Part shown: positions 1 through 64,000 of the stretch, one piece after another
Position numbering within the stretch: position 1 is the stretch's first letter
Layout of the letters: every line of letters begins with the position of its first letter
DNA from: a virus
Taxonomy: Duplodnaviria; Heunggongvirae; Uroviricota; Caudoviricetes
Virus record (IMG/VR): IMGVR_UViG_3300029258_003331
Direction: 5' to 3' (one strand)
Length of the DNA: 64,000 nt
Translations under genes and position numbers: made by a program
Notes under the pieces: model-generated
Databases searched by the model: none
What the model was told of the DNA's origin: nothing
Seen by the model: the letters and a program-made list of their open reading frames with translations, nothing else

Positions 1-11
1 GAGGGATTGAG

Positions 12-356
12 ATGGACAAAAAACGAGTGGCTGCTGAACTGGTGCGGCTGGCGAAAGGGGTAAGCAGTGACCGTAAACGCACGGCGGTGGATGTTGAAAA
101 ACACATCAAGACTATTCAGCGCATGACGGATTCGAATAGGTTTTCGGAGTCATTGTTGTACCTATTCGCGAAGGTGCTGCGGGACAGGGAGGCTGCCAGT
201 GCGATGCGTGCGGTGATTGCCCTGCGAGACTATTTTGGGAGCATGCCGGCTGGACTTCGCAAGGTGGTTTACGACAAATTCTACAAAAAGGGCATCGAAC
301 AGGTAAGGCGCGAGTTTGATGAAGAAACCGCCGAGCGTATTTACATGGCATTCTGA
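12..356 (+). CDS. Small protein of the N-terminal 'RVAAELVRLAK' helix family (114 aa)
   Basis: ATG with upstream GAGGGATTGAG RBS. N-terminus is MDKKRVAAELVRLAKGV. C-terminal region unrelated to other family members. Confidence 0.7.
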   Translation: MDKKRVAAELVRLAKGVSSDRKRTAVDVEKHIKTIQRMTDSNRFSESLLYLFAKVLRDREAASAMRAVIALRDYFGSMPAGLRKVVYDKFYKKGIEQVRREFDEETAERIYMAF

Positions 357-371
357 AGCAGGAGTTGAGGG

Positions 372-803
372 ATGGATGAGAGACGAGTGGCTGCTGAACT
401 GGTGCGACTGGCAAAGGAACTGACGGCAAAAGTTGACGTTTCCGGAACACCCCGAGCGAGGAAGGCTGCCTATCGTGGTCTCTGGGTCACACTTGATGGC
501 GGTGAGGTGACTGGCAGTGTGTATTTTCGCCAGGAGGTGAGTTTCATCCGCGAAGACGCCAAGGGCATTGCGACCATAATGAAGCGTTTTGGGGAACGGG
601 TCGAGAAAGTGGCTTCAAAGTCGCCTGCGGAAATGAGACCGGATGGTGACGTGCGCATGGGTTCAAAGGCGAGTGAACCGAGTTCTGTGTTGTTGACGGT
701 GCCGTATGTGGTCAAATTCGGCGGTGCAAAAGGCGCGGGAGCCGTCGTTGAGTACTTGGAAAAGAACCCCAACGTAGGGAAGTTCACGAATTGGCTGGAC
801 TGA
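372..803 (+). CDS. Small protein of the N-terminal 'RVAAELVRLAK' helix family (143 aa)
   Basis: RBS GGAGTTGAGGG then ATG. N-terminus MDERRVAAELVRLAKELTAK, nearly identical to the N-terminus of the preceding gene. Confidence 0.75.
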   Translation: MDERRVAAELVRLAKELTAKVDVSGTPRARKAAYRGLWVTLDGGEVTGSVYFRQEVSFIREDAKGIATIMKRFGERVEKVASKSPAEMRPDGDVRMGSKASEPSSVLLTVPYVVKFGGAKGAGAVVEYLEKNPNVGKFTNWLD

Positions 804-831
804 TGCGCGGGTCTCATCGCCTGTGAGAAGT

Positions 832-859
832 TTGTGGTCATTCGCCCGGGGCTATAATT
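832..859 (+). promoter_or_regulatory. Sigma70-like promoter TTGTGG-16nt-TATAAT
   Basis: -35-like and -10 hexamers with 16-nt spacing, 37 nt upstream of the 896 start. Confidence 0.45.
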
Positions 860-895
860 GGTTGAGGACATTGAGATTACATAGGGGAGCAAGAG

Positions 896-1378
896 ATGGA
901 CAGGAAAGAATTGGCGAAGAAACTTGTGCGGCTTGCGGGCAGCATCATGGGACCTGGTATTCCTGATGGCAGTGGTCCTTGCGGTGGTACGGATGAGTGC
1001 CCGATGACAGATGATGCTCCGATGGCACGAGGGAGACGTTACCTTCGCAGAGGTCCCCAGGATGGCACAGGACCGATGGGTGGTACGGATGAGTGTCCGA
1101 TGGCGAAAGAGGAGTTGGCGACGGAACTTGTGCGACTGGCGAAGGCGCTGGTTGCAGGTGCTCCGGCTCTTTCCAACAAGGAGAAGGCTGTCGCCAAGAA
1201 GATGCAGGCGAAGGGATACAACTACATCGTGCAAATCACAACGGTTGATGGTGACTTTGGCGAGCCGCTTTACTTCAAACATGCCAGTGAAGTGGGGCCG
1301 TTTTTGCGCAATTTCCCGGACTATCAGAAAGCGAAGATCAAGTGGACGGCGACTCTGAGCGATTTTGATTTGGACTGA
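896..1378 (+). CDS. Protein with two copies of the family helix motif separated by a duplicated GGTDECPM segment (160 aa)
   Basis: Upstream TTGTGG-16nt-TATAAT promoter-like element (about 832-859) and GGGGAGCAAGAG RBS. Motifs are MDRKELAKKLVRLAGSI and MAKEELATELVRLAKALV. There is a 94-bp tandem duplication at DNA level. Confidence 0.75.
   Translation: MDRKELAKKLVRLAGSIMGPGIPDGSGPCGGTDECPMTDDAPMARGRRYLRRGPQDGTGPMGGTDECPMAKEELATELVRLAKALVAGAPALSNKEKAVAKKMQAKGYNYIVQITTVDGDFGEPLYFKHASEVGPFLRNFPDYQKAKIKWTATLSDFDLD
985..1102 (+). repeat. 94-bp-period tandem duplication inside the 896..1378 CDS
   Basis: GGTGGTACGGATGAGTG(C/T)CCGATG occurs at 985-1008 and 1079-1102. Encodes GGTDECPM twice. Confidence 0.7.
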
Positions 1379-1384
1379 TGAACC

Positions 1385-2050
1385 GTGGACGACTGCCTCC
1401 TCGCCCAAGAGTTGCTAAAGGTAGCCCGGATTCTCACATCCGGACCACCTCGCTCATTTAGCAAGACATTTGAAGGTCCAAACGGTAATGAGGCTGTTGC
1501 ATACGAGTGGCGCTGGAAATGGGACGAGGTATACAGCAAGCGCGAGGACGGCCTTGTCTCCGCGAAGGTGAGCGACTGGGACAACGCCGAGAAGTGCAAG
1601 AGCTGTGGCCGGAAGATTGTCCACGTCTACTGGGTGAAGGACAAGGAAACCGGGAAGGTCGAGCCCTACGGAGCCGACCACCTGCATGTCGCCCTGGGAT
1701 ACCGGCGCGAGTTGAGCAAGTCCCAGGTCGAGGGCATCCAGCGCAAGGTGACGAACCTCGAAGCCCAAGCCAAGGAAGAGAAGAGACAGCGCGAGGAGTA
1801 CGAACAGAAAGTCAAACTCAGGGCCTTCAAGATAAAGGGCGACCCGAAGCAGGCGATGCAGCAAGCCAACATCGCCTTCAGCAAGTACGGCAGCCATCCG
1901 CTCATGGGCAAGCGGCCTGTGGTTTGGCTGTGGAACAAGTCGAAGGACTTGCTAATGCGCGGGGACGACTTCGCGGTGAAGAGGTTCTTGCGGATGATGA
2001 GCGGCTGGCAGGCAATAGAGCCGGGCAAGGTAAGGGAGGTGGTGACATGA
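1385..2050 (+). CDS. Family-related protein (221 aa), GTG start, N-terminus LAQELLKVARIL, K/E-rich C-terminal region
   Basis: Long ORF with diverse composition. Motif variant at the N-terminus. Stop overlaps the next start as ATGA. Confidence 0.7.
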   Translation: MDDCLLAQELLKVARILTSGPPRSFSKTFEGPNGNEAVAYEWRWKWDEVYSKREDGLVSAKVSDWDNAEKCKSCGRKIVHVYWVKDKETGKVEPYGADHLHVALGYRRELSKSQVEGIQRKVTNLEAQAKEEKRQREEYEQKVKLRAFKIKGDPKQAMQQANIAFSKYGSHPLMGKRPVVWLWNKSKDLLMRGDDFAVKRFLRMMSGWQAIEPGKVREVVT

Positions 2051-2397
2051 ACCAGGAACAAGTGGCTGACAGGGTGGCAAATCATGTCGTGGCTCTAATG
2101 GGACCAGAGACCGTGAATGAGGCGCTTGACCCAATATGGAACAAGTTGCACGATGCCGAGACAGCCCTGCGGCAGGTGGGGGACAGGTACGACATTGCTG
2201 CCTCTTATTCCGGCGGACCAGGGGAGAGGGATGCCAAGGAGATGGTGGTGCTCATTGGGAAACTCCTCAAACACATCAATGCACTGACTACCAAGGCGTT
2301 TGACCGCGTCGCAGGGGCAGAGCGCAAATTCATCAAGCAATTCGGCACACCGGATGATTACGCTGACAAACAGCGCAGAGAGATTTTTCCGAGATAG
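2047..2397 (+). CDS. Hypothetical protein (116 aa) with degenerate helix motif EQVADRVANHVVAL
   Basis: ATG at 2047 follows AGGGAGGTGG RBS and overlaps the upstream stop (ATGA). The long upstream extension of this frame (1507-2046) is R/G/Q-rich and looks like a shadow ORF. Confidence 0.6.
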   Translation: MNQEQVADRVANHVVALMGPETVNEALDPIWNKLHDAETALRQVGDRYDIAASYSGGPGERDAKEMVVLIGKLLKHINALTTKAFDRVAGAERKFIKQFGTPDDYADKQRREIFPR

Positions 2398-2407
2398 GGG
2401 AGGCACA

Positions 2408-2836
2408 ATGGACGACAGACGAGTAGCACGCAATCTCGTGAGGATGGCCAAGGAACTCGCTGGTTCCTGGACGGGCAAACAAGTTTTTATCAACAGCAAG
2501 GGCAAACTCGTTGATATTGTGTTCCGCTGGGTTGTCGAGTTGGAAGAGGGGGACGAGTGGAAAGATGTAGTGCGCAGTCTCCAGACAAAAGCCAGCGACT
2601 CAGAGGGCGATTTCAAGAGATTGAATGACGCTGTGAAATCCTTCCAGCACATGGCTCGCTTCGAATATTTTCGTCCCCTGCGATTCTGGGCAAAAAGCGA
2701 GTGGTTTGTCGCGTCAACGAGAATTCGGTGGAGCATCGACGATGACCAAGACCTGGAGTGGAGCAACGAGATTATGGCTCGGCTACAGAAGGCATCCAGC
2801 AATCACGGGTTCAAAGTCGTGAAAGGCTCTTGGTAG
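2408..2836 (+). CDS. Small protein of the N-terminal helix family (142 aa)
   Basis: Internal ATG at 2408 preceded by GGGGAGG RBS. N-terminus MDDRRVARNLVRMAKELAGS. Confidence 0.75.
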   Translation: MDDRRVARNLVRMAKELAGSWTGKQVFINSKGKLVDIVFRWVVELEEGDEWKDVVRSLQTKASDSEGDFKRLNDAVKSFQHMARFEYFRPLRFWAKSEWFVASTRIRWSIDDDQDLEWSNEIMARLQKASSNHGFKVVKGSW

Positions 2837-2839
2837 GAC

Positions 2840-3289
2840 ATGACCTCGCGCGACGAAGTGCTCAGGAAGATGATTTCAGGGGTGCCTCCAGAAGGTATTG
2901 AGGCTGAATACATCCCGGATGACTATGGAGCCGAACCACTGCTCGACCAGAATCCCGAGCCGGCGTTCAGGTATGTCAACCTGGGACCAAATGCGCTGAG
3001 GGAACTACGAGCCCAGGCTGACCAGGGAGAGGAAGGTATCGACCCGGTGGCATTGGTTTTAGCCGAGAGGTTCATGGCAAAACGCTGTAATTCGGCGCAC
3101 CAGGCAGGGGAGCCGGAGCGAGGAGAGCCCAGGGAAGCCCAGAGAGTTGATAGTCTCCGCGATTGTGTGAGCGATGAGCGTGATGAGTGGATAATAGTAG
3201 ACCCGTCGAAATTGGCCGAGATTGCACCGCGTGAATTGGGGGACCTGATTGATTTTGACATGCTGCTGGGAGATGAGTGTGAGATTTGA
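2840..3289 (+). CDS. Acidic hypothetical protein (149 aa)
   Basis: ORF starts 4 nt after the upstream stop. Composition is acidic. Confidence 0.6.
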   Translation: MTSRDEVLRKMISGVPPEGIEAEYIPDDYGAEPLLDQNPEPAFRYVNLGPNALRELRAQADQGEEGIDPVALVLAERFMAKRCNSAHQAGEPERGEPREAQRVDSLRDCVSDERDEWIIVDPSKLAEIAPRELGDLIDFDMLLGDECEI

Positions 3290-3477
3290 CGGTCTGCAAG
3301 TCGGGCGCTTTTGATGTAGAGATAAATCGCCTGTAGTGACGAGTTTTGGAGTTATCTTGACCTCCTTGGGAAAAGGGGGTTTTTTCGTGCGTGGTTTTTT
3401 AGGTAGAGCGTATAATTTGAGATGGTGGTTTTCGATAAGTCGTGTTAAATGGCGAGATTTGTGTGGAGGGGAACGGC

Positions 3478-3699
3478 ATGTTTGACATATGGATTTTCTT
3501 GTTTGTGGTTTTTGGCGGTTTCTGGTTGGTGGGCGTCTATGACTGGGTGGTTGGCTTCAAGGACAAGTCGTTTTGTTTGGTAATGGGATGGCATGACGGG
3601 AGCGGCGGCAAACGTTCCTTTGATGGCTGCTCTATTCATGCAACGTGTTCGAGGTGCGGAAAAGAGGTCATGCAGGATAGTCAGGGGAACTGGTTTTAG
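3478..3699 (+). CDS. Small hydrophobic membrane protein (73 aa)
   Basis: GGAGGGG RBS 6 nt before ATG 3478. FDIWIFLFVVFGGFWLVGVY transmembrane segment. TATAAT at about 3411-3416 upstream. Confidence 0.55.
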   Translation: MFDIWIFLFVVFGGFWLVGVYDWVVGFKDKSFCLVMGWHDGSGGKRSFDGCSIHATCSRCGKEVMQDSQGNWF

Positions 3700-3729
3700 G
3701 GGCGGTCAAAATCTGGGAAGGGAGGTATC

Positions 3730-4275
3730 ATGGCAGCACCGCACAACCCAGGGCGGTATGGAGAAACTTGGCGTCAAGAGCGCATTGACGCATATCTCGC
3801 TGACTTAGAGAGGCTGAGGGAGCGCGTGGTGTTGTCTGGCGGCTGGGCGTGGCATTTCATGTCCCCGGCAGGGCACACGGAACTGAAGCATGCCCATGAT
3901 CACAAGGACGCGGATATCTTTGTTTCGCCCCCGGTTCTTTGGCAGGTTATCGCGGACTTAGAGGCTAACGGCTTTCGGAAGGTTAGGACCCGGTTTGACA
4001 AGATGCCGAGCGCCGAGGATTTCCGTCGCTATGAAAAATATACTCTGGTAGGCGACAAGGACATCCGGATGACGATTGACCTCTTTGTGAGGGATGTGCC
4101 GAGCATTGAGGTGAGGGGCTGGCGTGTTGTCGAGCCGGAGTTCTTGCTATCTTTGTATTCGACGATTCATGACAGCAAGAGTTGTTTCGCAGTGGTGGCA
4201 GCAAGCAGACTCATCAAGGAGGGGAAGAGCCCCATTGGTGACGCGGCGCTGACAGAAATACCGACGCCAAGGTGA
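3730..4275 (+). CDS. Putative nucleotidyltransferase-fold protein (181 aa)
   Basis: GGGAAGGGAGG RBS. LSGGWAWHF...HDHKDADIFV resembles the G[GS]-x9-13-DhD NTase-fold signature. Family assignment is tentative. Confidence 0.65.
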   Translation: MAAPHNPGRYGETWRQERIDAYLADLERLRERVVLSGGWAWHFMSPAGHTELKHAHDHKDADIFVSPPVLWQVIADLEANGFRKVRTRFDKMPSAEDFRRYEKYTLVGDKDIRMTIDLFVRDVPSIEVRGWRVVEPEFLLSLYSTIHDSKSCFAVVAASRLIKEGKSPIGDAALTEIPTPR

Positions 4276-4284
4276 GTCAGGATC

Positions 4285-4428
4285 TCATTCTGACTGCTGC
4301 TCGGGTTCGTCCTTTGTTTCGGTCGGGTAGAGCCCGGCGGTGCATTTCCAACACCTGAGCGATTGGCACTTGTCGTTTACTTGTTCGACCTCTTCGCATC
4401 CTTCGGTTGAGCATTGCATCTTCTTCAT
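4285..4428 (-). CDS. Small Cys-rich protein (47 aa; C6,C11,C21,C26,C29)
   Basis: Strong AAGGAGAAACCC RBS then ATG on the minus strand. Not in the ORF table because it is under 60 aa. Preferred over the overlapping R-rich 92-aa table ORF 4277..4555. Has a GGAACCGGTTATACATG motif 54 nt upstream. Confidence 0.45.
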   Translation of the reverse strand: MKKMQCSTEGCEEVEQVNDKCQSLRCWKCTAGLYPTETKDEPEQQSE

Positions 4429-4481
4429 TTGGGTTTCTCCTTGTTCTGAGGTGGCGTTTTACGGACCTGGGCTCCTTTCGA

Positions 4482-4500
4482 CATGTATAACCGGTTCCAA
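4482..4500 (-). promoter_or_regulatory. Conserved GGAACCGGTTATACATG element, class-II motif copy 1
   Basis: Gene-direction orientation, 54 nt upstream of the 4428 minus-strand start. Confidence 0.4.
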
Positions 4501-4560
4501 TCCAAAATGTCGGGAAAAATCCGAGAAATCGTCTAAAAACTTGCTCAAAAATCAACCCAG

Positions 4561-4569
4561 ATGGTATAA
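4561..4569 (+). promoter_or_regulatory. Extended -10 promoter TGGTATAAT
   Basis: TTGCTC-18nt-TGGTATAATGG, upstream of gene 4662. Confidence 0.5.
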
Positions 4570-4661
4570 TGGCAGCCGGCAGAAGAGAAGTCTCTTTGGT
4601 GGGGAAGATGGGTTTTCCGTTTGTCGGGTGCTTTTTTCAGCGTGCAGGGAAGGATGAGGAG

Positions 4662-5072
4662 ATGACACAGGCAGAGAAACTTGCGATTGACCTGGTTTAT
4701 CCGTTTTTGGCTTTGACGGATGAGTACGATATCAGGGACCGCGTCTTTTGGAGGTGCGGAGGGTGTTATGGATTGGTGACATTTTGCATCTTGTGTAACG
4801 ACCTCTTCGCGTGGGGGACTGCGGATTTGGTTGAGGTGACGGCGGAAAGCCTCCCTGAACTTCGCAAGGCTATTGGGGATGTTTTGGTGATACAGGAAGA
4901 CGCCGTGGACGAGGCGTTGGACCTCTTTTGTGCCAGGACGAGGAGAACACGTCCCCAGGGCGCAGCATATCCCAAAGACAAGAGCCTATGGGCGTTGTTT
5001 GACGCTTGTGGTCCCGAGCGCGCAGAGGGTGTGCCCGGGAACCCATACAAGCCAGGGGAATACCGGTGCTGA
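4662..5072 (+). CDS. Hypothetical protein (136 aa)
   Basis: The table ORF starts at 4569, but that ATG lies inside the TGGTATAATGG -10 box. The ATG at 4662 follows GGATGAGGAG RBS. Confidence 0.6.
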   Translation: MTQAEKLAIDLVYPFLALTDEYDIRDRVFWRCGGCYGLVTFCILCNDLFAWGTADLVEVTAESLPELRKAIGDVLVIQEDAVDEALDLFCARTRRTRPQGAAYPKDKSLWALFDACGPERAEGVPGNPYKPGEYRC

Positions 5073-5263
5073 AGAAGGAAGTATGCCAACAGTGCATCCA
5101 AGAACATCGCGGTGGGTGGGTCCATTTCGACGAGGAGCGTTGGAGGTTGGAGAGAACGGTATGCTGCAGGCTGGGCATGGTCATCAGCGGAAGAGGCGTT
5201 TCGGTCGACCAAGTGCCCCCTGATTGGTGCTGGTATAAAGGCAGTCACGGGGAAGAGATATAG
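5066..5263 (+). CDS. Possible small Cys-rich protein (65 aa; CQQC...CC)
   Basis: GTG start after AGGGGAA. Overlaps the previous stop. An alternative frame (5112..5402) cannot be excluded. Confidence 0.3.
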   Translation: MLKKEVCQQCIQEHRGGWVHFDEERWRLERTVCCRLGMVISGRGVSVDQVPPDWCWYKGSHGEEI

Positions 5264-5631
5264 TCTCGCGGTGTCAGCAGATAATGTCGTTTCCGACGAC
5301 GATGTGTACAAAGCGCGGGGCAGTATTCAGAACGCCCAAAACGCCAAGGCTGCGGCATGCGACCTGGGCTTCTCTGTGCCAATCTCGGGCAGCGACACCT
5401 GACAAGGCTCCGTGAATCTTCTTGATGATTCTGACGGTGGAATCGGTGGGCGTGAGCCGGACGAGTGGCTTGTGCATGTGTCCTCTTCTCCGTTTTCCTT
5501 TGCTAATTACCCGGAAAAATTGAATTCCAGAAAGCGGAATGGTCGATAAGGCTTCCGTGGCAATCATTATCGGACGCTGTGGAATGCTTATCGGACATTG
5601 TGAGACTTTACGCGCTGGAAGGAGAAATGGC

Positions 5632-5865
5632 ATGTATGACCGAATTCTAACTGGAATACGCCGTGCTTTAAGAGAGAACCTGAGAGAATATGACATGAAA
5701 AAGATGGAATTTGATCGACTTTTGGGCATGGAGGATTGGATGCTGGAGCGGGGAAACAGGGAGATGGCGGAGGCGTACAATCAGGCGGCTGGGGTTGTGG
5801 GCGAGGAGTTGGAAACGTTGATGGGACGCGTGGTGAGGCTGCGGGCATTACTCAAAGCCGCATAA
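5632..5865 (+). CDS. Hypothetical small protein (77 aa)
   Basis: GGAAGGAGAAATGGC then ATG. The table ORF extends to 5539, but the upstream part lacks an RBS. Confidence 0.5.
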   Translation: MYDRILTGIRRALRENLREYDMKKMEFDRLLGMEDWMLERGNREMAEAYNQAAGVVGEELETLMGRVVRLRALLKAA

Positions 5866-5930
5866 TTATTTGATATTTCGGCTTTCAATGGAGTTTGAAG
5901 GATTTGCATCTTTCGTGAGAGGAGAGAGCC

Positions 5931-7550
5931 GTGATAAAGACATGGACAGCAGACCAGGCGTTTCAACTGGGAGAAATCGGTCAACAGGTTATTCCGGTGC
6001 ATGATCGGAGCATCCTGAACATTGCCGCCGGCGAGGTTATCTACGAATCAGAGGAGCGGGAGGCATTGCTGGTGAAGGGTCGGTGGTTGTCGATTGCAAA
6101 TACCGGCTGGCAGACGTATTGCACTCATACGGAATCACGAGCAGAAAATGCACTCGGCGGTCTTTACACAGCAAGTGGTGTGTATCCCTACTCGATTTAC
6201 ATTGACGCGGCTCGGGGCGACGACTCTACAGCGGACGGCTCAAGAGGATTGCCTTTCCTGACGCTGGGGGCTGCGCAGACGTGGTTCGCAGCCAACTTCC
6301 CGCACGGCAACGATTACGACGAATGGGCGACCCGGGGTGTGACCTACTACCTGGCTGACGGGGTATATGATGAGGGTAACGTTACCCTGCGTGCTCATCG
6401 CCGAGTGACCAGGGTTGAGGGTAAGTTCGCGTATTTCACTGGGCAACTCACGTGCCGGAATGCGATTGCTGACTTGCCGAATGCGATTGCCTTCATGGAT
6501 GTGTTGCCGTATCCCGCCACCGTTATTACTGGACCCCCTCTGGCAGACTGCTGGGCATATCACCTGTCGGCTGCAGCGGCAAGTGCTCCGGACATCAGCG
6601 TTACATACGGGTCAAATTACGCAACTTCAACATTCGGAGCAGTTTATCGGGATGGGGCGTCAAACGAGTATGTCGCCATTGGCTACGCAGACGACCTCAT
6701 GACGATTTACGTGCGCCCTGCGGCTGCTTACGTTGGCGGTTGGATAGGCAGTGCCCACCCACCGTCTGGAAATCTGACATTGCACTCGGGGACAGGACCG
6801 GCGACCATCAGCGGCACTGTCACAAGCATGGTGCCACAGCCACTGAACAACGCTGCCAATACCTCAGCCGAGACATTCATTGGCTATCACCTGCTGGGAC
6901 ACGCGCCGACGGCTTATGTGCCTTTTGGTCTGTCAATCGAGGATGGGGTGCGTCTCATCAGCGAGGGCTACTACGGAAGTCATCACCAGTGGTTTTACTG
7001 CGAAAGAACCAGGCTGCCGCAGGGTGGCGTCATTGTGCAACCTGCCGGGGACGCTTCTCTATCCAATCTCTCGTGGTATGCTGAGTTCCGGAGCGCTTCC
7101 ATTCGCAACGGGGATAGTTCGTCGGAGATGGGGTCGCAATTCAGCAGCGTGTATTCATCGCTGGAGGTGTCTGCTTTGGACTCGTATCTTGGGGTGCCGA
7201 TCAGGGGTAATGCCAAGATTTACGGAGCGGAGCAGGTGACGTACAGTGACATTGATGCTACGACTGCTGTGACTGGTGGTTCGGTGGTAGGGGTTTGGAC
7301 GTACAGTTGGGCTCCATTCATGTTTTGTGAGTTTGGGGGCTCGACGTACAACTTGAGCAGCACAGCCTATGCGGATGCGAGATCTGCCAGTAGCTTGATT
7401 GCCGGCGGCTTTGGTGGCACGCTGAGTTTGACCCAGAATGCGATTGGGTTGGGTCTGACTGCGAATCCGGCTGATTGGGGTGGTTCTCCGCCTGTTGACG
7501 TTGCGACGGCGATAAACCGCATTGCAACGCACGTGGGTCCGGTTCCGTAG
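5931..7550 (+). CDS. Large G/S/T/A/Y-rich protein, possible structural or receptor-binding (tail-fibre-like) protein (539 aa)
   Basis: GAGAGGAGAGAG RBS then GTG. Low-charge, Gly/Ser/Thr/Tyr-rich composition typical of fibre or beta-helix proteins. Function is inferred from composition only. Confidence 0.8.
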   Translation: MIKTWTADQAFQLGEIGQQVIPVHDRSILNIAAGEVIYESEEREALLVKGRWLSIANTGWQTYCTHTESRAENALGGLYTASGVYPYSIYIDAARGDDSTADGSRGLPFLTLGAAQTWFAANFPHGNDYDEWATRGVTYYLADGVYDEGNVTLRAHRRVTRVEGKFAYFTGQLTCRNAIADLPNAIAFMDVLPYPATVITGPPLADCWAYHLSAAAASAPDISVTYGSNYATSTFGAVYRDGASNEYVAIGYADDLMTIYVRPAAAYVGGWIGSAHPPSGNLTLHSGTGPATISGTVTSMVPQPLNNAANTSAETFIGYHLLGHAPTAYVPFGLSIEDGVRLISEGYYGSHHQWFYCERTRLPQGGVIVQPAGDASLSNLSWYAEFRSASIRNGDSSSEMGSQFSSVYSSLEVSALDSYLGVPIRGNAKIYGAEQVTYSDIDATTAVTGGSVVGVWTYSWAPFMFCEFGGSTYNLSSTAYADARSASSLIAGGFGGTLSLTQNAIGLGLTANPADWGGSPPVDVATAINRIATHVGPVP

Positions 7551-7593
7551 GACGTTGTTTTTGCGATTGTACTCGGCACAGAAAGGCGGGAAG

Positions 7594-7989
7594 ATGAAAG
7601 AGGTAGCCAGTGCGCTATTGAGGATGGCGAAGACGCTGATGGCGAAGGCTGACGATTTGCGTGTGACGGCGTATCTCCATCGTGCCTACAGCGATCTAAT
7701 GGATGACCTGGAGAAGCAGATCAAGTCCGAGTTCAAAGGCATCCGGCAAATTCAGCGTACCCATCGTGCCGCGCGGGAATACAATATGTTCATGAGTGGT
7801 TACGCGGCGAGTGACATTGCTGCGACGGCGACGCTGAGTATCATTTTCGAGGGTGAAAAGTTCGAAATCCACCTGAGCGGGAAACGGTCTGATTGGAGCG
7901 ACGAAGCCGATATGATGAACTGGGTGAAGGGTGAGGGTGTTCTTCCGGTTCGTAGGATCGCTGCTCACCTGGCTGCGGTTTTTACATGA
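7594..7989 (+). CDS. Helix-family small protein (131 aa)
   Basis: Internal ATG 7594 after AAAGGCGGGAAG. N-terminus MKEVASALLRMAKTLMAKADD. Confidence 0.7.
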   Translation: MKEVASALLRMAKTLMAKADDLRVTAYLHRAYSDLMDDLEKQIKSEFKGIRQIQRTHRAAREYNMFMSGYAASDIAATATLSIIFEGEKFEIHLSGKRSDWSDEADMMNWVKGEGVLPVRRIAAHLAAVFT

Positions 7990-8048
7990 GGGGGACGGGC
8001 TCTGGCGTGACAACTTCGAAAATCAAAGCCAGTCTGTTTTAGGAGCAC

Positions 8049-8525
8049 TTGATGAACAACATTCAGATCGCCAAGGAACTGGTTGCCATCGCCAGAGATA
8101 TTTCTCCTGAAGTGGACGAGTGGCAAACGAAGTTTCCCTATGAACTGATTGACAAACTCGACACTGAATACAACTCCCTGAATCGGTGGTATCGTGACCT
8201 GCGCCAGTCCAATCCTGACGCCGCGAGTTTGTTAAATGACGCCCTCAAGAGCATGGTGACTTTGCTGGCTCGGTTGAAAAGGAGTGCTGAGAGTTTGTAC
8301 TTGACGGCTTCTCATCGTCCTGTTGCTGGCGCGGACATGGGCTCAGTAATCGCAATGGCTATTTCACGGCTAGAAAGGCTGCAGGACGAGTTTACTGCGG
8401 TCAGGGATAAGATGAAGCGGAGCCGGGAGCCTGTTATCCGGAACACTGTCAAAAAACTCAATGTTGCCTTGGATGCATTCAAGGATGTGATGAGTAAGAT
8501 GGTGAGCGTTGAGGCATCGGTTTAA
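8049..8525 (+). CDS. Helix-family small protein (158 aa)
   Basis: AGGAGCACTTG then ATG. N-terminus MMNNIQIAKELVAIARDIS. Confidence 0.8.
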   Translation: MMNNIQIAKELVAIARDISPEVDEWQTKFPYELIDKLDTEYNSLNRWYRDLRQSNPDAASLLNDALKSMVTLLARLKRSAESLYLTASHRPVAGADMGSVIAMAISRLERLQDEFTAVRDKMKRSREPVIRNTVKKLNVALDAFKDVMSKMVSVEASV

Positions 8526-8548
8526 GATTCTGCAGACGGAGGAAAAGG

Positions 8549-8965
8549 ATGAGTAAGAAGGCGCGTGTTTCAGATAAGATGGTAGCCGAGAAATTGGTGC
8601 GCCTAGCCAAGGAACTCGTTGGCGGGGCAAAAGAAGCGGCTGGGATGTTTTTCGTGTATGACGTTATCGGTGACTCAATTATCCTGCAAGCACTCAGGGA
8701 GGTAAGAACTGGTGACATTCTCAAGGACGTCAACGCCGACGCCAATGATGCAGTCAAGCAGATGGCTAAGAAACTCTCCGCTGTCGAGGCTGGGTTGAAG
8801 GGAAATGGTTCGGCGTACAGGATAACCGAGAAGCCGACGGATGCTGTCTTGTTGAATGTTGGTGGTCGCATGTACGTCTCCGGGGGCGCTTCGTTTTCTG
8901 CTGACGATGTTGCTGCTGCGGAGAAAGTCGTTAAGAGACAGAAATTCCGTCTGCAGGCTTTTTGA
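8549..8965 (+). CDS. Helix-family small protein (138 aa)
   Basis: GACGGAGGAAAAGG then ATG. N-terminus MSKKARVSDKMVAEKLVRLAKELVGG. Confidence 0.8.
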   Translation: MSKKARVSDKMVAEKLVRLAKELVGGAKEAAGMFFVYDVIGDSIILQALREVRTGDILKDVNADANDAVKQMAKKLSAVEAGLKGNGSAYRITEKPTDAVLLNVGGRMYVSGGASFSADDVAAAEKVVKRQKFRLQAF

Positions 8966-8978
8966 TGGAGATTGTGGC

Positions 8979-9269
8979 ATGAATCAAAACGAAATTGCCG
9001 AGCGCGTAGCATATAGCGAAAAGCAGTGGGAACAGGCAACCCGGCTTATCGAGAGCGGTGACTCGTTGGTGAAGATTCTGCAGCAGGACTTAGATCGGGT
9101 GCAGAAAGCCGTGGACGCTGCTCAGAGGCAACTTAAGGGAGCGCAGCGGGCAGGAGCAGGCAGGACGATTTCTCCGGATATTATTGACGCCCACATCATT
9201 CCGGCTCTGCGCACAATGAATTCGACGGTGCATGGTCTCTTTGAGCAGGCAAAGGCAACCGTGAAATGA
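8979..9269 (+). CDS. Hypothetical protein (96 aa) with weak motif NEIAERVAYS
   Basis: ATG 8979 is 9 nt after GGAG. Stop overlaps the next gene start (ATGA). Confidence 0.5.
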   Translation: MNQNEIAERVAYSEKQWEQATRLIESGDSLVKILQQDLDRVQKAVDAAQRQLKGAQRAGAGRTISPDIIDAHIIPALRTMNSTVHGLFEQAKATVK

Positions 9270-10777
9270 GTATCGCTGACGTCACATATACCAACATTAC
9301 TTTCCAAAAAGCCAAAGCAACGGCGGCGCAGATGGGGGCGACGTTGTTTTGGTATGAAGGTGTGCCTTGGATCATGCGAAAGGGGCAGTGGGAAATAGAC
9401 AGGCAGAAGCCCAGACTGAAAGCCCGGAAACGCACGGCAAGGATGTCGGTGAAAAAAGACGGTGAGACAACAGACAGGCGTATTGCTGTCGAACTAATCA
9501 GAGTTGCCGACTTGCTGTTGGGTTCCAGGGCAAAGTTCTTGATGGATGAAGCAGGGGGAGGAGAACCGCAGGGACGGCTATATCGGTCACTGAGGTCTTT
9601 GACAAAGAGCAACAATGGTCTTTGGGAGTCCCCGAAGCAACGTGACTTCATCAAACGTATGATTCAGAGAGGTGGCAAGAGCCCGACGAGTGGCTATTTT
9701 TCTGCTAAGATGCTTGCCAAGGCACCTTCCCAGCCTTACACGGGCATTGTTGGTACGGAATACTGGCACGGGAGAAACTGGGGCAAAAAGCAGCGATACA
9801 TGCTCTACGTGTATTTTGTCGATGATTACGGTATTGTGCGAGAGTTAAAAGGCAAGATGAAGTACAACGAGAAGGAGGGGCTAGGTCCTGAACTTGTCGG
9901 TTTCCAAGTTACGTTTGACCGCCCAGCAAATCTCGGGCTCGTTCAAGAAGAGAAAGAAGATCCGTGGTTTGATGAGCACCGGAAAGAAATCGACTTTGCC
10001 AAAGAATGGTTGGGCGACAACGATTTCTGGAAGAAATGGCTGGGGGAATTAGATGACGGTGTGCGTATTCCAGACAAGATGTGGGAACGCATGTTAGAAG
10101 ATGCCGAGAGGGAGAGTACAAAGGACGCACTCGAAGGATTTCCACGGGCTCCTACTAAGACTGAACTAGAACTGAAGATACAGTTCGTGAAGGTTTACGA
10201 AGGACAGTACGGAACCTCGGTCGGTTTAGGAGGAGTGGATAAGCGTTACCCTGAACGTTGTTTTATCATGGTAAGCGCTGATTGGTTGGACAGGAACTTG
10301 CCTCAAGACATGGCAGATGATTTTGATGCGTGGCTCAATGGATACGAGGATGTTTCTCCCAGACCAGTGCTTAAGGGCAAGACCATGACCATCGCGGGGG
10401 AATTCGAATCAGACGGCGAGGTCATCAAAAAAGTGAAGCGCGCCCGACTGAAGATGGTGAAAATCGCAAAAAGGGCTAGCATGAAATTGCGGATGACGAA
10501 TGGACGTGCCGAAAAGCGAGTAACCGAGCAACTCCAGGGAATGAAACTCAAGGCTCGGAACAAGGGAGATGTTAACAGCGCGGTTATCTCTGGGGGCTAC
10601 TATGCCGGAAAGCACGAGCAAAGAGCGTATGTCTATCCTGGTAACTCCTACGGAACGGCGGTGTGGAGAGTGACGTTCAAGGAAAACGAGGCATTGAATC
10701 CGATAAACAACTCGGGTGCTTTTTTGTTCACGGTCGATCCTGATTTGACTGTGACGCGCTGGGACACGAGAAAATGA
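9266..10777 (+). CDS. Hypothetical protein (503 aa) carrying the family helix (DRRIAVELIRVADLLLG) at residues about 70-86
   Basis: ATGA-coupled start. Long ORF with diverse composition. An in-frame ATG (9443) lies 10 codons before the motif. Confidence 0.85.
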   Translation: MSIADVTYTNITFQKAKATAAQMGATLFWYEGVPWIMRKGQWEIDRQKPRLKARKRTARMSVKKDGETTDRRIAVELIRVADLLLGSRAKFLMDEAGGGEPQGRLYRSLRSLTKSNNGLWESPKQRDFIKRMIQRGGKSPTSGYFSAKMLAKAPSQPYTGIVGTEYWHGRNWGKKQRYMLYVYFVDDYGIVRELKGKMKYNEKEGLGPELVGFQVTFDRPANLGLVQEEKEDPWFDEHRKEIDFAKEWLGDNDFWKKWLGELDDGVRIPDKMWERMLEDAERESTKDALEGFPRAPTKTELELKIQFVKVYEGQYGTSVGLGGVDKRYPERCFIMVSADWLDRNLPQDMADDFDAWLNGYEDVSPRPVLKGKTMTIAGEFESDGEVIKKVKRARLKMVKIAKRASMKLRMTNGRAEKRVTEQLQGMKLKARNKGDVNSAVISGGYYAGKHEQRAYVYPGNSYGTAVWRVTFKENEALNPINNSGAFLFTVDPDLTVTRWDTRK

Positions 10778-11118
10778 AGCGACGAGCCAAACCTGCGATA
10801 CCCTACACTCTCAAGCGGGCAGGCTTTCGCGTGGTTGAGAAACCCGACGCGATGAGTGGCGCGATAGAACGATTCTTAGTGTCGAGCGATGACATTTTCG
10901 GCGTTGTGGATGTTTTGACTTCTGCCGGCTGGAAAGTGTCGAAGCGCAGTCAAAAAGAGATCATGCTGAAGGATCAACAAACGGCATTAAGAGTGCGTTT
11001 GACGAACGACCGGCGCTATCCCATTAGTCTGGCGAGATACCATACTGTTCCTACCGGTTTGGCGCTTAACGTGGCTTCTGAACTGGTGAAGATAGCCAGG
11101 ATTGTTGTGACCGGATAA
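10774..11118 (+). CDS. Small protein (114 aa) ending in the family helix (…VASELVKIARIVVTG)
   Basis: ATGA overlap with the upstream gene. Motif is at the extreme C-terminus. Confidence 0.7.
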   Translation: MKRRAKPAIPYTLKRAGFRVVEKPDAMSGAIERFLVSSDDIFGVVDVLTSAGWKVSKRSQKEIMLKDQQTALRVRLTNDRRYPISLARYHTVPTGLALNVASELVKIARIVVTG

Positions 11119-11128
11119 GGACTGGAAA

Positions 11129-12478
11129 ATGACAGACGAGGTCCCTGATTTTGTTTTGGCAGCATGCAAGCGCGTGAAGGGGAAATATGGTCCCGTTCAC
11201 GCGAGCTGTATGACGATTTGCCTTGACCGGTTGCCGCTGAATTGGTGGGCTGACGTGATTTTAACGTCGAAATCACTACGACGTGCCTGGTTTGGCATCG
11301 TAAAGTCTGCTGGGCTGTGGTACTGGTTCACACACTACTACACTCCGGATGGTAAACACCGAGTACAGAAGGAGATTAAGGGTATCCAGGAGCGCTTTGA
11401 GCAGGCTATGAAAACGTTCAAAAATGCCCTCGTCGGGGAGCTGGCGCGAGAGGCATACGATGGCTTGCTAATGGTCATGGAGAAAAATGGTGAAAAGGAG
11501 ATAAGCAGCAGAATGCACCATGCGCGCGCCCTCTTGATGGATGACGAAATGGGTAGCATAATCAGGACGATACCCCTCGCTTTAAGGAAGGTGCCGGCGT
11601 ACATCCTCAGAAAACTGAAGGAAAAGATTACGAAGGTCATGACGGAGATGGTAACTTCTTCGGCGACGCAAATGGCTGTAACCAAGGAACCACCATTAAA
11701 GGGAATCCAGCGCAAGAAAAAAATCAAAGAGCAACGGAAATACAACCAGAAACACAAGCAGCAAATCCAGAGAGAAATGGAAAAGCAGCGGAAAAGAACG
11801 TGCCACGGAAAACCGAAGGGATGTAGCCGGCAGGAACGGGTCTGGAAACATCCGAGAGAAGGAGCAGAGATGAGACAGGTCGCGAGAGAATTGGTGCGGC
11901 TGGCAAAGAGGATTACCTACGCACCCACCAAAAACATGACGCCAGAGGAAGCCAAGAAAAAGGTCCAAGACGCTGTGAAGGAAATGCAGGCTCTTCACGA
12001 CAAGGCAACGAAAGCCGAAGGTGACAAGCTCGACCTCAAACTCTTGCGCAACCGGGTACAACAGGCGCTCAGGGAAGACGTTGCCAGTCTGAAGGCTCTT
12101 GCTGGACATCTTGATCTTGACGACGTTGACATCAAGAAGGTCGAAACTGCGTTAAAAAAGGACCTCGCAGCACTGAAGAAGAAAAGCGCCTCAGAAGAAG
12201 GCAACAGGCAAGCATCTGAAAGTTTGTTCTATGCCCTGATTGACCCGAAGGACATTCACAAATTGAAAAGCGAAGTAGACGAGCAGACGTATGAACTGGC
12301 ACTCAAGGTTGCGGTTCAACTTGCTAAGGATTTCACGCCTGACCGCAATCAGAGGGAAGCCATAAACCGACTAAAGATGAGCGTGAGCGGTCATGTAAGG
12401 GGAGCGGACCTTCACAGAAACAACATCTTCAAGGCAGCACACGCTTTGGGAATAAAATTGCCGAGTATGATGTTCTAG
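11129..12478 (+). CDS. K/E-rich coiled-coil-like protein (449 aa) with internal family helix (MRQVARELVRLAKRIT) at residue 248
   Basis: Long ORF. The internal in-frame ATG 11870 is preceded by GAGAAGGAGCAGAG RBS, so the C-terminal 203 aa may also be made as a separate helix-family protein. Confidence 0.8.
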   Translation: MTDEVPDFVLAACKRVKGKYGPVHASCMTICLDRLPLNWWADVILTSKSLRRAWFGIVKSAGLWYWFTHYYTPDGKHRVQKEIKGIQERFEQAMKTFKNALVGELAREAYDGLLMVMEKNGEKEISSRMHHARALLMDDEMGSIIRTIPLALRKVPAYILRKLKEKITKVMTEMVTSSATQMAVTKEPPLKGIQRKKKIKEQRKYNQKHKQQIQREMEKQRKRTCHGKPKGCSRQERVWKHPREGAEMRQVARELVRLAKRITYAPTKNMTPEEAKKKVQDAVKEMQALHDKATKAEGDKLDLKLLRNRVQQALREDVASLKALAGHLDLDDVDIKKVETALKKDLAALKKKSASEEGNRQASESLFYALIDPKDIHKLKSEVDEQTYELALKVAVQLAKDFTPDRNQREAINRLKMSVSGHVRGADLHRNNIFKAAHALGIKLPSMMF

Positions 12479-12488
12479 GAGGTGTGCG

Positions 12489-12659
12489 ATGAGTGTGTCA
12501 GACTTGACCGATGAGCCCACCTCGGAAACGCAAGTCATTCGGTCATGTAATACGCTGCTGAGTATGCTATACTCCGTTCAGCGCATCTTGCGAAACAGGT
12601 GCGGCGAAGAAGAATCAGATGAAGTGCAAATTGAGTTGAACCGAGAAATTGTCGCGTAA
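12489..12659 (+). CDS. Possible small protein (56 aa)
   Basis: TAGGAGGTGTGCG then ATG. Below the table threshold. Followed by a 10-bp imperfect hairpin overlapping the next start region. Confidence 0.4.
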   Translation: MSVSDLTDEPTSETQVIRSCNTLLSMLYSVQRILRNRCGEEESDEVQIELNREIVA

Positions 12660-12693
12660 GAAAACTTGCGCGACGGTTAGATGGAGGAGTCAG

Positions 12694-13083
12694 ATGCCCA
12701 GGACGACGAAGAAGGAATGGGAAGCCGCATTGAAAAAGGACGAGGCTGACCTGCGTTGGTACGAAGATGCCCTGAAGAAGATTCAGAGGGGCGAATCAGT
12801 GGAGAACCTGAGCGAGGACGGAGCCAAGAGCGTAATCCGAGGGCTGCAACAAGTCATCAAAAACAAGAAGGGCTTGATGAGGAACCTGTCTGCCTCTGCG
12901 GTAGCATCCGAGTTGCTGCGGTTGGCGAAGGAAATCGTAGCGGCGGACGAACCGAGCAACCTGAACAAGAGAGAACGCCAGAGGGTCAAGGAACTCTGGG
13001 ACAAAGAACCTGACCTGACCTCCGCAGAACGCAGGGAACTGAAGCAATTCGAAAAGAGAATGCGCGGTCAGATGACGTTCTGA
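12694..13083 (+). CDS. Charged protein (129 aa) with internal family helix (AVASELLRLAKEIVAADE)
   Basis: GGAGGAG RBS then ATG 12694. The table ORF begins at a TTG at 12649. Confidence 0.7.
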   Translation: MPRTTKKEWEAALKKDEADLRWYEDALKKIQRGESVENLSEDGAKSVIRGLQQVIKNKKGLMRNLSASAVASELLRLAKEIVAADEPSNLNKRERQRVKELWDKEPDLTSAERRELKQFEKRMRGQMTF

Positions 13084-13313
13084 GTACCTTCCGAGAACTC
13101 CGAGAGGCGTTGAAAGCGCTGGATAGTGGCAGAGGTGACAAAATGGATTTTTACGACACGCAAGATGCGGCATTTTTACTGCGCAACTTGTGTGGGGAAC
13201 TGTCTGGTAAACTGTCCACCGTTTCGAGGACAATGGATACGCTAGCCAAGGACCTGAAAAAAGCCACCTGAAATTCACGGAACCAGCCTCTCCCAGCGGC
13301 TGTTCTCCTCACG

Positions 13314-13348
13314 TGATCCCTGCTCGCAAGAGTGGGGATCATTTTTTG
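13314..13348 (+). terminator. Rho-independent terminator
   Basis: TGATCCC-13nt loop-GGGATCA followed by TTTTTTG. Confidence 0.6.
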
Positions 13349-13368
13349 TGTCCGGTGTCGCGCTGAGG

Positions 13369-13377
13369 TGATATAAT
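13369..13377 (+). promoter_or_regulatory. Extended -10 promoter TGATATAAT, abuts a start codon (leaderless?)
   Basis: -10 ends 6 nt before ATG 13384. Confidence 0.45.
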
Positions 13378-13383
13378 GAAAAC

Positions 13384-13563
13384 ATGAAGCCGGATTATGA
13401 GTTGTGCAAGAAACATTGCCGCCGTGCCCACAGGTGTTTCAAAAGGAAGCACTTGCGAGAGGCAGATGGCACAGTGAGAGTTATCGCGAGGAAACCGGAG
13501 GAATTGCCGTCCTGGTGTCCTTTCGTGCTTGAACACCTGATGAAGCGAACGCCGGGCTCGTGA
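13384..13563 (+). CDS. Small Cys-rich protein (59 aa) ending …SWCPFVLEHLMKRTPGS; paralogue of 15662..15850
   Basis: ATG 6-7 nt after the TGATATAAT -10 box, so likely leaderless. Shares the CPF(V/L)LEHLM C-terminal signature with 15662..15850. Confidence 0.55.
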   Translation: MKPDYELCKKHCRRAHRCFKRKHLREADGTVRVIARKPEELPSWCPFVLEHLMKRTPGS

Positions 13564-13732
13564 CCTAGAGTACTCGCCTGTCAGCAATCACATGATAACG
13601 GTTGGCGGGGTCATCTGCGTCTGGACCTCCCCTTGTGGCTTTGAATCCACTCATGTGAAGGCGTGTCAGGACAGTTGCTGATTATTCGAGCGGTCCCTTG
13701 AGTTCTACTGTTTGGATCAGGGACGTTTTCAC

Positions 13733-13945
13733 CTACTCTGTTTCTGTTTCTGCGTGGAGCCCAGAGAGCATCGCGGCGACCGGAATCATACATTCGTTGG
13801 TTTCGCCGCACCTGTTTGCGCCTCGGATGATTTTACTCGCCTCGTTCCGTTCGTAGATACCGGCTCCGCTGAGTTCGGTTGAGTATCCCCGCGAGTTGGG
13901 AGCCCACCAGGCATTGTGCTCGATGCTCCAAATGAGATATTTCAT
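13733..13945 (-). CDS. Hypothetical protein (70 aa)
   Basis: ATGA overlap with the upstream L7/L12-like gene, suggesting translational coupling. Confidence 0.5.
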   Translation of the reverse strand: MKYLIWSIEHNAWWAPNSRGYSTELSGAGIYERNEASKIIRGANRCGETNECMIPVAAMLSGLHAETETE

Positions 13946-14289
13946 GTGATTTGTTCTTTCAGTTCAAGCGCTTTTGCAAAAGCCACGGTGAGATGCGGCA
14001 GCACGGAAGGCATTTCTCGCTGAGTTGCCAATTGGATGGCTGCCTTGATGTGTTGGATAATGTCGTCACTTGGGTCGTAGGTGGAGAAGGTGAAGCCGGC
14101 GTTGTGGAGTGTTGTTGTCGCTCGGGTGGCTTTTTCCTTGTTGAGGGAGATTTGCCGTGTTTCACCGGCTGCGACCGAGTCAATGATGAGTTTTGAATCC
14201 TTGAGCCCCAGATTAGTGACTTCGCGGAGCGCTTTGATGGCTGGTATGCGGTTCTCGTTTGTGGGGACAGCCGTGATGACGAGTTCCAT
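13942..14289 (-). CDS. Ribosomal protein L7/L12 C-terminal-domain-like protein (115 aa)
   Basis: AAAGGAAAGAACC then ATG. IPAIKALREVTNLGLKDSKLIIDSVAAGE aligns with the bL12 CTD consensus ([23 protein letters not shown]). Lacks the bL12 N-terminal dimerisation and hinge region. Confidence 0.7.
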   Translation of the reverse strand: MELVITAVPTNENRIPAIKALREVTNLGLKDSKLIIDSVAAGETRQISLNKEKATRATTTLHNAGFTFSTYDPSDDIIQHIKAAIQLATQREMPSVLPHLTVAFAKALELKEQIT

Positions 14290-14320
14290 GGTTCTTTCCT
14301 TTCTAAAAGGCTTCAAATTG

Positions 14321-14671
14321 TCAGGATACGCCTTTGGGCGGTTCCAGGAAGAACGGTGTTTCTGCGGTGGACGCCTCAATTGCGGATTTCAGACCGGCAA
14401 GCGTTCCCGTCTCTATTCCGCAGTGTTCCCGGGGACAGCCGTCTGTGGCGGATTGACAGTGCTCCACAAGTAAGCATTGTTCGCAATTTTGGTTTTCCGG
14501 TTCGTATTCGCCGTAGCATTGTGCAATGGATTGTATGTGCTGCACAAACGCGCGGCTTTTGCGGCAACTTTGCTGGAATCCGCAGTCCTCGCAGGAAAAA
14601 CGGCTGTCGTAGTTACCGTGGCATTTGGGTACGGTTTCCGGGGCTGTTTTCGTGTCAGGCATCTTGGTCAT
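14321..14671 (-). CDS. Cys-rich putative metal-binding protein (116 aa, at least 12 Cys)
   Basis: CEDCGF…C, CEQC…C…C…C clusters. Start may be internal. Confidence 0.6.
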   Translation of the reverse strand: MTKMPDTKTAPETVPKCHGNYDSRFSCEDCGFQQSCRKSRAFVQHIQSIAQCYGEYEPENQNCEQCLLVEHCQSATDGCPREHCGIETGTLAGLKSAIEASTAETPFFLEPPKGVS

Positions 14672-14900
14672 CCTCCAAAACCAGGAAAATGGCTGGCGGT
14701 GGCTCGGGCGCAGTGTCGAATTTTAGGAACTGAACCTCGATGTCGTTTGCGTTGAGAGTTGTGTCGGTGGCTTCTCCGGTTTTAGGGTCCGTGCCAAGAA
14801 TCAGAGCGCTCTCCAGAATAGGGCGAGGCGAAAACCGGGCAAGAAAGCCCTGCGTTTCGGAGTGGAGAAAAGCCTCTTGTGTAATGTTATCACGTTCCAT
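14655..14900 (-). CDS. Hypothetical small acidic protein (81 aa)
   Basis: In-operon ORF with short overlaps on both sides. Confidence 0.45.
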   Translation of the reverse strand: MERDNITQEAFLHSETQGFLARFSPRPILESALILGTDPKTGEATDTTLNANDIEVQFLKFDTAPEPPPAIFLVLEDDQDA

Positions 14901-15366
14901 AGAAGACGCATACCAGGTGTTTTGAGTTATCGGTTAGTGCCATGGCTTCCATCAGTCCCAGCAACCACCGAAAGCGGCGATAATCGCTGTTCTGCACGTC
15001 AGTGCGCACCGCCTCTAAGACATCCTTGAAAGGAACCAAGACAAGTGGATCGCCATAGTTGTCTTCAGAAAACTCGGTACACCTGTCACTGTGATAAAAA
15101 TACACAAACTCATTTTGATTTTCTTCGGTGACCTTAAGGTACTTATCATGCAACAAGTCGAGGTTGCTATAGTCGATTTTGCTAAGGTCAAGATGCACAG
15201 CAGGCATCAAGTATCGTTGCATACGCCCCGTCTTGATTGGGTTTCCGGCTTTATCCTTTTTATATGGATACCCAGACCCATCTTCATATGGGTTAGTCAA
15301 ATCTTTTGCCAGTTCTGGTACAGGATCTCCAAGGAAACCTATAACAATGTGCGTTTCATATCCCAT
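14890..15366 (-). CDS. Hypothetical protein (158 aa)
   Basis: ATG 15366 after AAAGGGTAAAACC. Composition looks like a globular protein. Confidence 0.7.
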   Translation of the reverse strand: MGYETHIVIGFLGDPVPELAKDLTNPYEDGSGYPYKKDKAGNPIKTGRMQRYLMPAVHLDLSKIDYSNLDLLHDKYLKVTEENQNEFVYFYHSDRCTEFSEDNYGDPLVLVPFKDVLEAVRTDVQNSDYRRFRWLLGLMEAMALTDNSKHLVCVFYGT

Positions 15367-15379
15367 GGTTTTACCCTTT

Positions 15380-15547
15380 CTAAGCATTGACCAGTTTCTT
15401 GGCTACACCACTCCCAAACTTCATTTCCTTTCTGTCCAGCGGTTGGATGAGCCTGCAGCCTGTGAGGGAGTAGATGTTTTCGAGCGTACCGTCGCAATGC
15501 ACATCCCGGATTTGTTTGTTGCGAACGTCAATCAGCACGGCTTTCAT
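15380..15547 (-). CDS. Small protein (55 aa, MKAVLIDVRNKQIRDVHCDG…)
   Basis: Strong AAGGAGG RBS 7 nt before ATG. GACCGGTTATAAGG promoter-like motif 20 nt upstream. Below the table threshold. Confidence 0.5.
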   Translation of the reverse strand: MKAVLIDVRNKQIRDVHCDGTLENIYSLTGCRLIQPLDRKEMKFGSGVAKKLVNA

Positions 15548-15566
15548 CGGGTTTCCTCCTTACTTT

Positions 15567-15585
15567 CCTTATAACCGGTCTCAAA
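15567..15585 (-). promoter_or_regulatory. Conserved TTTGAGACCGGTTATAAGG element, copy 2
   Basis: 20 nt upstream of the 15547 minus-strand start. Heads the 15.5 to 13.7 kb minus operon. Confidence 0.5.
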
Positions 15586-15643
15586 GAGCAAATGCCGTTG
15601 AATTCTGGATTTTTTTCATGTTTGCATCCCAAAATGGCTGATC

Positions 15644-15653
15644 TTGGTATAAA
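15644..15653 (+). promoter_or_regulatory. Extended -10-like TGGTATAAAAT
   Basis: Ends about 8 nt before ATG 15662. Confidence 0.4.
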
Positions 15654-15661
15654 ATGGGGCT

Positions 15662-15850
15662 ATGGAAAGTCAAGTCCACCACAATCTTATGGTTTGCAAC
15701 AGGTGCAAAGAGGCTCGTTGGCTTCGGTGCATGAACGAGCGCCTGCGAGCGAGAGCAGAGTGTTTGAAAGCCAAGGAACCATATGACGAGCGTGATGTGC
15801 CGATAGATTGTCCGTTCTTGCTGGAACATCTCATGGAATCCGGGGCGTAA
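15662..15850 (+). CDS. Small Cys-rich protein (62 aa) ending …DCPFLLEHLMESGA; paralogue of 13384..13563
   Basis: Immediately downstream of a TTGGTATAAAATGG promoter-like element, so likely leaderless. C-terminal signature is shared with 13384..13563. Confidence 0.55.
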   Translation: MESQVHHNLMVCNRCKEARWLRCMNERLRARAECLKAKEPYDERDVPIDCPFLLEHLMESGA

Positions 15851-15866
15851 AAATTCACTTTTTGTT

Positions 15867-15875
15867 GGTATAATC
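15867..15875 (+). promoter_or_regulatory. Extended -10 promoter TGGTATAAT
   Basis: Upstream of the 15922 small Cys-rich gene. Confidence 0.5.
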
Positions 15876-15921
15876 GAAAGGAATCGTTACGGCGTTGCTT
15901 GACCACATGAAAGGGGCATCC

Positions 15922-16107
15922 ATGAAGTGCGATACTTGTGAACATTACTCGGCACAACCCAGGGAGTATTGTGGCTTCGTGGAGGGCGTGTATTGCGACG
16001 GCTGCTATATTGAATACTTGTTGTGCATACGCCAGCAACTGGAGCACGAGGTGAGCCTGACTAAAGTTAACTCTGAAATGATGAGAGAAGGTGATGAGCG
16101 TCGCTAG
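15922..16107 (+). CDS. Small Cys-rich protein (61 aa; CDTC…C…CDGC)
   Basis: AAAGGGG RBS 5 nt before ATG. TTGGTATAAT promoter 45 nt upstream. Confidence 0.5.
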   Translation: MKCDTCEHYSAQPREYCGFVEGVYCDGCYIEYLLCIRQQLEHEVSLTKVNSEMMREGDERR

Positions 16108-16175
16108 GTGGATATGCGAAAAGTGCCGATGGAGAAGGACACCTTTCGAGAGCGCAACCAGACGAGTGGAGCGGG

Positions 16176-16409
16176 ATGAGGAACCCTGCTGGATTGAGTT
16201 GCCAAAAGGTGGAATCACTGCGGGCGGATGAAGCCGAACGTCAGGCTAAGAGAGAGGCTGCAAAACAAGTCACAGTCACGTTTCCGAAGGGGACGGTTAT
16301 CGAGGGAAGCCCGGCGGGAGTCGCTGAGACACTTTTGTTTTTGTTGGGGAAGCGCATCGGAAAAGAGATATCGGAAGTGTTGAGGACGGGGGATCTGTCC
16401 GAGGAATAA
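16176..16409 (+). CDS. Hypothetical protein (77 aa)
   Basis: GGAGCGGG then ATG. Followed by a strong hairpin terminator. Confidence 0.5.
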   Translation: MRNPAGLSCQKVESLRADEAERQAKREAAKQVTVTFPKGTVIEGSPAGVAETLLFLLGKRIGKEISEVLRTGDLSEE

Positions 16410-16427
16410 AACAGGGCAACTAGCCAA

Positions 16428-16465
16428 GAAAAGGGCTAATTCCTATGTGGGAATTAGCCCTTTTT
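16428..16465 (+). terminator. Rho-independent terminator, possibly bidirectional
   Basis: 13-bp stem AAGGGCTAATTCC/GGAATTAGCCCTT, loop TATGTG, then TTTTT. Has an A-run on the other side. Confidence 0.75.
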
Positions 16466-16636
16466 CATGATATTTTCTTAATATTGTGGCTTTCTGTAAG
16501 CCGCTCTGATGGTTTTTGAGTGTCTGGCGGTGTACCAGAGCCTTTTTGGCACTTGGGACGCACAGCGGGCTTCTGTAGCCTTCTGGTGAGTCTAAGAGGC
16601 ACCTTGTGAGGTCAATTTGGGAGACAGGAGAGCGAG

Positions 16637-17722
16637 ATGGCAATGCGAGACGCCTACAAGAACTTTCGTAAAGGGACGTATCTCTACAATTTCTTTGCAG
16701 AGAAGGACGTTCCGGATAGGCTGTTCGACGTCCAGGATTCTCACGGCGTCTTGCATACTATCCCCAATGAAGTTGTGGTGGAACACATCGCTCTGACTTC
16801 TGGTGGGGAGCGTAAGAAAATCGAGGACACCTTGCGCAAAATTGACTTCGCAAATGGCGATGTTAACCACTTTCTGCGGTTCCTTGCCAAAGCCATTGCC
16901 GAGAGATACGAGGGTGTTTTGCGGGCGTCGAACATTGCCGTAGCCCACGAACTGCAGGGCATTGCGTCGCTTCTTGTGACAGCCGGACAGAGGACGGCTC
17001 ACGATGTTGTCAAGTTCCAGCCGGGAGACCTTGTGAAATTCGAGGGTCGGAGTCGTAACATCTTTGAGGTGATGGGCTTCAGCGTCGAGTATGCCCTGGA
17101 AGGACCGAACCCTCGCACCGGCAAAACCGAGTACCTGTTTAGCCTCCCGCACGTAGCCCTGGGGAAGATTTTTCAGTTTGATGGTAGACCTTCCGGTAAG
17201 TACGGGCATGGCGAAGTGGGTGACAATATTGTGATGAAACGCGATTCCAACTACGGCAAAGCGGGACAGAGTTACCGCATTCGGTATGTCCATGTGAAGT
17301 ACAATCTCAAAGGAGTGAACAACAAAAAGCAGATGACCATTGGCGGCGAGAATCTTGTGAAGGCTGATGCTCCCATGCTCGACAAGAAGGGTCGTGATGC
17401 GGTTCAGGCAGCCCAGGACGAGTTTGGCGGCGTAGGTGGTCTTGTGGTGATTGACATGTACCGGCTCATGCGCGAGCGGGTGGGCAAGATTCTCAAGGTC
17501 ACACCGAAGGGCGGACTCATCGTGCAGCAGTTCGGGAGGACCCTTGCTCCTCGCAATGAACTCGACCGGGAGACTTTCAAGCCCAACTTCCAGGACAAGC
17601 TCGACAAGGTCGCATTCACAGCCGACTTGTTCCGGGGCGAGTGGGTGTGGGGGTCGAGCCGTAAGAATTTGCACGTCAAAGGTCCGTACAAGGGCGGTAC
17701 CGTTACGAGTCTGTTGGACTGA
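16637..17722 (+). CDS. Hypothetical protein (361 aa)
   Basis: GGGAGACAGGAGAGCGAG then ATG. Diverse composition. Preferred over the antisense 394-aa R/L/H-rich shadow ORF 16592..17776. Confidence 0.85.
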   Translation: MAMRDAYKNFRKGTYLYNFFAEKDVPDRLFDVQDSHGVLHTIPNEVVVEHIALTSGGERKKIEDTLRKIDFANGDVNHFLRFLAKAIAERYEGVLRASNIAVAHELQGIASLLVTAGQRTAHDVVKFQPGDLVKFEGRSRNIFEVMGFSVEYALEGPNPRTGKTEYLFSLPHVALGKIFQFDGRPSGKYGHGEVGDNIVMKRDSNYGKAGQSYRIRYVHVKYNLKGVNNKKQMTIGGENLVKADAPMLDKKGRDAVQAAQDEFGGVGGLVVIDMYRLMRERVGKILKVTPKGGLIVQQFGRTLAPRNELDRETFKPNFQDKLDKVAFTADLFRGEWVWGSSRKNLHVKGPYKGGTVTSLLD

Positions 17723-17732
17723 GGAGAAAACC

Positions 17733-18116
17733 ATGAACAAGAGACGGGTAGCACGAGATCTGGTGCAATTGGCCAAGAACCTGACGGCCTACAAAGGCAC
17801 CAAGACCTATTTGTCGAAAGGTGACGGCGAATTCCACATCCAGATTCGCGGGCACGTGAGGGCAACATTGGGGCGCAGCCGGACAGTCAAAGGAATCATA
17901 GACACCGAGGAAGACATCAAAAAGGTGGCCATGTCCGAGGTGAAAGGATTGAGTCCCGAGGCGAAGGATATTTACTGGGCGAAGACGGCGCTGGTCATTC
18001 CGAAAGAAGGTCTGTATGTTATCCTGAACGGCATTGTCGAGTTTGCCGACGAGAACAGCGGAGAGGAAATTCTTCGGGACAGGGGCTACGAGAAGACAGG
18101 CCCGCTGAAAGGCTGA
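17733..18116 (+). CDS. Helix-family small protein (127 aa)
   Basis: GAGGAGAAAACC then ATG. N-terminus MNKRRVARDLVQLAKNLTAY. Confidence 0.8.
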   Translation: MNKRRVARDLVQLAKNLTAYKGTKTYLSKGDGEFHIQIRGHVRATLGRSRTVKGIIDTEEDIKKVAMSEVKGLSPEAKDIYWAKTALVIPKEGLYVILNGIVEFADENSGEEILRDRGYEKTGPLKG

Positions 18117-18134
18117 CCTGCCAAGCGTAGAGAT

Positions 18135-18725
18135 TCAATTACATCGCCCTGGCTGGAAACGGCTGGGGCGATAGCTTTGATGGATGATTTCTTGTACCCG
18201 CTCCCAGGGCATCGGCTCATAGTCGTGGCCGTCTATCCCAACATCCAGAGACAGATTGCTCCTGAAATACTTGCTGTGCGAGTGACCGTGCAAATGCCAG
18301 GTTCCGCTTTCCTTGCCAGTCCATTGCCAGTTGTATCGGTGGCTTAGATAGAGTTTGACGCCGTCCAGAATCATCGTGTGCTCTTTCTTGACCCACACAA
18401 ACTCAGTGGCGTTTCTGACTCCCCGTGCGTCGTGGTTTCCCAGGATGAGGCGAATGCGTCCGTTGAGCCGTGCAACCAGGGGCTCAACGGTCACACGCGT
18501 GCCATGGAAAGCAAAGTCCCCCAGGTGATACACGTCGTCCTCTGGGCTTACTATTTGATTCCAGATGCTTATCAGAGCCTCGTCCATTTCGACGGCGCAT
18601 GTGTTTTTGGCTTCTTTGCTGAGCCATTCGTTGTCTTCATCGACGTAGCCGGCAGCCCAAGGACGGTTGCAGTGACGTGCTATGTTTGCATGTCGAAAAT
18701 GGGTATCTGCTGAGAAATATATCAA
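18135..18725 (-). CDS. Calcineurin-like metallophosphoesterase (196 aa)
   Basis: Motifs D-x-H (SADTHFRH), GDFAF, GNHD and HGHSH match the MPP superfamily signature set. Confidence 0.85.
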   Translation of the reverse strand: MIYFSADTHFRHANIARHCNRPWAAGYVDEDNEWLSKEAKNTCAVEMDEALISIWNQIVSPEDDVYHLGDFAFHGTRVTVEPLVARLNGRIRLILGNHDARGVRNATEFVWVKKEHTMILDGVKLYLSHRYNWQWTGKESGTWHLHGHSHSKYFRSNLSLDVGIDGHDYEPMPWERVQEIIHQSYRPSRFQPGRCN

Positions 18726-19180
18726 GTTCCTGCCCCAATGTAGAAGACGTGCCCCTCAGCACATTGGTAGGCGTCAACAACGTCGAGACATGTTTTCCGA
18801 CCCGGCACGTGAACCCGAATCATGTCGCTTGCAATATCAGAACTGGTTTTTGTGAGCGTCGAACAGCCGCAAACAGGACACTGTCTCGGGCGTTTCCGGG
18901 TACCAGGGTCGCGTCCCAGGATGGCGCTAATTTCTTCGTCATTCAGGTCAAAAGCGACGCCGAAAGGGAAAAAATCACACTTCTGAATGCGGTCGATGGC
19001 TTCTTGGATTGATTCTTCCAGCGCAGAACCAGCGAGCGCGTCAAAGGGCAGTTCCACGTATCCTTCGCCGTTTTCAATTGTGTTGCAGATTTCTCGCATG
19101 ATGTGTCTTGGACCTGTCTGGAGGGAATCGCAGTGTACCCAGAGCGCATTTGCCTCCTCGTTTGACAAGATGATGTGCAT
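18722..19180 (-). CDS. Hypothetical protein with CPVCGC motif (152 aa)
   Basis: ORF in the minus operon. Overlaps neighbouring genes by 4 nt. Confidence 0.7.
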   Translation of the reverse strand: MHIILSNEEANALWVHCDSLQTGPRHIMREICNTIENGEGYVELPFDALAGSALEESIQEAIDRIQKCDFFPFGVAFDLNDEEISAILGRDPGTRKRPRQCPVCGCSTLTKTSSDIASDMIRVHVPGRKTCLDVVDAYQCAEGHVFYIGAGT

Positions 19181-19182
19181 GT

Positions 19183-19764
19183 CTAGTTTCCCTCTGCCAG
19201 GTATTTGTCTACCTCGGCTAGTCCTCTGCCATAGTCCGAACTGTGGTAAAACTCGACGATTTCTCGTTTGCGGATGTGTTTCAGTTCTTTGAGTTTCGGG
19301 ACGGTCAGGGTTTCGACCATCACTTTGGTCTCTGTGAAGGCTTTATCGCCCTTCTTGATGAGGTTGGCAGCGTGTGTAGAGTCGGGGCGAAATTTGAGCA
19401 GGTAGTGACCCCGTAGCATCGCGCGGTAGTCTTTCTCGGTAGTCTCCATGACGATGAGGGTGACAAAATCCTGAACAGCCATGAGCCAGTCGATACGGAT
19501 GTTGGCTGGCAGATGGAACAGCGGGGCGGACTGGGTGGGGCGCGGGTAGAACATGAGGTGTTTCTGAATGAAAAGTTGTGCTGCCCAGGCTCGTGAAATG
19601 AGCGGTTTTGGTTGAGGCTTCTTGGCGCTATCCAGAGTGCCGTTTTTGCGCCAGTCGAATTCCAGACCCTTTGAGAGAAGCATATGGCAAAGGGTAGTTG
19701 CCTCGCAGGTCATAATTGTTGGGTACCGGCGCATCCAGTATAGCATCCTGTCGTAATACCTCAT
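19183..19764 (-). CDS. Hypothetical protein (193 aa)
   Basis: ORF in the minus operon. Confidence 0.7.
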   Translation of the reverse strand: MRYYDRMLYWMRRYPTIMTCEATTLCHMLLSKGLEFDWRKNGTLDSAKKPQPKPLISRAWAAQLFIQKHLMFYPRPTQSAPLFHLPANIRIDWLMAVQDFVTLIVMETTEKDYRAMLRGHYLLKFRPDSTHAANLIKKGDKAFTETKVMVETLTVPKLKELKHIRKREIVEFYHSSDYGRGLAEVDKYLAEGN

Positions 19765-20075
19765 TCTGTAGCCTCCGGGTCTGCTAATTCAAAATGGGGG
19801 TGGGGGTTTCCCTCGGGGTCGATTATCTCCAGTTCATGTATCCTGAAGAGCCCCCCGAGCGTCCAGTCACAGCCCATTTCTTCGGTGTGGCGTCCGATGC
19901 ATGAATATCCGATTTGAGTGGCAATTGTCGCATCGTCCAGGTCCGTATACTCGCGGAAATCCTCGGCGGTTTGAGGGGTGCCGCACCTTGGACATTTGAC
20001 CTTCCAAAGCGCTGGTTTTTCTCCGAAGCGTCTTTTGGCTTCGGCAACGAATTTTTGAACGGTGATGGTACGCAT
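19761..20075 (-). CDS. Hypothetical protein with CPRCG zinc-ribbon-like motif (104 aa)
   Basis: AAGGAGCAAAAA then ATG at 20075. TTGGTATAATG on the minus strand about 30 nt upstream. Confidence 0.6.
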   Translation of the reverse strand: MRTITVQKFVAEAKRRFGEKPALWKVKCPRCGTPQTAEDFREYTDLDDATIATQIGYSCIGRHTEEMGCDWTLGGLFRIHELEIIDPEGNPHPHFELADPEATE

Positions 20076-20103
20076 TTTTTGCTCCTTGGGTGATTTTCCC
20101 TGC

Positions 20104-20112
20104 ATTATACCA
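20104..20112 (-). promoter_or_regulatory. Extended -10 promoter TGGTATAATG (minus strand)
   Basis: About 30 nt upstream of the 20075 minus-strand start. Confidence 0.5.
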
Positions 20113-20221
20113 ACAGTGTCTCTTTTTGGTTGGGCGAAAATCAGGAATGTTTGGAATTTTGGTGAAGGAGGGCACCGGGGGCTCCGCGAGGGAAGCCCCC
20201 GGCGTGAGGGAGGGAGACGGC

Positions 20222-20461
20222 TCAGATGGTCAATTGGCGGATGTGAGCAGCCATGCGCGCGAAGGCTGCCGGCGAACTATCTCGCACATGGCTCCAATCA
20301 AAGCACTGCTCGTTCGCGAAGGAGAAGTCGATGGTCCCGAAGCCGTCACCGAGCAAGTAAACCTCGGTGTGCTGTTGCGAGGTGAGTTTGCCAAAGTTCT
20401 CGCCAGTGCAGCACATGTACGAGACCACAAGGTCGCGCTCTTCCTGGGCTTTGGTAGTCAT
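20222..20461 (-). CDS. Hypothetical protein (79 aa)
   Basis: GAAAGGAAAAAGAC then ATG. TTGGCACCGGTTATACAGG motif 28 nt upstream. Confidence 0.55.
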   Translation of the reverse strand: MTTKAQEERDLVVSYMCCTGENFGKLTSQQHTEVYLLGDGFGTIDFSFANEQCFDWSHVRDSSPAAFARMAAHIRQLTI

Positions 20462-20488
20462 GTCTTTTTCCTTTCTATCCTTGGACTA

Positions 20489-20509
20489 CCTGTATAACCG
20501 GTGCCAAAA
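20489..20509 (-). promoter_or_regulatory. Conserved TTTTGGCACCGGTTATACAGG element, copy 3
   Basis: 28 nt upstream of the 20461 minus-strand start. Confidence 0.5.
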
Positions 20510-20534
20510 TCAATACGCGGTCAAAATCTCGGAT

Positions 20535-21560
20535 TTATTTGTGGCAAACGTCGAAATAAACGGCTGAAGGGACGCCGTTGGAGGACGTTTTGTAGATTAT
20601 GAAACTGGCTTTAACCTTGTCTCCCACTTTGAGTTTCAGAGATCTTTGGTCACCGGAGTAGCCGCTAACTACTCGCTTTGCGAGTTTTTTAGCCTTTTTT
20701 ACTTTACTGCAACCCAACTTGACGCCGATGTAGTTACGCAGGCTGATACCGTTGATGACGACAGGTTTGTTTTTGCTTAGAGGATGATGGAAAGTGCCTA
20801 TGACGAAAAAAGTGTCAGTAACCCGACGCCAGAGAAGACGGTTCTTGATTGTTTTCAGGCTCTCTTTTCGCTTTTCCCAGTCGGCGCGAGTCGGGACTGG
20901 CATAGAGTGGACGCGGACATGTTCTTGGTCACTGCGTTCATTGATACGCACGAATTGAGGCATAGTCAGCGCTTTTTCTTTCTTGAGAGGCAGGTCCGTC
21001 ACCTTTCCGTACTTAGACGCCTCAGCAGCCTCTTTCTTGGCAGCGGTAGCGAGTTTGGTCCTCACCGCCTCCCATTCGCTTTGAGACACTAGCACACCTT
21101 CCTCCACCCAGCCACGCACTTCAAAATCAGGGCTACAGTAAGCAACACGCCGAAAACCGCCCTCCGCAGCCAGAATAGTGACCCCCGGACCATAGCCAGT
21201 GATTTCAGCCAAGGTCCCGGAAAGCCTGCCGCTCTTCATGAGTTTGGTGGCTTCCTTGACGTAATGGGTAGGCGTCGTTTCCTCGGGTGGGGTGCGTTCT
21301 TCGGGTGCCTGGTCGGTGATGGATTCTTTGGGCAGGTAGCCAGTGAGGGTGAGGTCGTAGCCGCTGTATTTGATGATGGAGAGGTCACCGACGTTTCCTT
21401 TGACGGCGACCTTGGTGCCTTTGTGGAGTCGGCAGATGCGGTTTTCAGGGGTGGCGTTGGGACCTGCGTGGACGAATGTTGGCGTGATGACATAGGCGTC
21501 CCCAGCGTGAGTCACCGAATAGCCAAAGAGCACGAGCAAAAGAGCCAATTTGCGGTACAT
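20535..21560 (-). CDS. Secreted protein with N-terminal signal peptide (341 aa)
   Basis: GGGAGGAAGTGATAT then ATG at 21560. N-terminus MYRKLALLLVLFGYSVTHA is signal-peptide-like. The table ORF extends to 21851, but that extension is S/T/P-rich and is overlapped by the next gene. Confidence 0.75.
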   Translation of the reverse strand: MYRKLALLLVLFGYSVTHAGDAYVITPTFVHAGPNATPENRICRLHKGTKVAVKGNVGDLSIIKYSGYDLTLTGYLPKESITDQAPEERTPPEETTPTHYVKEATKLMKSGRLSGTLAEITGYGPGVTILAAEGGFRRVAYCSPDFEVRGWVEEGVLVSQSEWEAVRTKLATAAKKEAAEASKYGKVTDLPLKKEKALTMPQFVRINERSDQEHVRVHSMPVPTRADWEKRKESLKTIKNRLLWRRVTDTFFVIGTFHHPLSKNKPVVINGISLRNYIGVKLGCSKVKKAKKLAKRVVSGYSGDQRSLKLKVGDKVKASFIIYKTSSNGVPSAVYFDVCHK

Positions 21561-21561
21561 A

Positions 21562-21867
21562 TCACTTCCTCCCTTCTTGATTTTCCCTGGAGAGAATATA
21601 CTCTCCCATGCGACAGTTCGAGTTTTTCTGTTCGATTTGCTGATGCTTGGCGCAAGGGGTGTGTTTGTACCAGGGCTTGTCATGTATGGCACAGTAGTAT
21701 TCTCCTGGTTTCTCCCCACGCAGGTGTTTACAGGGCGTCCCATCTCCCAGGACGACCGCCATGTTGTCTTGGCAATCGGGGTCGTTGGGGTCATAGCCCT
21801 GTTCGGGGTCGTCGATGATGACCACGAATGAGTGTTTGCAACAGTAGCCACATCGTAGGCAGATCAT
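21562..21867 (-). CDS. YkgJ/UPF0153-like putative zinc/iron-chelating protein (101 aa)
   Basis: CLRCGYCC matches the CxxCxxCC motif. GAAAGGAAAACCA then ATG. TTTGAGACCGGTTATACAGG motif 17 nt upstream. Confidence 0.6.
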   Translation of the reverse strand: MICLRCGYCCKHSFVVIIDDPEQGYDPNDPDCQDNMAVVLGDGTPCKHLRGEKPGEYYCAIHDKPWYKHTPCAKHQQIEQKNSNCRMGEYILSRENQEGRK

Positions 21868-21883
21868 TGGTTTTCCTTTCTGC

Positions 21884-21903
21884 CTGTATAACCGGTCTCA
21901 AAT
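21884..21903 (-). promoter_or_regulatory. Conserved TTTGAGACCGGTTATACAGG element, copy 4
   Basis: 17 nt upstream of the 21867 minus-strand start. Confidence 0.5.
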
Positions 21904-21999
21904 CGTAGGTGACGTTAAAATCCCATATTTTCTTGATATTTTCGTGTAGATGAGCGCGTCCCAATATGCCGTTTCCCCTCCTTCGTGGCGCTTGCTGCC

Positions 22000-22332
22000 T
22001 CAACGTCGAAGCCGGGATAGTCGTCCGTAAGCCACATCCATTTGTGGTGCTAGATTTGTGGGTCCCCCCTCTGCGGAGTGACCCACAACGGAGCCGTCGT
22101 GGTATCTGACGGTTGGCTCGTCGGCGGTATCGAAGTCCGGCGAGAACTGGAATGCCACGTCCTTCGTGTCTACGTCGTAGCGCACGCAGGTGTAACCGTC
22201 TATGCGCGAGCCAGTCAGCTCCTTAGCGTTCGCAAGTAGATAGTCTGGCACGACTTGCGTCTCGTATGGTCGGTGCGTGTATAGTTGCTGTCCGACGCGC
22301 TTACATGGTCTTCTTGCGGCTTGTCCACCCAT
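22000..22332 (-). CDS. Hypothetical protein (110 aa)
   Basis: Second ATG (22332) has AAAGGAGA 6 nt upstream. Confidence 0.55.
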   Translation of the reverse strand: MGGQAARRPCKRVGQQLYTHRPYETQVVPDYLLANAKELTGSRIDGYTCVRYDVDTKDVAFQFSPDFDTADEPTVRYHDGSVVGHSAEGGPTNLAPQMDVAYGRLSRLRR

Positions 22333-22450
22333 GGACGGTCTCCTTTCCATTTTCCTCTAATCAGGGTCGAGCGTAGAACGTCCCTGAAAAGTCATATTTT
22401 CTTGATATTCTGGTACGGGTGAGTGAACGTAAGCCCTTGGAGGAAATGAG

Positions 22451-22876
22451 ATGGACGACAGGCGCATTGCGGGTGAACTCATACGGGTGGCCAAGCTGCT
22501 GGAGGCTGTGAAAAGCCCGTTCACGATTATGAGACCCCTACAGCTAAAGACCGAGGGGGCAACCAGAGCCAGCATCGCGAACGCCCGGCTCATCAAGGGC
22601 GCTGGCTATGAGATTGCAGATGACCCGGTCTACGAGTACGACAAGACGGGTGTCAACTGGGACCTGGAGGTGGACTTTGTGCGCCCGAGCGACGGCCACA
22701 GGGCGACGCACAATTTCGATGGGTTCTCATGGGGCTACAGCGGCGAGGGGCCGCGTGGGCTGATTGAGTTCTCGGACATCTTCGGATTGGGTCTCGACAA
22801 GGACAAGATTCTCGGCAAGAAGGAAACAGGGCTGCCAGATAAGGGTATAGTTCCGCTGATAAAGGGGTTCCGATGA
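22451..22876 (+). CDS. Helix-family small protein (141 aa)
   Basis: GGAGGAAATGAG then ATG. N-terminus MDDRRIAGELIRVAKLLEAV. Confidence 0.8.
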   Translation: MDDRRIAGELIRVAKLLEAVKSPFTIMRPLQLKTEGATRASIANARLIKGAGYEIADDPVYEYDKTGVNWDLEVDFVRPSDGHRATHNFDGFSWGYSGEGPRGLIEFSDIFGLGLDKDKILGKKETGLPDKGIVPLIKGFR

Positions 22877-23460
22877 AGCGCATCGCAGAACGTATCGCGA
22901 ATGAGGTCATCTGTCTAGCGGCTCGTGTCGAGAAGTGGGCATTGAACCTTGCCATGTGGATGCTACGCGACGACGGGAACCGGCTACGGGGGCTTTCTCC
23001 GGCGACGGCGCGGAGGATTGACCAGATGCTTGAAAAGGCAGAGGAAAAGGGCACTCTGTGGTTAGCCAGGGAGATTCAGTCCCAATTCCCGGATTTGGAA
23101 GAACGGAAAGTAGCCTCCGAGGTCGAGAAAACGGCTGCAGTGCGCACGGAGAAGTTCTACTCTTACACGGCGCGCGGGTTTGTTTTGGGATTTGAGACGA
23201 CGATTGGTCCTGCTGGTTCCCTGGTTTCTGTTGGTTGGGCGACGGCGACAGAGAAGGAACTTCGTCAGCGGTTAAAGCGTGAAGTGTTTGCCATCGAGCG
23301 TGACATTCCGGAATTGGATTTTCGGAAGGAACCGGCATGGATTGTGGGCGATTCGCGAGGGGTGACGGTACGGGTCCTGGCGCTGTCGAAGACGATGCCG
23401 GAAGACGAACTAGCAGCGGTTGAGTTGCTGGAAATGGAAGGATTTGGGGCGCGGTCATAA
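22873..23460 (+). CDS. Hypothetical protein (195 aa) with degenerate N-terminal helix (RIAERIANEVICLAARV)
   Basis: ATGA overlap with the upstream gene. Followed by terminator hairpin 23498..23524. Confidence 0.75.
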   Translation: MKRIAERIANEVICLAARVEKWALNLAMWMLRDDGNRLRGLSPATARRIDQMLEKAEEKGTLWLAREIQSQFPDLEERKVASEVEKTAAVRTEKFYSYTARGFVLGFETTIGPAGSLVSVGWATATEKELRQRLKREVFAIERDIPELDFRKEPAWIVGDSRGVTVRVLALSKTMPEDELAAVELLEMEGFGARS

Positions 23461-23497
23461 GGAACGCCGCGCACCCACACGCCGGGACAACACCGGT

Positions 23498-23524
23498 CAG
23501 GGGGCTTAAATGCCCCCCTTTTTC
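23498..23524 (+). terminator. Rho-independent terminator
   Basis: GGGGGC-TTAAAT-GCCCCC followed by TTTTT. Confidence 0.65.
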
Positions 23525-23535
23525 AGAGAGAGATT

Positions 23536-26500
23536 ATGAGGTGCGTATCCACGACTGCCGAAGCCTTCGTTAAACATTCTGCTGAAGAGGCGGCAGACAA
23601 GCCCACCGTCAACGATTATCTTCAGACCATCTTGTACGACGCAGCCAAGAGTGGTTCTTTGTCCGACCTCAAGAACGCGATGACTGATTTCAAACGCGAC
23701 CATGGCGTTTCACTTGGCATGATGGTCAATGGTCTCTATGGACCGAACGAGAAATCGACGTTAGCCCACGCCGTGCTGCAGGACGATAACACACGCGAGG
23801 TAGTCAAAAAACTCGATTATCTTCTCAAGGAAGGCTACGACCCAAGCATGGTGAGTCTCGAATCGTCTGAGCGCCCGAGCCTATTGCAGCGAGCCGAACA
23901 AGGTGCCGATACGCTCCGGGCGCTCTTGGAGAAGCACGGCTACGTCTTTGGGACAGGCAAGGGAGAGGGTGCCGCTGGTTACGGTAAGATAAAAGAGAAG
24001 TTCGAGTACGGACCATTCACGATTGTCAATGCTGGTCTAAATGATGACCACATGGCTAGGGCTCTTTCTGAGTTAAAGCCTGTCATTGCCAAGATGAAGA
24101 AACTCGGCTTCGGCAATGTATTGTATGGTCCAATAATTGTCGTCTCTAGCAAGCTTGACGGGTTCAGCGTTTACAACGACCAGGCGAAGAAGTACAAGAG
24201 CATGACGGCGGGTGCCTACTATGACCAGTCGAGGGACATCGTGGTGGTGAATGCGGACAGCATAAATCCTACGTTGTTTGCACATGAACTGGGGCACAGA
24301 CATTGGTACAAGAAGATGGGCTCGACGCAGCGGGCGATGTGGGAGGGGGACTTTGAGAACCGGGCGACGAGAGTGAGTAAGCAGCAGGTGGACATGGTTT
24401 ATGCGTTGTTCAAGAAGGCTGTTCCGTTCGAGAAAGACGCGCTAGGGTTTGAGTATCCGAATTGGACAGAGTTCGGATACAAGAGATTTCTGGCTGCGCT
24501 TAGAAGGGGGCAGGCGAAGCACGCGCTACTAGACGTGTACGATTTGATAGTGAGGAGCGCCCACGGTTTTTCAGGCGGCAACATCAAGACGGCTCGCAGG
24601 AAGTACATCGGCTACCTAGTCGAAGAGGGATCATTTGGCGGTTCTTACTGGGATGCCAAGTGGATTCCGCCTGTGGCTGAGGTATTAGCCGGCGAGCAAG
24701 ACCCGGAGATTCTTCCCAGCAGGATGCGTGGTCGACCGAGGGAAGACTATGAATTCATGAAAAAATACGTCCACAAGCCTTTCGGGCGTCTTAAGGATGC
24801 GGCGAGGAAATCAATCGGCGCGACACTTGTTGAACTGGAGAGCACGACGGAATACGGGAAAAACAATACGCGGGAAGATTACGCTGAGGCATTTGCGCAT
24901 TACATCACGAACAAACCGATGCCTGAGCGTCTGGTATATTTGTTCAGAAAAGTTAACGGGCTCAAGGTGGCGAGTGAGGAGGATCTTATGGATATGCAGG
25001 TTATTGCGACGGAGTTGAGTCTTCTTGCTGATACTGTTGCGTGCGAGGCGGGAATCGACGACCAGGAAGAGATTGGCTTTCTGGACCAAAGCAGCATCGC
25101 CGAGAGGGTTGCTGCTGCCGTTTTGGACGTTCCGACGCATAAGGATTTTGCCAAAGTCGTGCGTGAATACGGGAACGGGTCAAAATGGTCTCACGCTGCC
25201 ATCTTTCCTGGCAAAACACACCGCGCGAAGAGACCCAAAGCGGTTTCCAGAAAGCCACTTGGGAAGCCGTTAGATGAAGCCCTTGCCGAGATTGGTGTCC
25301 AAGAAATTCCGTATGCTGAGGTGCGGGACGACGCGCTCGTTGTGACCGTGATTGGCAACCGGGGAGAGAAAGACACGTATGTTTTTACCAAGGAGCCCTA
25401 TGTCAATGTTTTCCGGGTCGAGCCTCAGAAGCGCAATGAGACAATGGAAGAACGGTCACTGGTTTTGAAAGAGAAACTCCATGAACTGGGGTTGAAGTAC
25501 TTGGGAGAGAGACACGGGAAGGCTGGCATGCAGATGGGACTCCCGGATAGTGCCCGGCGTGTTGGGGTGGGTTCCCGTGATTTCATGGCGAACTACTTGC
25601 TGGTAGATGGGAGAGACCAGCGCTGGAACGAGCATGATTTCTGGTCAATCAAGCAGCGAGGCGGCGACGAAACACTCCTTAAGAAACTCGTGGATTGGGT
25701 CAAGCGCGGTCCTACAATGCGACAAGTGAGACAGCGCGCAAGGGAGACCGGAGAGCGCACAACTGGTCTCATGAGGCTTTCTTCCGAGATGACTGTAGAG
25801 GAGAGGGTTGCCCAGGCGATTTTGGCGACGGCTCCGAACATCATCAATCTCCAGGATGTCAGAGAGCAACGCCGGCGTGAGGAACTAGAAAAGCGCTACG
25901 AGAAATCCAAGGAAGAAAAGGAAGAAAGGGAAAAGAAACAAAAGGATGAGATGGAAGATTTCGTGGGGACTATGAAATCCGCACTTCCTAGATTCAGCGC
26001 ATGGGTTGAGAAATTCGCGCCAGTCAAAAAGGCAGGCATCAAGAGGGCACATGCGACGAGAGACGGCTGGACGGTAAAGGTGCTGATAGACCTGGAGGGA
26101 GATGACTACGTTTCGTTTGACGTCTACAAGTACGCCCACCACGACAATGCTGCGCTCTACAATTCGGTTGCTTTCGTGGGCGGCAGGAAGACTAACATCT
26201 TCAAGTCGAAGTTTGTGACGCTGGACGAGACAAAGGATGCTGCCGACCCGAAGGTGGTACTGCCGGCTCGTCGCCTGGAGAAGATATTTGGCGAGCAGTC
26301 CGGGGAAGAAGACAGGATACGACCAAAGGATTTCATCGCGCTCCTTGAAAGACGTCTGGGGATGAAATATCACGCGAAGGACATGTATAGCATCCCCCTG
26401 AACGAGGAAGAGGATGTGCGGTTGTTGCTCTATCGGTGGGTTATCATGCGCACACCCGGGTGGGGCGTCAATGGCATCTACCAGCGTCACAAGCGCATTG

Positions 26501-26592
26501 ATAGGGGAGAGACGGTGAGCATCCCTGAAACCAAAGAGGGCATCAGGCAGGTTGAGAAGATGGTTGCTGATCTTAAGCGGAAATATGCATAG
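23536..26592 (+). CDS. Large multidomain protein with HExxH zinc-metallopeptidase-like motif (1018 aa)
   Basis: GAGAGAGA RBS. FAHELGHRHW plus downstream EDYAEAFAHY, a possible third ligand. K/E-rich segment near the C-terminus. May be a virion or polyvalent protein. Confidence 0.9.
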   Translation: MRCVSTTAEAFVKHSAEEAADKPTVNDYLQTILYDAAKSGSLSDLKNAMTDFKRDHGVSLGMMVNGLYGPNEKSTLAHAVLQDDNTREVVKKLDYLLKEGYDPSMVSLESSERPSLLQRAEQGADTLRALLEKHGYVFGTGKGEGAAGYGKIKEKFEYGPFTIVNAGLNDDHMARALSELKPVIAKMKKLGFGNVLYGPIIVVSSKLDGFSVYNDQAKKYKSMTAGAYYDQSRDIVVVNADSINPTLFAHELGHRHWYKKMGSTQRAMWEGDFENRATRVSKQQVDMVYALFKKAVPFEKDALGFEYPNWTEFGYKRFLAALRRGQAKHALLDVYDLIVRSAHGFSGGNIKTARRKYIGYLVEEGSFGGSYWDAKWIPPVAEVLAGEQDPEILPSRMRGRPREDYEFMKKYVHKPFGRLKDAARKSIGATLVELESTTEYGKNNTREDYAEAFAHYITNKPMPERLVYLFRKVNGLKVASEEDLMDMQVIATELSLLADTVACEAGIDDQEEIGFLDQSSIAERVAAAVLDVPTHKDFAKVVREYGNGSKWSHAAIFPGKTHRAKRPKAVSRKPLGKPLDEALAEIGVQEIPYAEVRDDALVVTVIGNRGEKDTYVFTKEPYVNVFRVEPQKRNETMEERSLVLKEKLHELGLKYLGERHGKAGMQMGLPDSARRVGVGSRDFMANYLLVDGRDQRWNEHDFWSIKQRGGDETLLKKLVDWVKRGPTMRQVRQRARETGERTTGLMRLSSEMTVEERVAQAILATAPNIINLQDVREQRRREELEKRYEKSKEEKEEREKKQKDEMEDFVGTMKSALPRFSAWVEKFAPVKKAGIKRAHATRDGWTVKVLIDLEGDDYVSFDVYKYAHHDNAALYNSVAFVGGRKTNIFKSKFVTLDETKDAADPKVVLPARRLEKIFGEQSGEEDRIRPKDFIALLERRLGMKYHAKDMYSIPLNEEEDVRLLLYRWVIMRTPGWGVNGIYQRHKRIDRGETVSIPETKEGIRQVEKMVADLKRKYA

Positions 26593-26601
26593 GAGGATCC
26601 C

Positions 26602-27024
26602 ATGGAACGTATCGCAAGAGAAATATTGGCTGTGGCGAGGCTTCTAATTGCCCAGTTTCGGACCTTGAATGATTTCGAGGTTTTTGAGAAGGGACTGGCT
26701 CCGGGACGCACCGAAATTTGGTATCAGAACGACCGTTTTGCGCGGGACGGGATGATGGGAATGAATTGGCTGCGCAAGCAAGGATTAGTGCCCGACCCGA
26801 AGGTGCTCAAAAAGACACACGTGCTTTTGGGTTCCATCAAGGAGGCGAACCTGAACAAGATATTCGCCATGATGCAAGGTGAGAGGTGGTCACCCGGCGG
26901 GGAGGCGCGTGATTTCATTCGCAAGTCAGGCGCACATCACACGTCTATGTCTGTCGGCGACGTAATCAAAATCGGCAACAAAGCGTGGATTGTGGACAGT
27001 TTTGGGTTTGAACCACTGGATTGA
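26602..27024 (+). CDS. Helix-family small protein (140 aa)
   Basis: AGGAGGATCCC then ATG. N-terminus MERIAREILAVARLLIAQF. Confidence 0.8.
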   Translation: MERIAREILAVARLLIAQFRTLNDFEVFEKGLAPGRTEIWYQNDRFARDGMMGMNWLRKQGLVPDPKVLKKTHVLLGSIKEANLNKIFAMMQGERWSPGGEARDFIRKSGAHHTSMSVGDVIKIGNKAWIVDSFGFEPLD

Positions 27025-27031
27025 GAGAGAC

Positions 27032-27583
27032 ATGGCTAGACTTGATAAGCACTTCTTTGACGTGAGCGACCTTGCCAGGGACGACTGGCGCGAGAAGGTT
27101 AAAGAGGCTCAAAAAAGCCAGGGTATTCAGTTTAACCTGGAGAACGACGATGCAATCGAGCAGCGTCGTGTTGCTATCGACACTCCTGAAGATGCCTTTG
27201 AGTCTGCGAAGGACGGAAAACCAGTAAACGACAAGATGAGGTGCAAGTGCGAACTATGCGCTGCGGGCGGAGACTGGCAGCAAGGCACCTACTATTTTCG
27301 GATTCAGAAGTACGAGGGCGGCGGACCCATTAGTTCGGGGGAAAGGTTTTGTATCATCGTGCCCAGGGAAGAGGGCAACTGGTGGCTCATGCGGACGAAA
27401 GACGGTTTTGTGCCGCGTGGTAGCGACGAGGAACTGAGACACGACTGGGACGAGGAAAAGAGGGCATGCTGGAAGGCTCTCCCAGGATTATTGAGGCAAT
27501 ACAAGGACGAGAAAGCGAAGAAACAGAGGCAGGCAACCGTGAGGAAATTGCTGCGTTTGGCGACGCGCATTCTCGGCACATAA
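27032..27583 (+). CDS. Hypothetical protein (183 aa) ending in the family helix (…ATVRKLLRLATRILGT)
   Basis: GAGAGAGAC then ATG at 27032. The table start 26990 overlaps the previous gene by 35 nt. CxC…C motif in the middle. Confidence 0.7.
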   Translation: MARLDKHFFDVSDLARDDWREKVKEAQKSQGIQFNLENDDAIEQRRVAIDTPEDAFESAKDGKPVNDKMRCKCELCAAGGDWQQGTYYFRIQKYEGGGPISSGERFCIIVPREEGNWWLMRTKDGFVPRGSDEELRHDWDEEKRACWKALPGLLRQYKDEKAKKQRQATVRKLLRLATRILGT

Positions 27584-27720
27584 GCAGTTAGGACACCCGA
27601 GACAAGAGAGTCCTTGAAACCCCAGTCCCAAGAACAACTGTCCTAAAACAGGGCAGCATATCTAGTTAGCCCAGACGTTGCAACTAAAATGAAAAATTGT
27701 GGTTCTTTTTTCATCCTTGA

Positions 27721-27729
27721 TGGTATAAT
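27721..27729 (+). promoter_or_regulatory. Extended -10 promoter TGGTATAATGG
   Basis: 34 nt upstream of ATG 27763. Confidence 0.5.
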
Positions 27730-27762
27730 GGGTGGCAGAATTCAGTTTTCGGAGGAACGCAG

Positions 27763-28095
27763 ATGAGCGAATGCAAGTGTGAGCGAACGCCCTGGCAGGT
27801 TATCAGGTTTGCATTGCTGGCGACGGTGTTGCTTGTGGCGGCGCATTTGGTATTTGACGCTGTCTACGAGAACGTGCGCGGGCCAATAGAGGGTTCAGCG
27901 GCGGTGAAGCAACTGGAGGACGACGACGCATCTTATGTAGCCGGTCGAGTGGTAACGAGGGGAGTGGTGGTTTGTGTGGAACAGGGACTCGTAATCGTAG
28001 TTCTGGCATGGGTGTGGCTGAGTGTCTTATCGAAGGCGGTGTCTGCGTGGGACATCGACAAGAAGGATGAAGAGAAGGGAGAAGCAAGTGACTAA
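27763..28095 (+). CDS. Membrane protein, 2 TM (110 aa)
   Basis: TGGTATAAT promoter at 27721-27729 and GGAGGAA RBS. Two hydrophobic helices. Confidence 0.7.
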   Translation: MSECKCERTPWQVIRFALLATVLLVAAHLVFDAVYENVRGPIEGSAAVKQLEDDDASYVAGRVVTRGVVVCVEQGLVIVVLAWVWLSVLSKAVSAWDIDKKDEEKGEASD

Positions 28096-29125
28096 GGTGA
28101 TTGGGATTTTGGTTGGGATTGTGGTGGTGGGAATTGTAGCGTGGTTGATTATTGCTTCGTTGATGGGACCTCCGTGCGTGGAGAGGTTTGAAGAAATCCA
28201 GCCATACGAGACAGCCTTTGTGGTGCCTCTGGAGGGCGCAAACAAAACCGTCCAGGGAAAATTCGGCTCGGTGGAATATCTTGAGGCAGCAAAGGTAGCA
28301 ACCAAACGCATCAACATCCCATTGCGCAAAAAGACGACAGGACGCTGGCCAAGCCTGGGGGATTTTGAGTGGGTGCCGACCGTGCGCGTGATTCGGGTGA
28401 ACAGAACACCAGTGACGCGGGAATGGACAGCCTCTATGCAGACCGGTAGCGACACCACCAAACAGGATATTGACGTAGAGTCGAAAGATAGCATTTCGTT
28501 CGGCGTGGGTATTAACATCACGGCGTTTGTGACCGAGAAGGATGCATCCAGGTTTCTCTACTACTATCCGGGGAAGTCATTGGCGCAGGTTATCGACACC
28601 AATGTGCGCGGGGCTGTGGCGGCTATTTTGTCTCGTGAGTTTGGCAGCCGGCTTCTGAAAGATTGTAAGACCGACAAGCGAGATATTACGGAGATCATGC
28701 TGAAGGAAGTGAAGGAGGATTTCTCATCCAGGGGCGTGACCGTAGAGAACGTCGGTATTGTCGGTGGCTTGACCTATCACAACCAGAGAATTCAAGACGC
28801 TATTGACCACGCTTATGAAGAAGAGATGAAAGTCGAGGCAAAGCGCCAAGAGCGTCTGGCACAAGCGGAGGTCAACAAGAAAGAGGTTGAAATGGCCGAG
28901 GCGTCAGCAAGAGCAGCCAAGGCATTTGCGGCGGCTGCTGAGGAACGTATTAAACAGGTGCGCCTGGAAATCGAGAAGATGCGGGCTAAGGCGGCACTTA
29001 TCGCGGCAGAGAAGTGGAACGGGAACGTGCCGTCTCAGATTCTGCCGCAAGGAAGCCAGTTTCTCTTTGGGTTGGACGCGCCACGAATGAGCGCACCGAC
29101 ATCGCAGATGCAGAACGATAATTGA
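28088..29125 (+). CDS. SPFH/band-7 (stomatin/prohibitin/HflK-like) domain membrane protein (345 aa)
   Basis: GTG start after GGGAGAAG overlaps the upstream stop. N-terminal TM helix, then an SPFH-like core (FGSVEY…AQVIDTNVRGAVAAIL…), then an Ala/Glu/Lys coiled-coil tail. Confidence 0.8.
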   Translation: MTKVIGILVGIVVVGIVAWLIIASLMGPPCVERFEEIQPYETAFVVPLEGANKTVQGKFGSVEYLEAAKVATKRINIPLRKKTTGRWPSLGDFEWVPTVRVIRVNRTPVTREWTASMQTGSDTTKQDIDVESKDSISFGVGINITAFVTEKDASRFLYYYPGKSLAQVIDTNVRGAVAAILSREFGSRLLKDCKTDKRDITEIMLKEVKEDFSSRGVTVENVGIVGGLTYHNQRIQDAIDHAYEEEMKVEAKRQERLAQAEVNKKEVEMAEASARAAKAFAAAAEERIKQVRLEIEKMRAKAALIAAEKWNGNVPSQILPQGSQFLFGLDAPRMSAPTSQMQNDN

Positions 29126-29156
29126 GATTCTTGCCGGAAAACACGCGATTTTCTGA

Positions 29157-29188
29157 GCCCCGCTGGTTTTCCGGCGGGGCTTTCTTTG
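29157..29188 (+). terminator. Rho-independent terminator after the SPFH gene
   Basis: GCCCCGC-10nt loop-GCGGGGC followed by TTTCTTTG. Confidence 0.7.
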
Positions 29189-29202
29189 AGGAGGGTATTG
29201 CA

Positions 29203-29475
29203 GTGGACGAAAAAATAGCAGGATCGAGGATTTCTGAGCCGCCCCAACATGTTCGGCACGTTGATTTAGGCAGCGCGGATGGTACGTCGCGGTGGAAGAG
29301 AGAGTGTCCTGCCTGCGAGAGAGGCGTCTTGTGTGTACGCCGGGATGCATCCACGTTACAAATCGCAGAATCTGATCGGTGCGTATATGGGTGGACAATA
29401 AAACATGCTGAAGAGATGCCAGAGGACGCCTGGCACCTGCGTTTTCAAGAGCCCCAAGATGAGGACGAAGAATGA
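29203..29475 (+). CDS. Small protein with CPAC…C motif (90 aa)
   Basis: GAGGAGGG RBS 7 nt before GTG 29203, immediately after terminator 29157..29188. Confidence 0.45.
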   Translation: MDEKIAGSRISEPPQHVRHVDLGSADGTSRWKRECPACERGVLCVRRDASTLQIAESDRCVYGWTIKHAEEMPEDAWHLRFQEPQDEDEE

Positions 29476-30407
29476 ACCTCATCGAACATCTCAGCGAAAA
29501 ACTGACGCATCTATATCCGTGGCGACGTTGGCATTTTGGTCTTTCTCAAGAGGGCAAGATTCCAGTGGGCGCAAACCTGAGAAATCACTCTTTCCAAAAA
29601 CCGATGAGATGGGCTTGGCGGCACATTGTTAAAACTGTCCTTACCGGCGGCAGCAGTGAAGAGGCTGCATTCAGGGCTATCGAGCCGCTGTTCCGCGATT
29701 TCCAGGATGCTTATGAGTTAGGACACGCTGACCAAACGCAAGTGGCTGCGACGCTCCAAAAAGCCAGGATCAAGTTTGCTGACCGAAAGGCTGACTTTGT
29801 TGTTGGTTTGTCCCGCCAAGTTGCCAAACGACGAGGCGAGGTCCCGTCTAGCCGAGCAGGACTAGAATCATTGCCAGGAGTCGGAAAACATATCGCGAGC
29901 ATCATGATGGCAACTATCTTTGGCGAGGAGGAGTTTGGCATTGACCTTCACGTGCGGCGCATAACAAAGCGAATGGGAATCGTCAAGCCGAGCGGAGGTG
30001 ACTATAAAATTGAGCGTGAAATTAGAAGGCACACCAGATCAGAGAAGTTGGGGCATTTTTCCCGTTCGTTCGTAGACTTCGGGCAGGATGTTTGTGGTTT
30101 TCATGCGCGTTGTCATGTTTGTCCATTTGCTGATAAATGCGCTTTCTATAACGAAGCGCCGCGCAAAGAGTTTTACAGCCAACTCAGGCGCGTATTGGCA
30201 TTGCGCCCTGGTTCGAATGAGTGGTTGAAATATGGGAAGTGGAGAGTTTATTTTGACAGTGAGTGGCTCTCACTTGACGAACGACGACTCAGCCCCGGTT
30301 TGTCTCGTGATGCAGGGCTGAAAACAGAGGCAAGCAGGCTTTTCGACTTATACCGGGAGGCGAGCAAGAGCAGGCAGAAGCCAATGGTTCAGTTAACATT
30401 GCTGTAA
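29472..30407 (+). CDS. nth: Endonuclease III-like HhH-GPD DNA glycosylase with [4Fe-4S] cluster loop (311 aa)
   Basis: LPGVGKHIASIM…GIDLHVRRITKRMG matches the HhH-GPD motif. CGFHARCHVCPFADKC matches the Cx6Cx2Cx5C EndoIII FCL motif. Confidence 0.8.
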   Translation: MNLIEHLSEKLTHLYPWRRWHFGLSQEGKIPVGANLRNHSFQKPMRWAWRHIVKTVLTGGSSEEAAFRAIEPLFRDFQDAYELGHADQTQVAATLQKARIKFADRKADFVVGLSRQVAKRRGEVPSSRAGLESLPGVGKHIASIMMATIFGEEEFGIDLHVRRITKRMGIVKPSGGDYKIEREIRRHTRSEKLGHFSRSFVDFGQDVCGFHARCHVCPFADKCAFYNEAPRKEFYSQLRRVLALRPGSNEWLKYGKWRVYFDSEWLSLDERRLSPGLSRDAGLKTEASRLFDLYREASKSRQKPMVQLTLL

Positions 30408-30433
30408 CGTCTGAGAGGAAAGGGAAATCACGG

Positions 30434-31075
30434 ATGGGTCATTGTTCCCCGTCAAAGTTGCCGATGCTAGCCGAATGCCCGTGCTTTCAGTCAACAGAGG
30501 CGGGCTTGGCGGCAGAAAGAGGGTCGATACAACACGCAGTAATTGAGGAACACTTTCTAGGCAACGAGCCATCATGGAAGTCCCTTTGGCCATCTGAAAA
30601 AAAGAAAGTGCGATGGGCGATTCGATGGATTGAGAAGAATACCTCCAGCCAACGCCAGGTCGAGGTAGAGGTGCGCCCCTCAAGATCTGATATTGCGGTT
30701 GTGGGACGCGGATTCATTGACGTTTTGGATACCAGCGACGGAATTCACATCGTTGACTACAAATCCGGCGGCGAGGCACACTATCTGCCTCAACTCGCGG
30801 TCTATGGTCTGATTATGATGCGCAAGATGGGAACATCTGAGGCGCGCCTGACTTTGCTTTACGGGAAAACCGAGGAAATTGTCAGTGAAGTCCTTTCCAA
30901 TGCAGAAGCGGAGGAGATAGTTCTGCCGATTGTCGCTGCTGTAAAAAATCCCGAGAAAAAGCCCTGTCTCTGCAAATACTGCTCGTGGTGTTTAAGAGTG
31001 AGGACATGCAGTGCCCTCCCTGCAAGCGTTCGACGTGCCTTTGCGGAATCTACTGAGAGGAAAAAACCAGAATAA
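30434..31075 (+). CDS. Cas4/RecB-like PD-(D/E)xK nuclease with C-terminal Cys cluster (213 aa)
   Basis: GFIDVLD…IVDYKSG (motifs II/III), QLAVYGLIM (QxxxY) and CLCKYCSWCLRVRTC. Resembles Cas4/DUF83-family phage exonucleases. Confidence 0.8.
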   Translation: MGHCSPSKLPMLAECPCFQSTEAGLAAERGSIQHAVIEEHFLGNEPSWKSLWPSEKKKVRWAIRWIEKNTSSQRQVEVEVRPSRSDIAVVGRGFIDVLDTSDGIHIVDYKSGGEAHYLPQLAVYGLIMMRKMGTSEARLTLLYGKTEEIVSEVLSNAEAEEIVLPIVAAVKNPEKKPCLCKYCSWCLRVRTCSALPASVRRAFAESTERKKPE

Positions 31076-31100
31076 ACTGAGAAAATCGGGTCATTTGTAT

Positions 31101-31120
31101 TTTGGGACCGGTTACACAGG
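31101..31120 (+). promoter_or_regulatory. Conserved TTTGGGACCGGTTACACAGG element, copy 5
   Basis: 27 nt upstream of ATG 31147. Confidence 0.45.
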
Positions 31121-31146
31121 TGGACACTTCAGAAAGGAGACTGAAA

Positions 31147-31698
31147 ATGGCTGACTACGTTAAAGCGCCGGCGTGCCAGATGCTCCAAGTTCACTGTGTG
31201 TGTTGCGGACGGCTTCTTTTGGATGCTGACAGCGTCGCGCAAGGAATCGGACCTGAATGTCGGGGAGGGCTCGAACTTTTGGAGCCGGATATCCGCACGA
31301 TTGCCAATGAGCATGTCTACCACGCGGCTGAGGCAGCAATGGCAGGGAAGGCTCAGGAAGTTCTTGAGTACGCTGACCTGGTGGAAAAACTGGACGAAAA
31401 TCTCGTTGCTCTGGCTAATCGCATGCGCCGTCGTTTCGTTAAGGCTCGGGACCGCCAAGAATACGAGATTACGATTGAGGAGGACGGGGACCGGCTTCTC
31501 GTCGATACTCCCTTTCGGCGCGGTGAAAAGGAAGAGTTCATTCAGGCGTGGAGGGACATACCTGGACGCCGTTTTGATTCTGAGCGCCGGATGAACAGCG
31601 TCCCGAGCAAGGAACGAGTTGCCTTGTGGGCGCTCCTGCGTAGGTTTTTTCCTGGGAAGTGGGGTATGGGACCGAAGGGTCTATTTCGCGTGGTGTGA
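31147..31698 (+). CDS. Hypothetical protein with CxxxxxHCVCC motif (183 aa)
   Basis: AGAAAGGAGACTGAAA then ATG. GGGACCGGTTACACAGG motif 27 nt upstream. Confidence 0.7.
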   Translation: MADYVKAPACQMLQVHCVCCGRLLLDADSVAQGIGPECRGGLELLEPDIRTIANEHVYHAAEAAMAGKAQEVLEYADLVEKLDENLVALANRMRRRFVKARDRQEYEITIEEDGDRLLVDTPFRRGEKEEFIQAWRDIPGRRFDSERRMNSVPSKERVALWALLRRFFPGKWGMGPKGLFRVV

Positions 31699-31699
31699 G

Positions 31700-32197
31700 A
31701 TGGAACTCAGAGAATATTTATCATCGGTGGTGGACATGTGTCGCCGGAACATGACAAGGACCGAGTACCTGTACGTGTGCATGGAAGATTTTGTCCTTCA
31801 GCACGGGATTGTCTTCAGTGCCGAGGGACTCCCAGAGGGTTTTGAACCCGCTGAGCCTCGCAGGTGTTTTGCTAACGCCTTTGAACTACTTGATGACAAG
31901 TCCCTTATCTATTGCGAGGGCTACGGGCTATGCGAGGGGCTGATCCCGATGCACCACGCTTGGGTCGCAACTGAAGAGGGAACGGTGATAGACGTAACCT
32001 GGGGTGCCATGTTGCCCAAGCGGCGCGCGTTTTACATGGGCGTCCCGTTTCGCACGGAGTTCGTGATTGAGGTGGTTTTGACGCGCGAGAAGTATGGCGT
32101 GATCGATAACTGGGAAAACGGTTGGCCACTGTTGACCGGTCGTCTCAACAAACGAGAGTTCCTAGACGACAGGCTGGGAGAACATCATGGACAATGA
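31700..32197 (+). CDS. Hypothetical protein (165 aa)
   Basis: Starts 2 nt after the upstream stop. Confidence 0.7.
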   Translation: MELREYLSSVVDMCRRNMTRTEYLYVCMEDFVLQHGIVFSAEGLPEGFEPAEPRRCFANAFELLDDKSLIYCEGYGLCEGLIPMHHAWVATEEGTVIDVTWGAMLPKRRAFYMGVPFRTEFVIEVVLTREKYGVIDNWENGWPLLTGRLNKREFLDDRLGEHHGQ

Positions 32198-32513
32198 GAC
32201 AGCAAAGACAATGAACGCGATTCGGGAAATGAGCGCCGAAGTAATCAAACAAGTCCGCAGCACGGGTGTTCCAGAGATCGGGCTGCTGCGACGAATCGGG
32301 AAGGCGTATTGGCGTTTGGCTGACAATCTCTTGAGTGCTGGCGTTGGTTTGGACGGCAATCCTGCGCAGAGCGTCCACGAACTGGCAGACATGCTCGCGA
32401 ACGAAGGGCAGCCGACATGCGATGACAAACCGTCTTGTCGCAAGATGGCATGCGATGACGAGTCGCTGCCATTGGCTATCCGAGAGCGATTGCGTAACCG
32501 GTTCGGACGCTAG
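32187..32513 (+). CDS. Hypothetical protein (108 aa)
   Basis: Overlaps the upstream gene by 11 nt. Confidence 0.6.
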   Translation: MDNETAKTMNAIREMSAEVIKQVRSTGVPEIGLLRRIGKAYWRLADNLLSAGVGLDGNPAQSVHELADMLANEGQPTCDDKPSCRKMACDDESLPLAIRERLRNRFGR

Positions 32514-32515
32514 GC

Positions 32516-32938
32516 ATGAGGAACGCCAGGAGAGTAATTCTGATCATTGGCACCGTGTTGACGTTTGTATTGGGGACGAACAGCACCGTTGCGAAAGAGA
32601 AGCGTCGTGCTGTCTATGTGACTGTGGTGGCGACGGCTTATTGCCCATGCGAAAAGTGCTGCGGAGAAAACGCTGACGGATTGACGGCTACAGGCACCGA
32701 TGCGTATAAGGCTGGTGTTGCGGTTGACCCGGGGACGTTTCCAGAGGGTTTTCCACTAGGAACACACTTTGACATCCCTGGTTATAATCGCGGACCAAAC
32801 GGAAATGGCTCGTGGATACGGGCGGATGATACGGGTCGGGCGATTCAAGGGACGCAAATTGACGTGCGTTTTAGAACACACCAGGAGGCGAAGGAATGGG
32901 GGCGCAGAAAGATCAAAGTCCGAGTGTGGCTGAGATAG
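32516..32938 (+). CDS. Secreted 3D-domain (MltA/YabE-like) putative peptidoglycan hydrolase (140 aa)
   Basis: Signal-peptide-like N-terminus. TAYCPCEKCCG…VAVDP…FPLGT…ADDTG…QIDV reproduces the three conserved Asp residues of the 3D domain. Confidence 0.75.
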   Translation: MRNARRVILIIGTVLTFVLGTNSTVAKEKRRAVYVTVVATAYCPCEKCCGENADGLTATGTDAYKAGVAVDPGTFPEGFPLGTHFDIPGYNRGPNGNGSWIRADDTGRAIQGTQIDVRFRTHQEAKEWGRRKIKVRVWLR

Positions 32939-33095
32939 AAGAGGGCACCCGATTTAGAGAGACGAGTGCTGATGTTATTTTCGTGGTGAAAGGGAAACAC
33001 TACAACAAGGGCTGGTGGTGGTGCGAAGCCGAAGCCGAGGACGAGAAGACGGGCATGTGGGCTTATTCGGAGCCCTACATTCTGAGGAACAGGTT

Positions 33096-33335
33096 ATGAG
33101 GGACGAGTTGGCTTTGGTGATTATCGAGTACGAAACTGGCGAGGTGGGCGTGCAGGCGGTGGCGACCAACGCGGACGGCGAGGAGTCTTTCGATAACTGT
33201 CACAAGGAAGAAAAAGGCAGAAAGCCGCGAATGACCCTCGTGAAACTGAGATATCCTGACCCAGAAGGGGTGATTGTGGAGGCGAAAACCAAGATCTTGT
33301 CTGGTTTAGTCCAGAAATTCGAAAAAAGTAACTGA
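33096..33335 (+). CDS. Hypothetical small protein (79 aa)
   Basis: ATG overlapping the upstream table ORF stop. The low-confidence table ORF 32896..33099 overlaps the 3D gene and was not adopted. Confidence 0.45.
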   Translation: MRDELALVIIEYETGEVGVQAVATNADGEESFDNCHKEEKGRKPRMTLVKLRYPDPEGVIVEAKTKILSGLVQKFEKSN

Positions 33336-33344
33336 ATCTGCGCC

Positions 33345-33362
33345 GCGAGACCGGTTATAGGA
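33345..33362 (+). promoter_or_regulatory. Conserved CGCGAGACCGGTTATAGG element, copy 6
   Basis: 29 nt upstream of ATG 33390 (HExxH-vWA gene). Confidence 0.5.
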
Positions 33363-33389
33363 AGTAGAGGACTTTGCCGGGGCGATAAT

Positions 33390-35252
33390 ATGAGCGCCAC
33401 AACGACGAAACACAGCAAGAAGAATGCTCGCTATGTTGAGCGGCAAAAACAACTCAAAGCCGTTCAGGAGGTCGAGCGTGCCCTCAAAGTAATCATCCCA
33501 CACATGTGCCGGGACGGTAGGGTAACCATCAAGCATGTGGCTCCCGGCAATCCCCCTTGTGCCAATGTGAAAACCCGCACCATTTTCATGCCGCCACTCA
33601 ACGGTCTACAGGATCTTATGTTGGCACGGGCTTACTACTATCACGAGGTACTCCACATTGCTCACAGCCATCTCTCGGAGTCTCAGTGGGAGGAAATCCG
33701 TGAGAACAAGGCTCTGAAGACAATTTTGAATTCTCTGGATGATTACCGAATTGAAGCGAAGGGTGCAAGAAAATACGAAGGCTGCCGGGTGGTTTTCAAC
33801 TGGAGCCGGGACTACCACAACAAGAAAATTGCAGGACAAGTGCAACGTGGGGAAACCGTTGAGATTCCACTTTGGGAAGCCGCATGCGCCATGGAGATAA
33901 TGTGCAAGGGGGCGCGGTTGGCATGGCGCGCTGAGGGGCTCGCGGCAGAGTACATCAGCGCTGCCTATGAGACATACCAAGAGGTGCGTGGAGCAGAATC
34001 CACAGGGGATTGCCTGGTGATCGCCAGAAAGATTTACGACATCATTAAGGCAATAAAGAAAGAGCAGCAAGGACAAGGGGAACAAGGGGAACAAAAGGGA
34101 CAACAAGAGGGACAACAAGAGGGACAACAAGAGGGACAACAAGAGGGACAACAAGAGGGACAACAAGAGGGACAACAAGGGAAGGAGACAGCAACAGCGG
34201 ACCCCAGGGAAGGCGAGAGTACAGACAACGAAACAAGTGGACAGGTCGAAAACACGAAGGATGATCGAACAGACGAAGAGGTTGCTGGTGCGCTTGAGAA
34301 GGAGGCAGAAGGCGAGGACCTGGGAGAATTCCTGCGGCGCGAACTTGAAGCGCAAATCGACGAAGTTCCCGAGGCAGATCGTCGCTATCGCAGTATTAGG
34401 GAAAACGACGCATACGAGGTGCCCGATAGCACCAGTGTGGCTCAGTTCAACGCAGTCCGCGAAGAAGTGGCAAACAGCATTATGGGTATCAGTCGAGCAC
34501 TGGACCAGGCTCTCCGCACACTTAGTCGCTCTCGTAAGGAACAATACATGCGACGCGGAAAACTTGACATGCGGCGGCTTGTGGATGCGGCAGCCGGATT
34601 GGACAAACGGGTCTTTTACCAGGTTCGAGACGGTGAGAAATTGGATACAGCGGTAGTCATTATTGTGGACGAAAGCGCTTCGATGTCTGCTTCACGATAC
34701 GCCATGCAGCGGCTTGTTGCGGCGTTGGGGGAGACCCTGAACAAACTGGGGGTTCGCTTTGAGATTGTCGGAAGTACCACGAAATACTTTGGCGGCGAAA
34801 TTCCCAGAAAGTTACTAATTCCGGGCTATGATCGAACAAACCCTCTCAGGTTGCGTATTTATAAGACCTTCACCGAGAGATGGGAAGCCGTCAAAACACG
34901 CATAGTTCGCATTTCAGCCTTCAAGCACAATGTGGACTGTGAGGCAATTGAGATGGCTGTCGCGCGCTTGTCTACGTGCCGAGAGCGCCGTAGGATCATT
35001 TTCAGTTTGAGCGATGGTTGTCCCGAAGCAGGACATAACAACGAGCAGGAAATGGGTCAGTTTCTCAAGTACGTTTGTGAGCGCAGTCGAAGAGCGGGAG
35101 TCGAGGTATATGGGTTCGGTGTGCGCACAATAGAACCGAGGAAGTTTTACGGGAGGGATTATTTTGTCTACCTGAAAGATGAGCGACAAATGGGACAAGA
35201 TTTCTTCCGTCGGTTTGCGGACATCATCACAAGAGGTCGTTTCAGGGCGTAG
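33390..35252 (+). CDS. Putative metallopeptidase (HExxH) – vWA-domain protein, CobT/DUF2201-like (620 aa)
   Basis: GAGACCGGTTATAGG motif 29 nt upstream. YYYHEVLHIAHSH in the N-domain. (QEGQ)n low-complexity linker. VVIIVDESASMSAS MIDAS motif in the C-terminal vWA fold. Confidence 0.9.
   Translation: MSATTTKHSKKNARYVERQKQLKAVQEVERALKVIIPHMCRDGRVTIKHVAPGNPPCANVKTRTIFMPPLNGLQDLMLARAYYYHEVLHIAHSHLSESQWEEIRENKALKTILNSLDDYRIEAKGARKYEGCRVVFNWSRDYHNKKIAGQVQRGETVEIPLWEAACAMEIMCKGARLAWRAEGLAAEYISAAYETYQEVRGAESTGDCLVIARKIYDIIKAIKKEQQGQGEQGEQKGQQEGQQEGQQEGQQEGQQEGQQEGQQGKETATADPREGESTDNETSGQVENTKDDRTDEEVAGALEKEAEGEDLGEFLRRELEAQIDEVPEADRRYRSIRENDAYEVPDSTSVAQFNAVREEVANSIMGISRALDQALRTLSRSRKEQYMRRGKLDMRRLVDAAAGLDKRVFYQVRDGEKLDTAVVIIVDESASMSASRYAMQRLVAALGETLNKLGVRFEIVGSTTKYFGGEIPRKLLIPGYDRTNPLRLRIYKTFTERWEAVKTRIVRISAFKHNVDCEAIEMAVARLSTCRERRRIIFSLSDGCPEAGHNNEQEMGQFLKYVCERSRRAGVEVYGFGVRTIEPRKFYGRDYFVYLKDERQMGQDFFRRFADIITRGRFRA
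34064..34181 (+). repeat. 12-bp coding tandem repeat (GGGACAACAAGA) x7, preceded by degenerate copies
   Basis: Encodes the (QEGQ)n linker of the HExxH-vWA protein. Confidence 0.85.
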
Positions 35253-35258
35253 GAGTAC

Positions 35259-35828
35259 ATGATGGCGCTTAACAAGATATGCCACTACAGAGGAGGCAGC
35301 AGCAACAAGACATATCTCGTCTATGTCATCAAAGTGACTGACGGTGAATATCGAGTTGGTGGTAAGTGGGGAAGGACTGGAACTGCCCTCCACCAACAGA
35401 TTAAGCACGTCACGCAGACGTTCCAGGAAGCGCAAGACAAGGCTCTGCAATTGTTCCGCAGCAAGATAAAAAAAGGTTATCAGAACATCGAAGATCCCGA
35501 CTACGATGGTCCGCTAACATTTGCGCGTATGTCGGAATACCTGGAACATGATATTGAGGCAGAGCAGGATAGCGACGAAACGGATAACAATGAAGCGGTA
35601 GTAGACGGGGCAGTTCTATCTGGCAGGAAACCTGTGCCCGTACCCCAGAATGGTGAGGATATAGTTGTCATGTGTCTTGACAACACGGGGATGGAGGACA
35701 ACTTCAGCAGCGGCGTTACCTACGTGGTCGAGAATGAGATTGACGAGGAGATGTTTGTGGTCTCGGATAAGCGCGGGAGGGAAATCGAGTGTTATCGTGA
35801 CCGTTTTCGCGTGGTGGTGGAAGAATGA
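35259..35828 (+). CDS. WGR-domain protein (189 aa)
   Basis: KTYLVYVIKVTDGEYRVGGKWGRTG…ALQLFRSKIKKGY matches the WGR (Trp-Gly-Arg) domain consensus. Acidic C-terminal half. Confidence 0.8.
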   Translation: MMALNKICHYRGGSSNKTYLVYVIKVTDGEYRVGGKWGRTGTALHQQIKHVTQTFQEAQDKALQLFRSKIKKGYQNIEDPDYDGPLTFARMSEYLEHDIEAEQDSDETDNNEAVVDGAVLSGRKPVPVPQNGEDIVVMCLDNTGMEDNFSSGVTYVVENEIDEEMFVVSDKRGREIECYRDRFRVVVEE

Positions 35829-36214
35829 GCACAGGTGCAAGAAAACTCAAAGAAATTGCCCGCCGGAGACATAAGAAGCGCGAAGCCACGAACCTGGCAG
35901 AGCGATGTGGTTTCGAGTCTAATTGTCCTGACTGCCGGAATTGGGCGAAGAGTGAATCGGGCGAGCATTGCCGCGCGTACTCTGCGGGCGAAAGGAGACC
36001 CGTTGGCTGCCCTCATTTTGAAAGAAATATGGTAGATAGACGAGTGCGCTGCATCAACAACGAAGGCATCGCGGAAAGGTTCACTGTGGGAGCGGTCTAC
36101 GATGCCGCTTTTTACTATGATGACGATGAAGAGTATTTGCGAGTAACCGATAACCAGGGTGTTCCGGTTGATTGCGATTGGGAACAGTTTGAAGCAGCAG
36201 GGGAGCCGAAATGA
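35825..36214 (+). CDS. Hypothetical Cys-rich protein (129 aa)
   Basis: ATGA overlap. C-terminal module RCINNEGIAERFTVGAVYDA…D is repeated in the next gene. Confidence 0.7.
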   Translation: MSTGARKLKEIARRRHKKREATNLAERCGFESNCPDCRNWAKSESGEHCRAYSAGERRPVGCPHFERNMVDRRVRCINNEGIAERFTVGAVYDAAFYYDDDEEYLRVTDNQGVPVDCDWEQFEAAGEPK

Positions 36215-36864
36215 AGTTCATGCGATGTACCGCGCTTACGACCGAAGGCGAGTTTACAGTAGGTCGTATCTACGCGGTAAAAGATGAGATGGAAACAGAC
36301 GCGAAAACAGACGATAGGTTCATGATTGTAGATGATAACGACGAGCGTTTGAAGATGAAATACAGTGACCGGTGTTTCGAGAGGGTGATGACCGTCTATG
36401 GGGTCTGGGTGTGCGAGGATGGCAACTTTGACGCTGGAGAGGTGTTGTCCATAACGGGCGTAGATGGACAGTTTTTGGAGGTTGCCGGATACGGATATTT
36501 TGGCGGTGATTGCATTGAACTGCTTGACGCCACGAATCTGCGACCGGGGATTGTTGTCTGCGACGAAGAGAATGGGCAATGGCGTAAGGTGAGTCGCGTA
36601 GATGAGGATTTCAACGTCTCTATCGACGGGAATCCAGAGGAATTTAGGTCGGTTGCCGGATTCTCACTTGCGGTAGTAGACGGTGCGGTAGTGGATTTTC
36701 CTGTTTTGTACTGCATCGACGCGAACGGAAAGCCGGGAGAACTTACCGTGGGAGAGTCGTATCTTCCGGTGGCAAGAGAGGGTGCTATCGTGACATTGAA
36801 AAATGATGCTGGCGAGGAAAAAGGCTACGGCATGGACAGGTTTTCAAAAAAGAGAAAAAAATAA
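36211..36864 (+). CDS. Hypothetical protein with 3-4 repeats of a small RC-x4-EG-x-FTVG-x-Y module (217 aa)
   Basis: ATGA overlap. Internal repeats are visible in the protein sequence. Confidence 0.75.
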   Translation: MKFMRCTALTTEGEFTVGRIYAVKDEMETDAKTDDRFMIVDDNDERLKMKYSDRCFERVMTVYGVWVCEDGNFDAGEVLSITGVDGQFLEVAGYGYFGGDCIELLDATNLRPGIVVCDEENGQWRKVSRVDEDFNVSIDGNPEEFRSVAGFSLAVVDGAVVDFPVLYCIDANGKPGELTVGESYLPVAREGAIVTLKNDAGEEKGYGMDRFSKKRKK

Positions 36865-36887
36865 GATTTTTGGGCGGCAAATGGAGA

Positions 36888-36904
36888 ATGAGACCGGTTA
36901 TAGA
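36888..36904 (+). promoter_or_regulatory. Conserved ATGAGACCGGTTATAGA element, copy 7
   Basis: 31 nt upstream of ATG 36934 (AAA+ ATPase). Confidence 0.5.
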
Positions 36905-36933
36905 TGTAGGCGCACTCAAGAGAAGGGAACGAG

Positions 36934-38169
36934 ATGCCCACAAAAGCCAGTCTTACAGATGAGGAGCAACGAGTAGTCGAGGCAGTCAAAAAACTCGTTG
37001 CTGAACACGGAACTGTTGAGGTGGGGTGGGACGATCCTGTTGTTGCCGACCACTTTGACGTACTCCGGAAATCCAAAGTTCGTCGCTGTCTTGTCAAAGG
37101 GGCAGACAGCATCGTTGTGGACATTTACGACACGACGAAAACTGTCCGGCTCTTTGCCATCTCGGGAACTCACTCAGAGGGGCGACAAAAAGAACGAGGC
37201 AAGAAAAGGACGTCCAAAAAGAAGATTCAGCACACCTACATCAAGCCACGCCTGCATCAGCGCATGAAAAAACTCATTCAGAGCCCTTCGTCCTTGGTGG
37301 TGTGCGGCGTGGGTCCGACCGGGTGTGGGAAGACCACACATATGCGGCTGATGGCTGAAGAATTGAACATGGAACTAGAACTCATCAACTGCAAGCGGGA
37401 CATGGACACCGCTTCGTTTATTGGCGAGAAAACCATTGAGGTAGACGAGAAGACGGAACAGAGTATCATCAAATTTCTCGAAGGACCTGTCATCCGCGCC
37501 ATGAAGTGCGGTCTTGACGAAAAAGGCAACGAAGTTGGGAATCCAGCCCTCCTGGTTGTTGACGAATTTCCGATGATACCGAGTTGGATTGCCATAGGGT
37601 TGAATAACCTGCTTGACAACTTCAGTCCACGGCGGCAGATCCGGGTTGACGCTGATGGCGCTCGGGTAGTAACGAGCCACAGTGGATTCCGGATTGTGTT
37701 GCTGGGCAATACGATTGGGAGGGGGATCCTCAGTACGCGGGATGCAGGCTACGTGGCGCAGGGAGACGCACTAGACGACAGTACCCTTGACCGTATTGAC
37801 GCGATTTTTCACTACGGGTATAACCGCCGCGCTGAAGAATCGATCTTGCGAGAAAAGATCGGCAATGACAGCATGGTCCGCAAGTTGCTCCGGTTCCGTG
37901 ACGCCATACGGAATCTCAAACGACAGGGAGAAGTGACAACCCCATTCTCAACGCGCCTCATCGTGAGCGTTTGCGACCTCTACCGGGAATACGACGAAGA
38001 TATCGCTTGGGCGTTGCATGACGCGGTCTTTGGGAAACTTGTGGATGACAGTCCAGATCCGAATGTTCCCGGCGGCGAACTGGCTGTGTACAATGAGCAG
38101 GCAATGCAAATCTTCGGTATTGACGTGCTGAAGAGTGCGGCGGACGATTCCGACATGGATTACGTTTGA
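36934..38169 (+). CDS. AAA+ ATPase, MoxR/CobS-like (411 aa)
   Basis: GAGACCGGTTATAG motif 31 nt upstream. Walker A VCGVGPTGCGKTT. Walker B LLVVDEFPM. Confidence 0.9.
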   Translation: MPTKASLTDEEQRVVEAVKKLVAEHGTVEVGWDDPVVADHFDVLRKSKVRRCLVKGADSIVVDIYDTTKTVRLFAISGTHSEGRQKERGKKRTSKKKIQHTYIKPRLHQRMKKLIQSPSSLVVCGVGPTGCGKTTHMRLMAEELNMELELINCKRDMDTASFIGEKTIEVDEKTEQSIIKFLEGPVIRAMKCGLDEKGNEVGNPALLVVDEFPMIPSWIAIGLNNLLDNFSPRRQIRVDADGARVVTSHSGFRIVLLGNTIGRGILSTRDAGYVAQGDALDDSTLDRIDAIFHYGYNRRAEESILREKIGNDSMVRKLLRFRDAIRNLKRQGEVTTPFSTRLIVSVCDLYREYDEDIAWALHDAVFGKLVDDSPDPNVPGGELAVYNEQAMQIFGIDVLKSAADDSDMDYV

Positions 38170-38193
38170 TTGAACTCCAGCCTTGGGGAAATC

Positions 38194-38691
38194 ATGAAGA
38201 GAGACAGATACGCAATTTACGAGATGATGGGAAAAATGGTGAATTTTCGTCTTCCGCGCGCGCGAACAAACAAGCCGGTGGAGGGCGTGGTTGATAGCGT
38301 CTATCGCGACGTGGTGAATAAGCAAATCGAAATTGAAATTGGTCAAGTTCGCTACGTCTTCCGTGAGCCTGACTCTGTCATTTACTTGGAGGAAGACGCT
38401 TCTTTGGTCTTCGTATACGGTGACGAAGAGGACCCAACAGACGAGGAATTCTTCGAGGCGCTCAAAACTGCGTCGGGAAAAGGAAGTGGGGTAGACGCCG
38501 CCTTGAGGGAGTTGGAACGGGAAAAGCAGCACATCTTTTTTTCGTTGTTTGCTGCGCCTCCCCGGAATACCCGCAGGAATAGGGGTCGCGGTTCTTCGGG
38601 GCGCGCCAGGAATATCGGAGCATCAAAAACGGCGCGAAAAGATAAAAAGCGAAAGGAGAGCAACCAGAGAAAGGGGAAACAAAATGGCTAA
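38194..38691 (+). CDS. Hypothetical protein with highly basic R/K-rich tail (165 aa)
   Basis: GGGGAAATC then ATG. The table start is a TTG at 38170. Confidence 0.6.
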   Translation: MKRDRYAIYEMMGKMVNFRLPRARTNKPVEGVVDSVYRDVVNKQIEIEIGQVRYVFREPDSVIYLEEDASLVFVYGDEEDPTDEEFFEALKTASGKGSGVDAALRELEREKQHIFFSLFAAPPRNTRRNRGRGSSGRARNIGASKTARKDKKRKESNQRKGKQNG

Positions 38692-39541
38692 GCGGATTGA
38701 AGGAGAGATCATTGGCTACCAGGTCAAAGCCCAGTTGACAACGACGGTAATCAGTGCGGACCTTGTCAAGGCGGCGGCTGCCAAACACAATCTTCCCCTT
38801 GGCTATCTCTGCATCCCATCCAAGAAACGTGCGACGGCTCGTGCTGCTAACGAAGCCGCCAAGACTCATCGGCGCTTTCGTGATCACCTGACGCGCTCGG
38901 TTGCGAATAACCCCGAAAAAGCAAGTTGGTGTATCCTAGACGAGCAACATGACGAAAGCCATGACCGCAATTACTATCATCAGGGTGCGACCATTCGTTT
39001 CGACAAAAACAGCGGGTGCGTTACGGCGGAGGGGAACGAGGCGATGGTGCAGCGTTTCTGGACGTACCAGGAGAAATACGAAAACGGCTTAACTACTAAC
39101 GACTTGCGCAGTTTTCTCTATCGCGTTGTGCGTCGCTTCTGCAATGGCGTTGGGCTTGTACCCACTGGCGGTCTCTACTTTGTGCCGGCTTCCAAGTTGC
39201 CTGTCCTGCAGTCCATGGATGCTTTTTTGAGGGAATTGTGCGTCGGTCGGCTTTGGTATGAGCCAAAGGTGGACTGCCGCGAGACGATGGAGTGGCTGTG
39301 GGACTCCGCAAAGCGTGAGGTGACGTCCCAGATAAACAAGATCATGTCTCAAGTTGCGCAAATCAGCAAACGCGAGAGTTCCCTCCAGCGGAAAAGCGGG
39401 GAACTTGGCGAACAGAACGCACTGCTGGAAGCCTATTCCGAACTCACTGGATTCGGAGAAGAGGCGGAAGAAATCTCAGCAACTATTGAGGATGCAATCA
39501 AGACGGTGACGGAGCGCATTTCCGAATTGGTCGTTGTTTAG
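38684..39541 (+). CDS. Hypothetical protein (285 aa)
   Basis: AAAGGGGAAACAAA then ATG. 8-nt overlap with the upstream gene. Confidence 0.75.
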   Translation: MAKRIEGEIIGYQVKAQLTTTVISADLVKAAAAKHNLPLGYLCIPSKKRATARAANEAAKTHRRFRDHLTRSVANNPEKASWCILDEQHDESHDRNYYHQGATIRFDKNSGCVTAEGNEAMVQRFWTYQEKYENGLTTNDLRSFLYRVVRRFCNGVGLVPTGGLYFVPASKLPVLQSMDAFLRELCVGRLWYEPKVDCRETMEWLWDSAKREVTSQINKIMSQVAQISKRESSLQRKSGELGEQNALLEAYSELTGFGEEAEEISATIEDAIKTVTERISELVVV

Positions 39542-39701
39542 GTTGCCTCTACAGATCCCAAGCCGGGAGCCTATTTGGTCGTAACCACAAAGTTAGTGTG
39601 GCTTTACAGGAGAAGGATAGGGCGTGACGGAAGTCGAGAAAGAGGGCACTCCCGGGCGAATTTTTCGTGCGGTTTTATTTTTCGCTCAATTTTCTCTTTC
39701 G

Positions 39702-39710
39702 TTGGTATAA
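39702..39710 (+). promoter_or_regulatory. Extended -10 promoter TTGGTATAATGG
   Basis: Abuts the table ATG 39714. Coordinates may be off by 1. Confidence 0.45.
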
Positions 39711-39713
39711 TGG

Positions 39714-40463
39714 ATGACAAGGCGACGCGCTGATAGTGGTGCGCTGGTTGAAAAATGGAAGGCGGAACTTGTGGATGTTTCAATGGTAGAAGGGATTCTC
39801 AAAGGGCGACGGACGACTTTGACCCGGCTTCAGATTGAGAACCAAACGCTCGACCGCCAGATTGCACAGCACGTGGAAAAGGTGAAATCGCGCGTGTCTC
39901 AACTCGAAATGGGACAAGAAGCCCTACAGTTCCTAGAGAACGTGGCTAACAGTCGTCGAGGGGCGATGAAGGCGCAAATTGAAAATGTTGTCACGGAAGC
40001 CTTGTCGTTTATCTACGGGGACACCTATCGCATCGAGTTGGTTTACGACGTGAAAAACAACCGGAGTTTTATGGAAATTGAATTGGTGAAGGAAACACCC
40101 CAAGGTCCTGTCCGGAGGCAGATGGATGGTTTTGGCGGCGGTGTTTCAGACACCATCAGCGTGCCTCTCCGTCTTTTGGTTCTTCTCGCGTCACGGCAAA
40201 CTGATCCCGTCTGCATTCTGGATGAGTGCTACAAACACATGGATTTGACGCGCGTAGACAGGGTTGCCGAGTTTATGTGCGACGTTTCACATCGCTTGGC
40301 TTTGCAGGTTATCATGCTGTCGCACCACGTGGCAATGCATGAAGTGGCGGATTCTGCTTGGCACGTGACGGATAAAGACGGTACCTCGGTCGTGCGAATG
40401 ATAGATGTCAGCGAATTTATCGACGAAGAAGGGGAGGCAACAAAGAGAGATGGCGAAAATTAG
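39714..40463 (+). CDS. SMC/Rad50/RecN-like ABC-ATPase C-terminal-half-like protein (249 aa)
   Basis: Signature-like GFGGGVSDTIS, Walker B ILDE, D-loop and H-loop (IMLSHH). No Walker A. Start uncertain because TGGTATAAT abuts the table ATG; GTG 39771 is an alternative. Confidence 0.7.
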   Translation: MTRRRADSGALVEKWKAELVDVSMVEGILKGRRTTLTRLQIENQTLDRQIAQHVEKVKSRVSQLEMGQEALQFLENVANSRRGAMKAQIENVVTEALSFIYGDTYRIELVYDVKNNRSFMEIELVKETPQGPVRRQMDGFGGGVSDTISVPLRLLVLLASRQTDPVCILDECYKHMDLTRVDRVAEFMCDVSHRLALQVIMLSHHVAMHEVADSAWHVTDKDGTSVVRMIDVSEFIDEEGEATKRDGEN

Positions 40464-40941
40464 AACAGCGAGTGTGGATGATGATGTGACGAGGTTGGTC
40501 GATGAGGGGGCGCAACTCGACGCAGAAAGCAAAAAGCACCAAGCGCGCTTGAAAGAAATTAAGGAGGAATTGACAGGCGCTGTTTCTTTTGAGGAAGGCG
40601 AGAGCAGCGTGCGCGTAGCCGGAGAGAACGACAGCGCGGTGGTTACGTGTCGGAAGTCCGTGAGTCTTGGTTTCGACGGGGCAGAGGATGAGGAACGGTT
40701 CAGGAACGTCTTTGAAGGGGAAAAATTCAGCACTGCAGTCGGTAGCCAAGTTGTTGTTCGCGTAGCACCTGGGAAGATGGAGTCCCTTTTGGACTTTCTC
40801 GGTGAAAACAACTACGGATACGAGGTAAACTGGAGTCTGAGGGCGCAGGATGTAGTGGCGGTTAACTCTCCGGAGGCGAAGGCTATCTTGGAGAAGGCAA
40901 CGAAGGTAAAAACGACGACTGCGGTCAAATTTGAGTGGTAA
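40450..40941 (+). CDS. Hypothetical protein (163 aa)
   Basis: ATG 40450 overlaps the upstream gene by 14 nt. Confidence 0.6.
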   Translation: MAKIRTASVDDDVTRLVDEGAQLDAESKKHQARLKEIKEELTGAVSFEEGESSVRVAGENDSAVVTCRKSVSLGFDGAEDEERFRNVFEGEKFSTAVGSQVVVRVAPGKMESLLDFLGENNYGYEVNWSLRAQDVVAVNSPEAKAILEKATKVKTTTAVKFEW

Positions 40942-40969
40942 CAACCGGAAAGTGAATGAAAGGAAGGGA

Positions 40970-42271
40970 ATGGGAACGAACGACGACAAGCGGCTCAACG
41001 AGTACGAGCGCACCTACGAAGGCTGCTATGGTCTACAGGTCAAGGCGGATAGGCTTGTTGACTTTCTGACTACGAATTTTCGCTTTAACGACATCGAAGA
41101 AGAAGCCGGCAATCCGCGCATTGCTCAGTGTGTGTGGGGACATCCAGGGACGGGCAAGACCTCAATTATCAAGCAACTCCGCGAAACGCCGGTAGAATGG
41201 CGTGGAAAACAATACCCTGGATGGGACGTGCATGACGTTCCGATTGCGCAGTTCGAGGAGATGGGCGACCTTCACGGCATTCCTATGGATAGCCTCATGA
41301 TGCGCCGGAGACGAGACGGCGATTCCGAGAGCGAAGAACAATGGGTGCCGCAGAACGAGATGACCATTGCGGCGTTCCGAGACGACGGCTGGGAAGTAGA
41401 CACCAGCATTCAGCCCCGTACCATCATGGCTCCTCCTGACTGGGTTCCTTTGAAACCAGGACCTGCGATTTTGCTGTTGGATGACTGGAATCGCGCCAGC
41501 ATTCGCATCATCAAGGGTATCATGCAACTTCTGCAAAACTACGGCATGGTATCGTGGTCGCTCCCGGCGGGCTGCAATATTGTTTTGACTGGCAACCCGG
41601 ACGAACAGAATTACCTGGTCACAACCATTGACAAAGCCATTCTAACGCGCATCGAGCACGTCACGCTGGTTGAAGATGCCAAACTGTGGGCAGAGTGGGC
41701 AGCGAAGCAAAAACTTGACCATCGCGGGATTTCGTGGGTGTTATATCAGCCCGAAATGATGCACGGCAAGGAACGGACGAATCTGCGGACGCTTTCTCAT
41801 TTCTTTCGGAAACTGACAGCCATTGGCAACCTTCAGAACGAGGACGCTCGGAAGCAGGCAATGCTCCATGCTCATTCGTTGTTGGACGAAGAAACTGTCA
41901 CCGCTTTTATCGTCTTCTGCACTCGCAAGATGGAGGACATAGTCGAGCCCGAAGATATTTTGGATGGTCGGACGGACGTAGCCGCACGGTTGTGTGAACT
42001 GATGTCCAGCGACAAACACGAACCGCGTAGTGACATTCTCGGTGTCATGATAGAGCGCTTGTTCGGGACCATGGTTGACCCAAGCACCAAGCAAACTCCC
42101 GAACGCATTGAGAATTTTCAGAGGTTTATCACCAACCAGCACATCCCTGAAGATTGTCGTCATGCGCTTTGCAATCGTCTCTCCAGGCGTGCAGATGCGG
42201 ACGGTAGAAATCAGAAGTGGCTTCTCAATAATTCAGCATTGCGCGGGTTGATCTTAGAAATGTTTGACTAA
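40970..42271 (+). CDS. AAA+ ATPase, MoxR-like (433 aa)
   Basis: GAAAGGAAGGGA then ATG. Walker A VWGHPGTGKTS. Walker B ILLLDDWNRAS. Confidence 0.9.
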   Translation: MGTNDDKRLNEYERTYEGCYGLQVKADRLVDFLTTNFRFNDIEEEAGNPRIAQCVWGHPGTGKTSIIKQLRETPVEWRGKQYPGWDVHDVPIAQFEEMGDLHGIPMDSLMMRRRRDGDSESEEQWVPQNEMTIAAFRDDGWEVDTSIQPRTIMAPPDWVPLKPGPAILLLDDWNRASIRIIKGIMQLLQNYGMVSWSLPAGCNIVLTGNPDEQNYLVTTIDKAILTRIEHVTLVEDAKLWAEWAAKQKLDHRGISWVLYQPEMMHGKERTNLRTLSHFFRKLTAIGNLQNEDARKQAMLHAHSLLDEETVTAFIVFCTRKMEDIVEPEDILDGRTDVAARLCELMSSDKHEPRSDILGVMIERLFGTMVDPSTKQTPERIENFQRFITNQHIPEDCRHALCNRLSRRADADGRNQKWLLNNSALRGLILEMFD

Positions 42272-42297
42272 GAGAGCACGACAGCAAGGAGGCGGGG

Positions 42298-43107
42298 GTG
42301 GACAGAGTACAAATTGACAGTCTTAATGAACTGCCATACAACCCGCGAAAAATCAGTTCGCGGAACCTTGAGAACCTTAAAGCATCAGTGAGAGAAGGAA
42401 GCAACGCATTTACAGAAGAAGAACGCGACGAGGGGTTTCGGTTGGCTATGACGGTGACGGTAAATCGCATGGGCAACCGTGTTGTGGGAGGTCACCAACG
42501 ACTAAAGGCGCTGAAGGCTCTCGGGCAAGACTGGGTGTGTGGCGCAGATGTTACCTGGGTTTCGTTGGAGCCGAATTCTGTTGCCGAAAAGGCGCTGAAT
42601 GTCGCCTTAAACAACCGTGAGGCACAAGGAGACTTCATCCAGGAAGAATTGGATGACCTCCTGGCTAGTATCAAAACAGAAGATTCGGTACGCTTTGAGA
42701 GTTTAGGATTCGAGGATATCGACGCTGACTTGAGTTTTCTGGATAGCGAAGCCGAACCGCCAAGGAAACCCGCGAAAAATGAAGAAGCGGCTGGCGAAGA
42801 TGCCCCGGTTTCCAATAAGTTCAAAGGGGAACCAGGTAGCCAGGCAATACACACCAGCGATGAGGCAGACGGTGTTGGTGACGTTGTGGACGGGGATGTG
42901 GTAGAGCCGCCAACGCCTCCGGTGGATGAATCGGAAATGCCTAGCGAACAACTTTTCCCTATTTCCTATGCTGTAACGGTACAACAGCGCGAACATGTTT
43001 TATCGGCTATTACCGTGGCAAAGGAAAAATACGGGTTCAAGACAAACGCTGAAGCCTTGTCATTTGTTTGCGAGGAGTACGTTGCAAAGGAGGAAGAAAA
43101 TGACTGA
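42298..43107 (+). CDS. ParB/Srx-like N-terminal-domain protein (269 aa)
   Basis: LPYNPRKI…VGGHQRLKALKALG matches the ParB-like nuclease/NTP-binding box (GxHRxxA). Acidic C-terminal half. Confidence 0.8.
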   Translation: MDRVQIDSLNELPYNPRKISSRNLENLKASVREGSNAFTEEERDEGFRLAMTVTVNRMGNRVVGGHQRLKALKALGQDWVCGADVTWVSLEPNSVAEKALNVALNNREAQGDFIQEELDDLLASIKTEDSVRFESLGFEDIDADLSFLDSEAEPPRKPAKNEEAAGEDAPVSNKFKGEPGSQAIHTSDEADGVGDVVDGDVVEPPTPPVDESEMPSEQLFPISYAVTVQQREHVLSAITVAKEKYGFKTNAEALSFVCEEYVAKEEEND

Positions 43108-43477
43108 AACAGGAAAGCCCGGAGGATTTCTGAAGGGATTTGGTTCGGGGGCAATCATCGTCCTGGTAGTCGCCGTTGGATACATCTTCGGTTTTGACGA
43201 GAACCCAAAAGACGCTGTGACGGACGCAGTGCAGGAAGCCTACGTCGTTGCTGCGCTCGGGGAGAAAAGCGTGGCGCAACTCAAGGCGACGTTGCCCGAC
43301 CTGAGCCCGAAGCAGGAGGAGAATCTCAAGAAAACCGAAGAAGCGCTGGGCAACGTAAGAGCGGAGGCGGAAAGAATCGCCTTGTTGTTCAAGATTGCTT
43401 TGCCCCCACTTCCCGAAGAAACTGCGCTGCCTGCCGAACCGAGTGCGGAAACTGTTGCTCCCGTTCCGAGTGATTAA
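43100..43477 (+). CDS. Single-pass membrane protein (125 aa)
   Basis: AAGGAGGAAGAAA then ATG. TM helix GSGAIIVLVVAVGYIFGF. Followed by a strong terminator. Confidence 0.7.
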   Translation: MTETGKPGGFLKGFGSGAIIVLVVAVGYIFGFDENPKDAVTDAVQEAYVVAALGEKSVAQLKATLPDLSPKQEENLKKTEEALGNVRAEAERIALLFKIALPPLPEETALPAEPSAETVAPVPSD

Positions 43478-43484
43478 GGAACCT

Positions 43485-43528
43485 GTCTCGGCTGCTTCAC
43501 TTTTTTGTGGGGCAGCCGAGATTTTTGT
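43485..43528 (+). terminator. Rho-independent terminator
   Basis: CTCGGCTGC…GCAGCCGAG 9-bp stem, T-rich loop, then ATTTTTG. Confidence 0.7.
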
Positions 43529-43547
43529 TTGATTTAAGGTAGCCAGG

Positions 43548-43556
43548 TGGTATAAT
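43548..43556 (+). promoter_or_regulatory. Extended -10 promoter, TTGATT-16nt-TGGTATAAT
   Basis: Follows terminator 43485..43528. Drives 43761 through a roughly 200-nt repeat-containing leader. Confidence 0.55.
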
Positions 43557-43646
43557 GCGGGAGACTCGGTGCTGAATTTTGATGAGACGTTGTCATTTTA
43601 AGGAGGGAGAAAGATGACCTGAAATTGTGGTGCGCGGTACTGCCGT

Positions 43647-43741
43647 GTGAAATCATTCGCAAAGGATGCGTTTGAGAAAGCAGGCAGGTAATACTACTCT
43701 GCGAAATCATCCGCAAAGGGCGGTTGAGAAAGCAAGTAGCG
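43647..43741 (+). repeat. Two roughly 40-nt imperfect direct repeats in the 5' leader of gene 43761
   Basis: G(T/C)GAAATCAT(T/C)CGCAAAGG…TTGAGAAAGCA(G/A)G…AG at about 43647-43688 and 43701-43741, about 85% identical. Confidence 0.6.
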
Positions 43742-43760
43742 TGTGAGAGAGGAAAAAATC

Positions 43761-44723
43761 ATGCCTAGCGACACTGTACCCACTCTTGACTCGTTGAATG
43801 AAAAGGTTGTCGAAGCCGCGAAGGTTTTAGAGAGCATTCCTGGCTTTTGCGATGCACTCGATACTGACGGCACCCTGGCTGAGCGCACACAGGCATACGT
43901 CTGGGCGCGTTTGGCACAACTTGGCATTTATCAAGACGAGAATTCACATGATCTCCTGATGTCGGATGATTGCCAGGAGGGAGAGGTTCGGCGTACCTTT
44001 TGCGAGAATGGCGACCCTAACGTCCCACCTGTGCGATTCAAGCGCATGTGGTCAATTCTTCGTGGCGGCGAGGCGAAGCATGAGCCTGAGAGGGCATCCG
44101 ATGTCTCAGATGCCCTCCTTGAGGCGTTGGGTAAGACTCGTCCAATCGAGCATTGGAGAGACACAGAACTCGTAGCAGCCTATGGTTTTGACTGCGAACT
44201 TACTATTGTGGATGCCCTAAGAAAGCGGAGTCAAAACCGTCCGTTCTTGGTTTTCAATCAGGACGGGAGTGTGGACGTAGAGACAAGCTGCCGAATGCTC
44301 CGTGAGACGCGCCGGCGTGAGATGCCGGTCATGTATCAGGTGTCCGATAGCCTGAAACGGCTGTATCGTGCCGGGGAGTTTCCAGGTGTCTTGGACCTCC
44401 GGTGTCCTTTTCACGATGTCATTCTCACGGATGGTTACTGTGACGAGTCAAAGATGACGTGGGAAGGCGTGGACTACGAATGTATGCAGTTTGCGCGAAT
44501 TGCCCAGGAGGAAGGCGAAGCCGGACAAAGCAAGCCTGACATTCGCCAATTCATAGCCACGGCGCGCGGAGAGGGTTTGTCGGGTCTGTCTCGTGATTAT
44601 CCGCATGTCGCACTCATTTTTCAGGAGCGCAAAGAAGCGGACAATCTGCCAAATCTCAAAGTCCGCCTATCGGAGCCGAACCAGGCTAATTCTGCCGACC
44701 CCTTCGGAAAGAGGCGCTTTTAA
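43761..44723 (+). CDS. Hypothetical protein (320 aa)
   Basis: GAGAGAGGAAAAAATC then ATG. 5' UTR contains two roughly 40-nt direct repeats. Confidence 0.8.
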   Translation: MPSDTVPTLDSLNEKVVEAAKVLESIPGFCDALDTDGTLAERTQAYVWARLAQLGIYQDENSHDLLMSDDCQEGEVRRTFCENGDPNVPPVRFKRMWSILRGGEAKHEPERASDVSDALLEALGKTRPIEHWRDTELVAAYGFDCELTIVDALRKRSQNRPFLVFNQDGSVDVETSCRMLRETRRREMPVMYQVSDSLKRLYRAGEFPGVLDLRCPFHDVILTDGYCDESKMTWEGVDYECMQFARIAQEEGEAGQSKPDIRQFIATARGEGLSGLSRDYPHVALIFQERKEADNLPNLKVRLSEPNQANSADPFGKRRF

Positions 44724-44762
44724 CGACTGAATGACCAGCGCAACTGACCGAAAGGAGCGAAA

Positions 44763-45830
44763 ATGGTAGCATGGGATAAGCCTCTTCCGTGGGTTGAGGA
44801 CTGCAAAGATGTTGTGATGCGTGAGATGCGCTTGGACGGGTTTGTGGCAAAGATCATGTTTGCCGAGAGACTAGAAGGGAAATCTACTCACGGATTACCA
44901 CCAGGGAGGGCTGCCGAAGTTGTGCAGGTGGACTGTCTGCCGGGAGTGCCGGAGTCCTGGGTGCGCGGGAGGGGTTCCTACGTTGTTCCTGTGGAGACGG
45001 GAACAGGAATCTGGTTCGACTGGAGAAATGGTGCCGAGAGGGACATGAACACGGCAGTTGTTCCCTCAGTCAAAGGAATGAATCCGTTGACTGGGATGCC
45101 GCTGGATGGAATGTACCTCGAAAGTTACGTGGAAAAATGTCCCAAGCACGGCACCCGATTCAAGGGTGGTGGTCGTTTTTGCGAAGAATGTGGTTGGGAA
45201 TGGCCACCGCAAGGATATATCACCTACGAATCAACGATGTGGTGGGATGGTTTCAGGCAACCGGATGGCACCGTTCGCCAGTTTTTCTTCACAGACGAAG
45301 ACAGGCGCGATATCGCTTCGGCATTGATTGGCAAAGAGAACACAGTCCCTGCTTTTGGTTTTGCCTTCTACTGCCCCAAAAATCCCCGTACACCGCCGCC
45401 TCGTATGACCAGGGGTGTTGGCTGGAAAAAGTCTTTCGTACCCCACGAAGTCAATTATGTCGGTTCCTCCGTCAAGTATTCCCACAGGCAGCCGGATGTG
45501 TACTCGCAAACGGTTGATATGGGCGTTGCCAGTTTCACGGCACAGAGTTTGGCGGGGGCACAGGACAGCGACCTCGTCAGGACAAGCAGCATAAGTTGCA
45601 GCACGAACGAAAAGCGTTCTGCGTCGGTAAGCATCGGAGCAGGCGCAAAGATTCGTCAAGGATTGATGGTCGACAGCCTGGGTTTGGAGGGTTGGCAGGA
45701 AAGACCCTCTGCCGTTATTCGTCTCTACTTCTGTTTCGAGGAGGAGTTCAGGAAAATCGTGAAAAAGGGCGGCATCAAGGAATTCAACTGCAGCAGCGAG
45801 GGGATGCTAGAGGGGCTTCCCGTTGGTTAA
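44763..45830 (+). CDS. Hypothetical protein with CPKHG…CEECGW zinc-ribbon-like motif (355 aa)
   Basis: AAAGGAGCGAAA then ATG. Terminator downstream. Confidence 0.8.
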   Translation: MVAWDKPLPWVEDCKDVVMREMRLDGFVAKIMFAERLEGKSTHGLPPGRAAEVVQVDCLPGVPESWVRGRGSYVVPVETGTGIWFDWRNGAERDMNTAVVPSVKGMNPLTGMPLDGMYLESYVEKCPKHGTRFKGGGRFCEECGWEWPPQGYITYESTMWWDGFRQPDGTVRQFFFTDEDRRDIASALIGKENTVPAFGFAFYCPKNPRTPPPRMTRGVGWKKSFVPHEVNYVGSSVKYSHRQPDVYSQTVDMGVASFTAQSLAGAQDSDLVRTSSISCSTNEKRSASVSIGAGAKIRQGLMVDSLGLEGWQERPSAVIRLYFCFEEEFRKIVKKGGIKEFNCSSEGMLEGLPVG

Positions 45831-45856
45831 GGGATATTTTTCGAAGAATTTTCAAC

Positions 45857-45886
45857 AAAGGCCGCTTTCGGGCGGCCTTTTTTCAC
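45857..45886 (+). terminator. Rho-independent terminator
   Basis: AAAGGCCGC-TTTCG-GCGGCCTTT followed by TTTTC. Confidence 0.75.
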
Positions 45887-45903
45887 GAATTTCGGGGAGC
45901 AAT

Positions 45904-45912
45904 TGGTATAAT
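45904..45912 (+). promoter_or_regulatory. Extended -10 promoter TTGGTATAATG
   Basis: Follows terminator 45857..45886. 21 nt upstream of ATG 45933. Confidence 0.55.
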
Positions 45913-45932
45913 GCATCTGTGGAGGACAAAAA

Positions 45933-46256
45933 ATGCGTCACCCAGCAGATGAGGGCGAAGATTGGACGGAGATATTTGGTAAGACTTTTTCCCATTCTGA
46001 GTTGAGGGAGGCGGCAGATTTTGGGGATGTCGTGCGGTCGTATGGGTTTGTAGAGTCAATGTTGTCTACCTTCATTCGCGAGAAGATGAAAGTGGGACAT
46101 CGCCTGTTTCTTATCCAGAACCTTAAGCCAAGCGAACTTGGTGTGATGGCGATGCGGGAGCCCGATGACAGGTTGGCTCACATTATCAGAGAGCGATGTA
46201 GCGAGATGCACCGTCAAGAAGAGGGCAGACAGTGTATCGTGCTACCGAGTGAATAG
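45933..46256 (+). CDS. Hypothetical protein (107 aa)
   Basis: TGGTATAATG promoter about 20 nt upstream, then GGAGGACAAAAA and ATG. Confidence 0.65.
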   Translation: MRHPADEGEDWTEIFGKTFSHSELREAADFGDVVRSYGFVESMLSTFIREKMKVGHRLFLIQNLKPSELGVMAMREPDDRLAHIIRERCSEMHRQEEGRQCIVLPSE

Positions 46257-46265
46257 TGGGAGACC

Positions 46266-47579
46266 ATGATGCCCGATATTAACGTGAAAAGAGAGGTGAT
46301 GCGGGGCTCGGTCGATTTGATTCGGCACAAGTTGTTTTACGGGCACATACTTCAACAGATACCCAAAGTGTATAATGCCGAAAAATGGGGAATACCGACC
46401 ATGGGAGTCGGGAAGGAAGCCAATGATCTCTTGATAAAACTTTGTGTAAACGAGCAGTTCGTGCGGGAAATTTGGAAAAGAGCCGCAAACAGCGAGCAGG
46501 CCAGACAATGGCTAGGCTGTATCCTGGAGCACGAGGTTTTACACATTGTCTTTGACCACCTGAGTCTCCAATTCTACGATAAAACACGCGGCGCTGTGGC
46601 TGTGGATTTGGCGGTCAATTCCTACCTTCCTGAGCAGCACCTCCCTCCTGGTTGTTGTTTTCCGAATGACTACAACCTTGCGCAGGGCAAAAGCGCCATG
46701 TGGTACTACACGCACTTGGTGGATAATGAGCACTACCAAAAGCAGTTGGCGGATGAAACACTGGCCGTTCATATGGGAAATCAAAAACAACAAAGCAAAG
46801 GAAAAGGCGGAAAACAGGGAATAGGCGGAAAACAGGGAAAACAGGAAGAACAGGGAAAAGGTGGAAAACAGGGAAAAGGTGGTGATCTGGATATGTCTGG
46901 GTCGCATGAAATGTGGGACCGAGCGGCGCAGGACCCATTGCTGAAGGAATTTTGCAAAGACCTCGTCAGCAAAGCCCGGGAACTCGTTGGTAAGGAGTAC
47001 GGTGACATACCAGGGGCGGTAATCGAGCAGATAGAGGATTTGTTCAAGAAAAGACGACCCATTGTCCCCTGGAATAAGGTGCTCCGGAACTTCGCCGCGA
47101 GTGCTACGGAATCAAGTTTGGATTACACGATGAAACGCGTAAGTAAGCGTTTCGGTACGCGACCGGGCACGCGAAAAGAAGACGTGCTCAACCTTGCCGT
47201 AGCCGTCGATACAAGCGGGTCAATTAGCGATTCGCAGTTGGTGTTGTTCTTTAATGAGGTTCGCTGGATATGGCGCAATGGTTCTATTGTGACCGTCTAC
47301 GAAGCCGACGCCGATATCCAGGCGGTCTACAAATTCAAGGGTAAGTTCACCGGAGAGATACATGGTCGCGGCGGTACGGACTTGGAACCGGTCTTGAAGG
47401 AAACAGAAGGAAAATACGACGCGCTTATTTATTTCACCGATTTTTATGCGCCTCACATCGACAGGCGGTATAATATTCCTATCTTGTGGGTGCTGACTAC
47501 CGAACTGACGCGTGACCGGTTTCCTTACAAGTGGGGAAGATACATCAAGATTGAAGATAATAAGGCAAAAGTTGCCTGA
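46266..47579 (+). CDS. Second putative metallopeptidase (HExxH) – vWA protein, DUF2201-like (437 aa)
   Basis: ILEHEVLHIVFDHL N-domain. (GKQG)n linker. VAVDTSGSISDSQ MIDAS in the C-terminal vWA. Same architecture as 33390..35252. Confidence 0.9.
   Translation: MMPDINVKREVMRGSVDLIRHKLFYGHILQQIPKVYNAEKWGIPTMGVGKEANDLLIKLCVNEQFVREIWKRAANSEQARQWLGCILEHEVLHIVFDHLSLQFYDKTRGAVAVDLAVNSYLPEQHLPPGCCFPNDYNLAQGKSAMWYYTHLVDNEHYQKQLADETLAVHMGNQKQQSKGKGGKQGIGGKQGKQEEQGKGGKQGKGGDLDMSGSHEMWDRAAQDPLLKEFCKDLVSKARELVGKEYGDIPGAVIEQIEDLFKKRRPIVPWNKVLRNFAASATESSLDYTMKRVSKRFGTRPGTRKEDVLNLAVAVDTSGSISDSQLVLFFNEVRWIWRNGSIVTVYEADADIQAVYKFKGKFTGEIHGRGGTDLEPVLKETEGKYDALIYFTDFYAPHIDRRYNIPILWVLTTELTRDRFPYKWGRYIKIEDNKAKVA
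46795..46900 (+). repeat. Degenerate 12-bp coding repeat (GGAAAACAGGGA)n
   Basis: Encodes the (GKQG)n linker of the second HExxH-vWA protein. Confidence 0.7.
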
Positions 47580-47600
47580 GATTGATCATGGGGAGGCAAG

Positions 47601-48002
47601 ATGAGAACGCTGTTGGTTGCGACTGAGGAGACAATTGGGGCTCACGCGGGCGAGGAATACGACGATTACATAACGGTGAAGTCCATCCCGACCCCGCAAG
47701 AGTTACCTTCGATTGCCAATCAAATTCGCAATAAAATACGCGGAGTCATTGTTGCTGCCCAGGCTGAAGGTTGCCACGATGAAAAGGTGGTTAAAATAAG
47801 CCTTGATGCATCGCCGCCTTACAGTGTCGTGTTGGTAAGCCTTAGCGATGTGATGAAGCAGGAAGAAGGTCTCGTGTTGGAGTTGCCCAAGGGACTGGGA
47901 AGAAAGGATAACGCGGTCAGTAGCGCAGACTCCACTACTATGACGGGCGACGAGAGCGGCACCGTGCAGCCCGAAGATGCCGACAACGAAGTGACCAGTT
48001 AA
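47601..48002 (+). CDS. Hypothetical protein (133 aa)
   Basis: GGGGAGGCAAG then ATG. Confidence 0.65.
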   Translation: MRTLLVATEETIGAHAGEEYDDYITVKSIPTPQELPSIANQIRNKIRGVIVAAQAEGCHDEKVVKISLDASPPYSVVLVSLSDVMKQEEGLVLELPKGLGRKDNAVSSADSTTMTGDESGTVQPEDADNEVTS

Positions 48003-48015
48003 GAGGAGAAAAGGA

Positions 48016-48510
48016 ATGGCAACACCTGAGCGGTTCGTAAGTCCTGCTGTCGCTGACATCATGGAGAAACACCTGCGGGCGTATCCGGAGGTCTTCGAGG
48101 GGTTCGACGTCAACGAGATAGTGTGCTTCCACTACAAAGGCAAAGAGGATACGCGTCGTCCTTTGAAGATTAAGCCCGTTCGCGACCCGTTTGACATGCT
48201 GGTTGACAAGGTTTACATCATCCAGGTGGCTGACGCGACTTGGAATGAGATGACGCCAACCCAACGTCATTTGGCTGTTTTTCATACGATGTGTGCTATT
48301 CCAGAAGGCGCATTTGACAAGGAAAGTAGGGAATACGGTAAGGTCAAAAAGCCTGACTACGAGTTGTTTGCGGAAGAATTCGCAGCCGCCGGAGGGGTGC
48401 CAAACTGGATGGAGAATCCGGAAGCCAAAGACCCCTTGGAGAAGAAAAAGAGCAGCACTCCTAAGCGCGCGGTGACGACAGCGGGGGTTGCTGCCGGGGC
48501 TACCGCGTGA
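48016..48510 (+). CDS. Hypothetical protein (164 aa)
   Basis: GAGGAGAAAAGGA then ATG. Confidence 0.7.
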   Translation: MATPERFVSPAVADIMEKHLRAYPEVFEGFDVNEIVCFHYKGKEDTRRPLKIKPVRDPFDMLVDKVYIIQVADATWNEMTPTQRHLAVFHTMCAIPEGAFDKESREYGKVKKPDYELFAEEFAAAGGVPNWMENPEAKDPLEKKKSSTPKRAVTTAGVAAGATA

Positions 48511-49139
48511 AGAACAAGTTTCTGACGGAAATACTCAAAATGCCGGCAGAGCAGCGTCGGCGACTGCGTATCGACGTGAGACGCCACAAGCGATATCGAC
48601 CGGCGGCACGTCGCGAATATACACAAGAGGAGTTGCTGGAGTGGGCAAAAGAACGCAACATCAAAACAACGCGCCAACTCGATGCTGTGCGCGAGAAAGG
48701 CGACCCAACGTTTTACATTTTCAAGCAGGTGTTTGGTTCTTGGAATGCTTTCAAGGAGATGGCATACGGAAGGGAGGCAGTAGACCCCTTTTTGCACGAG
48801 CCACCGAATGACGCGAAATATATCATGGAAGTCATTGTGCAGTTTCAACTATGGCGACAAAAGGACTACGAAAGAGCGCGACAGGTGCGTCCGGAGGTTG
48901 TGCCGTCTATCAGCCGGCTGCGTTATCAATTTGGCAGATGGTCAAATGCCGTTTACTGCGCTGAAAGGTGGTCGGCTTGGAAGACCCTGGAGCATTACGT
49001 GAGATTGCGAGATAAACTGGGCAGGTGGCCAACGGGTGGCGAGTGCAAGAAGGCAAAACTCGACCTCCGAATGCTCTTGGAAATTCACCGGACGAGTAAG
49101 GCTCTGCAGAGGTTTATCGAAAATATGGAACGAGGTTAG
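48507..49139 (+). CDS. Protein with two homing-endonuclease-associated (HNH_repeat-like) repeats (210 aa)
   Basis: ELLEWAKERNIKTTRQLD…FGSWNAFKEMA and a second copy …FGRWSNAVYCAE. No catalytic HNH, GIY-YIG or LAGLIDADG motif seen. Confidence 0.7.
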   Translation: MKNKFLTEILKMPAEQRRRLRIDVRRHKRYRPAARREYTQEELLEWAKERNIKTTRQLDAVREKGDPTFYIFKQVFGSWNAFKEMAYGREAVDPFLHEPPNDAKYIMEVIVQFQLWRQKDYERARQVRPEVVPSISRLRYQFGRWSNAVYCAERWSAWKTLEHYVRLRDKLGRWPTGGECKKAKLDLRMLLEIHRTSKALQRFIENMERG

Positions 49140-49141
49140 GC

Positions 49142-49591
49142 ATGCAGCCAGAGCAGACCATCCGAGACAAGTTTGACATGCTTTATCGGCGTGTCTTGCA
49201 GAAAAGACAAAATGCTTACTTGACTATGGGTTACAGAAATTGTAAGTTTAATAGTGTCAAACGTGTTAGGAAGAACGGCTGGGTTGGTTTTTGCGTGAAC
49301 CCAGAAGTCGTTACCAGGAGGCAACGCTTCCTGTTCGTCTGCAACGATGACGAAACTGCCGAAAAATGCGAATGCTACGAATGTAAGCACACAGAGGACT
49401 CGGTAAGGGCTGAGTTCCACGAGGAACTTCGGAACCCCGCGTTGTGCGGTCAGAAACATCCGAAGTTGGCAATCCTCCTTTGGTGCTTGCAGGAGATGCC
49501 GGAAGACCGGAGCCGGCGTCGCCGTTTTATCAGGGCACTGCTATCGAGCATCAGGGAGGTTTGGAGTTTAATTCGATGCCGATGGTGGTGA
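49142..49591 (+). CDS. Hypothetical Cys-rich protein (149 aa)
   Basis: Starts 3 nt after the upstream stop. CECYECKH motif. Confidence 0.6.
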   Translation: MQPEQTIRDKFDMLYRRVLQKRQNAYLTMGYRNCKFNSVKRVRKNGWVGFCVNPEVVTRRQRFLFVCNDDETAEKCECYECKHTEDSVRAEFHEELRNPALCGQKHPKLAILLWCLQEMPEDRSRRRRFIRALLSSIREVWSLIRCRWW

Positions 49592-49595
49592 CTGG

Positions 49596-50294
49596 ATGGG
49601 CGTAGCGGCGCATTGGTACTGCCTACTGCTTGATTCCCAGAGATTGCGCGGAATCAAGGACATCGAGCGTCATCTCTGGCGCGAGATGGGTCTCATATTT
49701 GGCGATGACTTTGAAGATGTGCGCTTGATAGGCGAACGGCTCGACGAGGACGCCTACGAGTTGTACTCCGAGAGTTACGCCTTTGTGAAATGCCGCAGTT
49801 ACGAACACCACGCACAACGTCTCAAAGCATCGTCCCTCATTCAACTTGTTCTCCCTTCTTTCCATAGCCCCGACATAGTTTCTGAAGATGCCATTGAAAC
49901 GTTTGACCGGGCGGCTCGGGTCAAGTGTGGCAATAACAGTCCCGTTTCGGTCGGGGATATTGTTTTGGTGCGCAGTGGCTATTTGGAGAACTTGTACGGC
50001 GTGGTTGTGCGCGAGGGGAAAAAAGACCGGTTTGAGGTCATGTTCAGGTTACACACCCGGCATTTCATCGAAGAGGTGTCGGAAAGAAACTTGTCAGCGC
50101 GGGGTAGCGTGTTTCGGGACCACGGTGTAAAGGTCCGAGTGAAAGCAATCGGCGATGCTGTTGATATCAGATTGCTTTCACCGCAAGTTGGGAAAGGCGC
50201 GAGGGATAGTCTTGAAAATAAGGCACGTAGGACGGCATGGAGACAGGAAAAGACGGTGGGGAAGAGAGAGTTACCGGCAACGGCCACACTTTGA
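49596..50294 (+). CDS. KOW-motif (NusG/Spt5-like) protein (232 aa)
   Basis: SVGDIVLVRSGYLENLYGVVVREGKKDRFEVMFRL fits the KOW consensus GxxVxVxxGxfxGxxGxV. Confidence 0.65.
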   Translation: MGVAAHWYCLLLDSQRLRGIKDIERHLWREMGLIFGDDFEDVRLIGERLDEDAYELYSESYAFVKCRSYEHHAQRLKASSLIQLVLPSFHSPDIVSEDAIETFDRAARVKCGNNSPVSVGDIVLVRSGYLENLYGVVVREGKKDRFEVMFRLHTRHFIEEVSERNLSARGSVFRDHGVKVRVKAIGDAVDIRLLSPQVGKGARDSLENKARRTAWRQEKTVGKRELPATATL

Positions 50295-50766
50295 CGTTAG
50301 CGAGGTCCGGGAGAACAAAGCCCTTTTTGACCTGCTGAACGCCAAAGACCGGGATGTGCTCTATCTCGTCTACGTGTCGAGAAAAAAACAACAAGCCGTG
50401 CGCCGTATCCTGCGGCGGTCGCAACCTATGCTGGTGTATGACATTAGACGCATACGCGAACGCATGGAGTTCATCGTTTATCTCAAGCGCGTTTTTGATA
50501 TCTTTTTGGATTTTTTGGAATTTCGCGCGGAGGAGTACGAACCCGAGATAATCGAAGCGCTCATCGTCATGTATTATACCACTTCGTATACCCAGTCCTC
50601 AGAGGTCCTCGGAAAGCCACAAATCTATGTCAGATATACATTTGACAAAGCCATAAAGCAGTTGCGAGAGAGAAAACATTGGGACGCTTACGAGATATTT
50701 GCCGCCATAGCCCGTAACAAGAATAAGGTCAAGCGGCTTTATAAGTCACGCGATAGCGCCTCCTGA
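50155..50766 (+). CDS. Sigma-70 region-4-like HTH protein, start undefined (203 aa as tabulated)
   Basis: LNAKDRDVLYLVYVSRKKQQAVRRILRRSQPMLVYDIRRIRERM resembles the sigma r4 / LuxR-type HTH. The first 47 codons overlap the KOW gene and are R-rich. No canonical start sits just after the KOW stop. Confidence 0.4.
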   Translation: MLLISDCFHRKLGKARGIVLKIRHVGRHGDRKRRWGRESYRQRPHFDVSEVRENKALFDLLNAKDRDVLYLVYVSRKKQQAVRRILRRSQPMLVYDIRRIRERMEFIVYLKRVFDIFLDFLEFRAEEYEPEIIEALIVMYYTTSYTQSSEVLGKPQIYVRYTFDKAIKQLRERKHWDAYEIFAAIARNKNKVKRLYKSRDSAS

Positions 50767-50860
50767 CTGCATATTTTTTTGATAATGCTGTCTTTTTAGA
50801 GGGTTACAGCAGTGTTCCTGCTGTCGTGGTCTGACGGTCTATCACGAGGAGGGGTTGGTC

Positions 50861-51130
50861 GTGGGTAAGGAATTTTACAGCGACTTCGTCTGGCATTCGG
50901 CTATCGGAATTGACAGCGTGGTAGACGGGCACAAACGGTTTTGTACGCGCTTGCCTAATACACGCAAAGCCAGGAGCATGTTTTTCCGCGCGGCTGGGGA
51001 CGGCAAATTGCTCATTCATCGCACTACTCAGGCTCTCTGGCGCGTGAGTGAGGATGGTGGTTCTATTGAGCCGGTTTTTGACACAGATGTTTTGACCGAG
51101 GAAGACCTTGCTGAAGGCTTCTCCGAGTAG
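50861..51130 (+). CDS. Hypothetical protein (89 aa)
   Basis: GAGGAGGGG then 6 nt then GTG. Confidence 0.5.
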   Translation: MGKEFYSDFVWHSAIGIDSVVDGHKRFCTRLPNTRKARSMFFRAAGDGKLLIHRTTQALWRVSEDGGSIEPVFDTDVLTEEDLAEGFSE

Positions 51131-51143
51131 AGAGGGTGCCAAT

Positions 51144-52322
51144 ATGGATTTGACCAGGATGATGGCTGAGGAGCCGCTTGCCAACCTTGATTGGCTGCAG
51201 AACGCAGAGACTTTCGAGCCGGCAGACAAGGACATTAACACCAAGGATGACCTCGCCGTAGAGTGGGGGCGTGGCAGTGTAAATTCCCCGGAGGACCTGC
51301 CGCCGACCACCATTGAGGATGAAATGGATGTCGAGATGCCCTGGCAGGCGACGGAATCATGTGTGGCGGCAGCGCGTGTGTTGATGCATCAGGGATTCAT
51401 GCACGGTGACTTGGTTGCGGCTCTTCGGACGCATTTCGCCCCCGACGTGATTAAGGCTGCTATTCCTGAGTTGAAGAAACTCACGGCGGCGGAAGGTATC
51501 ATCGGCTGTGTGGCGCTGGACCTGCGGGGACAAAAAGACCACGAAGCAGCACTCAAGGCATCCCGCAGGTCGCCCTATAAACGCTTCATCAGTTACGTGC
51601 TTATGACCCCTGAGCAGATTGAGTCCAGCGCACTCGTGGAAAGGCACTATGCGACGAGAGCCAGTATGGAAAACGGCTCCATTGATGGGCTTTTGGGTAA
51701 CGACGAGAGGCGCACTATGGAGCAGGCTGTTTACAAGCCTCTGAACATGCCCATCATTGTTATGTCTTCGGGTCCACACGAGGAGAGCATAAGCGACGAG
51801 AACTACGGCACCACCATGCTTGAATTGGCTCAATTTGGCGAGTTGAATGATGACGAAATCAAGGAGATTGAGAGCCGCGAATCAGCCGACAACTTTGAGA
51901 AATTGCGCCAAGCATTTCGTCTCGTCAATCGTAAGCGCAAAGCCAAAGCGACAGCGGATATGAATCGCAACGTCAATGCTGCGGATAAGGCGAACGACTA
52001 CGCAATGGAAGCGTCTATCGTGACGGCGGAGGTTGGTAACGCGCCGACTCCTGAGATTGAGACCTTTGGGGTTGATGTCGCGAGTTTGACGGTCGAAAGT
52101 GACCGGGAAGTCGAAAAGGTCGCGGTCGAAGATGTTGAAGTGCAGCACGTAGAGCAGGAAGACATCGTGCTCGCAGCAGTAGCAGAGATGGATCTTGATA
52201 TCGACCCGTCAGTGGTTCTTGATCCTGAGTTTGAGGGCATCTCCGACATTGGGCTGGACGAACCCGCAGAGCAAATCGCGCCTCTCGACATTGAAGAGAC
52301 GGCAGAAATCGACTTTGGTTGA
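51144..52322 (+). CDS. Highly acidic protein, possible scaffold or morphogenesis-associated (392 aa)
   Basis: GAGAGGGTGCCAAT then ATG. pI very low. C-terminal D/E-rich repeats. Confidence 0.75.
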   Translation: MDLTRMMAEEPLANLDWLQNAETFEPADKDINTKDDLAVEWGRGSVNSPEDLPPTTIEDEMDVEMPWQATESCVAAARVLMHQGFMHGDLVAALRTHFAPDVIKAAIPELKKLTAAEGIIGCVALDLRGQKDHEAALKASRRSPYKRFISYVLMTPEQIESSALVERHYATRASMENGSIDGLLGNDERRTMEQAVYKPLNMPIIVMSSGPHEESISDENYGTTMLELAQFGELNDDEIKEIESRESADNFEKLRQAFRLVNRKRKAKATADMNRNVNAADKANDYAMEASIVTAEVGNAPTPEIETFGVDVASLTVESDREVEKVAVEDVEVQHVEQEDIVLAAVAEMDLDIDPSVVLDPEFEGISDIGLDEPAEQIAPLDIEETAEIDFG

Positions 52323-52384
52323 TGTTGTTTTCTGCATGAAGTGCTGCCTGAAAAATTGAGTTGGGAACGACGAGAAGGGACTAA

Positions 52385-52990
52385 ATGGCTGCTGACGATT
52401 TCAGCCGGGACGAGGGTTTTGACGAGGGACCGACGACCGAACTTGTAGTTGCCAGTCCCGAGACTAACCTGCCGACCGAAACTCCCCCGCCGGCTACCAA
52501 CATGAGGGAGCATCGGGCAAACCTGGTGCGTGACTACCACCACGGGGCTTCCTCGCTGGCTGAGAAATTGCGCCTCCAGGGTCGGGATAACAGCGAAGCC
52601 ATGGTTATGGCTATCGTGGCTGAGATTATCCAGGAAACGGATCATCTCCTCGGGAATGAGTTGGTAGCCACTGAGGACGGCGAATTACGAGACGCTTCGG
52701 TTATCTCTACAAAGCGTGCAGAGGTATTGGATAGGGCGCTCAAGGCGGTACAGACAAAACTGGTTTTCGACCGTGACCATGGCATTGACGTGGAGAGCCC
52801 AGCCATGCGGGTTATCTTCAAATTCTTCATGTCCAAGGTGAGACATGTGTTCAAACTTCTCAAGTACAGTGACGAGGCTTCCGACACTTTCTTTCGGACG
52901 TTTGCGAGTGTCATGGATGCATGGGAAGGTGAACTAAAGACGGAATTGCAAGGTAGTTCGGTGTTGAATCCAGAGAAGAACCAGCGATGA
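52385..52990 (+). CDS. Hypothetical protein directly upstream of TerL; candidate terminase small subunit (201 aa)
   Basis: Assigned from position only. ATGA overlap with TerL. Confidence 0.6.
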   Translation: MAADDFSRDEGFDEGPTTELVVASPETNLPTETPPPATNMREHRANLVRDYHHGASSLAEKLRLQGRDNSEAMVMAIVAEIIQETDHLLGNELVATEDGELRDASVISTKRAEVLDRALKAVQTKLVFDRDHGIDVESPAMRVIFKFFMSKVRHVFKLLKYSDEASDTFFRTFASVMDAWEGELKTELQGSSVLNPEKNQR

Positions 52991-54828
52991 CTAAAAAAAA
53001 CGACTTCATGGACGAACTCACCGAGGAGTTTCTTTCCGGAAACACGACGGATGTAGCCGACGTGATTACGTTTGTGGAGGCTCCATGGGGTCTCAATCTG
53101 ACGCTTTTCCCGGTCCAAAAGTGCGTACTCAAGGTGTATTACGGGCTCCCATTAGATAATCAGGAACGTAGCATCCAGGTCCCGAATATCATCAATGACA
53201 AGATACTCTACGAATTTACCGAGGTTGAGTTCCTGAAGTGGCTTTATGAGGAAGGTCGTTGCAACAGCCGAGAAATCATCGAGGCTCCGTATACCGAACT
53301 CATTCTGGTCATGGGCAGGCGAAGTGGCAAGTCAACAATAGCCTCTTGTATCTCTTGCTACGAGGTGTACAAACTCGTCAAAAGGGGCGACCCTTCGGCT
53401 TTCTACGGGTTCCCCCCCGACACCACTGTCGCCATCACGAACGTTGCGCCGACTGATGACCAAGCCAGCATTGTCTTCAATATGCTGCAGAAGAACGTTC
53501 TCGGTTGCCCTTTCTTGCGTGACCGGATAGTGAATCAAACGCTGACCTATTTCAACGTGCAAACTGATTCTGATCGCAACCTTCCGAGTAAAAAGCGCCG
53601 GGCTAGCATCATGTCCTTGGCTGGTGGTTGTGCTTCTAACAGCCTGCGCGGGCATAACAATATCGTGGTCGTGATGGACGAGATGGCGCACTTCATCGAC
53701 AACAACGGTCGATTTTCTGGCTCCGAGGTTTACAAGGCTCTGAAACCCTCCATTGGCTCGTTCAAGGGCGACGGCAAGATGGTAGGTATCAGTTCTCCCT
53801 ATGCCAAATACGGACAGTTTTGGGACTTGTATGTTGATAGTTTCAATCAGTGTGAAAATACTATCATGTTTCAGATGTATTCATCCCTCGTCAATCCAAC
53901 CATTCCGTCTGCGTTTCTCCGTGCGGAACGTCAGAGGGATCGCATTGGCTTCATGACCGAGTACGCTGGTGAGTTCAGCGATAAGGTCACAAGTTGGGTT
54001 GATGACGAAGATAAATTCAAAGCGTGCATCGTTAGAGGTCGTCCCAAGCCGGTGCGCGGACAGACGGGAACAGACTATTTCATGGGTGTTGACCTGGGCG
54101 TCAAGAACGACGGCACAGCAATTGTCATTTGTCACCGCGAACAGGGCATCAATCGCCGGGGGAAGGTGTTTGCCGGCACTCCCTCACGCATTATCGTGGA
54201 TTGGGCGCAAGTCTGGTTCTCGGGCTCCTCTGACGTGTGGGAGGTTTCCAACAACATCTATAAGGGTTGCAATAAATATGCCGAACACGACGTGATTCCA
54301 GTGGCTCTTATTGCCGAAGAGATTAAGAATTTGTGTCGCTGGTTTCCAATCAAGTCTGGGTGGTTTGATCAATGGAATGGATATTCGCTTCTGGAAATCC
54401 TGCACTCCATGGGCTTGAAGCAATTTCGCATGGAGCAAGTGACAGACAGGATGAACAGCGACACCTATCAACTGTTCAAGACTTTGTATAGTGAACAGAT
54501 GATCGAGTTTTACGATGATGAAACGCTGGAATCCGAGATTCTAGGGTTGGAGGCTGAACGCAAATCCAAAGCCAGGATAGAAGTGCGGGCTCCTAACAAG
54601 CGAGGTGCGCACGATGACCTCGCCGATGCTTGCGCCCGAGCCATTTTTGAGGCGTATGGTGCTGACGGTCCAAAAAACACGAATCTGACAGGAGGAGCCG
54701 GCGCAGCGGCAATTGGAAGTCGTGGAATGACAATGGCGATGAAAAATCACCAACGAGCGCAGTCCAGAATGCACGGCGCGCATCCGAGGAGGGTAGAAAG
54801 AAGCCACACGCGGACGCGATTTGTTTAG
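52987..54828 (+). CDS. terL: Terminase large subunit (613 aa)
   Basis: Walker A VMGRRSGKST. Walker B VVVMDEMAH. RNaseH-like nuclease Asp residues (GVDLGVKNDGTAIV, GAHDDLADA). Confidence 0.9.
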   Translation: MTKKNDFMDELTEEFLSGNTTDVADVITFVEAPWGLNLTLFPVQKCVLKVYYGLPLDNQERSIQVPNIINDKILYEFTEVEFLKWLYEEGRCNSREIIEAPYTELILVMGRRSGKSTIASCISCYEVYKLVKRGDPSAFYGFPPDTTVAITNVAPTDDQASIVFNMLQKNVLGCPFLRDRIVNQTLTYFNVQTDSDRNLPSKKRRASIMSLAGGCASNSLRGHNNIVVVMDEMAHFIDNNGRFSGSEVYKALKPSIGSFKGDGKMVGISSPYAKYGQFWDLYVDSFNQCENTIMFQMYSSLVNPTIPSAFLRAERQRDRIGFMTEYAGEFSDKVTSWVDDEDKFKACIVRGRPKPVRGQTGTDYFMGVDLGVKNDGTAIVICHREQGINRRGKVFAGTPSRIIVDWAQVWFSGSSDVWEVSNNIYKGCNKYAEHDVIPVALIAEEIKNLCRWFPIKSGWFDQWNGYSLLEILHSMGLKQFRMEQVTDRMNSDTYQLFKTLYSEQMIEFYDDETLESEILGLEAERKSKARIEVRAPNKRGAHDDLADACARAIFEAYGADGPKNTNLTGGAGAAAIGSRGMTMAMKNHQRAQSRMHGAHPRRVERSHTRTRFV

Positions 54829-54849
54829 CACTCTGAAAGGAGTGGGAAT

Positions 54850-55452
54850 ATGAAAAAGCACGGAAGTTTGTCGGATGAGGATTTGTCCAGTGTGATACAA
54901 GCAGCGACACAACTGGACGAGCAAGAGCGCATCCAAAAAGAAAAACGTAGGAGAGAAGGAAGAGAAACTGCGGAGGATCTGCCTGCGGGACATCCAATGC
55001 GTGTGGCGATGGAGCGCGCGCGTGAGCAGTTTGAGCAGCGCCAGGAGTTTGAGAAACAGCAACACGAGGCTGTTGAGCGTATGAAGGCTAGGCGCGCTAA
55101 GAGAGCACAGAAGAGGCACTCTCGGCGGGCGGCAGAGGATAGCGCTGACAAAGCCAGTCAGAAAGCCGCAGGAGAAACGAACCGGGCACTGGACGAACTG
55201 GCTGAACATACCGCGACAGTACGCGATGAGGTGGGAAAATTGATGGAGCATATGAAGGAAGTGAACGGTTCCATTGATGCCCTGGCAACGCATGCGGCGG
55301 AGGTGGGAGGTACTGTGCAGGTCCTGGAAAAAGACCTGATTGGAGGTGCAATGGTGAAGGCAACACGACTGCAAAGATTGCTTCTTGCAACGCATCGGGG
55401 ACTGACTACGTCGAAACTCAATGACAAGCGCATTGAGCGAGATGGATCTTGA
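54850..55452 (+). CDS. Coiled-coil hypothetical protein (200 aa)
   Basis: AAAGGAGTGGGAAT then ATG. R/E/K/Q-rich. Confidence 0.7.
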   Translation: MKKHGSLSDEDLSSVIQAATQLDEQERIQKEKRRREGRETAEDLPAGHPMRVAMERAREQFEQRQEFEKQQHEAVERMKARRAKRAQKRHSRRAAEDSADKASQKAAGETNRALDELAEHTATVRDEVGKLMEHMKEVNGSIDALATHAAEVGGTVQVLEKDLIGGAMVKATRLQRLLLATHRGLTTSKLNDKRIERDGS

Positions 55453-55483
55453 TAACTCGATGACAATATAGAGGAGCCTTACA

Positions 55484-57499
55484 ATGGCGAAGAGGAAAAC
55501 ACCGGTGAAGAGAAGAACCCCGCAGAGAAAACGCACAGCGACGCTTCGGGACGCGGCAGTAGAACAGGCATTGTCCGAAGCCTCTGCGCGAACTGATGAC
55601 GCTATTGGTGGCATTCCCTCCCCGGGACTCCAGCGTGGACCGGTAAATGATGTCAAGGCACGCATTGCTGCTGTCCGCGAAAAGAACGGTTTAATCGCTT
55701 CTGGGCTTCCGAGAATGCGTACTGCCGGAATGATGATGAGTCAATCCACGGGGATGGATGGCCTTTGGGGCAGTTCGTCTCTCGATGCATATCACACAAG
55801 TTACGCCTCTGGAAATACGCTCTATGGAGGCGGCGTTCGTGATGTTCCGACCTATTTTGTGATGATGAACCAGCAAAACGGGGGCGTTCTCTACTGGCCC
55901 GTTAGCCTCCGTGAGAAGTACGAATGGTATAGGTACTTCTCAAGAACGGATGCTTATGTTGGACGGGCGTTGGAGTTGCTGTCTGACCTGCCGATGAGCA
56001 AAATCACACTGAACATGCCCAAGATACCGAAGAAAGGACTCAAAAACGAAATCTATGAATTCTTTCAGGACATGTGCGAGAATTTGAATCTTTTTGAGCG
56101 CCTGCAGGAAATCTTGTGGGAATGGAACATGATCGGAAACTCCTTCCTCTTTCATGAGTGGTCCGCGAAAGAGAAGCGATGGAACAAAATTGTGATGCTG
56201 CCGCCGGAAGAGGTAAATTGTTTTACCTATCCGTTCAGTGATAACGCACGCATTGAGTATCGTCCTGAAAAACTGATGCAAATTGTCAAGGCATCGGCTG
56301 ATGTGACAGGTTACGATGTGCCGCAGGAAGACAAGGCGGCATGTAGTCGAGTTGAAATGATGAAAACACTGGTCAAGAATATCCCTCCCGAGGTCGTGAA
56401 GATGATAAGGGAGCAGGATTGTATCGTCATGGATACCGATCCCATGGCTGGAGGCAGACCTGGTTCCTTTGCGTATCATTTTGCTCGTCGTCGCAGTCCG
56501 TACATGGATTTGGGTGCCTCCGTGTTAGAACGCGTCTTGGTCCCCATGCTGCAGAAGGAAAACTACCGCTACACGCAACTTGCCTTGGCTACGAGAAACA
56601 TGACGCCGAAAAACAAGATCTCGGCTCCAGGTTTGAATGAGTCGGAAATTGAACAATTGCGGGCTCAAATCGACTTGTCCTACATGGACCCTGAATACTC
56701 TGTAGTCACGAACTACGAGTGGGATTGGGAGCAGATTGGCGCTGATGCTCGCTTGCTTGATCTTGCCAGCGAATATGAGATGATCGAGAATCAGGTATTC
56801 GCTGGGTTGGGGGTGACGAGGGAGTTGTTGACTGGCGAAGGCACGTATAGCGGCAATCGGATTACTGTTGAGATCCTGAACACTATCTTTTTGCTCACTC
56901 GTCAGATGCTTCAGCGTTATGTGGAGCGGAGTTTGTTCCGGCCGGTGGCAGAGGCGCACAAGTGGTATGAGGACACGAGATACGGCGTGCGCAAATATTG
57001 GTATCCGCGAGTTGCCTTTAACCGCTTGAGCATTAGGGATAATCAGGAGGTCTTCGAGAACCTGTTTCAACTCTACCAGAAAGGTTCTATGGATATCGAC
57101 GTGCTCTACGAGTTGTTCAATCTTGATAGTGATTACATTCATGAAAAAATCAAGGAGCAACTTTTCACGGTCAAGGACCCGAATTTCAATCGTACCATTG
57201 AGAACGTGGATGACGAGGTGGGTCGTGCGCTTGTGGAGCGTTCCGACGTCGTGGACAAGGTTGGCAAGTACCTGGGTCTCAAAGTGTCCGCGCCCCAAGG
57301 TGAGGGCGAGGGTGAATTCGGAGAGAGCGGATTCGGTGGAGGCTTTGAGGGTGGGTTCGGTGCGGAGGAACCTGCGGCAGAAGAGGAATCTGCGTTGGAT
57401 GAGATGGCAACGAGCATTGCAGAGGAATTGCCGGAGGACGCGGACGAGGGAGAAGTCAGGGAAGTGGTTGAGGAGTTGGCGGGGGCTGGAGTGTCGTGA
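55484..57499 (+). CDS. Putative portal protein (671 aa)
   Basis: Immediately downstream of TerL. Its size and acidic G/E-rich C-terminus are typical of portals. Assignment is from position and composition, not motifs. Confidence 0.8.
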   Translation: MAKRKTPVKRRTPQRKRTATLRDAAVEQALSEASARTDDAIGGIPSPGLQRGPVNDVKARIAAVREKNGLIASGLPRMRTAGMMMSQSTGMDGLWGSSSLDAYHTSYASGNTLYGGGVRDVPTYFVMMNQQNGGVLYWPVSLREKYEWYRYFSRTDAYVGRALELLSDLPMSKITLNMPKIPKKGLKNEIYEFFQDMCENLNLFERLQEILWEWNMIGNSFLFHEWSAKEKRWNKIVMLPPEEVNCFTYPFSDNARIEYRPEKLMQIVKASADVTGYDVPQEDKAACSRVEMMKTLVKNIPPEVVKMIREQDCIVMDTDPMAGGRPGSFAYHFARRRSPYMDLGASVLERVLVPMLQKENYRYTQLALATRNMTPKNKISAPGLNESEIEQLRAQIDLSYMDPEYSVVTNYEWDWEQIGADARLLDLASEYEMIENQVFAGLGVTRELLTGEGTYSGNRITVEILNTIFLLTRQMLQRYVERSLFRPVAEAHKWYEDTRYGVRKYWYPRVAFNRLSIRDNQEVFENLFQLYQKGSMDIDVLYELFNLDSDYIHEKIKEQLFTVKDPNFNRTIENVDDEVGRALVERSDVVDKVGKYLGLKVSAPQGEGEGEFGESGFGGGFEGGFGAEEPAAEEESALDEMATSIAEELPEDADEGEVREVVEELAGAGVS

Positions 57500-59856
57500 G
57501 CGAAATTACATCAGCATTGGTGCGCATGAGTGCCGTTGACTGGCTGACGAATGCTAATCAGAGCCAGATCCTTGATCGTGTCCTGGAAAAGGCGGGACTC
57601 GGTTCTCTTGTCATCCGAACGGCTGCAGAAGACGTCAATTGGGATGCCGAGGTAACGAAAGACAACATTGCTGACGTGGCAAGTAGCTTGAACGAGTTAG
57701 CCAAGGGCTACGATGACGCGGTGGCTAGGGATATCCAGAAGCAATTTGACCAACTCGAACCCAAGGAAAAGCAGGAAGAGGCTGCCGGCGAGGGAACCTT
57801 TGACGGGAAGGCAGTAGTAGAGGGACTGGGCGACGAGACAGAGGCGGAGAGTCCCAAACCGGCAAAGAAACCTAGTGAGACCCCGGGTGATGAGGTTGCC
57901 TTGGTGAGGGATCTGATTGACATGGTGATGGCGCTTCTTTATGCGAAGCCGGGAAGAACGCCGGTAAAAGAAGCGTCAGAGCAGGAAATCGACAAGGCTG
58001 CAAGCGCATACATCGAGGTTGCCCGGATGATGCTGGCGAAGTGGCAACCAATGAAGACGAAAAACAAGAAGGGATTGCCCGGCTGGAAAAATACAGAGAC
58101 CGGAAAGGTCGTCTATCAGAAGACGGAGCCAGGAAAAGTCTCTCAGAAAGAGAAAGTCAAGCCTGAGTCGGGCAAGCAGCCGTCGCAGTCAGAAATGAAG
58201 GCACTCGACCGACCATCTCCGGATTGGTATGACAAAGACAACCCGCTCGACTTGTCTGATGAAAAAGCCATGACAGACAAAGGATTTACCAAGGCGGAAA
58301 GTGACTATCCAATTGGCGATGACACTATCATGACCAATGCGAAAACGGGCAAGAGTTACCGCTTTGGTGATCTTCCAGAAGCAGCCAAAAAAAGGCTTTC
58401 CGAGAAGGTGAAGGCGGGTCAGACATGGAAGGCTCCTGCCGCACAGAAGCCAAAGGAACAGACGGCTGAAGGTATCGCCAAGAACTATTTTCCTGGTGAT
58501 GAGAATCCACTGGAGAAGCATAGCCCGGACGAAGTAGAGGCGGCTATCCAGAAGCAGATTGACGCGGCTACTGAGCGAGGTGACGAGGACGAGGCTGCTG
58601 TTTTTCGAAGCGACCTGGAAAAATTCAACAAAGGCATGGGTCGGGAGATGAAGCCGGAGGAAAAACCAGAAGCGGAAGCAAAGCCGGAAGTAAAACCTGA
58701 GAAGAAGCCGGAAGCAAAACCTGAGAAGAAGCCGGAAGCAAAACCAGAAGCGGAAGCAAAGCCGGAAGCAAAACCTGAGAAGAAGCCGGAAGCAAAACCA
58801 GAAGCGGAAGCAAAACCAGAAGCGGAAGCAAAGCCGGAAGCAAAACCTGAGAAGAAGCCGATGAGCCTCAAGGAGATCCGGAGCGCCTTGAAGAAGCGTC
58901 CGGAAATGAACCTTGCTGCAACAATGGCAAAATGGTCGGGACTCAGTGGGCAATTCGAAGAGGCGACTCGAAAAATGTCAGCGGAGGATCTGGATGCCAT
59001 TGATAAGATAGGGATTGACTCCAGAGATTCCAGCACTGGTACCATGGATGCTCGGAAATTCTTCGAAGGTGTCTTGAAACAATTCGGGCTCAAAACTCCA
59101 AGGACCGGCAACCCACCAGAGGTTACCGAAAAACAGACCACGGAAGCCAAAAAATCGCTTGAGAAGGTGAACCCGAAGGAACCAGACGAAAAGCAGCACA
59201 TGCAGTCCGTAGAGGCTGTAGCGGAAAAAACAGGAGAGACGCCCTCGCAGGTCAACGAACGTGTTTTGAAGGGCTTGGATGGCTTAATGAGCGGCAACAT
59301 GGAACTCACCAAAGCCATTGAAAAAGGAATGACCACACGAACGCTTTTTCACGAGTTGTTGTCTAATCCTTCCGCTGTCGCCACAAAGAGTAGGACAAAA
59401 CCCAGCAAGAAAACCATACAGAAGCAACGGAAGGAGGAACGCACGCGCCGCAAGAAAGGAAGACCGAAAGCCAAGAAACGTCGTGCAGCCGAGGAACGCG
59501 TCGCCTCCGCCTTCTTGATGGGTCAGGACGAGAACGACTCTTCCACGCTTTCTCCCGAGCAAATAGACAGGTTGGTTGAAAAGGTGATGAGCAAAAAGGC
59601 ACCGGAAGGGAACGGTGCAGCGGAAGACATGGTGATTACCGGCGCACGAGGTCTTCAGATGAATCGCAAAGACAAGGACCTCATGCAAGATACGGGTGGC
59701 GGCTCGTACAAGAAGACGGAGCCCAAGGAAAAGCCACCTCGCGAAGACCTGAAAAAGCCCTGGAGCAAGAAGCACAAGAAGCCGTCTGAGCAAGATAAGG
59801 ACGTTGACCAGGACCCCGATTTGAAAGTTTCGGCCGTAGGGAGACGCATGAGATGA
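57496..59856 (+). CDS. Large protein with (KPEAKPEKKPEA)n repeats, possible scaffold or head-associated protein (786 aa)
   Basis: ATGA overlap with the portal-like gene. 18-24-bp tandem repeats at 58655-58862 encode PEAK-type repeats. Very basic C-terminus. Confidence 0.85.
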   Translation: MSEITSALVRMSAVDWLTNANQSQILDRVLEKAGLGSLVIRTAAEDVNWDAEVTKDNIADVASSLNELAKGYDDAVARDIQKQFDQLEPKEKQEEAAGEGTFDGKAVVEGLGDETEAESPKPAKKPSETPGDEVALVRDLIDMVMALLYAKPGRTPVKEASEQEIDKAASAYIEVARMMLAKWQPMKTKNKKGLPGWKNTETGKVVYQKTEPGKVSQKEKVKPESGKQPSQSEMKALDRPSPDWYDKDNPLDLSDEKAMTDKGFTKAESDYPIGDDTIMTNAKTGKSYRFGDLPEAAKKRLSEKVKAGQTWKAPAAQKPKEQTAEGIAKNYFPGDENPLEKHSPDEVEAAIQKQIDAATERGDEDEAAVFRSDLEKFNKGMGREMKPEEKPEAEAKPEVKPEKKPEAKPEKKPEAKPEAEAKPEAKPEKKPEAKPEAEAKPEAEAKPEAKPEKKPMSLKEIRSALKKRPEMNLAATMAKWSGLSGQFEEATRKMSAEDLDAIDKIGIDSRDSSTGTMDARKFFEGVLKQFGLKTPRTGNPPEVTEKQTTEAKKSLEKVNPKEPDEKQHMQSVEAVAEKTGETPSQVNERVLKGLDGLMSGNMELTKAIEKGMTTRTLFHELLSNPSAVATKSRTKPSKKTIQKQRKEERTRRKKGRPKAKKRRAAEERVASAFLMGQDENDSSTLSPEQIDRLVEKVMSKKAPEGNGAAEDMVITGARGLQMNRKDKDLMQDTGGGSYKKTEPKEKPPREDLKKPWSKKHKKPSEQDKDVDQDPDLKVSAVGRRMR
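58655..58862 (+). repeat. 18/24-bp coding tandem repeats (AAGCCGGAAGCAAAACCTGAGAAG…)
   Basis: Encode KPEAKPEKKPEA / KPEAEAKPEA repeats in the 786-aa protein. Confidence 0.85.
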
Positions 59857-60125
59857 ACGAAGAGAGGCTTGACAAAATGGTTACTCGCATTGCCGCTGAC
59901 GAAGGAAGCGACCCAGCCCTTGAGGAGATTGACAAGGCTATTGACGCCATTCTTCTTAGCATCCAGGTCATCGAGGAAACTCTCCCGAAAGTGGCTGCCT
60001 CGACGCCTCAAGAAGAGGAAGCCAAGCGGAAAATCGGAGACTTGTTTGACACTGCCATCAATCCTTACTTCGCGGATGTCATGGAAGCGATGCAGGTGTT
60101 CGGTGGTGAGGATAAGCCGGAGTAG
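59853..60125 (+). CDS. Hypothetical protein (90 aa)
   Basis: ATGA overlap with the upstream gene. Confidence 0.6.
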   Translation: MNEERLDKMVTRIAADEGSDPALEEIDKAIDAILLSIQVIEETLPKVAASTPQEEEAKRKIGDLFDTAINPYFADVMEAMQVFGGEDKPE

Positions 60126-60143
60126 GAGCGTGCGGGGTAAAAA

Positions 60144-60971
60144 ATGGCGTCCAGTTCATCTTCAAGTTCTTCTTCAACTGTGCCTTTGCTCTCGGACTAT
60201 TGCGTTCGTGGCGCGGGGAATCTTCTCTACGATGGCACCTACACGGCTACTGGTTCTTACTTCAATGAGTATCCCTACTACGAAAACAGCAACGGCATGG
60301 AGTTGTTCTGGGCCGAGACGAATCAATGGGCTCTCGGGCAACGCGGGACGATTCAAGACTATCACGCCATTCCTCCCGCCACGCCAGGCACTACCGCTCC
60401 CGACGATGGAGAATGGGTGGAGTTTACCGGTCTCAATCCGCCTCCTGATGTATTTGGTGGGGCTTGCGCTCTCACCTCTTCAAGCAGTTCCTCAAGTAGT
60501 TCCTCGACGAGTAGCGAGTCTCACAGCAGCAATTCGTCGAGCAGCAGGTCTTCTTCCTCTTCTTCTTCATCGTGGAGTTCTTCCTCGGCGTCGTCTTCTT
60601 CGTCATCTTCGTCGTCTTCGTCATCTACCACGCCGAGCCTGTCTTTCCCTTATCCGACAATGGGGACCGTGCGCAGACCGGTTGGACAGGGGTGCTCGTC
60701 TTGCGTCCATCAAGAATATTGCCAGGCTTTTTACTGGCTCATTCGGTATGCGCAGTATCCCAGCGTCACAGGAAAGAACGTGGACACCGTTGACAAACAC
60801 CTCGGGATACAATGCGAATCATGGTCAAACGACCCAGCTCAGCACATAACGCATTGGAATTCTGCCGACTATGACGAAAATTATCGACTTGCAGCCACGG
60901 AACAGATACTCATAGAGCCGTTTCCTAGTGGCATAGATGACGCAGTGACGGCTGGTTACAGAGAACACTAG
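60144..60971 (+). CDS. Ser-rich low-complexity protein (275 aa)
   Basis: GGGGTAAAAA then ATG. Poly-Ser runs of 9 and more than 40 residues. Confidence 0.7.
   Translation: MASSSSSSSSSTVPLLSDYCVRGAGNLLYDGTYTATGSYFNEYPYYENSNGMELFWAETNQWALGQRGTIQDYHAIPPATPGTTAPDDGEWVEFTGLNPPPDVFGGACALTSSSSSSSSSSTSSESHSSNSSSSRSSSSSSSSWSSSSASSSSSSSSSSSSTTPSLSFPYPTMGTVRRPVGQGCSSCVHQEYCQAFYWLIRYAQYPSVTGKNVDTVDKHLGIQCESWSNDPAQHITHWNSADYDENYRLAATEQILIEPFPSGIDDAVTAGYREH
60474..60625 (+). repeat. Low-complexity TCN-rich tract encoding poly-Ser
   Basis: More than 40 consecutive Ser/Thr codons. Confidence 0.8.
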
Positions 60972-60983
60972 CGAGGTGACCCA

Positions 60984-61403
60984 ATGCCTAGAGACTTGGA
61001 AGTTTACACACCAAAAGCAAGACCATTGACCGCTCCGTCGCGCGAGGAATTCATCAAGTACCAGAAATCGAAGGCGCGCGTGCAACGACGTGGCAAGAAG
61101 CGCTTTAGGGACTTGGTGGGTCGCCGTAGTATTTCGCTGGTCATCCGAGAGAGTGCCGCCGGTCGCAAATACATGCACATTCGCTACAAGAAAGTCACGA
61201 CAAGCGAGGTTAAACGGTACAAAGTTGCGCCGTACTCATATCGGTACAAGCGCCAGAAGAAAACGGGAAGACGGAAGAAAATGCTCTTCGCGTTTGACTT
61301 CAAGGATAGACACATCAAAGGTTTTTACCTCAGCAATATCCAGAGAGTGCAACGAACAGACAGCAATTTCACGCCAAAGTGGGAAATCGAAATCACCCTC
61401 TAG
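60984..61403 (+). CDS. Highly basic K/R-rich protein (139 aa), possibly nucleic-acid binding
   Basis: GCGAGGTGACCCA then ATG. About 30% K+R. Confidence 0.7.
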   Translation: MPRDLEVYTPKARPLTAPSREEFIKYQKSKARVQRRGKKRFRDLVGRRSISLVIRESAAGRKYMHIRYKKVTTSEVKRYKVAPYSYRYKRQKKTGRRKKMLFAFDFKDRHIKGFYLSNIQRVQRTDSNFTPKWEIEITL

Positions 61404-61514
61404 TATTGTCATATTTTTTTTATATCCGGCGCTTAATGACAACAGGTCGCACGCCTCCTCCGGGGTGGTGTGTCGCCGTGCAGATTGGGAAAGAATAACG
61501 CTGAGAGGCATGCC

Positions 61515-62981
61515 ATGAGAACAAGACGAGGAAGTAGTTTCTACCGCTCTGAGATGGCTCGCATGATTGACCAGTTCTCGCCTGGAGACTATGTCCTCGG
61601 CACTTGGATGGTCATTGGTGACTCACTCCAGGGCACAGTGACGGACGTAAACAAGGCAGAAAACAAGGTTTACGTTGCCTGGAACGGTGGTCCTGTGAAG
61701 CAACATGACCCAGATGAACTGATGTTGTCGGTCAAGCAAGTGGATTTGGACCGGCAAATGGGGGAAGCCCAGAAGCGAACGGTCATGGAAAACCCGGCAC
61801 CAGAGGACGCGAGTGGAGAATCCAAGCCGATGGTTACTGTCTTGGATAACACTGCAAAACCAGGACCAGAAATCAGAACGCGCCGAGGAAGAATGAACCG
61901 TAAAGCAGCGAGCCCTCCATTGGATAAATTCGTGGGCAACCCCGAATTGCACGGTCTGGACAAGCCTGTGAGCGGCGGAAGCAATGTCATGGAGGAGTTG
62001 GCTAGGGCGCTCTACGTCGAGTCCCAGAACGCAAAAACGGCGTCCCATGGTGGTAGGCGCATGGCTGTCTACCATGGCGGCCCGGGCAGGCATTATCGAC
62101 GCACCCGGCGTGAACGTGATGAGGATGTGGCGTATTGTCCTCGCTGTCGTCCGGAACTCGTGGAGATGGAACTGCAGCCTTTCACCCGGGGAATCGGCAT
62201 TTGGATTTGTCCGGAATGCGGGTGGAAAATCAGCACGGACAAAGTGACCGATGAGGCTCTGCAGGTGCCAGGTAATCCGGATGATGATCTCGTTGTGCTG
62301 GGGAGAGGTCGTAGGATGGCTGGACGATTTTTGAAAGTGGCGGCTGCTGGTCCATACACGATGCTGGAACAGTTACAGGACGATCTCAAAAAAGGTCGGT
62401 TCCAGAGTCGTGTTGATTCTTGGTCATTGGTCATGGGTCATACTCGCTCTGCTGACATCATCGCTTGGAAGGGTGGTCGCGAGGGAGATCACATTGCCAT
62501 GGGTCTGGTTGGATACCGCGATGGCGATGATGTGGATGAATTGGAAAAGATGGTCAAAAAGAACATCTCGAAAGCCATGCAAAATCTTAAGCGATTCAAG
62601 GGCATGACTTCCAGGGAGACAGAGCGTATCTTGACCCAGGAACTTCAGAAAACCAAGAAGGCTGGGAGTGTGCCCAAGAAGGTTGGCAAATACACCGTCG
62701 AGAAAGAGTCTTCTCTGTCCAAAGGTCCCAAGGAGGGCTATTTGGTCAAAGAGGGAGAAGCGGTCAAGGGTTTCGTTGAGAAGTTCAAGGACACCCAGAC
62801 CGAAACCAATCCTTGGAAGGCTTTTCACTATCCCCACGGATTTCGACCGGGGCAGAGCCAAGCGAAGATGGTGGCTGTGTATTACCCGAAGGCTGAGTAC
62901 GACGCCATGAGCGACAAGAGCGGCGCGAAGCCGGGAGACGTGAAAGACGCGGTGATGGCAGCCGCAACAGGAAAATCATAG
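61515..62981 (+). CDS. Hypothetical protein with CPRC…CPEC zinc-ribbon (488 aa)
   Basis: GAGAGGCATGCC then ATG at 61515. Confidence 0.8.
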   Translation: MRTRRGSSFYRSEMARMIDQFSPGDYVLGTWMVIGDSLQGTVTDVNKAENKVYVAWNGGPVKQHDPDELMLSVKQVDLDRQMGEAQKRTVMENPAPEDASGESKPMVTVLDNTAKPGPEIRTRRGRMNRKAASPPLDKFVGNPELHGLDKPVSGGSNVMEELARALYVESQNAKTASHGGRRMAVYHGGPGRHYRRTRRERDEDVAYCPRCRPELVEMELQPFTRGIGIWICPECGWKISTDKVTDEALQVPGNPDDDLVVLGRGRRMAGRFLKVAAAGPYTMLEQLQDDLKKGRFQSRVDSWSLVMGHTRSADIIAWKGGREGDHIAMGLVGYRDGDDVDELEKMVKKNISKAMQNLKRFKGMTSRETERILTQELQKTKKAGSVPKKVGKYTVEKESSLSKGPKEGYLVKEGEAVKGFVEKFKDTQTETNPWKAFHYPHGFRPGQSQAKMVAVYYPKAEYDAMSDKSGAKPGDVKDAVMAAATGKS

Positions 62982-63054
62982 GCATGAAATACCCTTAGCC
63001 ATCGTGGGCTGGGGTAAATCGAACAAAGGCGCAGGAATAGGCTAGGAGAAAAAA

Positions 63055-63318
63055 ATGGCATATTCGCGCAAGTACCAAGAGGTTGTTGCTGGTCGTGTAC
63101 GTGAAGACGAGGGAACGTTTGGCTCGATGAACAAGGTCGCGACTCCTGCTGGCACGTTCACCGCCTTCCGGGTGAGTGGAAACGCCGACAAGGAAGCCCC
63201 GCTGGCAGAAGATCACTTGAACACCACCCAGGCTGGCAAGGCGCGCACGGTTGTCAATGGTGAGAATCCTGTCGTCACTAACTACAATGCCGGCAGTAAC
63301 AACTCCGCGAAGTACTAG
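63055..63318 (+). CDS. Hypothetical protein (87 aa)
   Basis: AGGAGAAAAAA then ATG. Confidence 0.6.
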   Translation: MAYSRKYQEVVAGRVREDEGTFGSMNKVATPAGTFTAFRVSGNADKEAPLAEDHLNTTQAGKARTVVNGENPVVTNYNAGSNNSAKY

Positions 63319-63335
63319 GTTCGGGAGACAGATGA

Positions 63336-63566
63336 ATGAAATTATTACAAGCGCTTGATGGATGGAAAACACACATTTGTGCGCTCCTGTTGATCCTTTC
63401 AGGAATATTGAAGCACTATGGTGTGCTTGACCCAGAGACCTTCAAGACAGTAGTGACCATCCTGGGCGGTCTTGGTTTGGCAGCGATTAAGTCTGGTCAA
63501 ACGCGAGTCGAAAAGGCTGCGAAGCAACTAGCCCGCTTGATGAGGAATAAGCAACCCCTGGCTTGA
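63336..63566 (+). CDS. Small membrane protein, holin-like topology (76 aa)
   Basis: GGGAGACAG then ATG. Two hydrophobic segments and a charged C-terminus. Confidence 0.55.
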   Translation: MKLLQALDGWKTHICALLLILSGILKHYGVLDPETFKTVVTILGGLGLAAIKSGQTRVEKAAKQLARLMRNKQPLA

Positions 63567-63689
63567 GGGAAATCAACGCCTGCGGACGGCAGTGACAATG
63601 ACTCTGGTCGTTGTGAATCTGAACTGGTTGAAGCAGGAATCGAACACGGAAAAGGTCTTACGCTTTTCCACGTTTAGAGGAGCAGAGAC

Positions 63690-64000
63690 ATGGCAGTAAC
63701 AGGAATCAACAACTGGGAATACGCCCGCTGGGTTTACACTGTCGGACGCTCGCTTCGTTTCAATCTGCCGAGCACCAGCGAACAGTCGGCGGCGGACACG
63801 TTCATTTCAGCATTGACGGCTGGACGTCCGTGGCTGGAACCCCGCGAGCAGGCCAAACAAGCGGCTGGCGGCACATTGAACAATGCCGAGTTCAGAGGCG
63901 AGATGATTGCGGTCATCGGTCGTGACATCAAGAAGACGCCTCTCCAAACATCTGGTGAGAAAACGGCTTGTGACAGTCTCATCAGTGCCACGGGAAATCG
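63690..64000 (+). CDS. Hypothetical protein, 3'-truncated by the window end
   Basis: AGAGGAGCAGAGAC then ATG. ORF stays open to the window edge. The antisense table ORF 63734..63991 is a shadow. Confidence 0.5.
   Translation, partial: MAVTGINNWEYARWVYTVGRSLRFNLPSTSEQSAADTFISALTAGRPWLEPREQAKQAAGGTLNNAEFRGEMIAVIGRDIKKTPLQTSGEKTACDSLISATGN

What the first reader, a model, noticed from the sequence alone, without database searches (positions are those of the whole stretch)
7594..27583. Scattered members of the same helix family, including internal and C-terminal placements of the module
Further N-terminal copies occur at 7594, 8049, 8549, 17733, 22451 and 26602, with degenerate copies at 8979 and 22873. 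The module is internal in 9266..10777 (residue about 70), 11129..12478 (residue 248) and 12694..13083. It is C-terminal in 10774..11118 (…VASELVKIARIVVTG*) and 27032..27583 (…ATVRKLLRLATRILGT*), and duplicated in 896..1378. Each internal copy has an in-frame Met 0-12 codons upstream, and the one at 11870 also has a good RBS. That suggests either modular shuffling of a docking helix or nested alternative starts that produce N-terminal-helix isoforms.
Basis: seen in the sequence. Interest (0 to 1): 0.65.

Follow-up and report, generated by a model that had tools for sequence, protein, structure and literature searches.

The report
Portable helix tag on phage proteins
A large uncultured phage puts the same 17-residue helix at the start, middle or end of more than twenty otherwise unrelated small proteins, and relatives do the same, so it is probably an undescribed address tag that brings these proteins to one partner.

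Summary
A profile scan finds 17 copies of xRRVAxELVRLAKELxx in the window. All lie on the + strand, in coding frames, within 1-27.6 kb. At least six more lie just outside the window.

Held-out and fully independent profiles confirm the internal copies at 11870 and 12892 and the C-terminal copy at 11065. The internal copy at 9473 passes the held-out test only. The C-terminal copy at 27527 is not above chance. The "degenerate" copies at 8979 and 22873 are not members; they resemble a separate, weakly supported motif.

Similarity between carriers stops at the helix, and synonymous sites are nearly randomised, so selection acts on the peptide.

The tag occurs in other uncultured large phages:
- One 4.9 kb contig has it on 8 of 9 consecutive genes.
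- The nearest relative, LR745208.1 (485 kb), has 11 copies of a related tag, KLIRLAHENPELRPHLLPLL.
- IMG/VR contigs carry that version at N-terminal, internal and C-terminal positions.
- Homologues of the C-terminal part of gene 11129 start with the tag.

Module shuffling is therefore supported. Docking is inferred. A nested start is plausible only at 11870.

The most likely function is a position-independent cargo tag, perhaps targeting the prohead. No family or paper describes it.

The parts
18..68 (+). Type A tag KKRVAAELVRLAKGVSS at the N-terminus of gene 12-356 (114 aa)
   Evidence: 19.0 bits; 7.5 bits with the external profile
378..428 (+). Type A tag ERRVAAELVRLAKELTA at the N-terminus of gene 372-803
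   Evidence: 20.6 bits; 9.7 bits with the external profile
902..952 (+). Type A tag RKELAKKLVRLAGSIMG, first of two in gene 896-1378
   Evidence: 15.8 bits; not recovered by the external profile; AlphaFold2 predicts helix 3-17, low confidence
1106..1156 (+). Type A tag KEELATELVRLAKALVA, second copy in gene 896-1378, after a disordered Gly/Pro linker
   Evidence: Held-out 16.9 bits; 7.9 bits external; AlphaFold2 predicts helix 71-86; linker repeat at 965-1006 and 1061-1102 (family D13)
1391..1441 (+). Type A tag DCLLAQELLKVARILTS at the N-terminus of gene 1385-2050 (GTG start)
   Evidence: 13.5 bits; 8.1 bits external
2414..2464 (+). Type A tag DRRVARNLVRMAKELAG at the N-terminus of gene 2408-2836
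   Evidence: 20.7 bits; 8.2 bits external
7594..7644 (+). Type A tag MKEVASALLRMAKTLMA at the N-terminus of gene 7594-7989
   Evidence: 17.0 bits; 6.3 bits external
8058..8108 (+). Type A tag NIQIAKELVAIARDISP at the N-terminus of gene 8052-8525
   Evidence: 14.5 bits; 13.8 bits external, the top hit
8573..8623 (+). Type A tag DKMVAEKLVRLAKELVG, 8 codons inside gene 8549-8965
   Evidence: 21.3 bits; 9.3 bits external
9473..9523 (+). Internal type A tag DRRIAVELIRVADLLLG (residues 70-86) of gene 9266-10777, after a basic linker; in-frame ATG at 9443 without a good ribosome-binding site
   Evidence: Held-out 9.1 bits; 13/17 identical to the copy at 22457; not recovered by the external profile; no ribosome-binding site
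11065..11115 (+). C-terminal type A tag LNVASELVKIARIVVTG followed by the stop codon, gene 10774-11118
   Evidence: Held-out 13.4 bits; 11.1 bits external; in the AlphaFold2 model the domain has pLDDT about 85 and helix 94-112 is detached with pLDDT below 45
11675..11860 (+). Basic module with a CxGKPKGCSR motif (residues 183-244 of gene 11129-12478) that precedes the tag
   Evidence: Conserved together with a following tag in P0017 and P0043, and in P0020 with the tag at the C-terminal end instead
11870..11920 (+). Internal type A tag MRQVARELVRLAKRITY (residues 248-264) of gene 11129-12478; its first codon is an ATG with GAAGGAG 6 nt upstream
   Evidence: Held-out 18.0 bits; 10.8 bits external; ribosome-binding site
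12206..12475 (+). Widespread unnamed C-terminal domain of gene 11129-12478 (residues 360-449, ending NNIFKAAHALGIKLPSMMF)
   Evidence: At least 150 cluster representatives with E below 1e-3, nearly always C-terminal; present once in the window; 17 IMG/VR loci on contigs of up to 435 kb
12892..12942 (+). Internal type A tag ASAVASELLRLAKEIVA in gene 12694-13083; in-frame ATG at 12877
   Evidence: Held-out 16.0 bits; 9.8 bits external
17739..17789 (+). Type A tag KRRVARDLVQLAKNLTA at the N-terminus of gene 17733-18116
   Evidence: 18.5 bits; 11.1 bits external
22457..22507 (+). Type A tag DRRIAGELIRVAKLLEA at the N-terminus of gene 22451-22876
   Evidence: 17.2 bits; 6.1 bits external
26602..26652 (+). 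Type A tag MERIAREILAVARLLIA at the N-terminus of gene 26602-27024
   Evidence: 12.6 bits; 7.7 bits external
27527..27577 (+). Doubtful C-terminal copy RQATVRKLLRLATRILG, then T and the stop codon, gene 27032-27583
   Evidence: Held-out 2.4 bits; not recovered by the external profile; 8/17 identical to the 902 copy
2047..2103 (+). Possible second flavour (type E) MNQEQVADRVANHVVALMG at the N-terminus of gene 2047-2397
   Evidence: Regex enrichment is weak; the whole gene, including this stretch, lies inside a fusion protein on L045; the type E profile is not above chance
8979..9026 (+).
   Evidence: Not a type A member; 5.3 bits with the external type E profile, which is within chance
22873..22935 (+).
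   Evidence: 1.1 bits as type A; matches the regex

Best explanation
The module is a self-contained helix of about 17 residues. It has an N-cap (D, N, T or S), then two basic residues, then about 4.5 amphipathic turns ([VI]-A-x-E-L-[VL]-R-[LVI]-A-K-x-L). It ends with a Gly or Ser cap.

It is attached by a flexible linker to at least 21-23 otherwise unrelated, mostly basic proteins of one large phage. I propose that it is a portable docking tag: each tagged protein uses it to bind the same phage-encoded partner. The most likely destination is the assembling prohead (its scaffold or core, or the inner capsid surface), so that the tagged proteins are packaged with the DNA. The V-A-x-E core may also be cut by the head maturation protease.

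What is shown:
- The family is real and acts at the peptide level.
- It does not depend on position in the protein.
- It is shuffled between proteins.
- It is conserved across a group of uncultured large phages.

What is inferred:
- that it docks to something;
- what the partner is;
- the capsid destination;
- the cleavage.
For: **A real family under peptide-level selection**
- 17 copies against a 4.9-bit background.
- Held-out and independent profiles recover the copies.
- Where residues are identical, codons are identical only 37% of the time, against 29% expected from codon usage.

**Only the helix is shared**
- All-against-all BLASTP aligns 12-30 residues around the tag in almost every pair.
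- No carrier matches a Pfam or PHROG family at a meaningful score.

**Appendage architecture**
- Mean hydrophobic moment is 0.5-0.9. The near-invariant residues A, L and A sit at i, i+3 and i+7 on one face.
- AlphaFold2 predicts helix, then a disordered linker, then the domain. The C-terminal tag of gene 10774 is detached from a confidently modelled domain.

**Independent of position, and general**
- Type A tags are N-terminal, internal or C-terminal in homologues.
- Contig L045 has the tag on 8 of 9 consecutive genes; L047 on 4 of 6.
- LR745208.1 has 11 copies of a related tag that shares the core KL[IV]RLA[HK]E.
- IMG/VR locus L051 has 10 copies in 20 kb, including C-terminal ones and one protein tagged at both ends.

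**Hints towards the capsid**
- Carriers are basic: median pI 9.5 against 6.5 for other window ORFs, p = 0.005.
- Tag genes lie on both sides of the head module.
- That module encodes a head maturation protease and a major head protein.
- The core V-A-x-E equals the extended cleavage motif of the SPN3US prohead protease, V at P4 then A-X-E (PMC10052503). It is present at that site in 13 of 21 copies.
- In T4, diverse internal proteins share only a short capsid targeting sequence (PMC3012670).
Against: - No partner was identified and no virion proteome exists for any tag-bearing phage.
- The T4 targeting sequence is strictly N-terminal. Here at least 4 copies are internal or C-terminal.
- The Glu of V-A-x-E is replaced in 8 of 21 copies and is not conserved in the LR745208-type tag. 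A-x-E is also common in any helix.
- The excess of basic proteins is partly due to the tag itself, and the gene calling behind it was crude.
- The best matches to solved structures are designed self-associating helical bundles. That fits tag-to-tag association as well as docking to a partner.
- The tag-like stretches in the acidic scaffold-like protein (L066 14804-15502) are not above chance.
Confidence: 0.4

Rival explanations
1. The tags bind one another rather than a separate receptor. Short helical bundles form between tags and pull the tagged proteins into one body or condensate. Proteins with two tags act as cross-linkers. This is not exclusive with ending up in the capsid.
For: - The best matches to solved structures are designed homo-oligomeric bundles and barrels (RELARELVRLA, CC-Hex), though all have E above 0.04.
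- Ala at i and i+7 with a wide hydrophobic face suits tight helix-helix packing.
- Some proteins carry two tags: gene 896-1378, L051 9704-10294 with one at each end, and P0060.
- Encapsulation peptides of bacterial microcompartments are reported to drive condensation (abstract of PMC12339742).
Against: - A 17-residue helix is short for a stable coiled coil.
- AlphaFold2 did not pair the two tags of gene 896, though the model has low confidence.
- Conservation of specific polar residues (R at position 10, K at 13, E at 7) suggests a defined partner.
Confidence: 0.22
2. The tag addresses proteins to something other than the capsid: a phage-built compartment, the membrane, or a host machine such as RNA polymerase, the ribosome or a protease.
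For: - The architecture matches portable amphipathic peptides of about 17 residues that work at either terminus (PMC4594438).
- The carriers are small proteins of unknown function in accessory-type regions.
- Their basic charge would also suit nucleic-acid or membrane binding.
Against: - No compartment shell gene was seen in the Pfam tables for the window and its flanks.
- Membrane-binding helices rarely keep specific residues, whereas A, L and A are near-invariant here.
- The tag varies between phage lineages (types A and B). That fits a co-evolving phage partner better than a conserved host target.
Confidence: 0.2
3. The internal copies mark nested in-frame starts, so each such gene makes a long product and a short product that begins with the helix. 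This adds to any of the functions above rather than replacing them.
For: - The ATG at 11870 is the first codon of the tag and has GAAGGAG 6 nt upstream. Only 5.6% of internal ATGs have such a site, against 53% of annotated starts.
- Homologues P0010, P0029, P0063 and P0141 are separate genes that start with the tag.
- All three internal copies have an in-frame Met within 10 codons.
Against: - The ATGs at 9443, 12877 and 1100 lack a good ribosome-binding site.
- The chance of a Met within 13 codons is about 0.28 per site (my estimate).
- A recent fusion of two genes would leave the same traces.
- Internal tags without any nearby Met exist on IMG/VR contigs, for example L051 10373-11170.
Confidence: 0.25
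4. There is no shared function. The helices are chance amphipathic helices, or leftovers of gene duplication.
For: - The sequence looks like a generic ideal helix.
- The copy at 27527 and the IAERVA-type copies are indistinguishable from chance.
Against: - 14 window copies are the top 14 hits of a profile built from other phages.
- Control genomes of 485 kb and 309 kb hold none in a coding frame.
- Synonymous sites are near saturation while the peptide is kept.
- Arrays occur on unrelated contigs.
Confidence: 0.03

Closest known systems
Capsid targeting sequence of phage T4 internal proteins (IPI, IPII, IPIII)
   Same: A short conserved peptide is the only thing shared by a diverse set of small, mostly basic proteins of one phage (PMC3012670). 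It sits at the extreme N-terminus in most copies. A Glu-ending motif lies about 9-10 residues from the Met.
   Different: The T4 signal is N-terminal only and is removed by the prohead protease. Here the module also works, or at least persists, internally and at the C-terminus. It is longer (17 against about 10 residues) and conserved beyond the putative cut site. It is present in over 20 genes. Packaging is not shown.
Encapsulation peptides of bacterial microcompartments
   Same: A helix of about 17-18 residues at either terminus, joined to the cargo by a poorly conserved linker and acting as an independent module (PMC4594438).
   Different: Encapsulation peptides share a pattern but no sequence, whereas these tags share sequence. 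No shell protein gene was seen. The setting is a tailed phage.
N-terminal packaging signal of phage P1 DarB
   Same: An N-terminal stretch of 30 residues is sufficient to send a protein into a phage capsid (PMC9024508).
   Different: The paper reports no consensus among the N-termini of the Dar proteins. Here the consensus is the main feature.
Coat-binding C-terminal helices of phage scaffolding proteins (P22) and encapsulin cargo-loading peptides
   Same: A short terminal peptide docks to the inside of an HK97-type shell and can carry foreign cargo (my own knowledge, not checked here).
   Different: No sequence relation was tested. Those peptides are C-terminal and present once per system.
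Nested in-frame genes of phages (lambda C/Nu3, T7 4A/4B)
   Same: An internal ATG with a ribosome-binding site, in the same frame as a longer gene (11870) (my own knowledge for the comparison).
   Different: No evidence of two products here. Only one of four candidate sites has a good ribosome-binding site.

Membership tests
T4-type capsid targeting sequence | A short conserved peptide is the only similarity among otherwise unrelated proteins of one phage | tested here: met
   17 copies in the window; pairwise similarity is confined to the tag.
T4-type capsid targeting sequence | Located at the extreme N-terminus only | tested here: not met
   significant internal copies (11870, 12892, 1106) and a C-terminal copy (11065). 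The same holds in relatives.
T4-type capsid targeting sequence | Cut off by the prohead protease at a Glu-ending motif | tested here: inconclusive
   V-A-x-E is present in 13 of 21 copies and matches the SPN3US motif. A head maturation protease is encoded. Its specificity is unknown and no cleavage data exist.
T4-type capsid targeting sequence | Carriers are present in proheads or virions | not testable with these tools
   No cultured tag-bearing phage and no proteome.
Bacterial microcompartment encapsulation peptide | Amphipathic helix of 15-20 residues at the N- or C-terminus, separated from the cargo by a linker | tested here: met
   definition from PMC4594438.
Bacterial microcompartment encapsulation peptide | Encoded together with microcompartment shell proteins | tested here: not met
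   No shell domain appears in the Pfam tables for called genes from about -10 kb to 32 kb and from 51 kb to 71 kb (window coordinates), or in my scans. The window stretch of roughly 32-51 kb was not scanned systematically.
Nested in-frame gene | Internal in-frame start codon with a ribosome-binding site | tested here: inconclusive
   Met at 11870 only, with a 5.6% chance background.
Nested in-frame gene | A second, shorter product is made | not testable with these tools
   Needs ribosome profiling or N-terminal proteomics.
Any curated protein family (Pfam, PHROGs, solved structures) | A significant match of the tag or of a carrier | tested here: not met
   nothing significant.

The most novel reading that the evidence does not exclude
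Large uncultured phages use a sequence-defined address code. This would be a superfamily of short portable helices in several lineage-specific flavours: ELVRLAKEL, KLIRLAHENPELRPHLLPLL, LIRLASxLPKGDPTRRKLL, IASPxEL...LAxRVA, and perhaps LAxRVA. The helices sit at domain junctions and mark dozens of otherwise unknown proteins per genome for loading into one structure, whether the capsid interior or a phage-made body. Different flavours may mean different destinations.
Probability: 0.3. Interest if true: 0.85.

Novelty: new variant of a known kind. Interest (0 to 1): 0.72.

Why it matters
- **It links unknown proteins.** Large phages are mostly made of proteins with no known function. A shared tag ties 20 or more of them per genome to one process. 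It gives a direct experimental route: tag a reporter and see where it goes.
- **It may mark injected proteins.** If the destination is the capsid, the tag would identify the set of proteins injected with the DNA. These are candidates for countering host defences. The tag would also offer a ready-made way to load foreign proteins into large capsids.
- **It shows how modules recombine.** The tag sits at domain junctions in fused and unfused versions of the same genes. That makes it a marker for how these phages recombine protein modules.
- **It flags annotation errors.** Automatic gene callers extend several of these genes upstream of the true tag-first start.

Tried and rejected
1. A degenerate DNA pattern for ELVRLAKEL in IMG/VR gave 11 loci. 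None had the motif at an N-terminus or in several copies, so they are chance matches.
2. tblastn of a 20-residue consensus against 50,697 phage records found no match.
3. Word-indexed protein searches:
   - Gene 11129 found only itself and one weak hit.
   - The tag alignment found nothing at E of 10 or less, because the profile is too short for a database of 5.8 billion proteins.
4. Relatives of the 1018-residue protein: none. Relatives of the N-terminal domain of gene 16637: 14 loci without tags.
5. Pfam and PHROGs on all carriers gave nothing useful.
6. Tunturiibacter phage Tunturi_5 (309 kb, fetched in full) has no tag, and no clean family emerged by a crude de novo search.
7. AlphaFold2 without an alignment gave low or moderate confidence. 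Foldseek of the gene 10774 model against solved structures gave no match with E below 0.06.
8. A profile of the IAERVA-type motif from other phages scores no better in coding frames than in non-coding ones. The scaffold-like protein's resemblance to it is therefore only a lead.
9. Considered and rejected:
   - A DNA-level repeat or recombination signal: synonymous sites are scrambled.
   - A constraint from translation initiation: internal and C-terminal copies exist.
   - A secretion signal: the helix is not hydrophobic enough (my judgement).

Full report
**Context.** The window is part of a large tailed phage. It holds a large terminase (52987-54828) and a portal (55484-57499; PHROG portal, E = 8e-21). 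The nearest terminases are those of the uncultured 485 kb phage LR745208.1 (33% identity) and of Tunturiibacter phage Tunturi_5 (28%). The same phage occurs on several public contigs of up to 132.5 kb. Just downstream of the window lie a head maturation protease (L066 13071-14063, E = 8e-15) and a major head protein (L066 17442-18302, E = 7e-54).

- *Profile from the 11 N-terminal copies only.* It scores the held-out copies at 18.0 (11870), 16.9 (1106), 16.0 (12892), 13.4 (11065), 9.1 (9473) and 2.4 bits (27527). Twenty whole-window shuffles peaked at 3.4-8.3 bits, with one at 12.3.
- *Profile from 31 tags of unrelated contigs.* It returns 14 window copies as its top 14 hits (6.1-13.8 bits; best non-tag 4.6). 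It misses 9473, 902 and 27527.

The whole genomes of LR745208.1 and Tunturi_5 contain no copy in a coding frame. The "degenerate" copies at 8979 and 22873 are not members.

**Extent of the family.**
- The 10 kb upstream of the window adds four N-terminal copies (L027 4329, 8536, 8831, 9238).
- About 7 kb downstream of the window end, two more follow the head module (L066 19339, 20038).
- The phage therefore has at least 22 well-supported copies, on both sides of the head genes.
- Strong terminators at 3359-3381 and 13313-13342 close the two main tag-gene blocks.

**What is conserved.**
- All-against-all BLASTP of the carriers aligns only the tag.
- Where two copies share a residue they share the codon 37% of the time, against 29% expected from codon usage. 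Selection therefore acts on the peptide, not on the DNA.
- The column pattern is: N-cap D/N/T, two basic residues, then [VI]-A-x-E-L-[VL]-R-[LVI]-A-K-x-L, then a small residue and often Gly.
- The near-invariant A, L and A lie on one face of a strongly amphipathic helix.
- AlphaFold2, run without an alignment, predicts the two tags of gene 896-1378 as helices 3-17 and 71-86 flanking a disordered linker (pLDDT 51).
- It predicts the C-terminal tag of gene 10774-11118 as a low-confidence helix detached from a domain of pLDDT about 85.

**Comparative evidence.** An exhaustive search with gene 11129-12478 showed that its last 90 residues (ending NNIFKAAHALGIKLPSMMF) form a widespread, unnamed, almost always C-terminal domain. 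It has at least 150 cluster representatives.
- In 24 of these homologues a window-type tag precedes the domain. In proteins of 105-117 residues it is at the N-terminus; in longer ones it is internal.
- Other homologues carry, in the same place, KLIRLAHENPELRPHLLPLL, LIRLASxLPKGDPTRRKLL, IASPxEL...LAxRVA, or LAxRVAxR.
- The first of these is the family I had found independently in LR745208.1. It has 11 copies there, mostly N-terminal and one internal, on diverse proteins. Its core KL[IV]RLA[HK]E is close to the window's ELVRLAKE.
- Contig L045 (4.9 kb) has the window-type tag on 8 of 9 consecutive genes. L047 has it on 4 of 6. L046 has a 62-residue protein that ends with it.
- Of 17 IMG/VR loci with the domain, on contigs of up to 435 kb, L051 has 10 LR-type tags in 20 kb. 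These sit at N-termini, internally and at C-termini, and one protein is tagged at both ends.

**Shuffling.**
- P0017 (83 aa) matches residues 183-256 of gene 11129 (the basic CxGKPKGCSR module plus the tag) and stops right after the tag. P0043 has the same module and tag followed by an unrelated domain.
- Gene 2047-2397 is a separate gene here. On L045 it is fused behind the N-terminal domain of the homologue of gene 16637-17722, and the junction falls at the IAERVA-like stretch.
- Tags thus mark module junctions in fused and unfused versions of the same genes.

**Nested starts.**
- The ATG at 11870 is the first codon of its tag and has GAAGGAG 6 nt upstream.
- Such a site occurs at 5.6% of internal in-frame ATGs and at 53% of annotated starts.
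- The ATGs at 9443, 12877 and 1100 lack one.
- Because the downstream part of gene 11129 is a tag-first gene elsewhere, the signals at 11870 may be a working internal start or the remains of a gene fusion. I cannot tell which.

**Function.** No carrier, tag or homologue matches Pfam, PHROGs or a solved structure at a meaningful level. The motif strings are absent from the searchable literature. The best-supported reading is a portable docking tag.

Features that point to a defined protein interface, and away from a signal that needs a free end:
- sequence-level conservation;
- defined helix caps;
- a flexible linker to the cargo;
- independence of position in the protein.

Weaker hints that point to the prohead:
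- Carriers are basic: median pI 9.5 against 6.5, p = 0.005.
- Tag genes flank the head module.
- A maturation protease is encoded.
- The core V-A-x-E equals the extended SPN3US prohead-protease motif (PMC10052503), present at that site in 13 of 21 copies.
- T4 sets the precedent of diverse internal proteins that share only a targeting sequence (PMC3012670).

Points against:
- The Glu is not universal.
- The LR-type tag lacks it.
- T4's signal is N-terminal only.
- The best structural look-alikes are designed self-associating bundles. Together with doubly tagged proteins, this keeps a tag-to-tag "sticker" model alive.

**Comparison with known systems.** In architecture the module is closest to microcompartment encapsulation peptides: about 17 residues, either terminus, with a linker (PMC4594438). 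In biological setting it is closest to the T4 capsid targeting sequence and the P1 DarB signal (PMC9024508). It meets some defining features of each and fails others. It is not N-terminal only, no shell genes were seen, and no packaging data exist. I therefore file it as a new variant of the portable targeting peptide, not as a member of any of these families.

**Verdict.** The family and its shuffling are well supported. The docking role is a strong inference. The capsid destination and the cleavage are hypotheses. Interest is fairly high, because the tag links dozens of unknown proteins per genome in a poorly understood group of large phages and can be tested directly.

Noticed in passing
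window 12206-12475 (residues 360-449 of gene 11129-12478): A widespread, unnamed C-terminal domain of about 90 residues ending RNNIFKAAxxLGIKLPSxMF. It has at least 150 cluster representatives and occurs on IMG/VR contigs of up to 435 kb. In some proteins it is followed by "AS..." and a further module.
   Followed up: partly
window 11675-11860: A basic module with a conserved CxGKPKGCSR(E/Q)xRxW(K/R)xPR motif. It sits upstream of the tag here and directly before a tag in P0017 and P0043; P0020 has the module but its tag is at the C-terminal end.
   Followed up: partly
window 4481-4521, 15557-15605, 20488-20528, 21874-21922: An intergenic repeat, TGTATAACCGGTnnCAAA...AAAATC, at the borders of the minus-strand gene blocks. 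It may be a phage promoter or operator.
   Followed up: no
window 3359-3381, 13313-13342, 16428-16465: Strong terminator-like hairpins on the + strand that close the blocks of tag genes.
   Followed up: no
window 13942-14379, minus strand: A phage gene whose product matches the ribosomal protein L7/L12 C-terminal domain (PF00542 in the gene table).
   Followed up: no
L066 14804-15502 (about 1.8 kb beyond the window end): A very acidic (pI 4.1) 232-residue protein between the protease and the major head protein; it is a candidate scaffolding protein. It contains EGIARALLSLAQELTQEG and ends VLASRVAQRLAAR. Both look like tags but score at chance level.
   Followed up: partly
window 57496-59856: A 786-residue protein after the portal with KPEAEAKPEx repeats. 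A variant contig has a 760-residue version. Its N-terminus, MSEITSALVRMSAV, resembles the tag of gene 7594 but does not score.
   Followed up: no
window 16930-17000 (residues about 99-120 of gene 16637-17722): A tag-like stretch, SNIAVAHELQGIASLLVTAG, lies exactly where the conserved N-terminal domain ends. The L045 homologue has RASERVAKAVL at the same place.
   Followed up: no
LR745208.1 (L028-L037), many sites: One intergenic DNA repeat appears in three reading frames as DFAKKSPSRTDRVVR, PIGTGxQLFSEIV and LSVREGDFLVKS. Tunturi_5 has a comparable repeat (STYKPxxAKDEFG).
   Followed up: no
L027 8771-9178, 9190-9594, 9575-9985: Automatic gene calls extend three tag genes 16-22 codons upstream of the Met that precedes the tag. 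The tag could serve as a start-site marker when annotating these phages.
   Followed up: partly

Follow-up and report, generated by a model that had tools for sequence, protein, structure and literature searches.

Genes for phage proteins with a bL12 head rank among the commonest "ribosomal" genes in viromes, and we know of no phage bL12-head protein with a demonstrated function. Seven cultivated phages and many viral contigs were found by Mizuno et al. 2019 to encode proteins with a bL12 domain (PMC6375957). Some of these are small proteins spanned by the bL12 domain, such as those of RSB3 (BAN92321, 98 aa) and of the roseophages DFL12phi1 (106 aa) and DSS3P2 (107 aa), while in other cases the domain forms part of a longer polypeptide, with lengths reaching 724 aa, and the unrelated genomic contexts of the genes imply repeated acquisition (PMC6375957). 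In the same study, one peptide of the bL12-domain protein of the Salmonella phage FSL SP-076 was found in purified 70S ribosomes, and affinity purification of ribosomes with a tagged viral bL12 failed (PMC6375957). Phage bL12 genes are now annotated as routine (PMC11934525, PMC12509530), and gp258/259 of the Streptomyces phage Riptide provide further examples of phage bL12-domain proteins (PMC12509530).

Here we analyse a 115-aa protein encoded on the minus strand at positions 13942-14289 of a 64,000-nt stretch of DNA from the IMG/VR record IMGVR_UViG_3300029258_003331; this whole stretch is referred to as the window. We conclude, with a probability of roughly 95%, that this novel phage carries an accessory gene for a stand-alone bL12 C-terminal domain (CTD), which lacks the N-terminal domain (NTD) and the hinge by which bL12 is attached to uL10 and which ends in a unique C-terminal helical hairpin. 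The kind of protein is already known, as a sequence-only reading of the same DNA had correctly remarked of viral bL12 genes (PMC6375957), and the protein described here is a highly divergent addition to the phage bL12-CTD proteins with its own C-terminal element.

Like the small phage proteins described by Mizuno et al., the 115-aa protein is encoded by a tailed phage, starts at strand beta1 of the domain and has neither NTD nor hinge. ORF10 of the Ralstonia phage RSB3 (BAN92321, 98 aa) likewise starts at beta1 without an NTD, and its gene lies among small early genes, just as the gene studied here has small unannotated neighbours that are probably early or accessory genes. The two proteins score almost equally against the Pfam family PF00542 (37.2 bits for the 115-aa protein and 37.5 bits for RSB3 ORF10), whereas the match of the 115-aa protein covers more of the profile (positions 5-61, compared with 6-40 of 67). 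Unlike the described phage members, it carries a 44-residue C-terminal hairpin of its own and has AAGET in place of SAP after helix 5. No relation to the described phage members beyond the domain itself was detected by tblastn in 50,697 INPHARED records or in IMG/VR. Structural neighbours in BFVD include many phage proteins of 64-430 aa, among them proteins of the crAss-like phages cr1_1, cr126_1, cr50_1 and cr10_1, the Klebsiella phage KpCHEMY26, the Ralstonia phage RSJ5 and the Vibrio phage Vp_R1, and this resemblance is at the level of the fold only.

Results

An accessory gene in a short opposite-strand cluster

The same window carries genes for a large terminase (52987-54828; PHROG, E=3e-24) and a portal protein (55484-57499; PHROG, E=8e-21), which bears out the earlier proposal that the bL12-like protein is phage-encoded. 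At the nucleotide level, the phage has no match among the 50,697 phage records of INPHARED. Six closely spaced minus-strand genes form a cluster (13733-15547) that is surrounded mostly by plus-strand genes, and the 115-aa gene comes fifth in it. Gene calls mapped to the window place four minus-strand genes upstream of it, encoding proteins of 55 aa (15380-15547), 165 aa (14890-15387), 81 aa (14655-14900) and 113 aa (14321-14662). Downstream, the sequence contains a minus-strand gene for a 70-aa protein (13733-13945), the start of which overlaps the stop of the 115-aa gene (ATGA). Starts and stops within the cluster overlap by 4-11 nt (8-11 nt among the four upstream genes), except at one gap of 31 nt. 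The sequence-only reading had described a minus-strand operon of small Cys-rich proteins; the packed minus-strand cluster is confirmed, but of its six products only the 113-aa one, which contains 10 Cys, can be called Cys-rich. Cys is absent from the bL12-like protein, and the remaining small Cys-rich ORFs of the vicinity belong to the plus strand.

Searches of Pfam, PHROG, NCBIfam and PDB gave no noteworthy match for the other proteins of the cluster, and no relatives of three nearby proteins (165, 449 and 503 aa) were found in IMG/VR. In a 361-aa neighbour, the N-terminal domain alone is common to 14 viral loci, none of which (0/14) contains a bL12 CTD. The 70-aa protein belongs to a small phage family of unknown function with homologues of 49-63% identity in other phage-like contigs, and a bL12-CTD gene was never found beside these homologues. 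A functional pairing of the 115-aa gene with the translationally coupled 70-aa gene was considered and rejected, since the pairing is not conserved. Pfam families among the 78 candidate proteins of the window include CobT/VWA, MoxR-type AAA, PD-(D/E)XK, WGR, SPFH, HhH-GPD, SMC_N and a phage metallopeptidase, among others. Besides the bL12-CTD gene itself, no translation-related Pfam family was found among these 78 proteins, and the window contains no tRNA genes. The 115-aa gene is accessory in character, being part of a short run of small genes that carry no annotation and lie on the opposite strand.

The gene is complete and encodes a bL12 CTD

The 115-aa ORF runs on the minus strand from an ATG at 14289-14287 to a TGA stop at 13944-13942, and the ORF list, the sequence and the match to PF00542 together define it as a complete gene for a bL12-CTD-domain protein. 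A Shine-Dalgarno-like AGGAAAG was read from the sequence about 7 nt upstream of the ATG (14293-14300, minus strand); this ribosome-binding site lies within the 31-nt gap that follows the stop of the preceding gene (14323-14321). Independent gene callers predict an identical 115-aa product on eight public contigs, which fall in the 20-200 kb range and reach 132,554 bp.

Several lines of evidence agree in identifying residues 2-71 (14077-14286, minus strand) as a bL12 CTD, as had been claimed from the sequence. PF00542 (Ribosomal_L12), which models the CTD of bL12 with a gathering cut-off of 25.9 bits, matches the protein at 37.2 bits with E=3.8e-9. When the protein was compared with all PDB sequences by phmmer, the best ten matches were bL12 chains, six of them at E-values from 8e-4 to 5e-3, and an eleventh bL12 chain was the last of the 14 matches. 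The peptide IPAIKALREVTNLGLKDSKLIIDSVAAGETRQISLNKEKA, quoted in the sequence-only reading, corresponds to residues 15-54 of the 115-aa protein. AlphaFold2 predicted a beta-alpha-alpha-beta-alpha-beta arrangement followed by two helices from the single sequence (pLDDT 71), and with a 56-row alignment of family domains (run A2) it returned the same CTD topology at higher confidence (pLDDT 83.9, pTM 0.61), the predicted elements being strands at 2-7, 45-48 and 67-71 and helices at 11-25, 29-40, 51-63, 73-90 and 94-114. The fold is therefore predicted to be complete, and the AlphaFold2 models, Foldseek and the alignment concur on this point. The top 12 Foldseek matches in PDB were all bL12 CTDs, each with a probability of 1.00. 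Their target-normalised TM-scores ranged from 0.38 to 0.76, the lowest being against full-length bL12 chains, and the scores against isolated or ribosome-bound CTD chains were 0.56-0.76. In the alignment, residues 2-71 are collinear with 55 family domains as well as with the E. coli CTD, to which Foldseek gives an identity of about 27-29%. The likeness to the bL12 CTD is far above chance level.

The next-best set of Foldseek matches consists of ClpS N-degron adaptors (PF02617), which belong to the same alpha/beta fold class and reach TM-scores of about 0.6. Unlike ClpS, with which identity is only 8-16%, the phage protein carries the bL12-specific motif. Membership of the ClpS family was rejected, as PF02617 gave no match at E<=10 and the similarity is restricted to the fold and falls below that to the best bL12 CTDs.

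A spurious ORF, or a bL12 similarity that arose by chance, would be the simplest objection to this identification. Purifying selection is unmeasurable here because orthologues are absent from the databases searched, which leaves some room for such a reading. It is effectively refuted by the PF00542 score above the curated cut-off (E=3.8e-9), the confident AlphaFold2 fold prediction, the presence of a ribosome-binding site in a tightly packed operon and the occurrence of the identical protein on eight contigs.

The factor-binding face is almost wholly retained

The helices that match helices 4 and 5 of bL12 occupy residues 11-40 of the phage protein (14170-14259, minus strand), as determined by column-by-column mapping. 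The factor-contact residues of these helices are taken as those of Helgstrand 2007 and Kothe 2004, both cited in PMC6753160. The CTD of the E. coli bL12 sequence used for the mapping matches the PDB alignment produced by phmmer. From E. coli bL12 to the phage protein, the mapping reads K65 to R14, V66 to I15, I69 to I18, K70 to K19, R73 to R22, G79 to G28, L80 to L29, K81 to K30, E82 to D31 and K84 to K33. Consequently, all five basic residues of the face (R14, K19, R22, K30 and K33) are retained, together with the hydrophobic residues I15, I18 and L29 and with G28 and D31. The departures from canonical bL12 are G62 to N11, G77 to N26 and D85 to L34, and an AAGET insertion follows helix 5 where bL12 has its SAP loop. 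Judged from this correspondence of residues, the putative helix-4/5 factor-binding face is almost wholly retained in the phage protein.

In bL12, helices 4 and 5 form a conserved, positively charged site common to IF2, EF-Tu, EF-G and RF3 (PMC6753160, PMC10931766). E. coli ribosomes with the K65R substitution in bL12, the same exchange as that between K65 and R14, are fully active (PMC6110070). The whole CTD of the phage protein is basic (pI 9.4), whereas that of E. coli is acidic (pI 5.1), and a basic phage CTD would be compatible with charge-complementary binding of factors.

The stalk anchor is missing

Strand beta1 of the CTD is the first element of the 115-aa protein. The N-terminal dimerisation/uL10-binding domain and the flexible Ala/Gly/Pro-rich hinge of bL12 are absent, and Ribosomal_L12_N gave no Pfam match at E<=10, in line with the earlier claim that both elements are missing. 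Against the NCBIfam bL12 equivalog TIGR00855, the protein reaches 24.7 bits, compared with a cut-off of 84.4, and aligns to profile positions 62-120 of 125 only. The sole in-frame upstream extension begins at a TTG at 14379 and would add 30 aa, 'MRRPPQKHRSSWNRPKAYPDNLKPFRKERT', a basic peptide. Correcting the start in this way yields no canonical NTD, and a longer ORF with a hidden NTD was rejected because the added stretch is no NTD and runs into the gene before it. Nor does the gene lie in an rplJ-rplL context: its neighbours are small phage genes without annotation, and the window contains no other ribosomal gene.

The protein thus resembles bacterial bL12 (L7/L12, rplL; TIGR00855) in the fold of its CTD and in the presence of the helix-4/5 residues, and differs from it in lacking the NTD and hinge, in its basic domain and in the position of its gene, which is not beside rplJ. 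Since the TIGR00855 score lies below the equivalog cut-off and the NTD and hinge are missing, the domain content indicates that the phage protein is no canonical stalk subunit.

A C-terminal hairpin without a counterpart

Residues 72-115 (13945-14076, minus strand) form a lineage-specific extension that both AlphaFold runs predict to be a two-helix hairpin (residues 73-90 and 94-114). The sequence-only reading did not discuss these 44 residues, which make the protein more than a free CTD. The hairpin has no match in PDB or Pfam, and in a search of 1.84 billion proteins no best-scoring stretch covers it, the furthest reaching query residue 97. In the predicted models, the hairpin may cover the helix-4/5 face.

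By eye, 'DDIIQHIKAAI' in the tail recalls 'DQIIEAVAAMS' in the NTD. A circularly permuted bL12, in which the tail would be the NTD, was rejected because the Smith-Waterman scores do not exceed those of shuffled sequences: the fraction of shuffles that reached the tail-versus-NTD score was 0.46 for E. coli, 0.21 for T. maritima and 0.10 for B. subtilis. A BLASTP side match gave rise to the idea that the tail might be a second repeat. A degenerate second helix-4/5 repeat found no support, the tail scoring -1.6 bits against the family HMM with only 'IIQHIKA' aligned; compared with the protein's own CTD, the tail scores below the shuffle mean.

These results bear on whether the protein enters host ribosomes, the role that has been proposed for viral ribosomal proteins generally. 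In this scenario, the phage protein would replace or supplement bL12 on the stalk, and the hairpin would substitute for the NTD on uL10. The bL12 NTD is likewise a two-helix hairpin, the form predicted for the tail, and the single FSL SP-076 peptide in purified 70S ribosomes (PMC6375957) points in the same direction. However, the NTD and hinge are absent, the tail-versus-NTD scores are not above those of shuffles (0.10-0.46), the order of the domains would be reversed and the purification of ribosomes with tagged viral bL12 failed (PMC6375957). We therefore regard incorporation into host ribosomes as quite unlikely.

Relatives are mostly non-ribosomal multi-repeat proteins

A HMMER scan of 1.84 billion representative proteins returned 287 significant matches, and the only full-length match was the protein itself. 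The best 150 of the 287 matches are mostly non-ribosomal and contain 2-15 matched stretches of the domain, with one protein having a single stretch. Among the first ten matching sequences examined, some have the two-helix core only, some are membrane-anchored and other domains occur too. These proteins share with the phage protein the motif I-x-x-IK-x-x-R-x-x-T-x-LGLK-[DE]-[AS]-K and often the whole CTD fold, and they differ from it in that the phage protein combines a single copy of the domain with a unique tail. The similarity of the phage domain to multi-repeat proteins equals or exceeds that to true bL12: multi-repeat proteins score 20-37 bits against the query domain, and true bL12 is no closer. 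Compared as single domains, the closest relatives are P0144 and P0018, which score 37 and 33 bits, respectively, whereas the E. coli bL12 CTD scores 20.7 bits. As the domain is closer to P0144 and P0018 than to E. coli bL12, the phage did not acquire the gene recently from a host rplL.

P0144/P0159 and P0018 have the same altered loop after helix 5 as the phage protein. Their genes are located in runs of small genes that lack annotation and point in one direction, and the contig of P0018 also carries genes for a dCMP deaminase, a dNMP kinase and a nucleoside deoxyribosyltransferase. These contexts look phage-like, with no hallmark genes in view, and together with the phage protein the matches hint at a phage-borne subfamily. 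Neither an orthologue of the protein nor a related phage in which its conservation could be checked was found among INPHARED phages, IMG/VR, JGI metagenome contigs or GTDB genomes.

Given this distribution, the protein might serve as a general scaffold or as a module for protein-protein interaction, with no link to translation and with another host or phage target. Consistent with this, the best 150 of the 287 matches are mostly multi-repeat proteins with up to 15 stretches, some of the first ten examined being membrane-anchored or reduced to the core; the query domain is no closer to true bL12 (20.7 bits) than to such proteins (20-37 bits); ClpS adaptors are the next-best fold matches; and no other translation genes lie nearby. 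On the other hand, the phage protein retains the full six-element CTD fold, beyond the motif alone, as well as every basic residue of the GTPase-binding patch, and the non-ribosomal repeats could likewise bind GTPases. We consider a generic module of this kind a serious alternative, though on balance an unlikely one.

Discussion

Without an anchor, the phage protein cannot be a canonical stalk subunit and so would act off the stalk, as a soluble protein. Our tentative proposal, which we hold with somewhat less than even confidence, is that it is a soluble off-stalk module that binds a translational GTPase or another protein able to recognise the bL12 CTD. According to this proposal, (i) the basic face of helices 4 and 5 would be presented to the translational GTPases (IF2, EF-Tu, EF-G and RF3); (ii) the most likely action would be the binding of one such factor, or of some other protein whose usual partner is the bL12 CTD; (iii) the hairpin would supply either self-association, which would raise avidity, or a second binding site, which would make the protein an adaptor; and (iv) the outcome would be altered translation of the host or the phage during infection. 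Several observations weigh against this proposal. Hundreds of multi-repeat proteins outside the ribosome conserve the helix-4/5 motif to the same degree, so that its conservation may reflect folding instead of the binding of factors. In addition, N11, N26, L34 and the AAGET loop depart from canonical bL12, the hairpin may cover the helix-4/5 face, and the window contains neither another translation-related gene nor a tRNA gene.

The sequence-only reading suggested that a free CTD could act as a decoy for translation GTPases, which is plausible and would be quantitatively demanding. A decoy of this kind would have several bL12 CTDs per ribosome as competitors, both bL12 and EF-Tu are present in very large amounts, and the contacts between bL12 and the factors are transient. 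Given these quantities, titration would need very high expression or tighter binding.

A different kind of decoy would act against host defence, in that the free CTD would titrate immune effectors captured by the stalk, for example the type III CRISPR CARF-RelE nuclease Cami1. PDB 8phj shows cA4-bound Cami1 on the 70S ribosome, and its bL12 CTD chain is the third-ranked fold match of the phage protein. Cami1 is listed as an L12-mediated interaction (PMC12179292) and cleaves mRNA at the A site (PMC11229360), and the location of the gene within a cluster of small accessory genes would suit a role of this sort. This evidence is purely circumstantial, however, and the protein matches no known anti-defence family. 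An anti-defence decoy thus appears very unlikely. Taken broadly, the idea that an anchor-less bL12 head serves as a sponge for stalk-docking proteins, whether translational GTPases or Cami1-type immune nucleases, seems to us improbable.

The finding adds one divergent member to a known class and leaves the understanding of that class otherwise unchanged. As an example of the class, the protein is unusually clean, since it combines a complete CTD and a retained putative factor-binding face with the lack of a stalk anchor and a distinct second element. These features make it a convenient test case for distinguishing GTPase binding in trans from the interception of stalk-dependent effectors. If the protein were a sponge for GTPases, the phage would re-tune host translation; if it were a sponge for Cami1-type nucleases, it would represent a new class of anti-defence protein that works by mimicry of a ribosomal protein.

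Setting of the bL12-like gene

Every 2-kb bin of the window has a positive GC skew (0.03-0.24), in line with the plus-strand position of most of its genes, and no tRNA genes were found in the 64 kb. Genes on this strand include a set that encodes a CobT-like VWA protein (33390-35252 +), a MoxR/CbbQ-type AAA+ ATPase (36934-38169 +), a second ATPase assigned to phrog_1297 (40931-42271 +) and a DUF2201 VWA and metallopeptidase protein (46266-47579 +). Together, these four genes make up a module that recurs in phages. At 16592-17776 (-), an antisense ORF of 394 aa covers the whole of a real 361-aa gene on the plus strand (16637-17722 +), which is called on public contigs and whose product matches phrog_6004 with its N-terminus; this shadow ORF shows that, in a genome of 52% GC, long ORFs are not always genes.

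Directly upstream of the bL12-like gene lies the gene for a 113-aa protein (14321-14662 -), whose 10 cysteines fall into two repeats of the form C-x-G-x-Y-x5-6-C-x2-C-x5-C. This probable small zinc-binding protein has a single hint of a match, a weak one to the zinc-finger region of DnaJ (E=0.058 in NCBIfam). Downstream, a 70-aa gene (13733-13945 -) overlaps the bL12-like stop codon (ATGA); its product belongs to a small protein family (P0152-P0158; loci L017-L020) with members of 49-63% identity in other phage-like contigs, where the neighbourhoods are unrelated. The minus-strand cluster is flanked by two small Cys-rich plus-strand ORFs, of 59 aa on one side (13384-13563 +) and 62 aa on the other (15662-15850 +), which share the C-terminal motif CPF[VL]LEHLM and align with 9/15 residues identical (pairwise BLASTP, E=1e-5); they are probably paralogues. 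A third Cys-rich ORF follows at 15895-16107 (+).

Relatives of the bL12 C-terminal domain

Among the matches listed from the HMMER scan (P0002-P0150, within the best 150 of 287), most are non-ribosomal proteins in which the bL12 CTD, or its helix-4/5 motif alone, is repeated in tandem 2-15 times, as in the 1298-aa repeat protein P0007 with its 15 matched stretches. Some carry N-terminal membrane anchors (P0006, P0044, P0124) and some HEAT-like C-terminal regions (P0002). This large population appears to be uncharacterised. The closest domain-level relatives of the bL12-like protein among the matches listed are P0018 and P0144/P0159 (loci L022, on a contig of GCA_040384425.1, L016, L023 and L024), which are surrounded by co-directional arrays of small genes together with nucleotide-metabolism enzymes, contexts that look phage-like. 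Both share an altered loop after helix 5, [RAV]-G-x-x-x-x-I, and may represent a phage-borne subfamily of the domain.

Follow-up and report, generated by a model that had tools for sequence, protein, structure and literature searches.

Two MoxR-lineage ATPases and their HExxH-vWA adaptor partners in one phage clade: candidate machines for remodeling and cutting proteins

Background

Motor-adaptor pairs built from an AAA+ ATPase and a vWA protein are familiar from NorQ-NorD, CbbQ-CbbO and RavA-ViaA, which insert metals or reactivate enzymes, and in which the MIDAS of the adaptor is thought to hold the target. We know of no report that the NorD, CbbO or ViaA adaptors carry a zincin domain whose HExxH is intact. 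Cellular CobS-CobT is a further pair of this kind: in Brucella melitensis CobSTN (PDB 9uka series) the adaptor comprises an N-domain of M48C-like fold that docks on the lid of CobS, a disordered linker, a "shaft" that lies in the pore, and a vWA domain with its MIDAS (preprint 10.64898/2026.07.21.739949).

Phages have pairs of their own. Viral cobST clusters have been catalogued (PMC8651126), and jumbo phages have been described as pairing a MoxR ATPase with a vWA co-chaperone that carries a fused metallopeptidase N-domain (Iyer et al. 2021, PMC7824862). An earlier note on the DNA considered here, made from its letters, saw in it an uncharacterised phage-encoded system. Its function is indeed experimentally uncharacterised; neither pair is a discovery, both the architecture and the cobST clusters having been published, and what we describe is not a new kind of pair because that architecture is already on record for jumbo phages. 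The novelty is a modest one: both types of pair occur within one phage clade.

The locus and its two motor-adaptor pairs

The window (the whole stretch analyzed, 64,000 nt) is phage DNA: it encodes TerL (52987-54828) and portal (55484-57499) and has relatives in IMG/VR. The source is a large uncultured phage. All the open reading frames that had been noted at 33390-47579 are present on the + strand at those coordinates, and all features below lie on that strand. Of the open reading frames that are 70 aa or longer, two AAA+ genes alone match the Walker A pattern GxxxxGK[ST].

The first of these, ATPase1 (36934..38169; 411 aa), is a MoxR AAA+ ATPase of the CbbQ/GvpN/NorQ/CobS type. Its translation bears out the motifs that had been noticed, Walker A GPTGCGKT at aa 127-134 (nt 37312-37335) and Walker B LLVVDE; Pfam finds AAA_5 (1.6e-11) and CbbQ_C (2e-4, the lid, at aa 303-372), and PHROGs phrog_249 (5e-25). 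The CbbQ_C lid is counted as support for reading the protein as the motor of a motor-adaptor pair. ATPase1 matches cyanophage CobS and, in the PDB, Midasin, NorQ, CbbQ and CobS, the last no more closely than NorQ or CbbQ.

Its partner, the CobT-like protein (33390..35252; 620 aa), has the layout of Brucella CobT, with an M48-like N-domain, a linker (here of Q/E/G repeats), a "shaft" segment that is conserved, and a vWA domain. HEVLHIAHSH stands at aa 85-94 of the translation (HExxH at aa 85-89, nt 33642-33656) and the MIDAS reads DESAS (aa 427-431, nt 34668-34682). Pfam reports CobT_C/vWA at 7e-16 and CobT at 8e-6, the latter at the gathering threshold; the PDB match to Brucella CobT is at 2.5e-20, and at 4.9e-61 with the family profile, N-domain and shaft included. 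A profile of the viral N-domains matches crystallized CobT_N (21vu_H) at 2.9e-7. In the shaft region the phage and Brucella proteins align, and the phage family is invariant at G390 and R396. The AlphaFold2 model is mediocre (mean pLDDT 61.8; below 50 for aa 228-316); its top Foldseek match is the vWA domain of NorD bound to NorQ in NorQD (E 4e-7).

The second AAA+ gene encodes ATPase2 (40970..42271, in an open reading frame that opens at 40931; 433 aa). The translation again bears out the motifs, GHPGTGKTS (Walker A at aa 57-64, nt 41138-41161) and ILLLDD; the Walker B is thus LLLDD, followed by NRA, and to judge from its Asp-Asp pair the protein may hydrolyze ATP slowly or serve as a switch. 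ATPase2 matches phrog_1297 (4.7e-28); its family profile finds the AAA domains of Midasin (1.5e-23), and 29 of 43 family members match Pfam AAA_5. The earlier note was right to place both ATPases in the MoxR/AAA_5 lineage.

The corresponding adaptor candidate is a DUF2201 protein (46266..47579; 437 aa; Pfam DUF2201_N 2.7e-11 and DUF2201 5.9e-16), consisting of an N-domain, a phage-specific G/K/Q repeat insert, a conserved basic segment and a short vWA-like domain. HEVLHIVFDH occupies aa 89-98, within an EHExxH at aa 88-93 (HExxH at nt 46530-46544), and the MIDAS reads DTSGS (aa 315-319, nt 47208-47222). In the models of both adaptors the order of elements is helix, three strands, HExxH helix, as described for CobT_N. 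The matches listed by the fold search for both models are vWA domains and leave the zincin fold of the N-domains without confirmation, and the scores of the DUF2201 N-domain against M48 peptidases (E 0.05-0.3) are below significance.

Both partners, as had been proposed, combine an HExxH domain at the N-terminus with a vWA domain, and their motifs are not products of chance, since HExxH is conserved in 30/30 DUF2201 homologues (with E88, H89, E90 and H93 invariant) and in 61 of the 62 viral CobT-like proteins whose alignment covers that part of the N-domain, and DxSxS in 74/74 distinct viral CobT-like proteins.

One duplicated system, or two?

The earlier note had spoken of a duplicated module. 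The two ATPases are related (hhalign of the family profiles: 98.4% probability, 15% identity); their direct BLASTP match has an E of 0.04, and the two vWA partners, when compared, have nothing significant in common beyond the HExxH helix. These are two different, anciently diverged families, and on sequence grounds the pairs appear to be independent, non-orthologous motor-adaptor pairs rather than products of recent duplication. The "same three-part build" that had been seen in the adaptors holds for HExxH and DxSxS, and is only partly a conserved trait because the linker is present in only 2 of 30 DUF2201 homologues. The inverted gene order of the two pairs is also real; it carries no information because viral CobT-like loci show both orders, the ATPase gene immediately following the CobT-like one in 29 and immediately preceding it in 25.

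Each pairing turns up again in unrelated phages. A CobS-like ATPase lies within 6 kb of 71 of 73 distinct viral CobT-like genes (adjacent in 54, within 6 kb in 17 more), and of 12 distant DUF2201 loci, 11 have a gene of the ATPase2 family immediately upstream. Both modules are found together on the IMG/VR contigs 3300029288_000063 and 3300022555_000010. In this clade ATPase2 and DUF2201 are 4 kb (here) to as much as ~35 kb (relatives) apart; because of this separation, the case that they work as a pair here is built on co-occurrence and on their being neighbors in distant phages.

Judged by sequence, pair 1 is of the "viral cobS/cobT" type. Its CobT-like profile finds the CobT of Roseobacter phage CRP-810 (from the pair gp06/gp07) at 5e-93 and, at 3e-19, the "peptidase" with HEVGH and DWSGS that stands beside CobS in cyanophage S-PM2 (S-PM2p122/p123). 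Motor and adaptor genes are adjacent or nearly so in these clusters; in the window 1.7 kb separates them, and a WGR gene and genes for two small repeat-domain proteins lie in between (an arrangement confined to this phage clade), and identity to the versions in cultured phages is only about 24-28%. Pair 2 is, by the same kind of comparison, of the MoxR-like ATPase plus DUF2201 type of N4-like and jumbo phages: its family profiles find both genes of the N4-like (Schitoviridae) phage pVa5, the MoxR-like ATPase at 3.7e-27 (ATPase2) and its partner at 9.6e-26 (DUF2201). The likeness to the jumbo-phage pair (PMC7824862) is one of architecture, compared by description and not as orthology with the proteins of Iyer et al. 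Module 2 differs from both in that its genes are split, with a Rad50-C-like gene preceding ATPase2 and a PhageMetallopep gene following DUF2201.

What might the pairs do?

The reading that we favor, at a probability of roughly 0.55, is that these are two pairs of a MoxR-lineage ATPase and a vWA adaptor with a fused zincin (M48-like) N-domain, acting as ATP-driven machines that remodel a protein and then cut it. It starts from what is observed (family identities, catalytic-type residues, the vWA fold and gene linkage); the complex, proteolysis and targets we infer. If the solved CobST and NorQD complexes are a guide, the ATPase would form a hexameric ring, the N-domain of the adaptor would dock onto the ATPase lid, the conserved segment just ahead of the vWA domain would enter the pore of the ring, and the MIDAS face would grip a specific target protein by one of its acidic residues. 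ATP-driven movement would remodel the target, and the fused zincin, whose motif has been lost in cellular CobT, would then cleave what has been exposed. The targets would probably be specific host or phage proteins, of the replication phase or of assembly.

But why should the N-domain cut at all? In cellular CobT it is purely a docking domain, and the pairs could be non-proteolytic chaperones for virion assembly or protein maturation, their HExxH domain a metal-binding docking module only. A MoxR-vWA pair is required in tail development of the Acidianus two-tailed virus, virion assembly and processing have been proposed for the jumbo-phage pair (Iyer et al. 2021, PMC7824862), and in this clade the DUF2201 gene lies ~5 kb upstream of TerL and portal, with the PhageMetallopep gene (48016..48510; PF18894, 2.3e-8) following it within ~2 kb in all clade relatives examined (16/16 in one set of loci, and two more). 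The window copy of PhageMetallopep, read from its translation, is without HExxH. Against docking alone stands the conservation of the motif: in viral CobT-like N-domains at 13-43% identity neither the catalytic Glu nor either His varies, and N114, D118 and E122 hardly do, the Glu and His of the DUF2201 homologues being likewise invariant; the docking-only Brucella domain (the one cellular CobT compared) has S-M-A-L-R at the H-E-x-x-H position. Against the chaperone reading, too, the N4-like and S-PM2 pairs sit among replication and recombination genes, not structural ones. We regard the chaperone reading as unlikely.

Module 1 might alternatively consist of auxiliary metabolic genes, viral CobS and CobT hijacking host CobN for more cobalt insertion and vitamin B12, as has been proposed (PMC8651126). 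In favor are the Pfam CobT and CobT_C matches, PHROG families labeled "cobalamin biosynthesis" and "porphyrin biosynthesis", and the Brucella CobT match that takes in N-domain and shaft; like cellular CobS-CobT, module 1 has a motor of the class with a CbbQ_C-type lid and significant similarity in both adaptor domains, and CobN in the CobSTN structure touches the CobT_N beta-sheet and the MIDAS face, both of which are present here. The NCBIfam equivalogs, however, score far under their cut-offs (CobT 87.9 bits against 759; CobS 25.4 against 558, with GvpN above CobS), ATPase1 is no nearer CobS than its relatives, and the viral proteins keep an invariant HExxH that is missing from the Brucella enzyme, which would be hard to account for in a domain that does nothing but dock. 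Nor was a CobN found in the window, where no gene of CobN size has a Pfam match: the sole open reading frame above 800 aa has none. The viral family, finally, is spread over phages of many host groups. This account is distinctly improbable; the "cobalt chelatase CobS/CobT" label on phage pair 1 is probably wrong, and the pair is probably not part of a cobalamin-synthesis gene set.

Very improbable, lastly, is a single DNA-associated multi-component system spanning the 14 kb (for stripping or cutting DNA-bound proteins, say), for which one can cite the run CobT-like, WGR, ATPase1, DUF6744, Rad50-C-like, ATPase2, syntenic in several relatives, WGR being regarded as a DNA-binding domain, the S-PM2 pair between gp46/gp47 (Rad50/Mre11) and clamp genes, and the pVa5 pair near a DNA polymerase gene: such synteny shows no functional unit because it is expected for any conserved core genes of related large phages, the links of WGR to module 1 and of the Rad50-like gene to ATPase2 are limited to this clade and missing from most viral cobST loci and N4-like pairs, and the spacing of components, including ATPase2 and DUF2201, varies by tens of kb.

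Genes between the pairs, and the repeat linkers

The WGR and SMC-like proteins named by the earlier note are confirmed. The former (35259..35828; 189 aa; Pfam WGR 1.6e-8) has a C-terminal domain of ~55 aa that recurs in the next two open reading frames, 35825-36214 (E 1e-7) and 36211-36864, which lead up to ATPase1. Homologues of its N-domain stand beside CobT-like genes in four relative loci, and the 36211-36864 homologue is syntenic in two. Beyond ATPase1 come a DUF6744 protein (38549..39541, opening with TTG at 38549, with a probable ATG start at 38681; Pfam 7.5e-8) and an ABC ATPase fragment of 249 aa that resembles the C-terminal half of Rad50/SMC (39714..40463): coiled coil, signature motif and Walker B, without Walker A. 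It covers positions 147-217 of the 220 in Pfam SMC_N and matches phrog_15167 (2.8e-27) and the NCBIfam Rad50 C-terminus (2.6e-7). DUF6744, Rad50-C-like and ATPase2 genes form a run that is syntenic in five relatives, and the Rad50-like gene lies upstream of ATPase2, adjacent to ~2 kb off, in six. The protein with a ParB/Srx-like N-terminal domain (42298..43107) is ParB-like by PHROGs (phrog_9353 6.7e-20, phrog_620 1.4e-15), with Pfam ParB_N at only 0.06; its gene occurs in some relatives (three loci) and is tied to neither module.

The low-complexity linkers of both adaptors are young DNA tandem repeats. A 12-nt unit in 7.5 copies (34090..34179; 98% matches) codes for the QQEG linker in the CobT-like protein, and an 18-nt unit in 4.4 copies (46800..46879) for the GKGGKQ insert in the DUF2201 protein, an insert of a type missing from 28 of the 30 homologues.

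Two ATPase/adaptor pairs of different families

The window belongs to a phage, since genes for TerL (52987-54828) and a portal protein (55484-57499) are present. Within 33390-47579, where every gene lies on the + strand, there are two pairs of a MoxR-type AAA+ ATPase and a vWA-domain adaptor. The first consists of a CobT-like protein of 620 aa (33390-35252; HEVLH at aa 85-89, D-E-S-A-S at aa 427-431) and ATPase1 (36934-38169; Pfam AAA_5 and CbbQ_C), the second of ATPase2 (40970-42271) and a DUF2201 protein of 437 aa (46266-47579; HEVLH at aa 89-93, D-T-S-G-S at aa 315-319). The Walker motifs quoted for the two ATPases in an earlier note can be read from their translations, and apart from these two P-loop proteins no ORF of 70 aa or longer in the 64-kb window has a GxxxxGK[ST] pattern; Pfam confirms the vWA-type C-terminal domains of both adaptors.

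Is one pair a copy of the other? The earlier note spoke of a duplicated module, and that description fails: the two ATPases reach E 0.04 when compared by BLASTP, the adaptors align over only 31 residues (the HExxH helix), and with the profile comparisons of ATPases and adaptors a recent duplication is ruled out. As family profiles (hhalign) the two ATPases are related with 98.4% probability at 15% identity, and so belong to the same AAA+ lineage, long separated. The inverted gene order of the supposed copies is no signal either, both ATPase/CobT-like orientations being common among viral loci. The three-part build ascribed to both adaptors stands in its HExxH and vWA parts; for DUF2201 the low-complexity linker drops out as a conserved third part, being found in 2 of 30 homologues (those of the window phage and one relative). 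The linkers of both adaptors are recent, in-frame, nearly perfect DNA tandem repeats (12 nt x 7.5 copies at 34090-34179 in the CobT-like gene; 18 nt x 4.4 copies at 46800-46879 in the DUF2201 gene), and their length probably varies between strains. Doubling of such modules also occurs outside the window's clade: a distant DUF2201 locus (L116, IMGVR_UViG_3300037088_000812, 3-4460 and 8086-10639) has two tandem ATPase/vWA-like pairs, of which the weaker lacks HExxH.

In the predicted models of both adaptors the HExxH helix follows a small beta-sheet (a helix, then three strands, then the HExxH helix), as in a zincin, and candidate third metal ligands are at hand: E117, D118 or E122 in the CobT-like protein and D114 in the DUF2201 protein. 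Fold searches with the adaptors returned only vWA matches, M48 sequence matches of the DUF2201 N-domain are at E 0.05-0.3, and hhalign of the two N-domain alignments gives about 30% probability over 43-47 columns (the HExxH helix and the next helix), which is compatible with, and not proof of, a shared zincin origin.

The first pair and the chelatase question

ATPase1 is a member of phrog_249, matches cyanophage CobS, NorQ, CbbQ and Midasin, and combines Walker A and B motifs with an AAA_5 score of 44.8 bits (cut-off 22), which places it in the MoxR lineage. The vWA partner is linked to it in the genome, and this recurs in other phages: IMG/VR and phage isolate records supplied 73 distinct CobT-like genes, of which 54 adjoin a CobS-like AAA+ gene and another 17 lie within 6 kb of one. 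The same CobT-like family includes the S-PM2 cyanophage gene that stands beside CobS and is labelled 'peptidase', with HEVGH and DWSGS. By these sequence relationships the first pair is of the viral 'cobS/cobT' type.

Are these proteins chelatase subunits? The 620-aa protein has Pfam matches to CobT_C and CobT. Against the solved structure of Brucella melitensis CobT the E-value is 2.5e-20 for the single sequence and 4.9e-61 for the family profile, whose match takes in the N-domain as well as the vWA domain together with the segment before it. In the Brucella CobSTN complex the N-domain of CobT, with a fold like that of M48C peptidases, sits on the small subdomain of CobS; next comes a linker of some 90 disordered residues, and the vWA domain extends a 'shaft' into the CobS ring, with its MIDAS face towards CobN (preprint 10.64898/2026.07.21.739949, July 2026). 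The viral protein has the same architecture: a probable M48C-like N-domain, the profile of which matches the Brucella CobT_N crystal chain 21vu_H at 2.9e-7; a linker with pLDDT <50 in a predicted structure that is mediocre as a whole; a shaft region that aligns with Brucella CobT; and a vWA domain with MIDAS. Under the NCBI equivalog models, neither protein of the window pair qualifies as a true chelatase subunit: the 620-aa protein scores 87.9 bits (E 6e-25) with TIGR01651 (CobT), the curated whole-protein cut-off of which is 759 bits, and ATPase1 scores 25.4 bits with TIGR01650 (CobS; cut-off 558.55 bits), less than with GvpN (32.4 bits). No candidate for a CobN subunit was found in the window, the sole ORF of more than 800 aa (23536-26592) having no Pfam hit.

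DxSxS is present in all 74 distinct viral CobT-like homologues examined, H-E-x-x-H in 61 of the 62 that align there, and N114, D118 and E122 are almost invariant at an overall identity of 13-43%. Brucella CobT, the one cellular CobT compared, reads S-M-A-L-R at the position aligned to H-E-x-x-H. The HExxH of the viral family is, on this pattern of conservation, real and informative: the phage proteins retain catalytic-type residues in a protease-like domain that serves as a docking module in the one chelatase compared. An earlier paper regarded the 'peptidase' label on cyanophage cobT as a mistake (PMC8651126); the alignments suggest, to the contrary, that it was not. (A technical note: the family was sampled from IMG/VR loci because a homologue search with the full-length protein gave 6 matches only, the repeat linker possibly dominating the shared words, and a search with the N-domain alone gave none.)

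Some further observations concern this gene and its surroundings. The viral N-domain profile also matches the anti-CRISPR AcrIIA26 (PDB 9zq6_B; E 1.1e-4, about 75 residues), the match being centred on LNxxEDxxIE...EYxG after the HExxH helix, a motif that starts at about aa 111 of the 33390-35252 product. A gene for a small protein that has a 3D (RlpA-like) domain and begins with a hydrophobic stretch (32516-32938) lies upstream of the CobT-like gene; it keeps this position in a relative (L003, 63% identity), a small ORF intervening in both phages. An SPFH/Band 7 gene (28022-29125; 2383-3324 in locus L002) precedes the CobT-like gene by about 4 kb, and in the N4-like phage pVa5 an SPFH-domain gene stands between the MoxR-like ATPase and DUF2201 genes.

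The second pair

The 437-aa adaptor is a DUF2201 family protein, with PF13203 and PF09967 both above their gathering scores (44.0 vs 23.2 bits; 59.2 vs 26.4 bits), and it matches phrog_1314. It has more than 500 metagenome homologues at E up to 1e-5, the 120 listed being 47-100% identical; EHExxH and DxSxS are invariant in 30 aligned homologues. ATPase2 alone scores 14 bits against AAA_5, below the cut-off of 22. Its family (1,795 representatives) is placed in the MoxR lineage by its profile and by hhalign to the ATPase1 family: 29 of 43 members match AAA_5, and the profile matches the Midasin AAA domains at 1.5e-23. An ATPase2-family gene abuts a DUF2201 gene in 11 of 12 distant IMG/VR loci, and the profiles of both proteins match two genes of the N4-like Vibrio phage pVa5, annotated 'MoxR-like ATPase' and 'metallopeptidase domain'. 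Thus the second pair is, again on homology, an N4-type MoxR/DUF2201 pair.

The ATPase2 family has an Asp-Asp rather than an Asp-Glu Walker B, followed by NRA (aa 171-176 of the window protein), with D171, D172 and R175 the same in all 43 sequences compared, an indication that the enzyme hydrolyses ATP slowly or in an unusual way. A PhageMetallopep (PF18894) gene (48016-48510 in the window) follows the DUF2201 gene at a distance of up to about 2 kb in all 16 clade loci examined; the window copy reads HLAVFH in place of HExxH, and may be an inactive or variant zincin. When the DUF2201 alignment was run against bacterial and archaeal genomes, no clue to the host emerged: the sole match in the species-representative collection is a stand-alone vWA-like ORF of 154 aa in a Victivallales MAG (L121, JAZUCR010000449.1, 5851-6315), 50% identical to the DUF2201 C-terminal domain, with neither an N-terminal zincin nor an ATPase2-family neighbour.

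What might the pairs do?

In marine viromes it is routine to class cobS and cobT as auxiliary metabolic genes. The HExxH that is almost universal in the viral M48-like domain, and absent from the one chelatase subunit compared, argues that this metabolic annotation is wrong and that the pairs are instead protein-processing machines. By analogy with CobST and NorQD, the motor would form a hexameric ring on which the adaptor docks through its N-domain, the segment preceding the vWA domain being threaded and the MIDAS site holding the target. That the catalytic Glu and the two His are so strictly conserved suggests that the adaptor would also cut that target. Stated most broadly, the phage 'CobS/CobT' and MoxR/DUF2201 pairs would constitute a distinct class of 'grip, remodel and cut' proteases that are powered by ATP, have no relation to Lon, FtsH or Clp and are directed at specific host proteins (of defence, the nucleoid or replication, for example); viral cobS/cobT would have nothing to do with B12, and cellular CobT would be the derived form, its protease site lost. 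To this tentative proposal we assign a probability of roughly 0.3. One phage clade retains both versions, which suggests that they have separate targets. Their genomic settings can be compared: in S-PM2 the pair of the first type lies between gp46/47 and the clamp genes, in pVa5 that of the second type is near the DNA polymerase gene, and in the present clade DUF2201 is a few kb upstream of TerL. Cultured phages offer testable models of both, S-PM2 or Syn9 for the first and N4 or pVa5 for the second.

The phage-encoded remodelling or processing system that the earlier note suggested is no discovery, its architecture and phage presence having been published (PMC8651126, PMC7824862). cobS and cobT are reported as core genes of T4-like cyanophages (PMC8651126), and the window architecture fits the published description of a jumbo-phage pair of MoxR AAA+ and metallopeptidase-vWA proteins (ASV44729.1 and ASV44728.2), for which virion assembly with proteolytic processing was proposed (Iyer et al. 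2021, PMC7824862). The novelty is modest. It lies in the retention of both pair types by a single clade of large phages, in WGR and Rad50-like neighbours that only this clade has, and in the viral-versus-Brucella HExxH contrast, which undermines the cobalamin annotation.

The gene neighbourhood

Pfam confirms the domains of the WGR (35259-35828, +) and SMC/Rad50 C-terminal-half (39714-40463, +) genes; a ParB-like assignment of 42298-43107 (+) comes from PHROGs. That the whole of 33390-47579 forms one system, as had been suggested, is unlikely. WGR beside a CobT-like gene is confined to this phage clade (in the window and in 4 clade relatives it lies between the CobT-like gene and ATPase1), as is a Rad50-like gene before ATPase2, and the distance from ATPase2 to DUF2201 ranges between 4 and about 35 kb. 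The better reading of the 14-kb span is therefore core synteny that a phage clade has conserved, with two separate pairs in it. The order in relatives is CobT-like, WGR, ATPase1, small ORF, DUF6744, Rad50-C-like, ATPase2, ..., DUF2201, PhageMetallopep, HNH-repeat, ..., TerL; both modules occur together on two IMG/VR contigs, and the contigs that carry relatives are of 150-338 kb. Megablast of the 14-kb region against phage genomes gave no match, and a PADLOC scan assigned no defence system, with weak generic matches to WGR_XIII, the IetA P-loop and the mad3 ABC C-terminus. WGR, MoxR and vWA genes also come together in the bacterial YehL (MoxR) - YehP (vWA) - MolR (WGR) locus (E. coli yeh genes).

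The run 38549-42271 (DUF6744, Rad50/SMC C-terminal half, the small ORF 40405-40941, ATPase2) is conserved in clade relatives. In its Rad50-like protein a coiled coil, the signature motif and Walker B are present and Walker A is absent; a pattern search for the Walker A half among the other window ORFs of at least 70 aa found none. Finally, a domain of about 55 aa (roughly CxxxxG...F(T/S)xGxxY...V.D..G....C....F) recurs within 35259-36864: at the C-terminus of the WGR protein, at that of the 35825-36214 product (E 1e-7) and at two places in that of 36211-36864, with further copies in several neighbouring ORFs of three relative loci (L003, L014 and L015).
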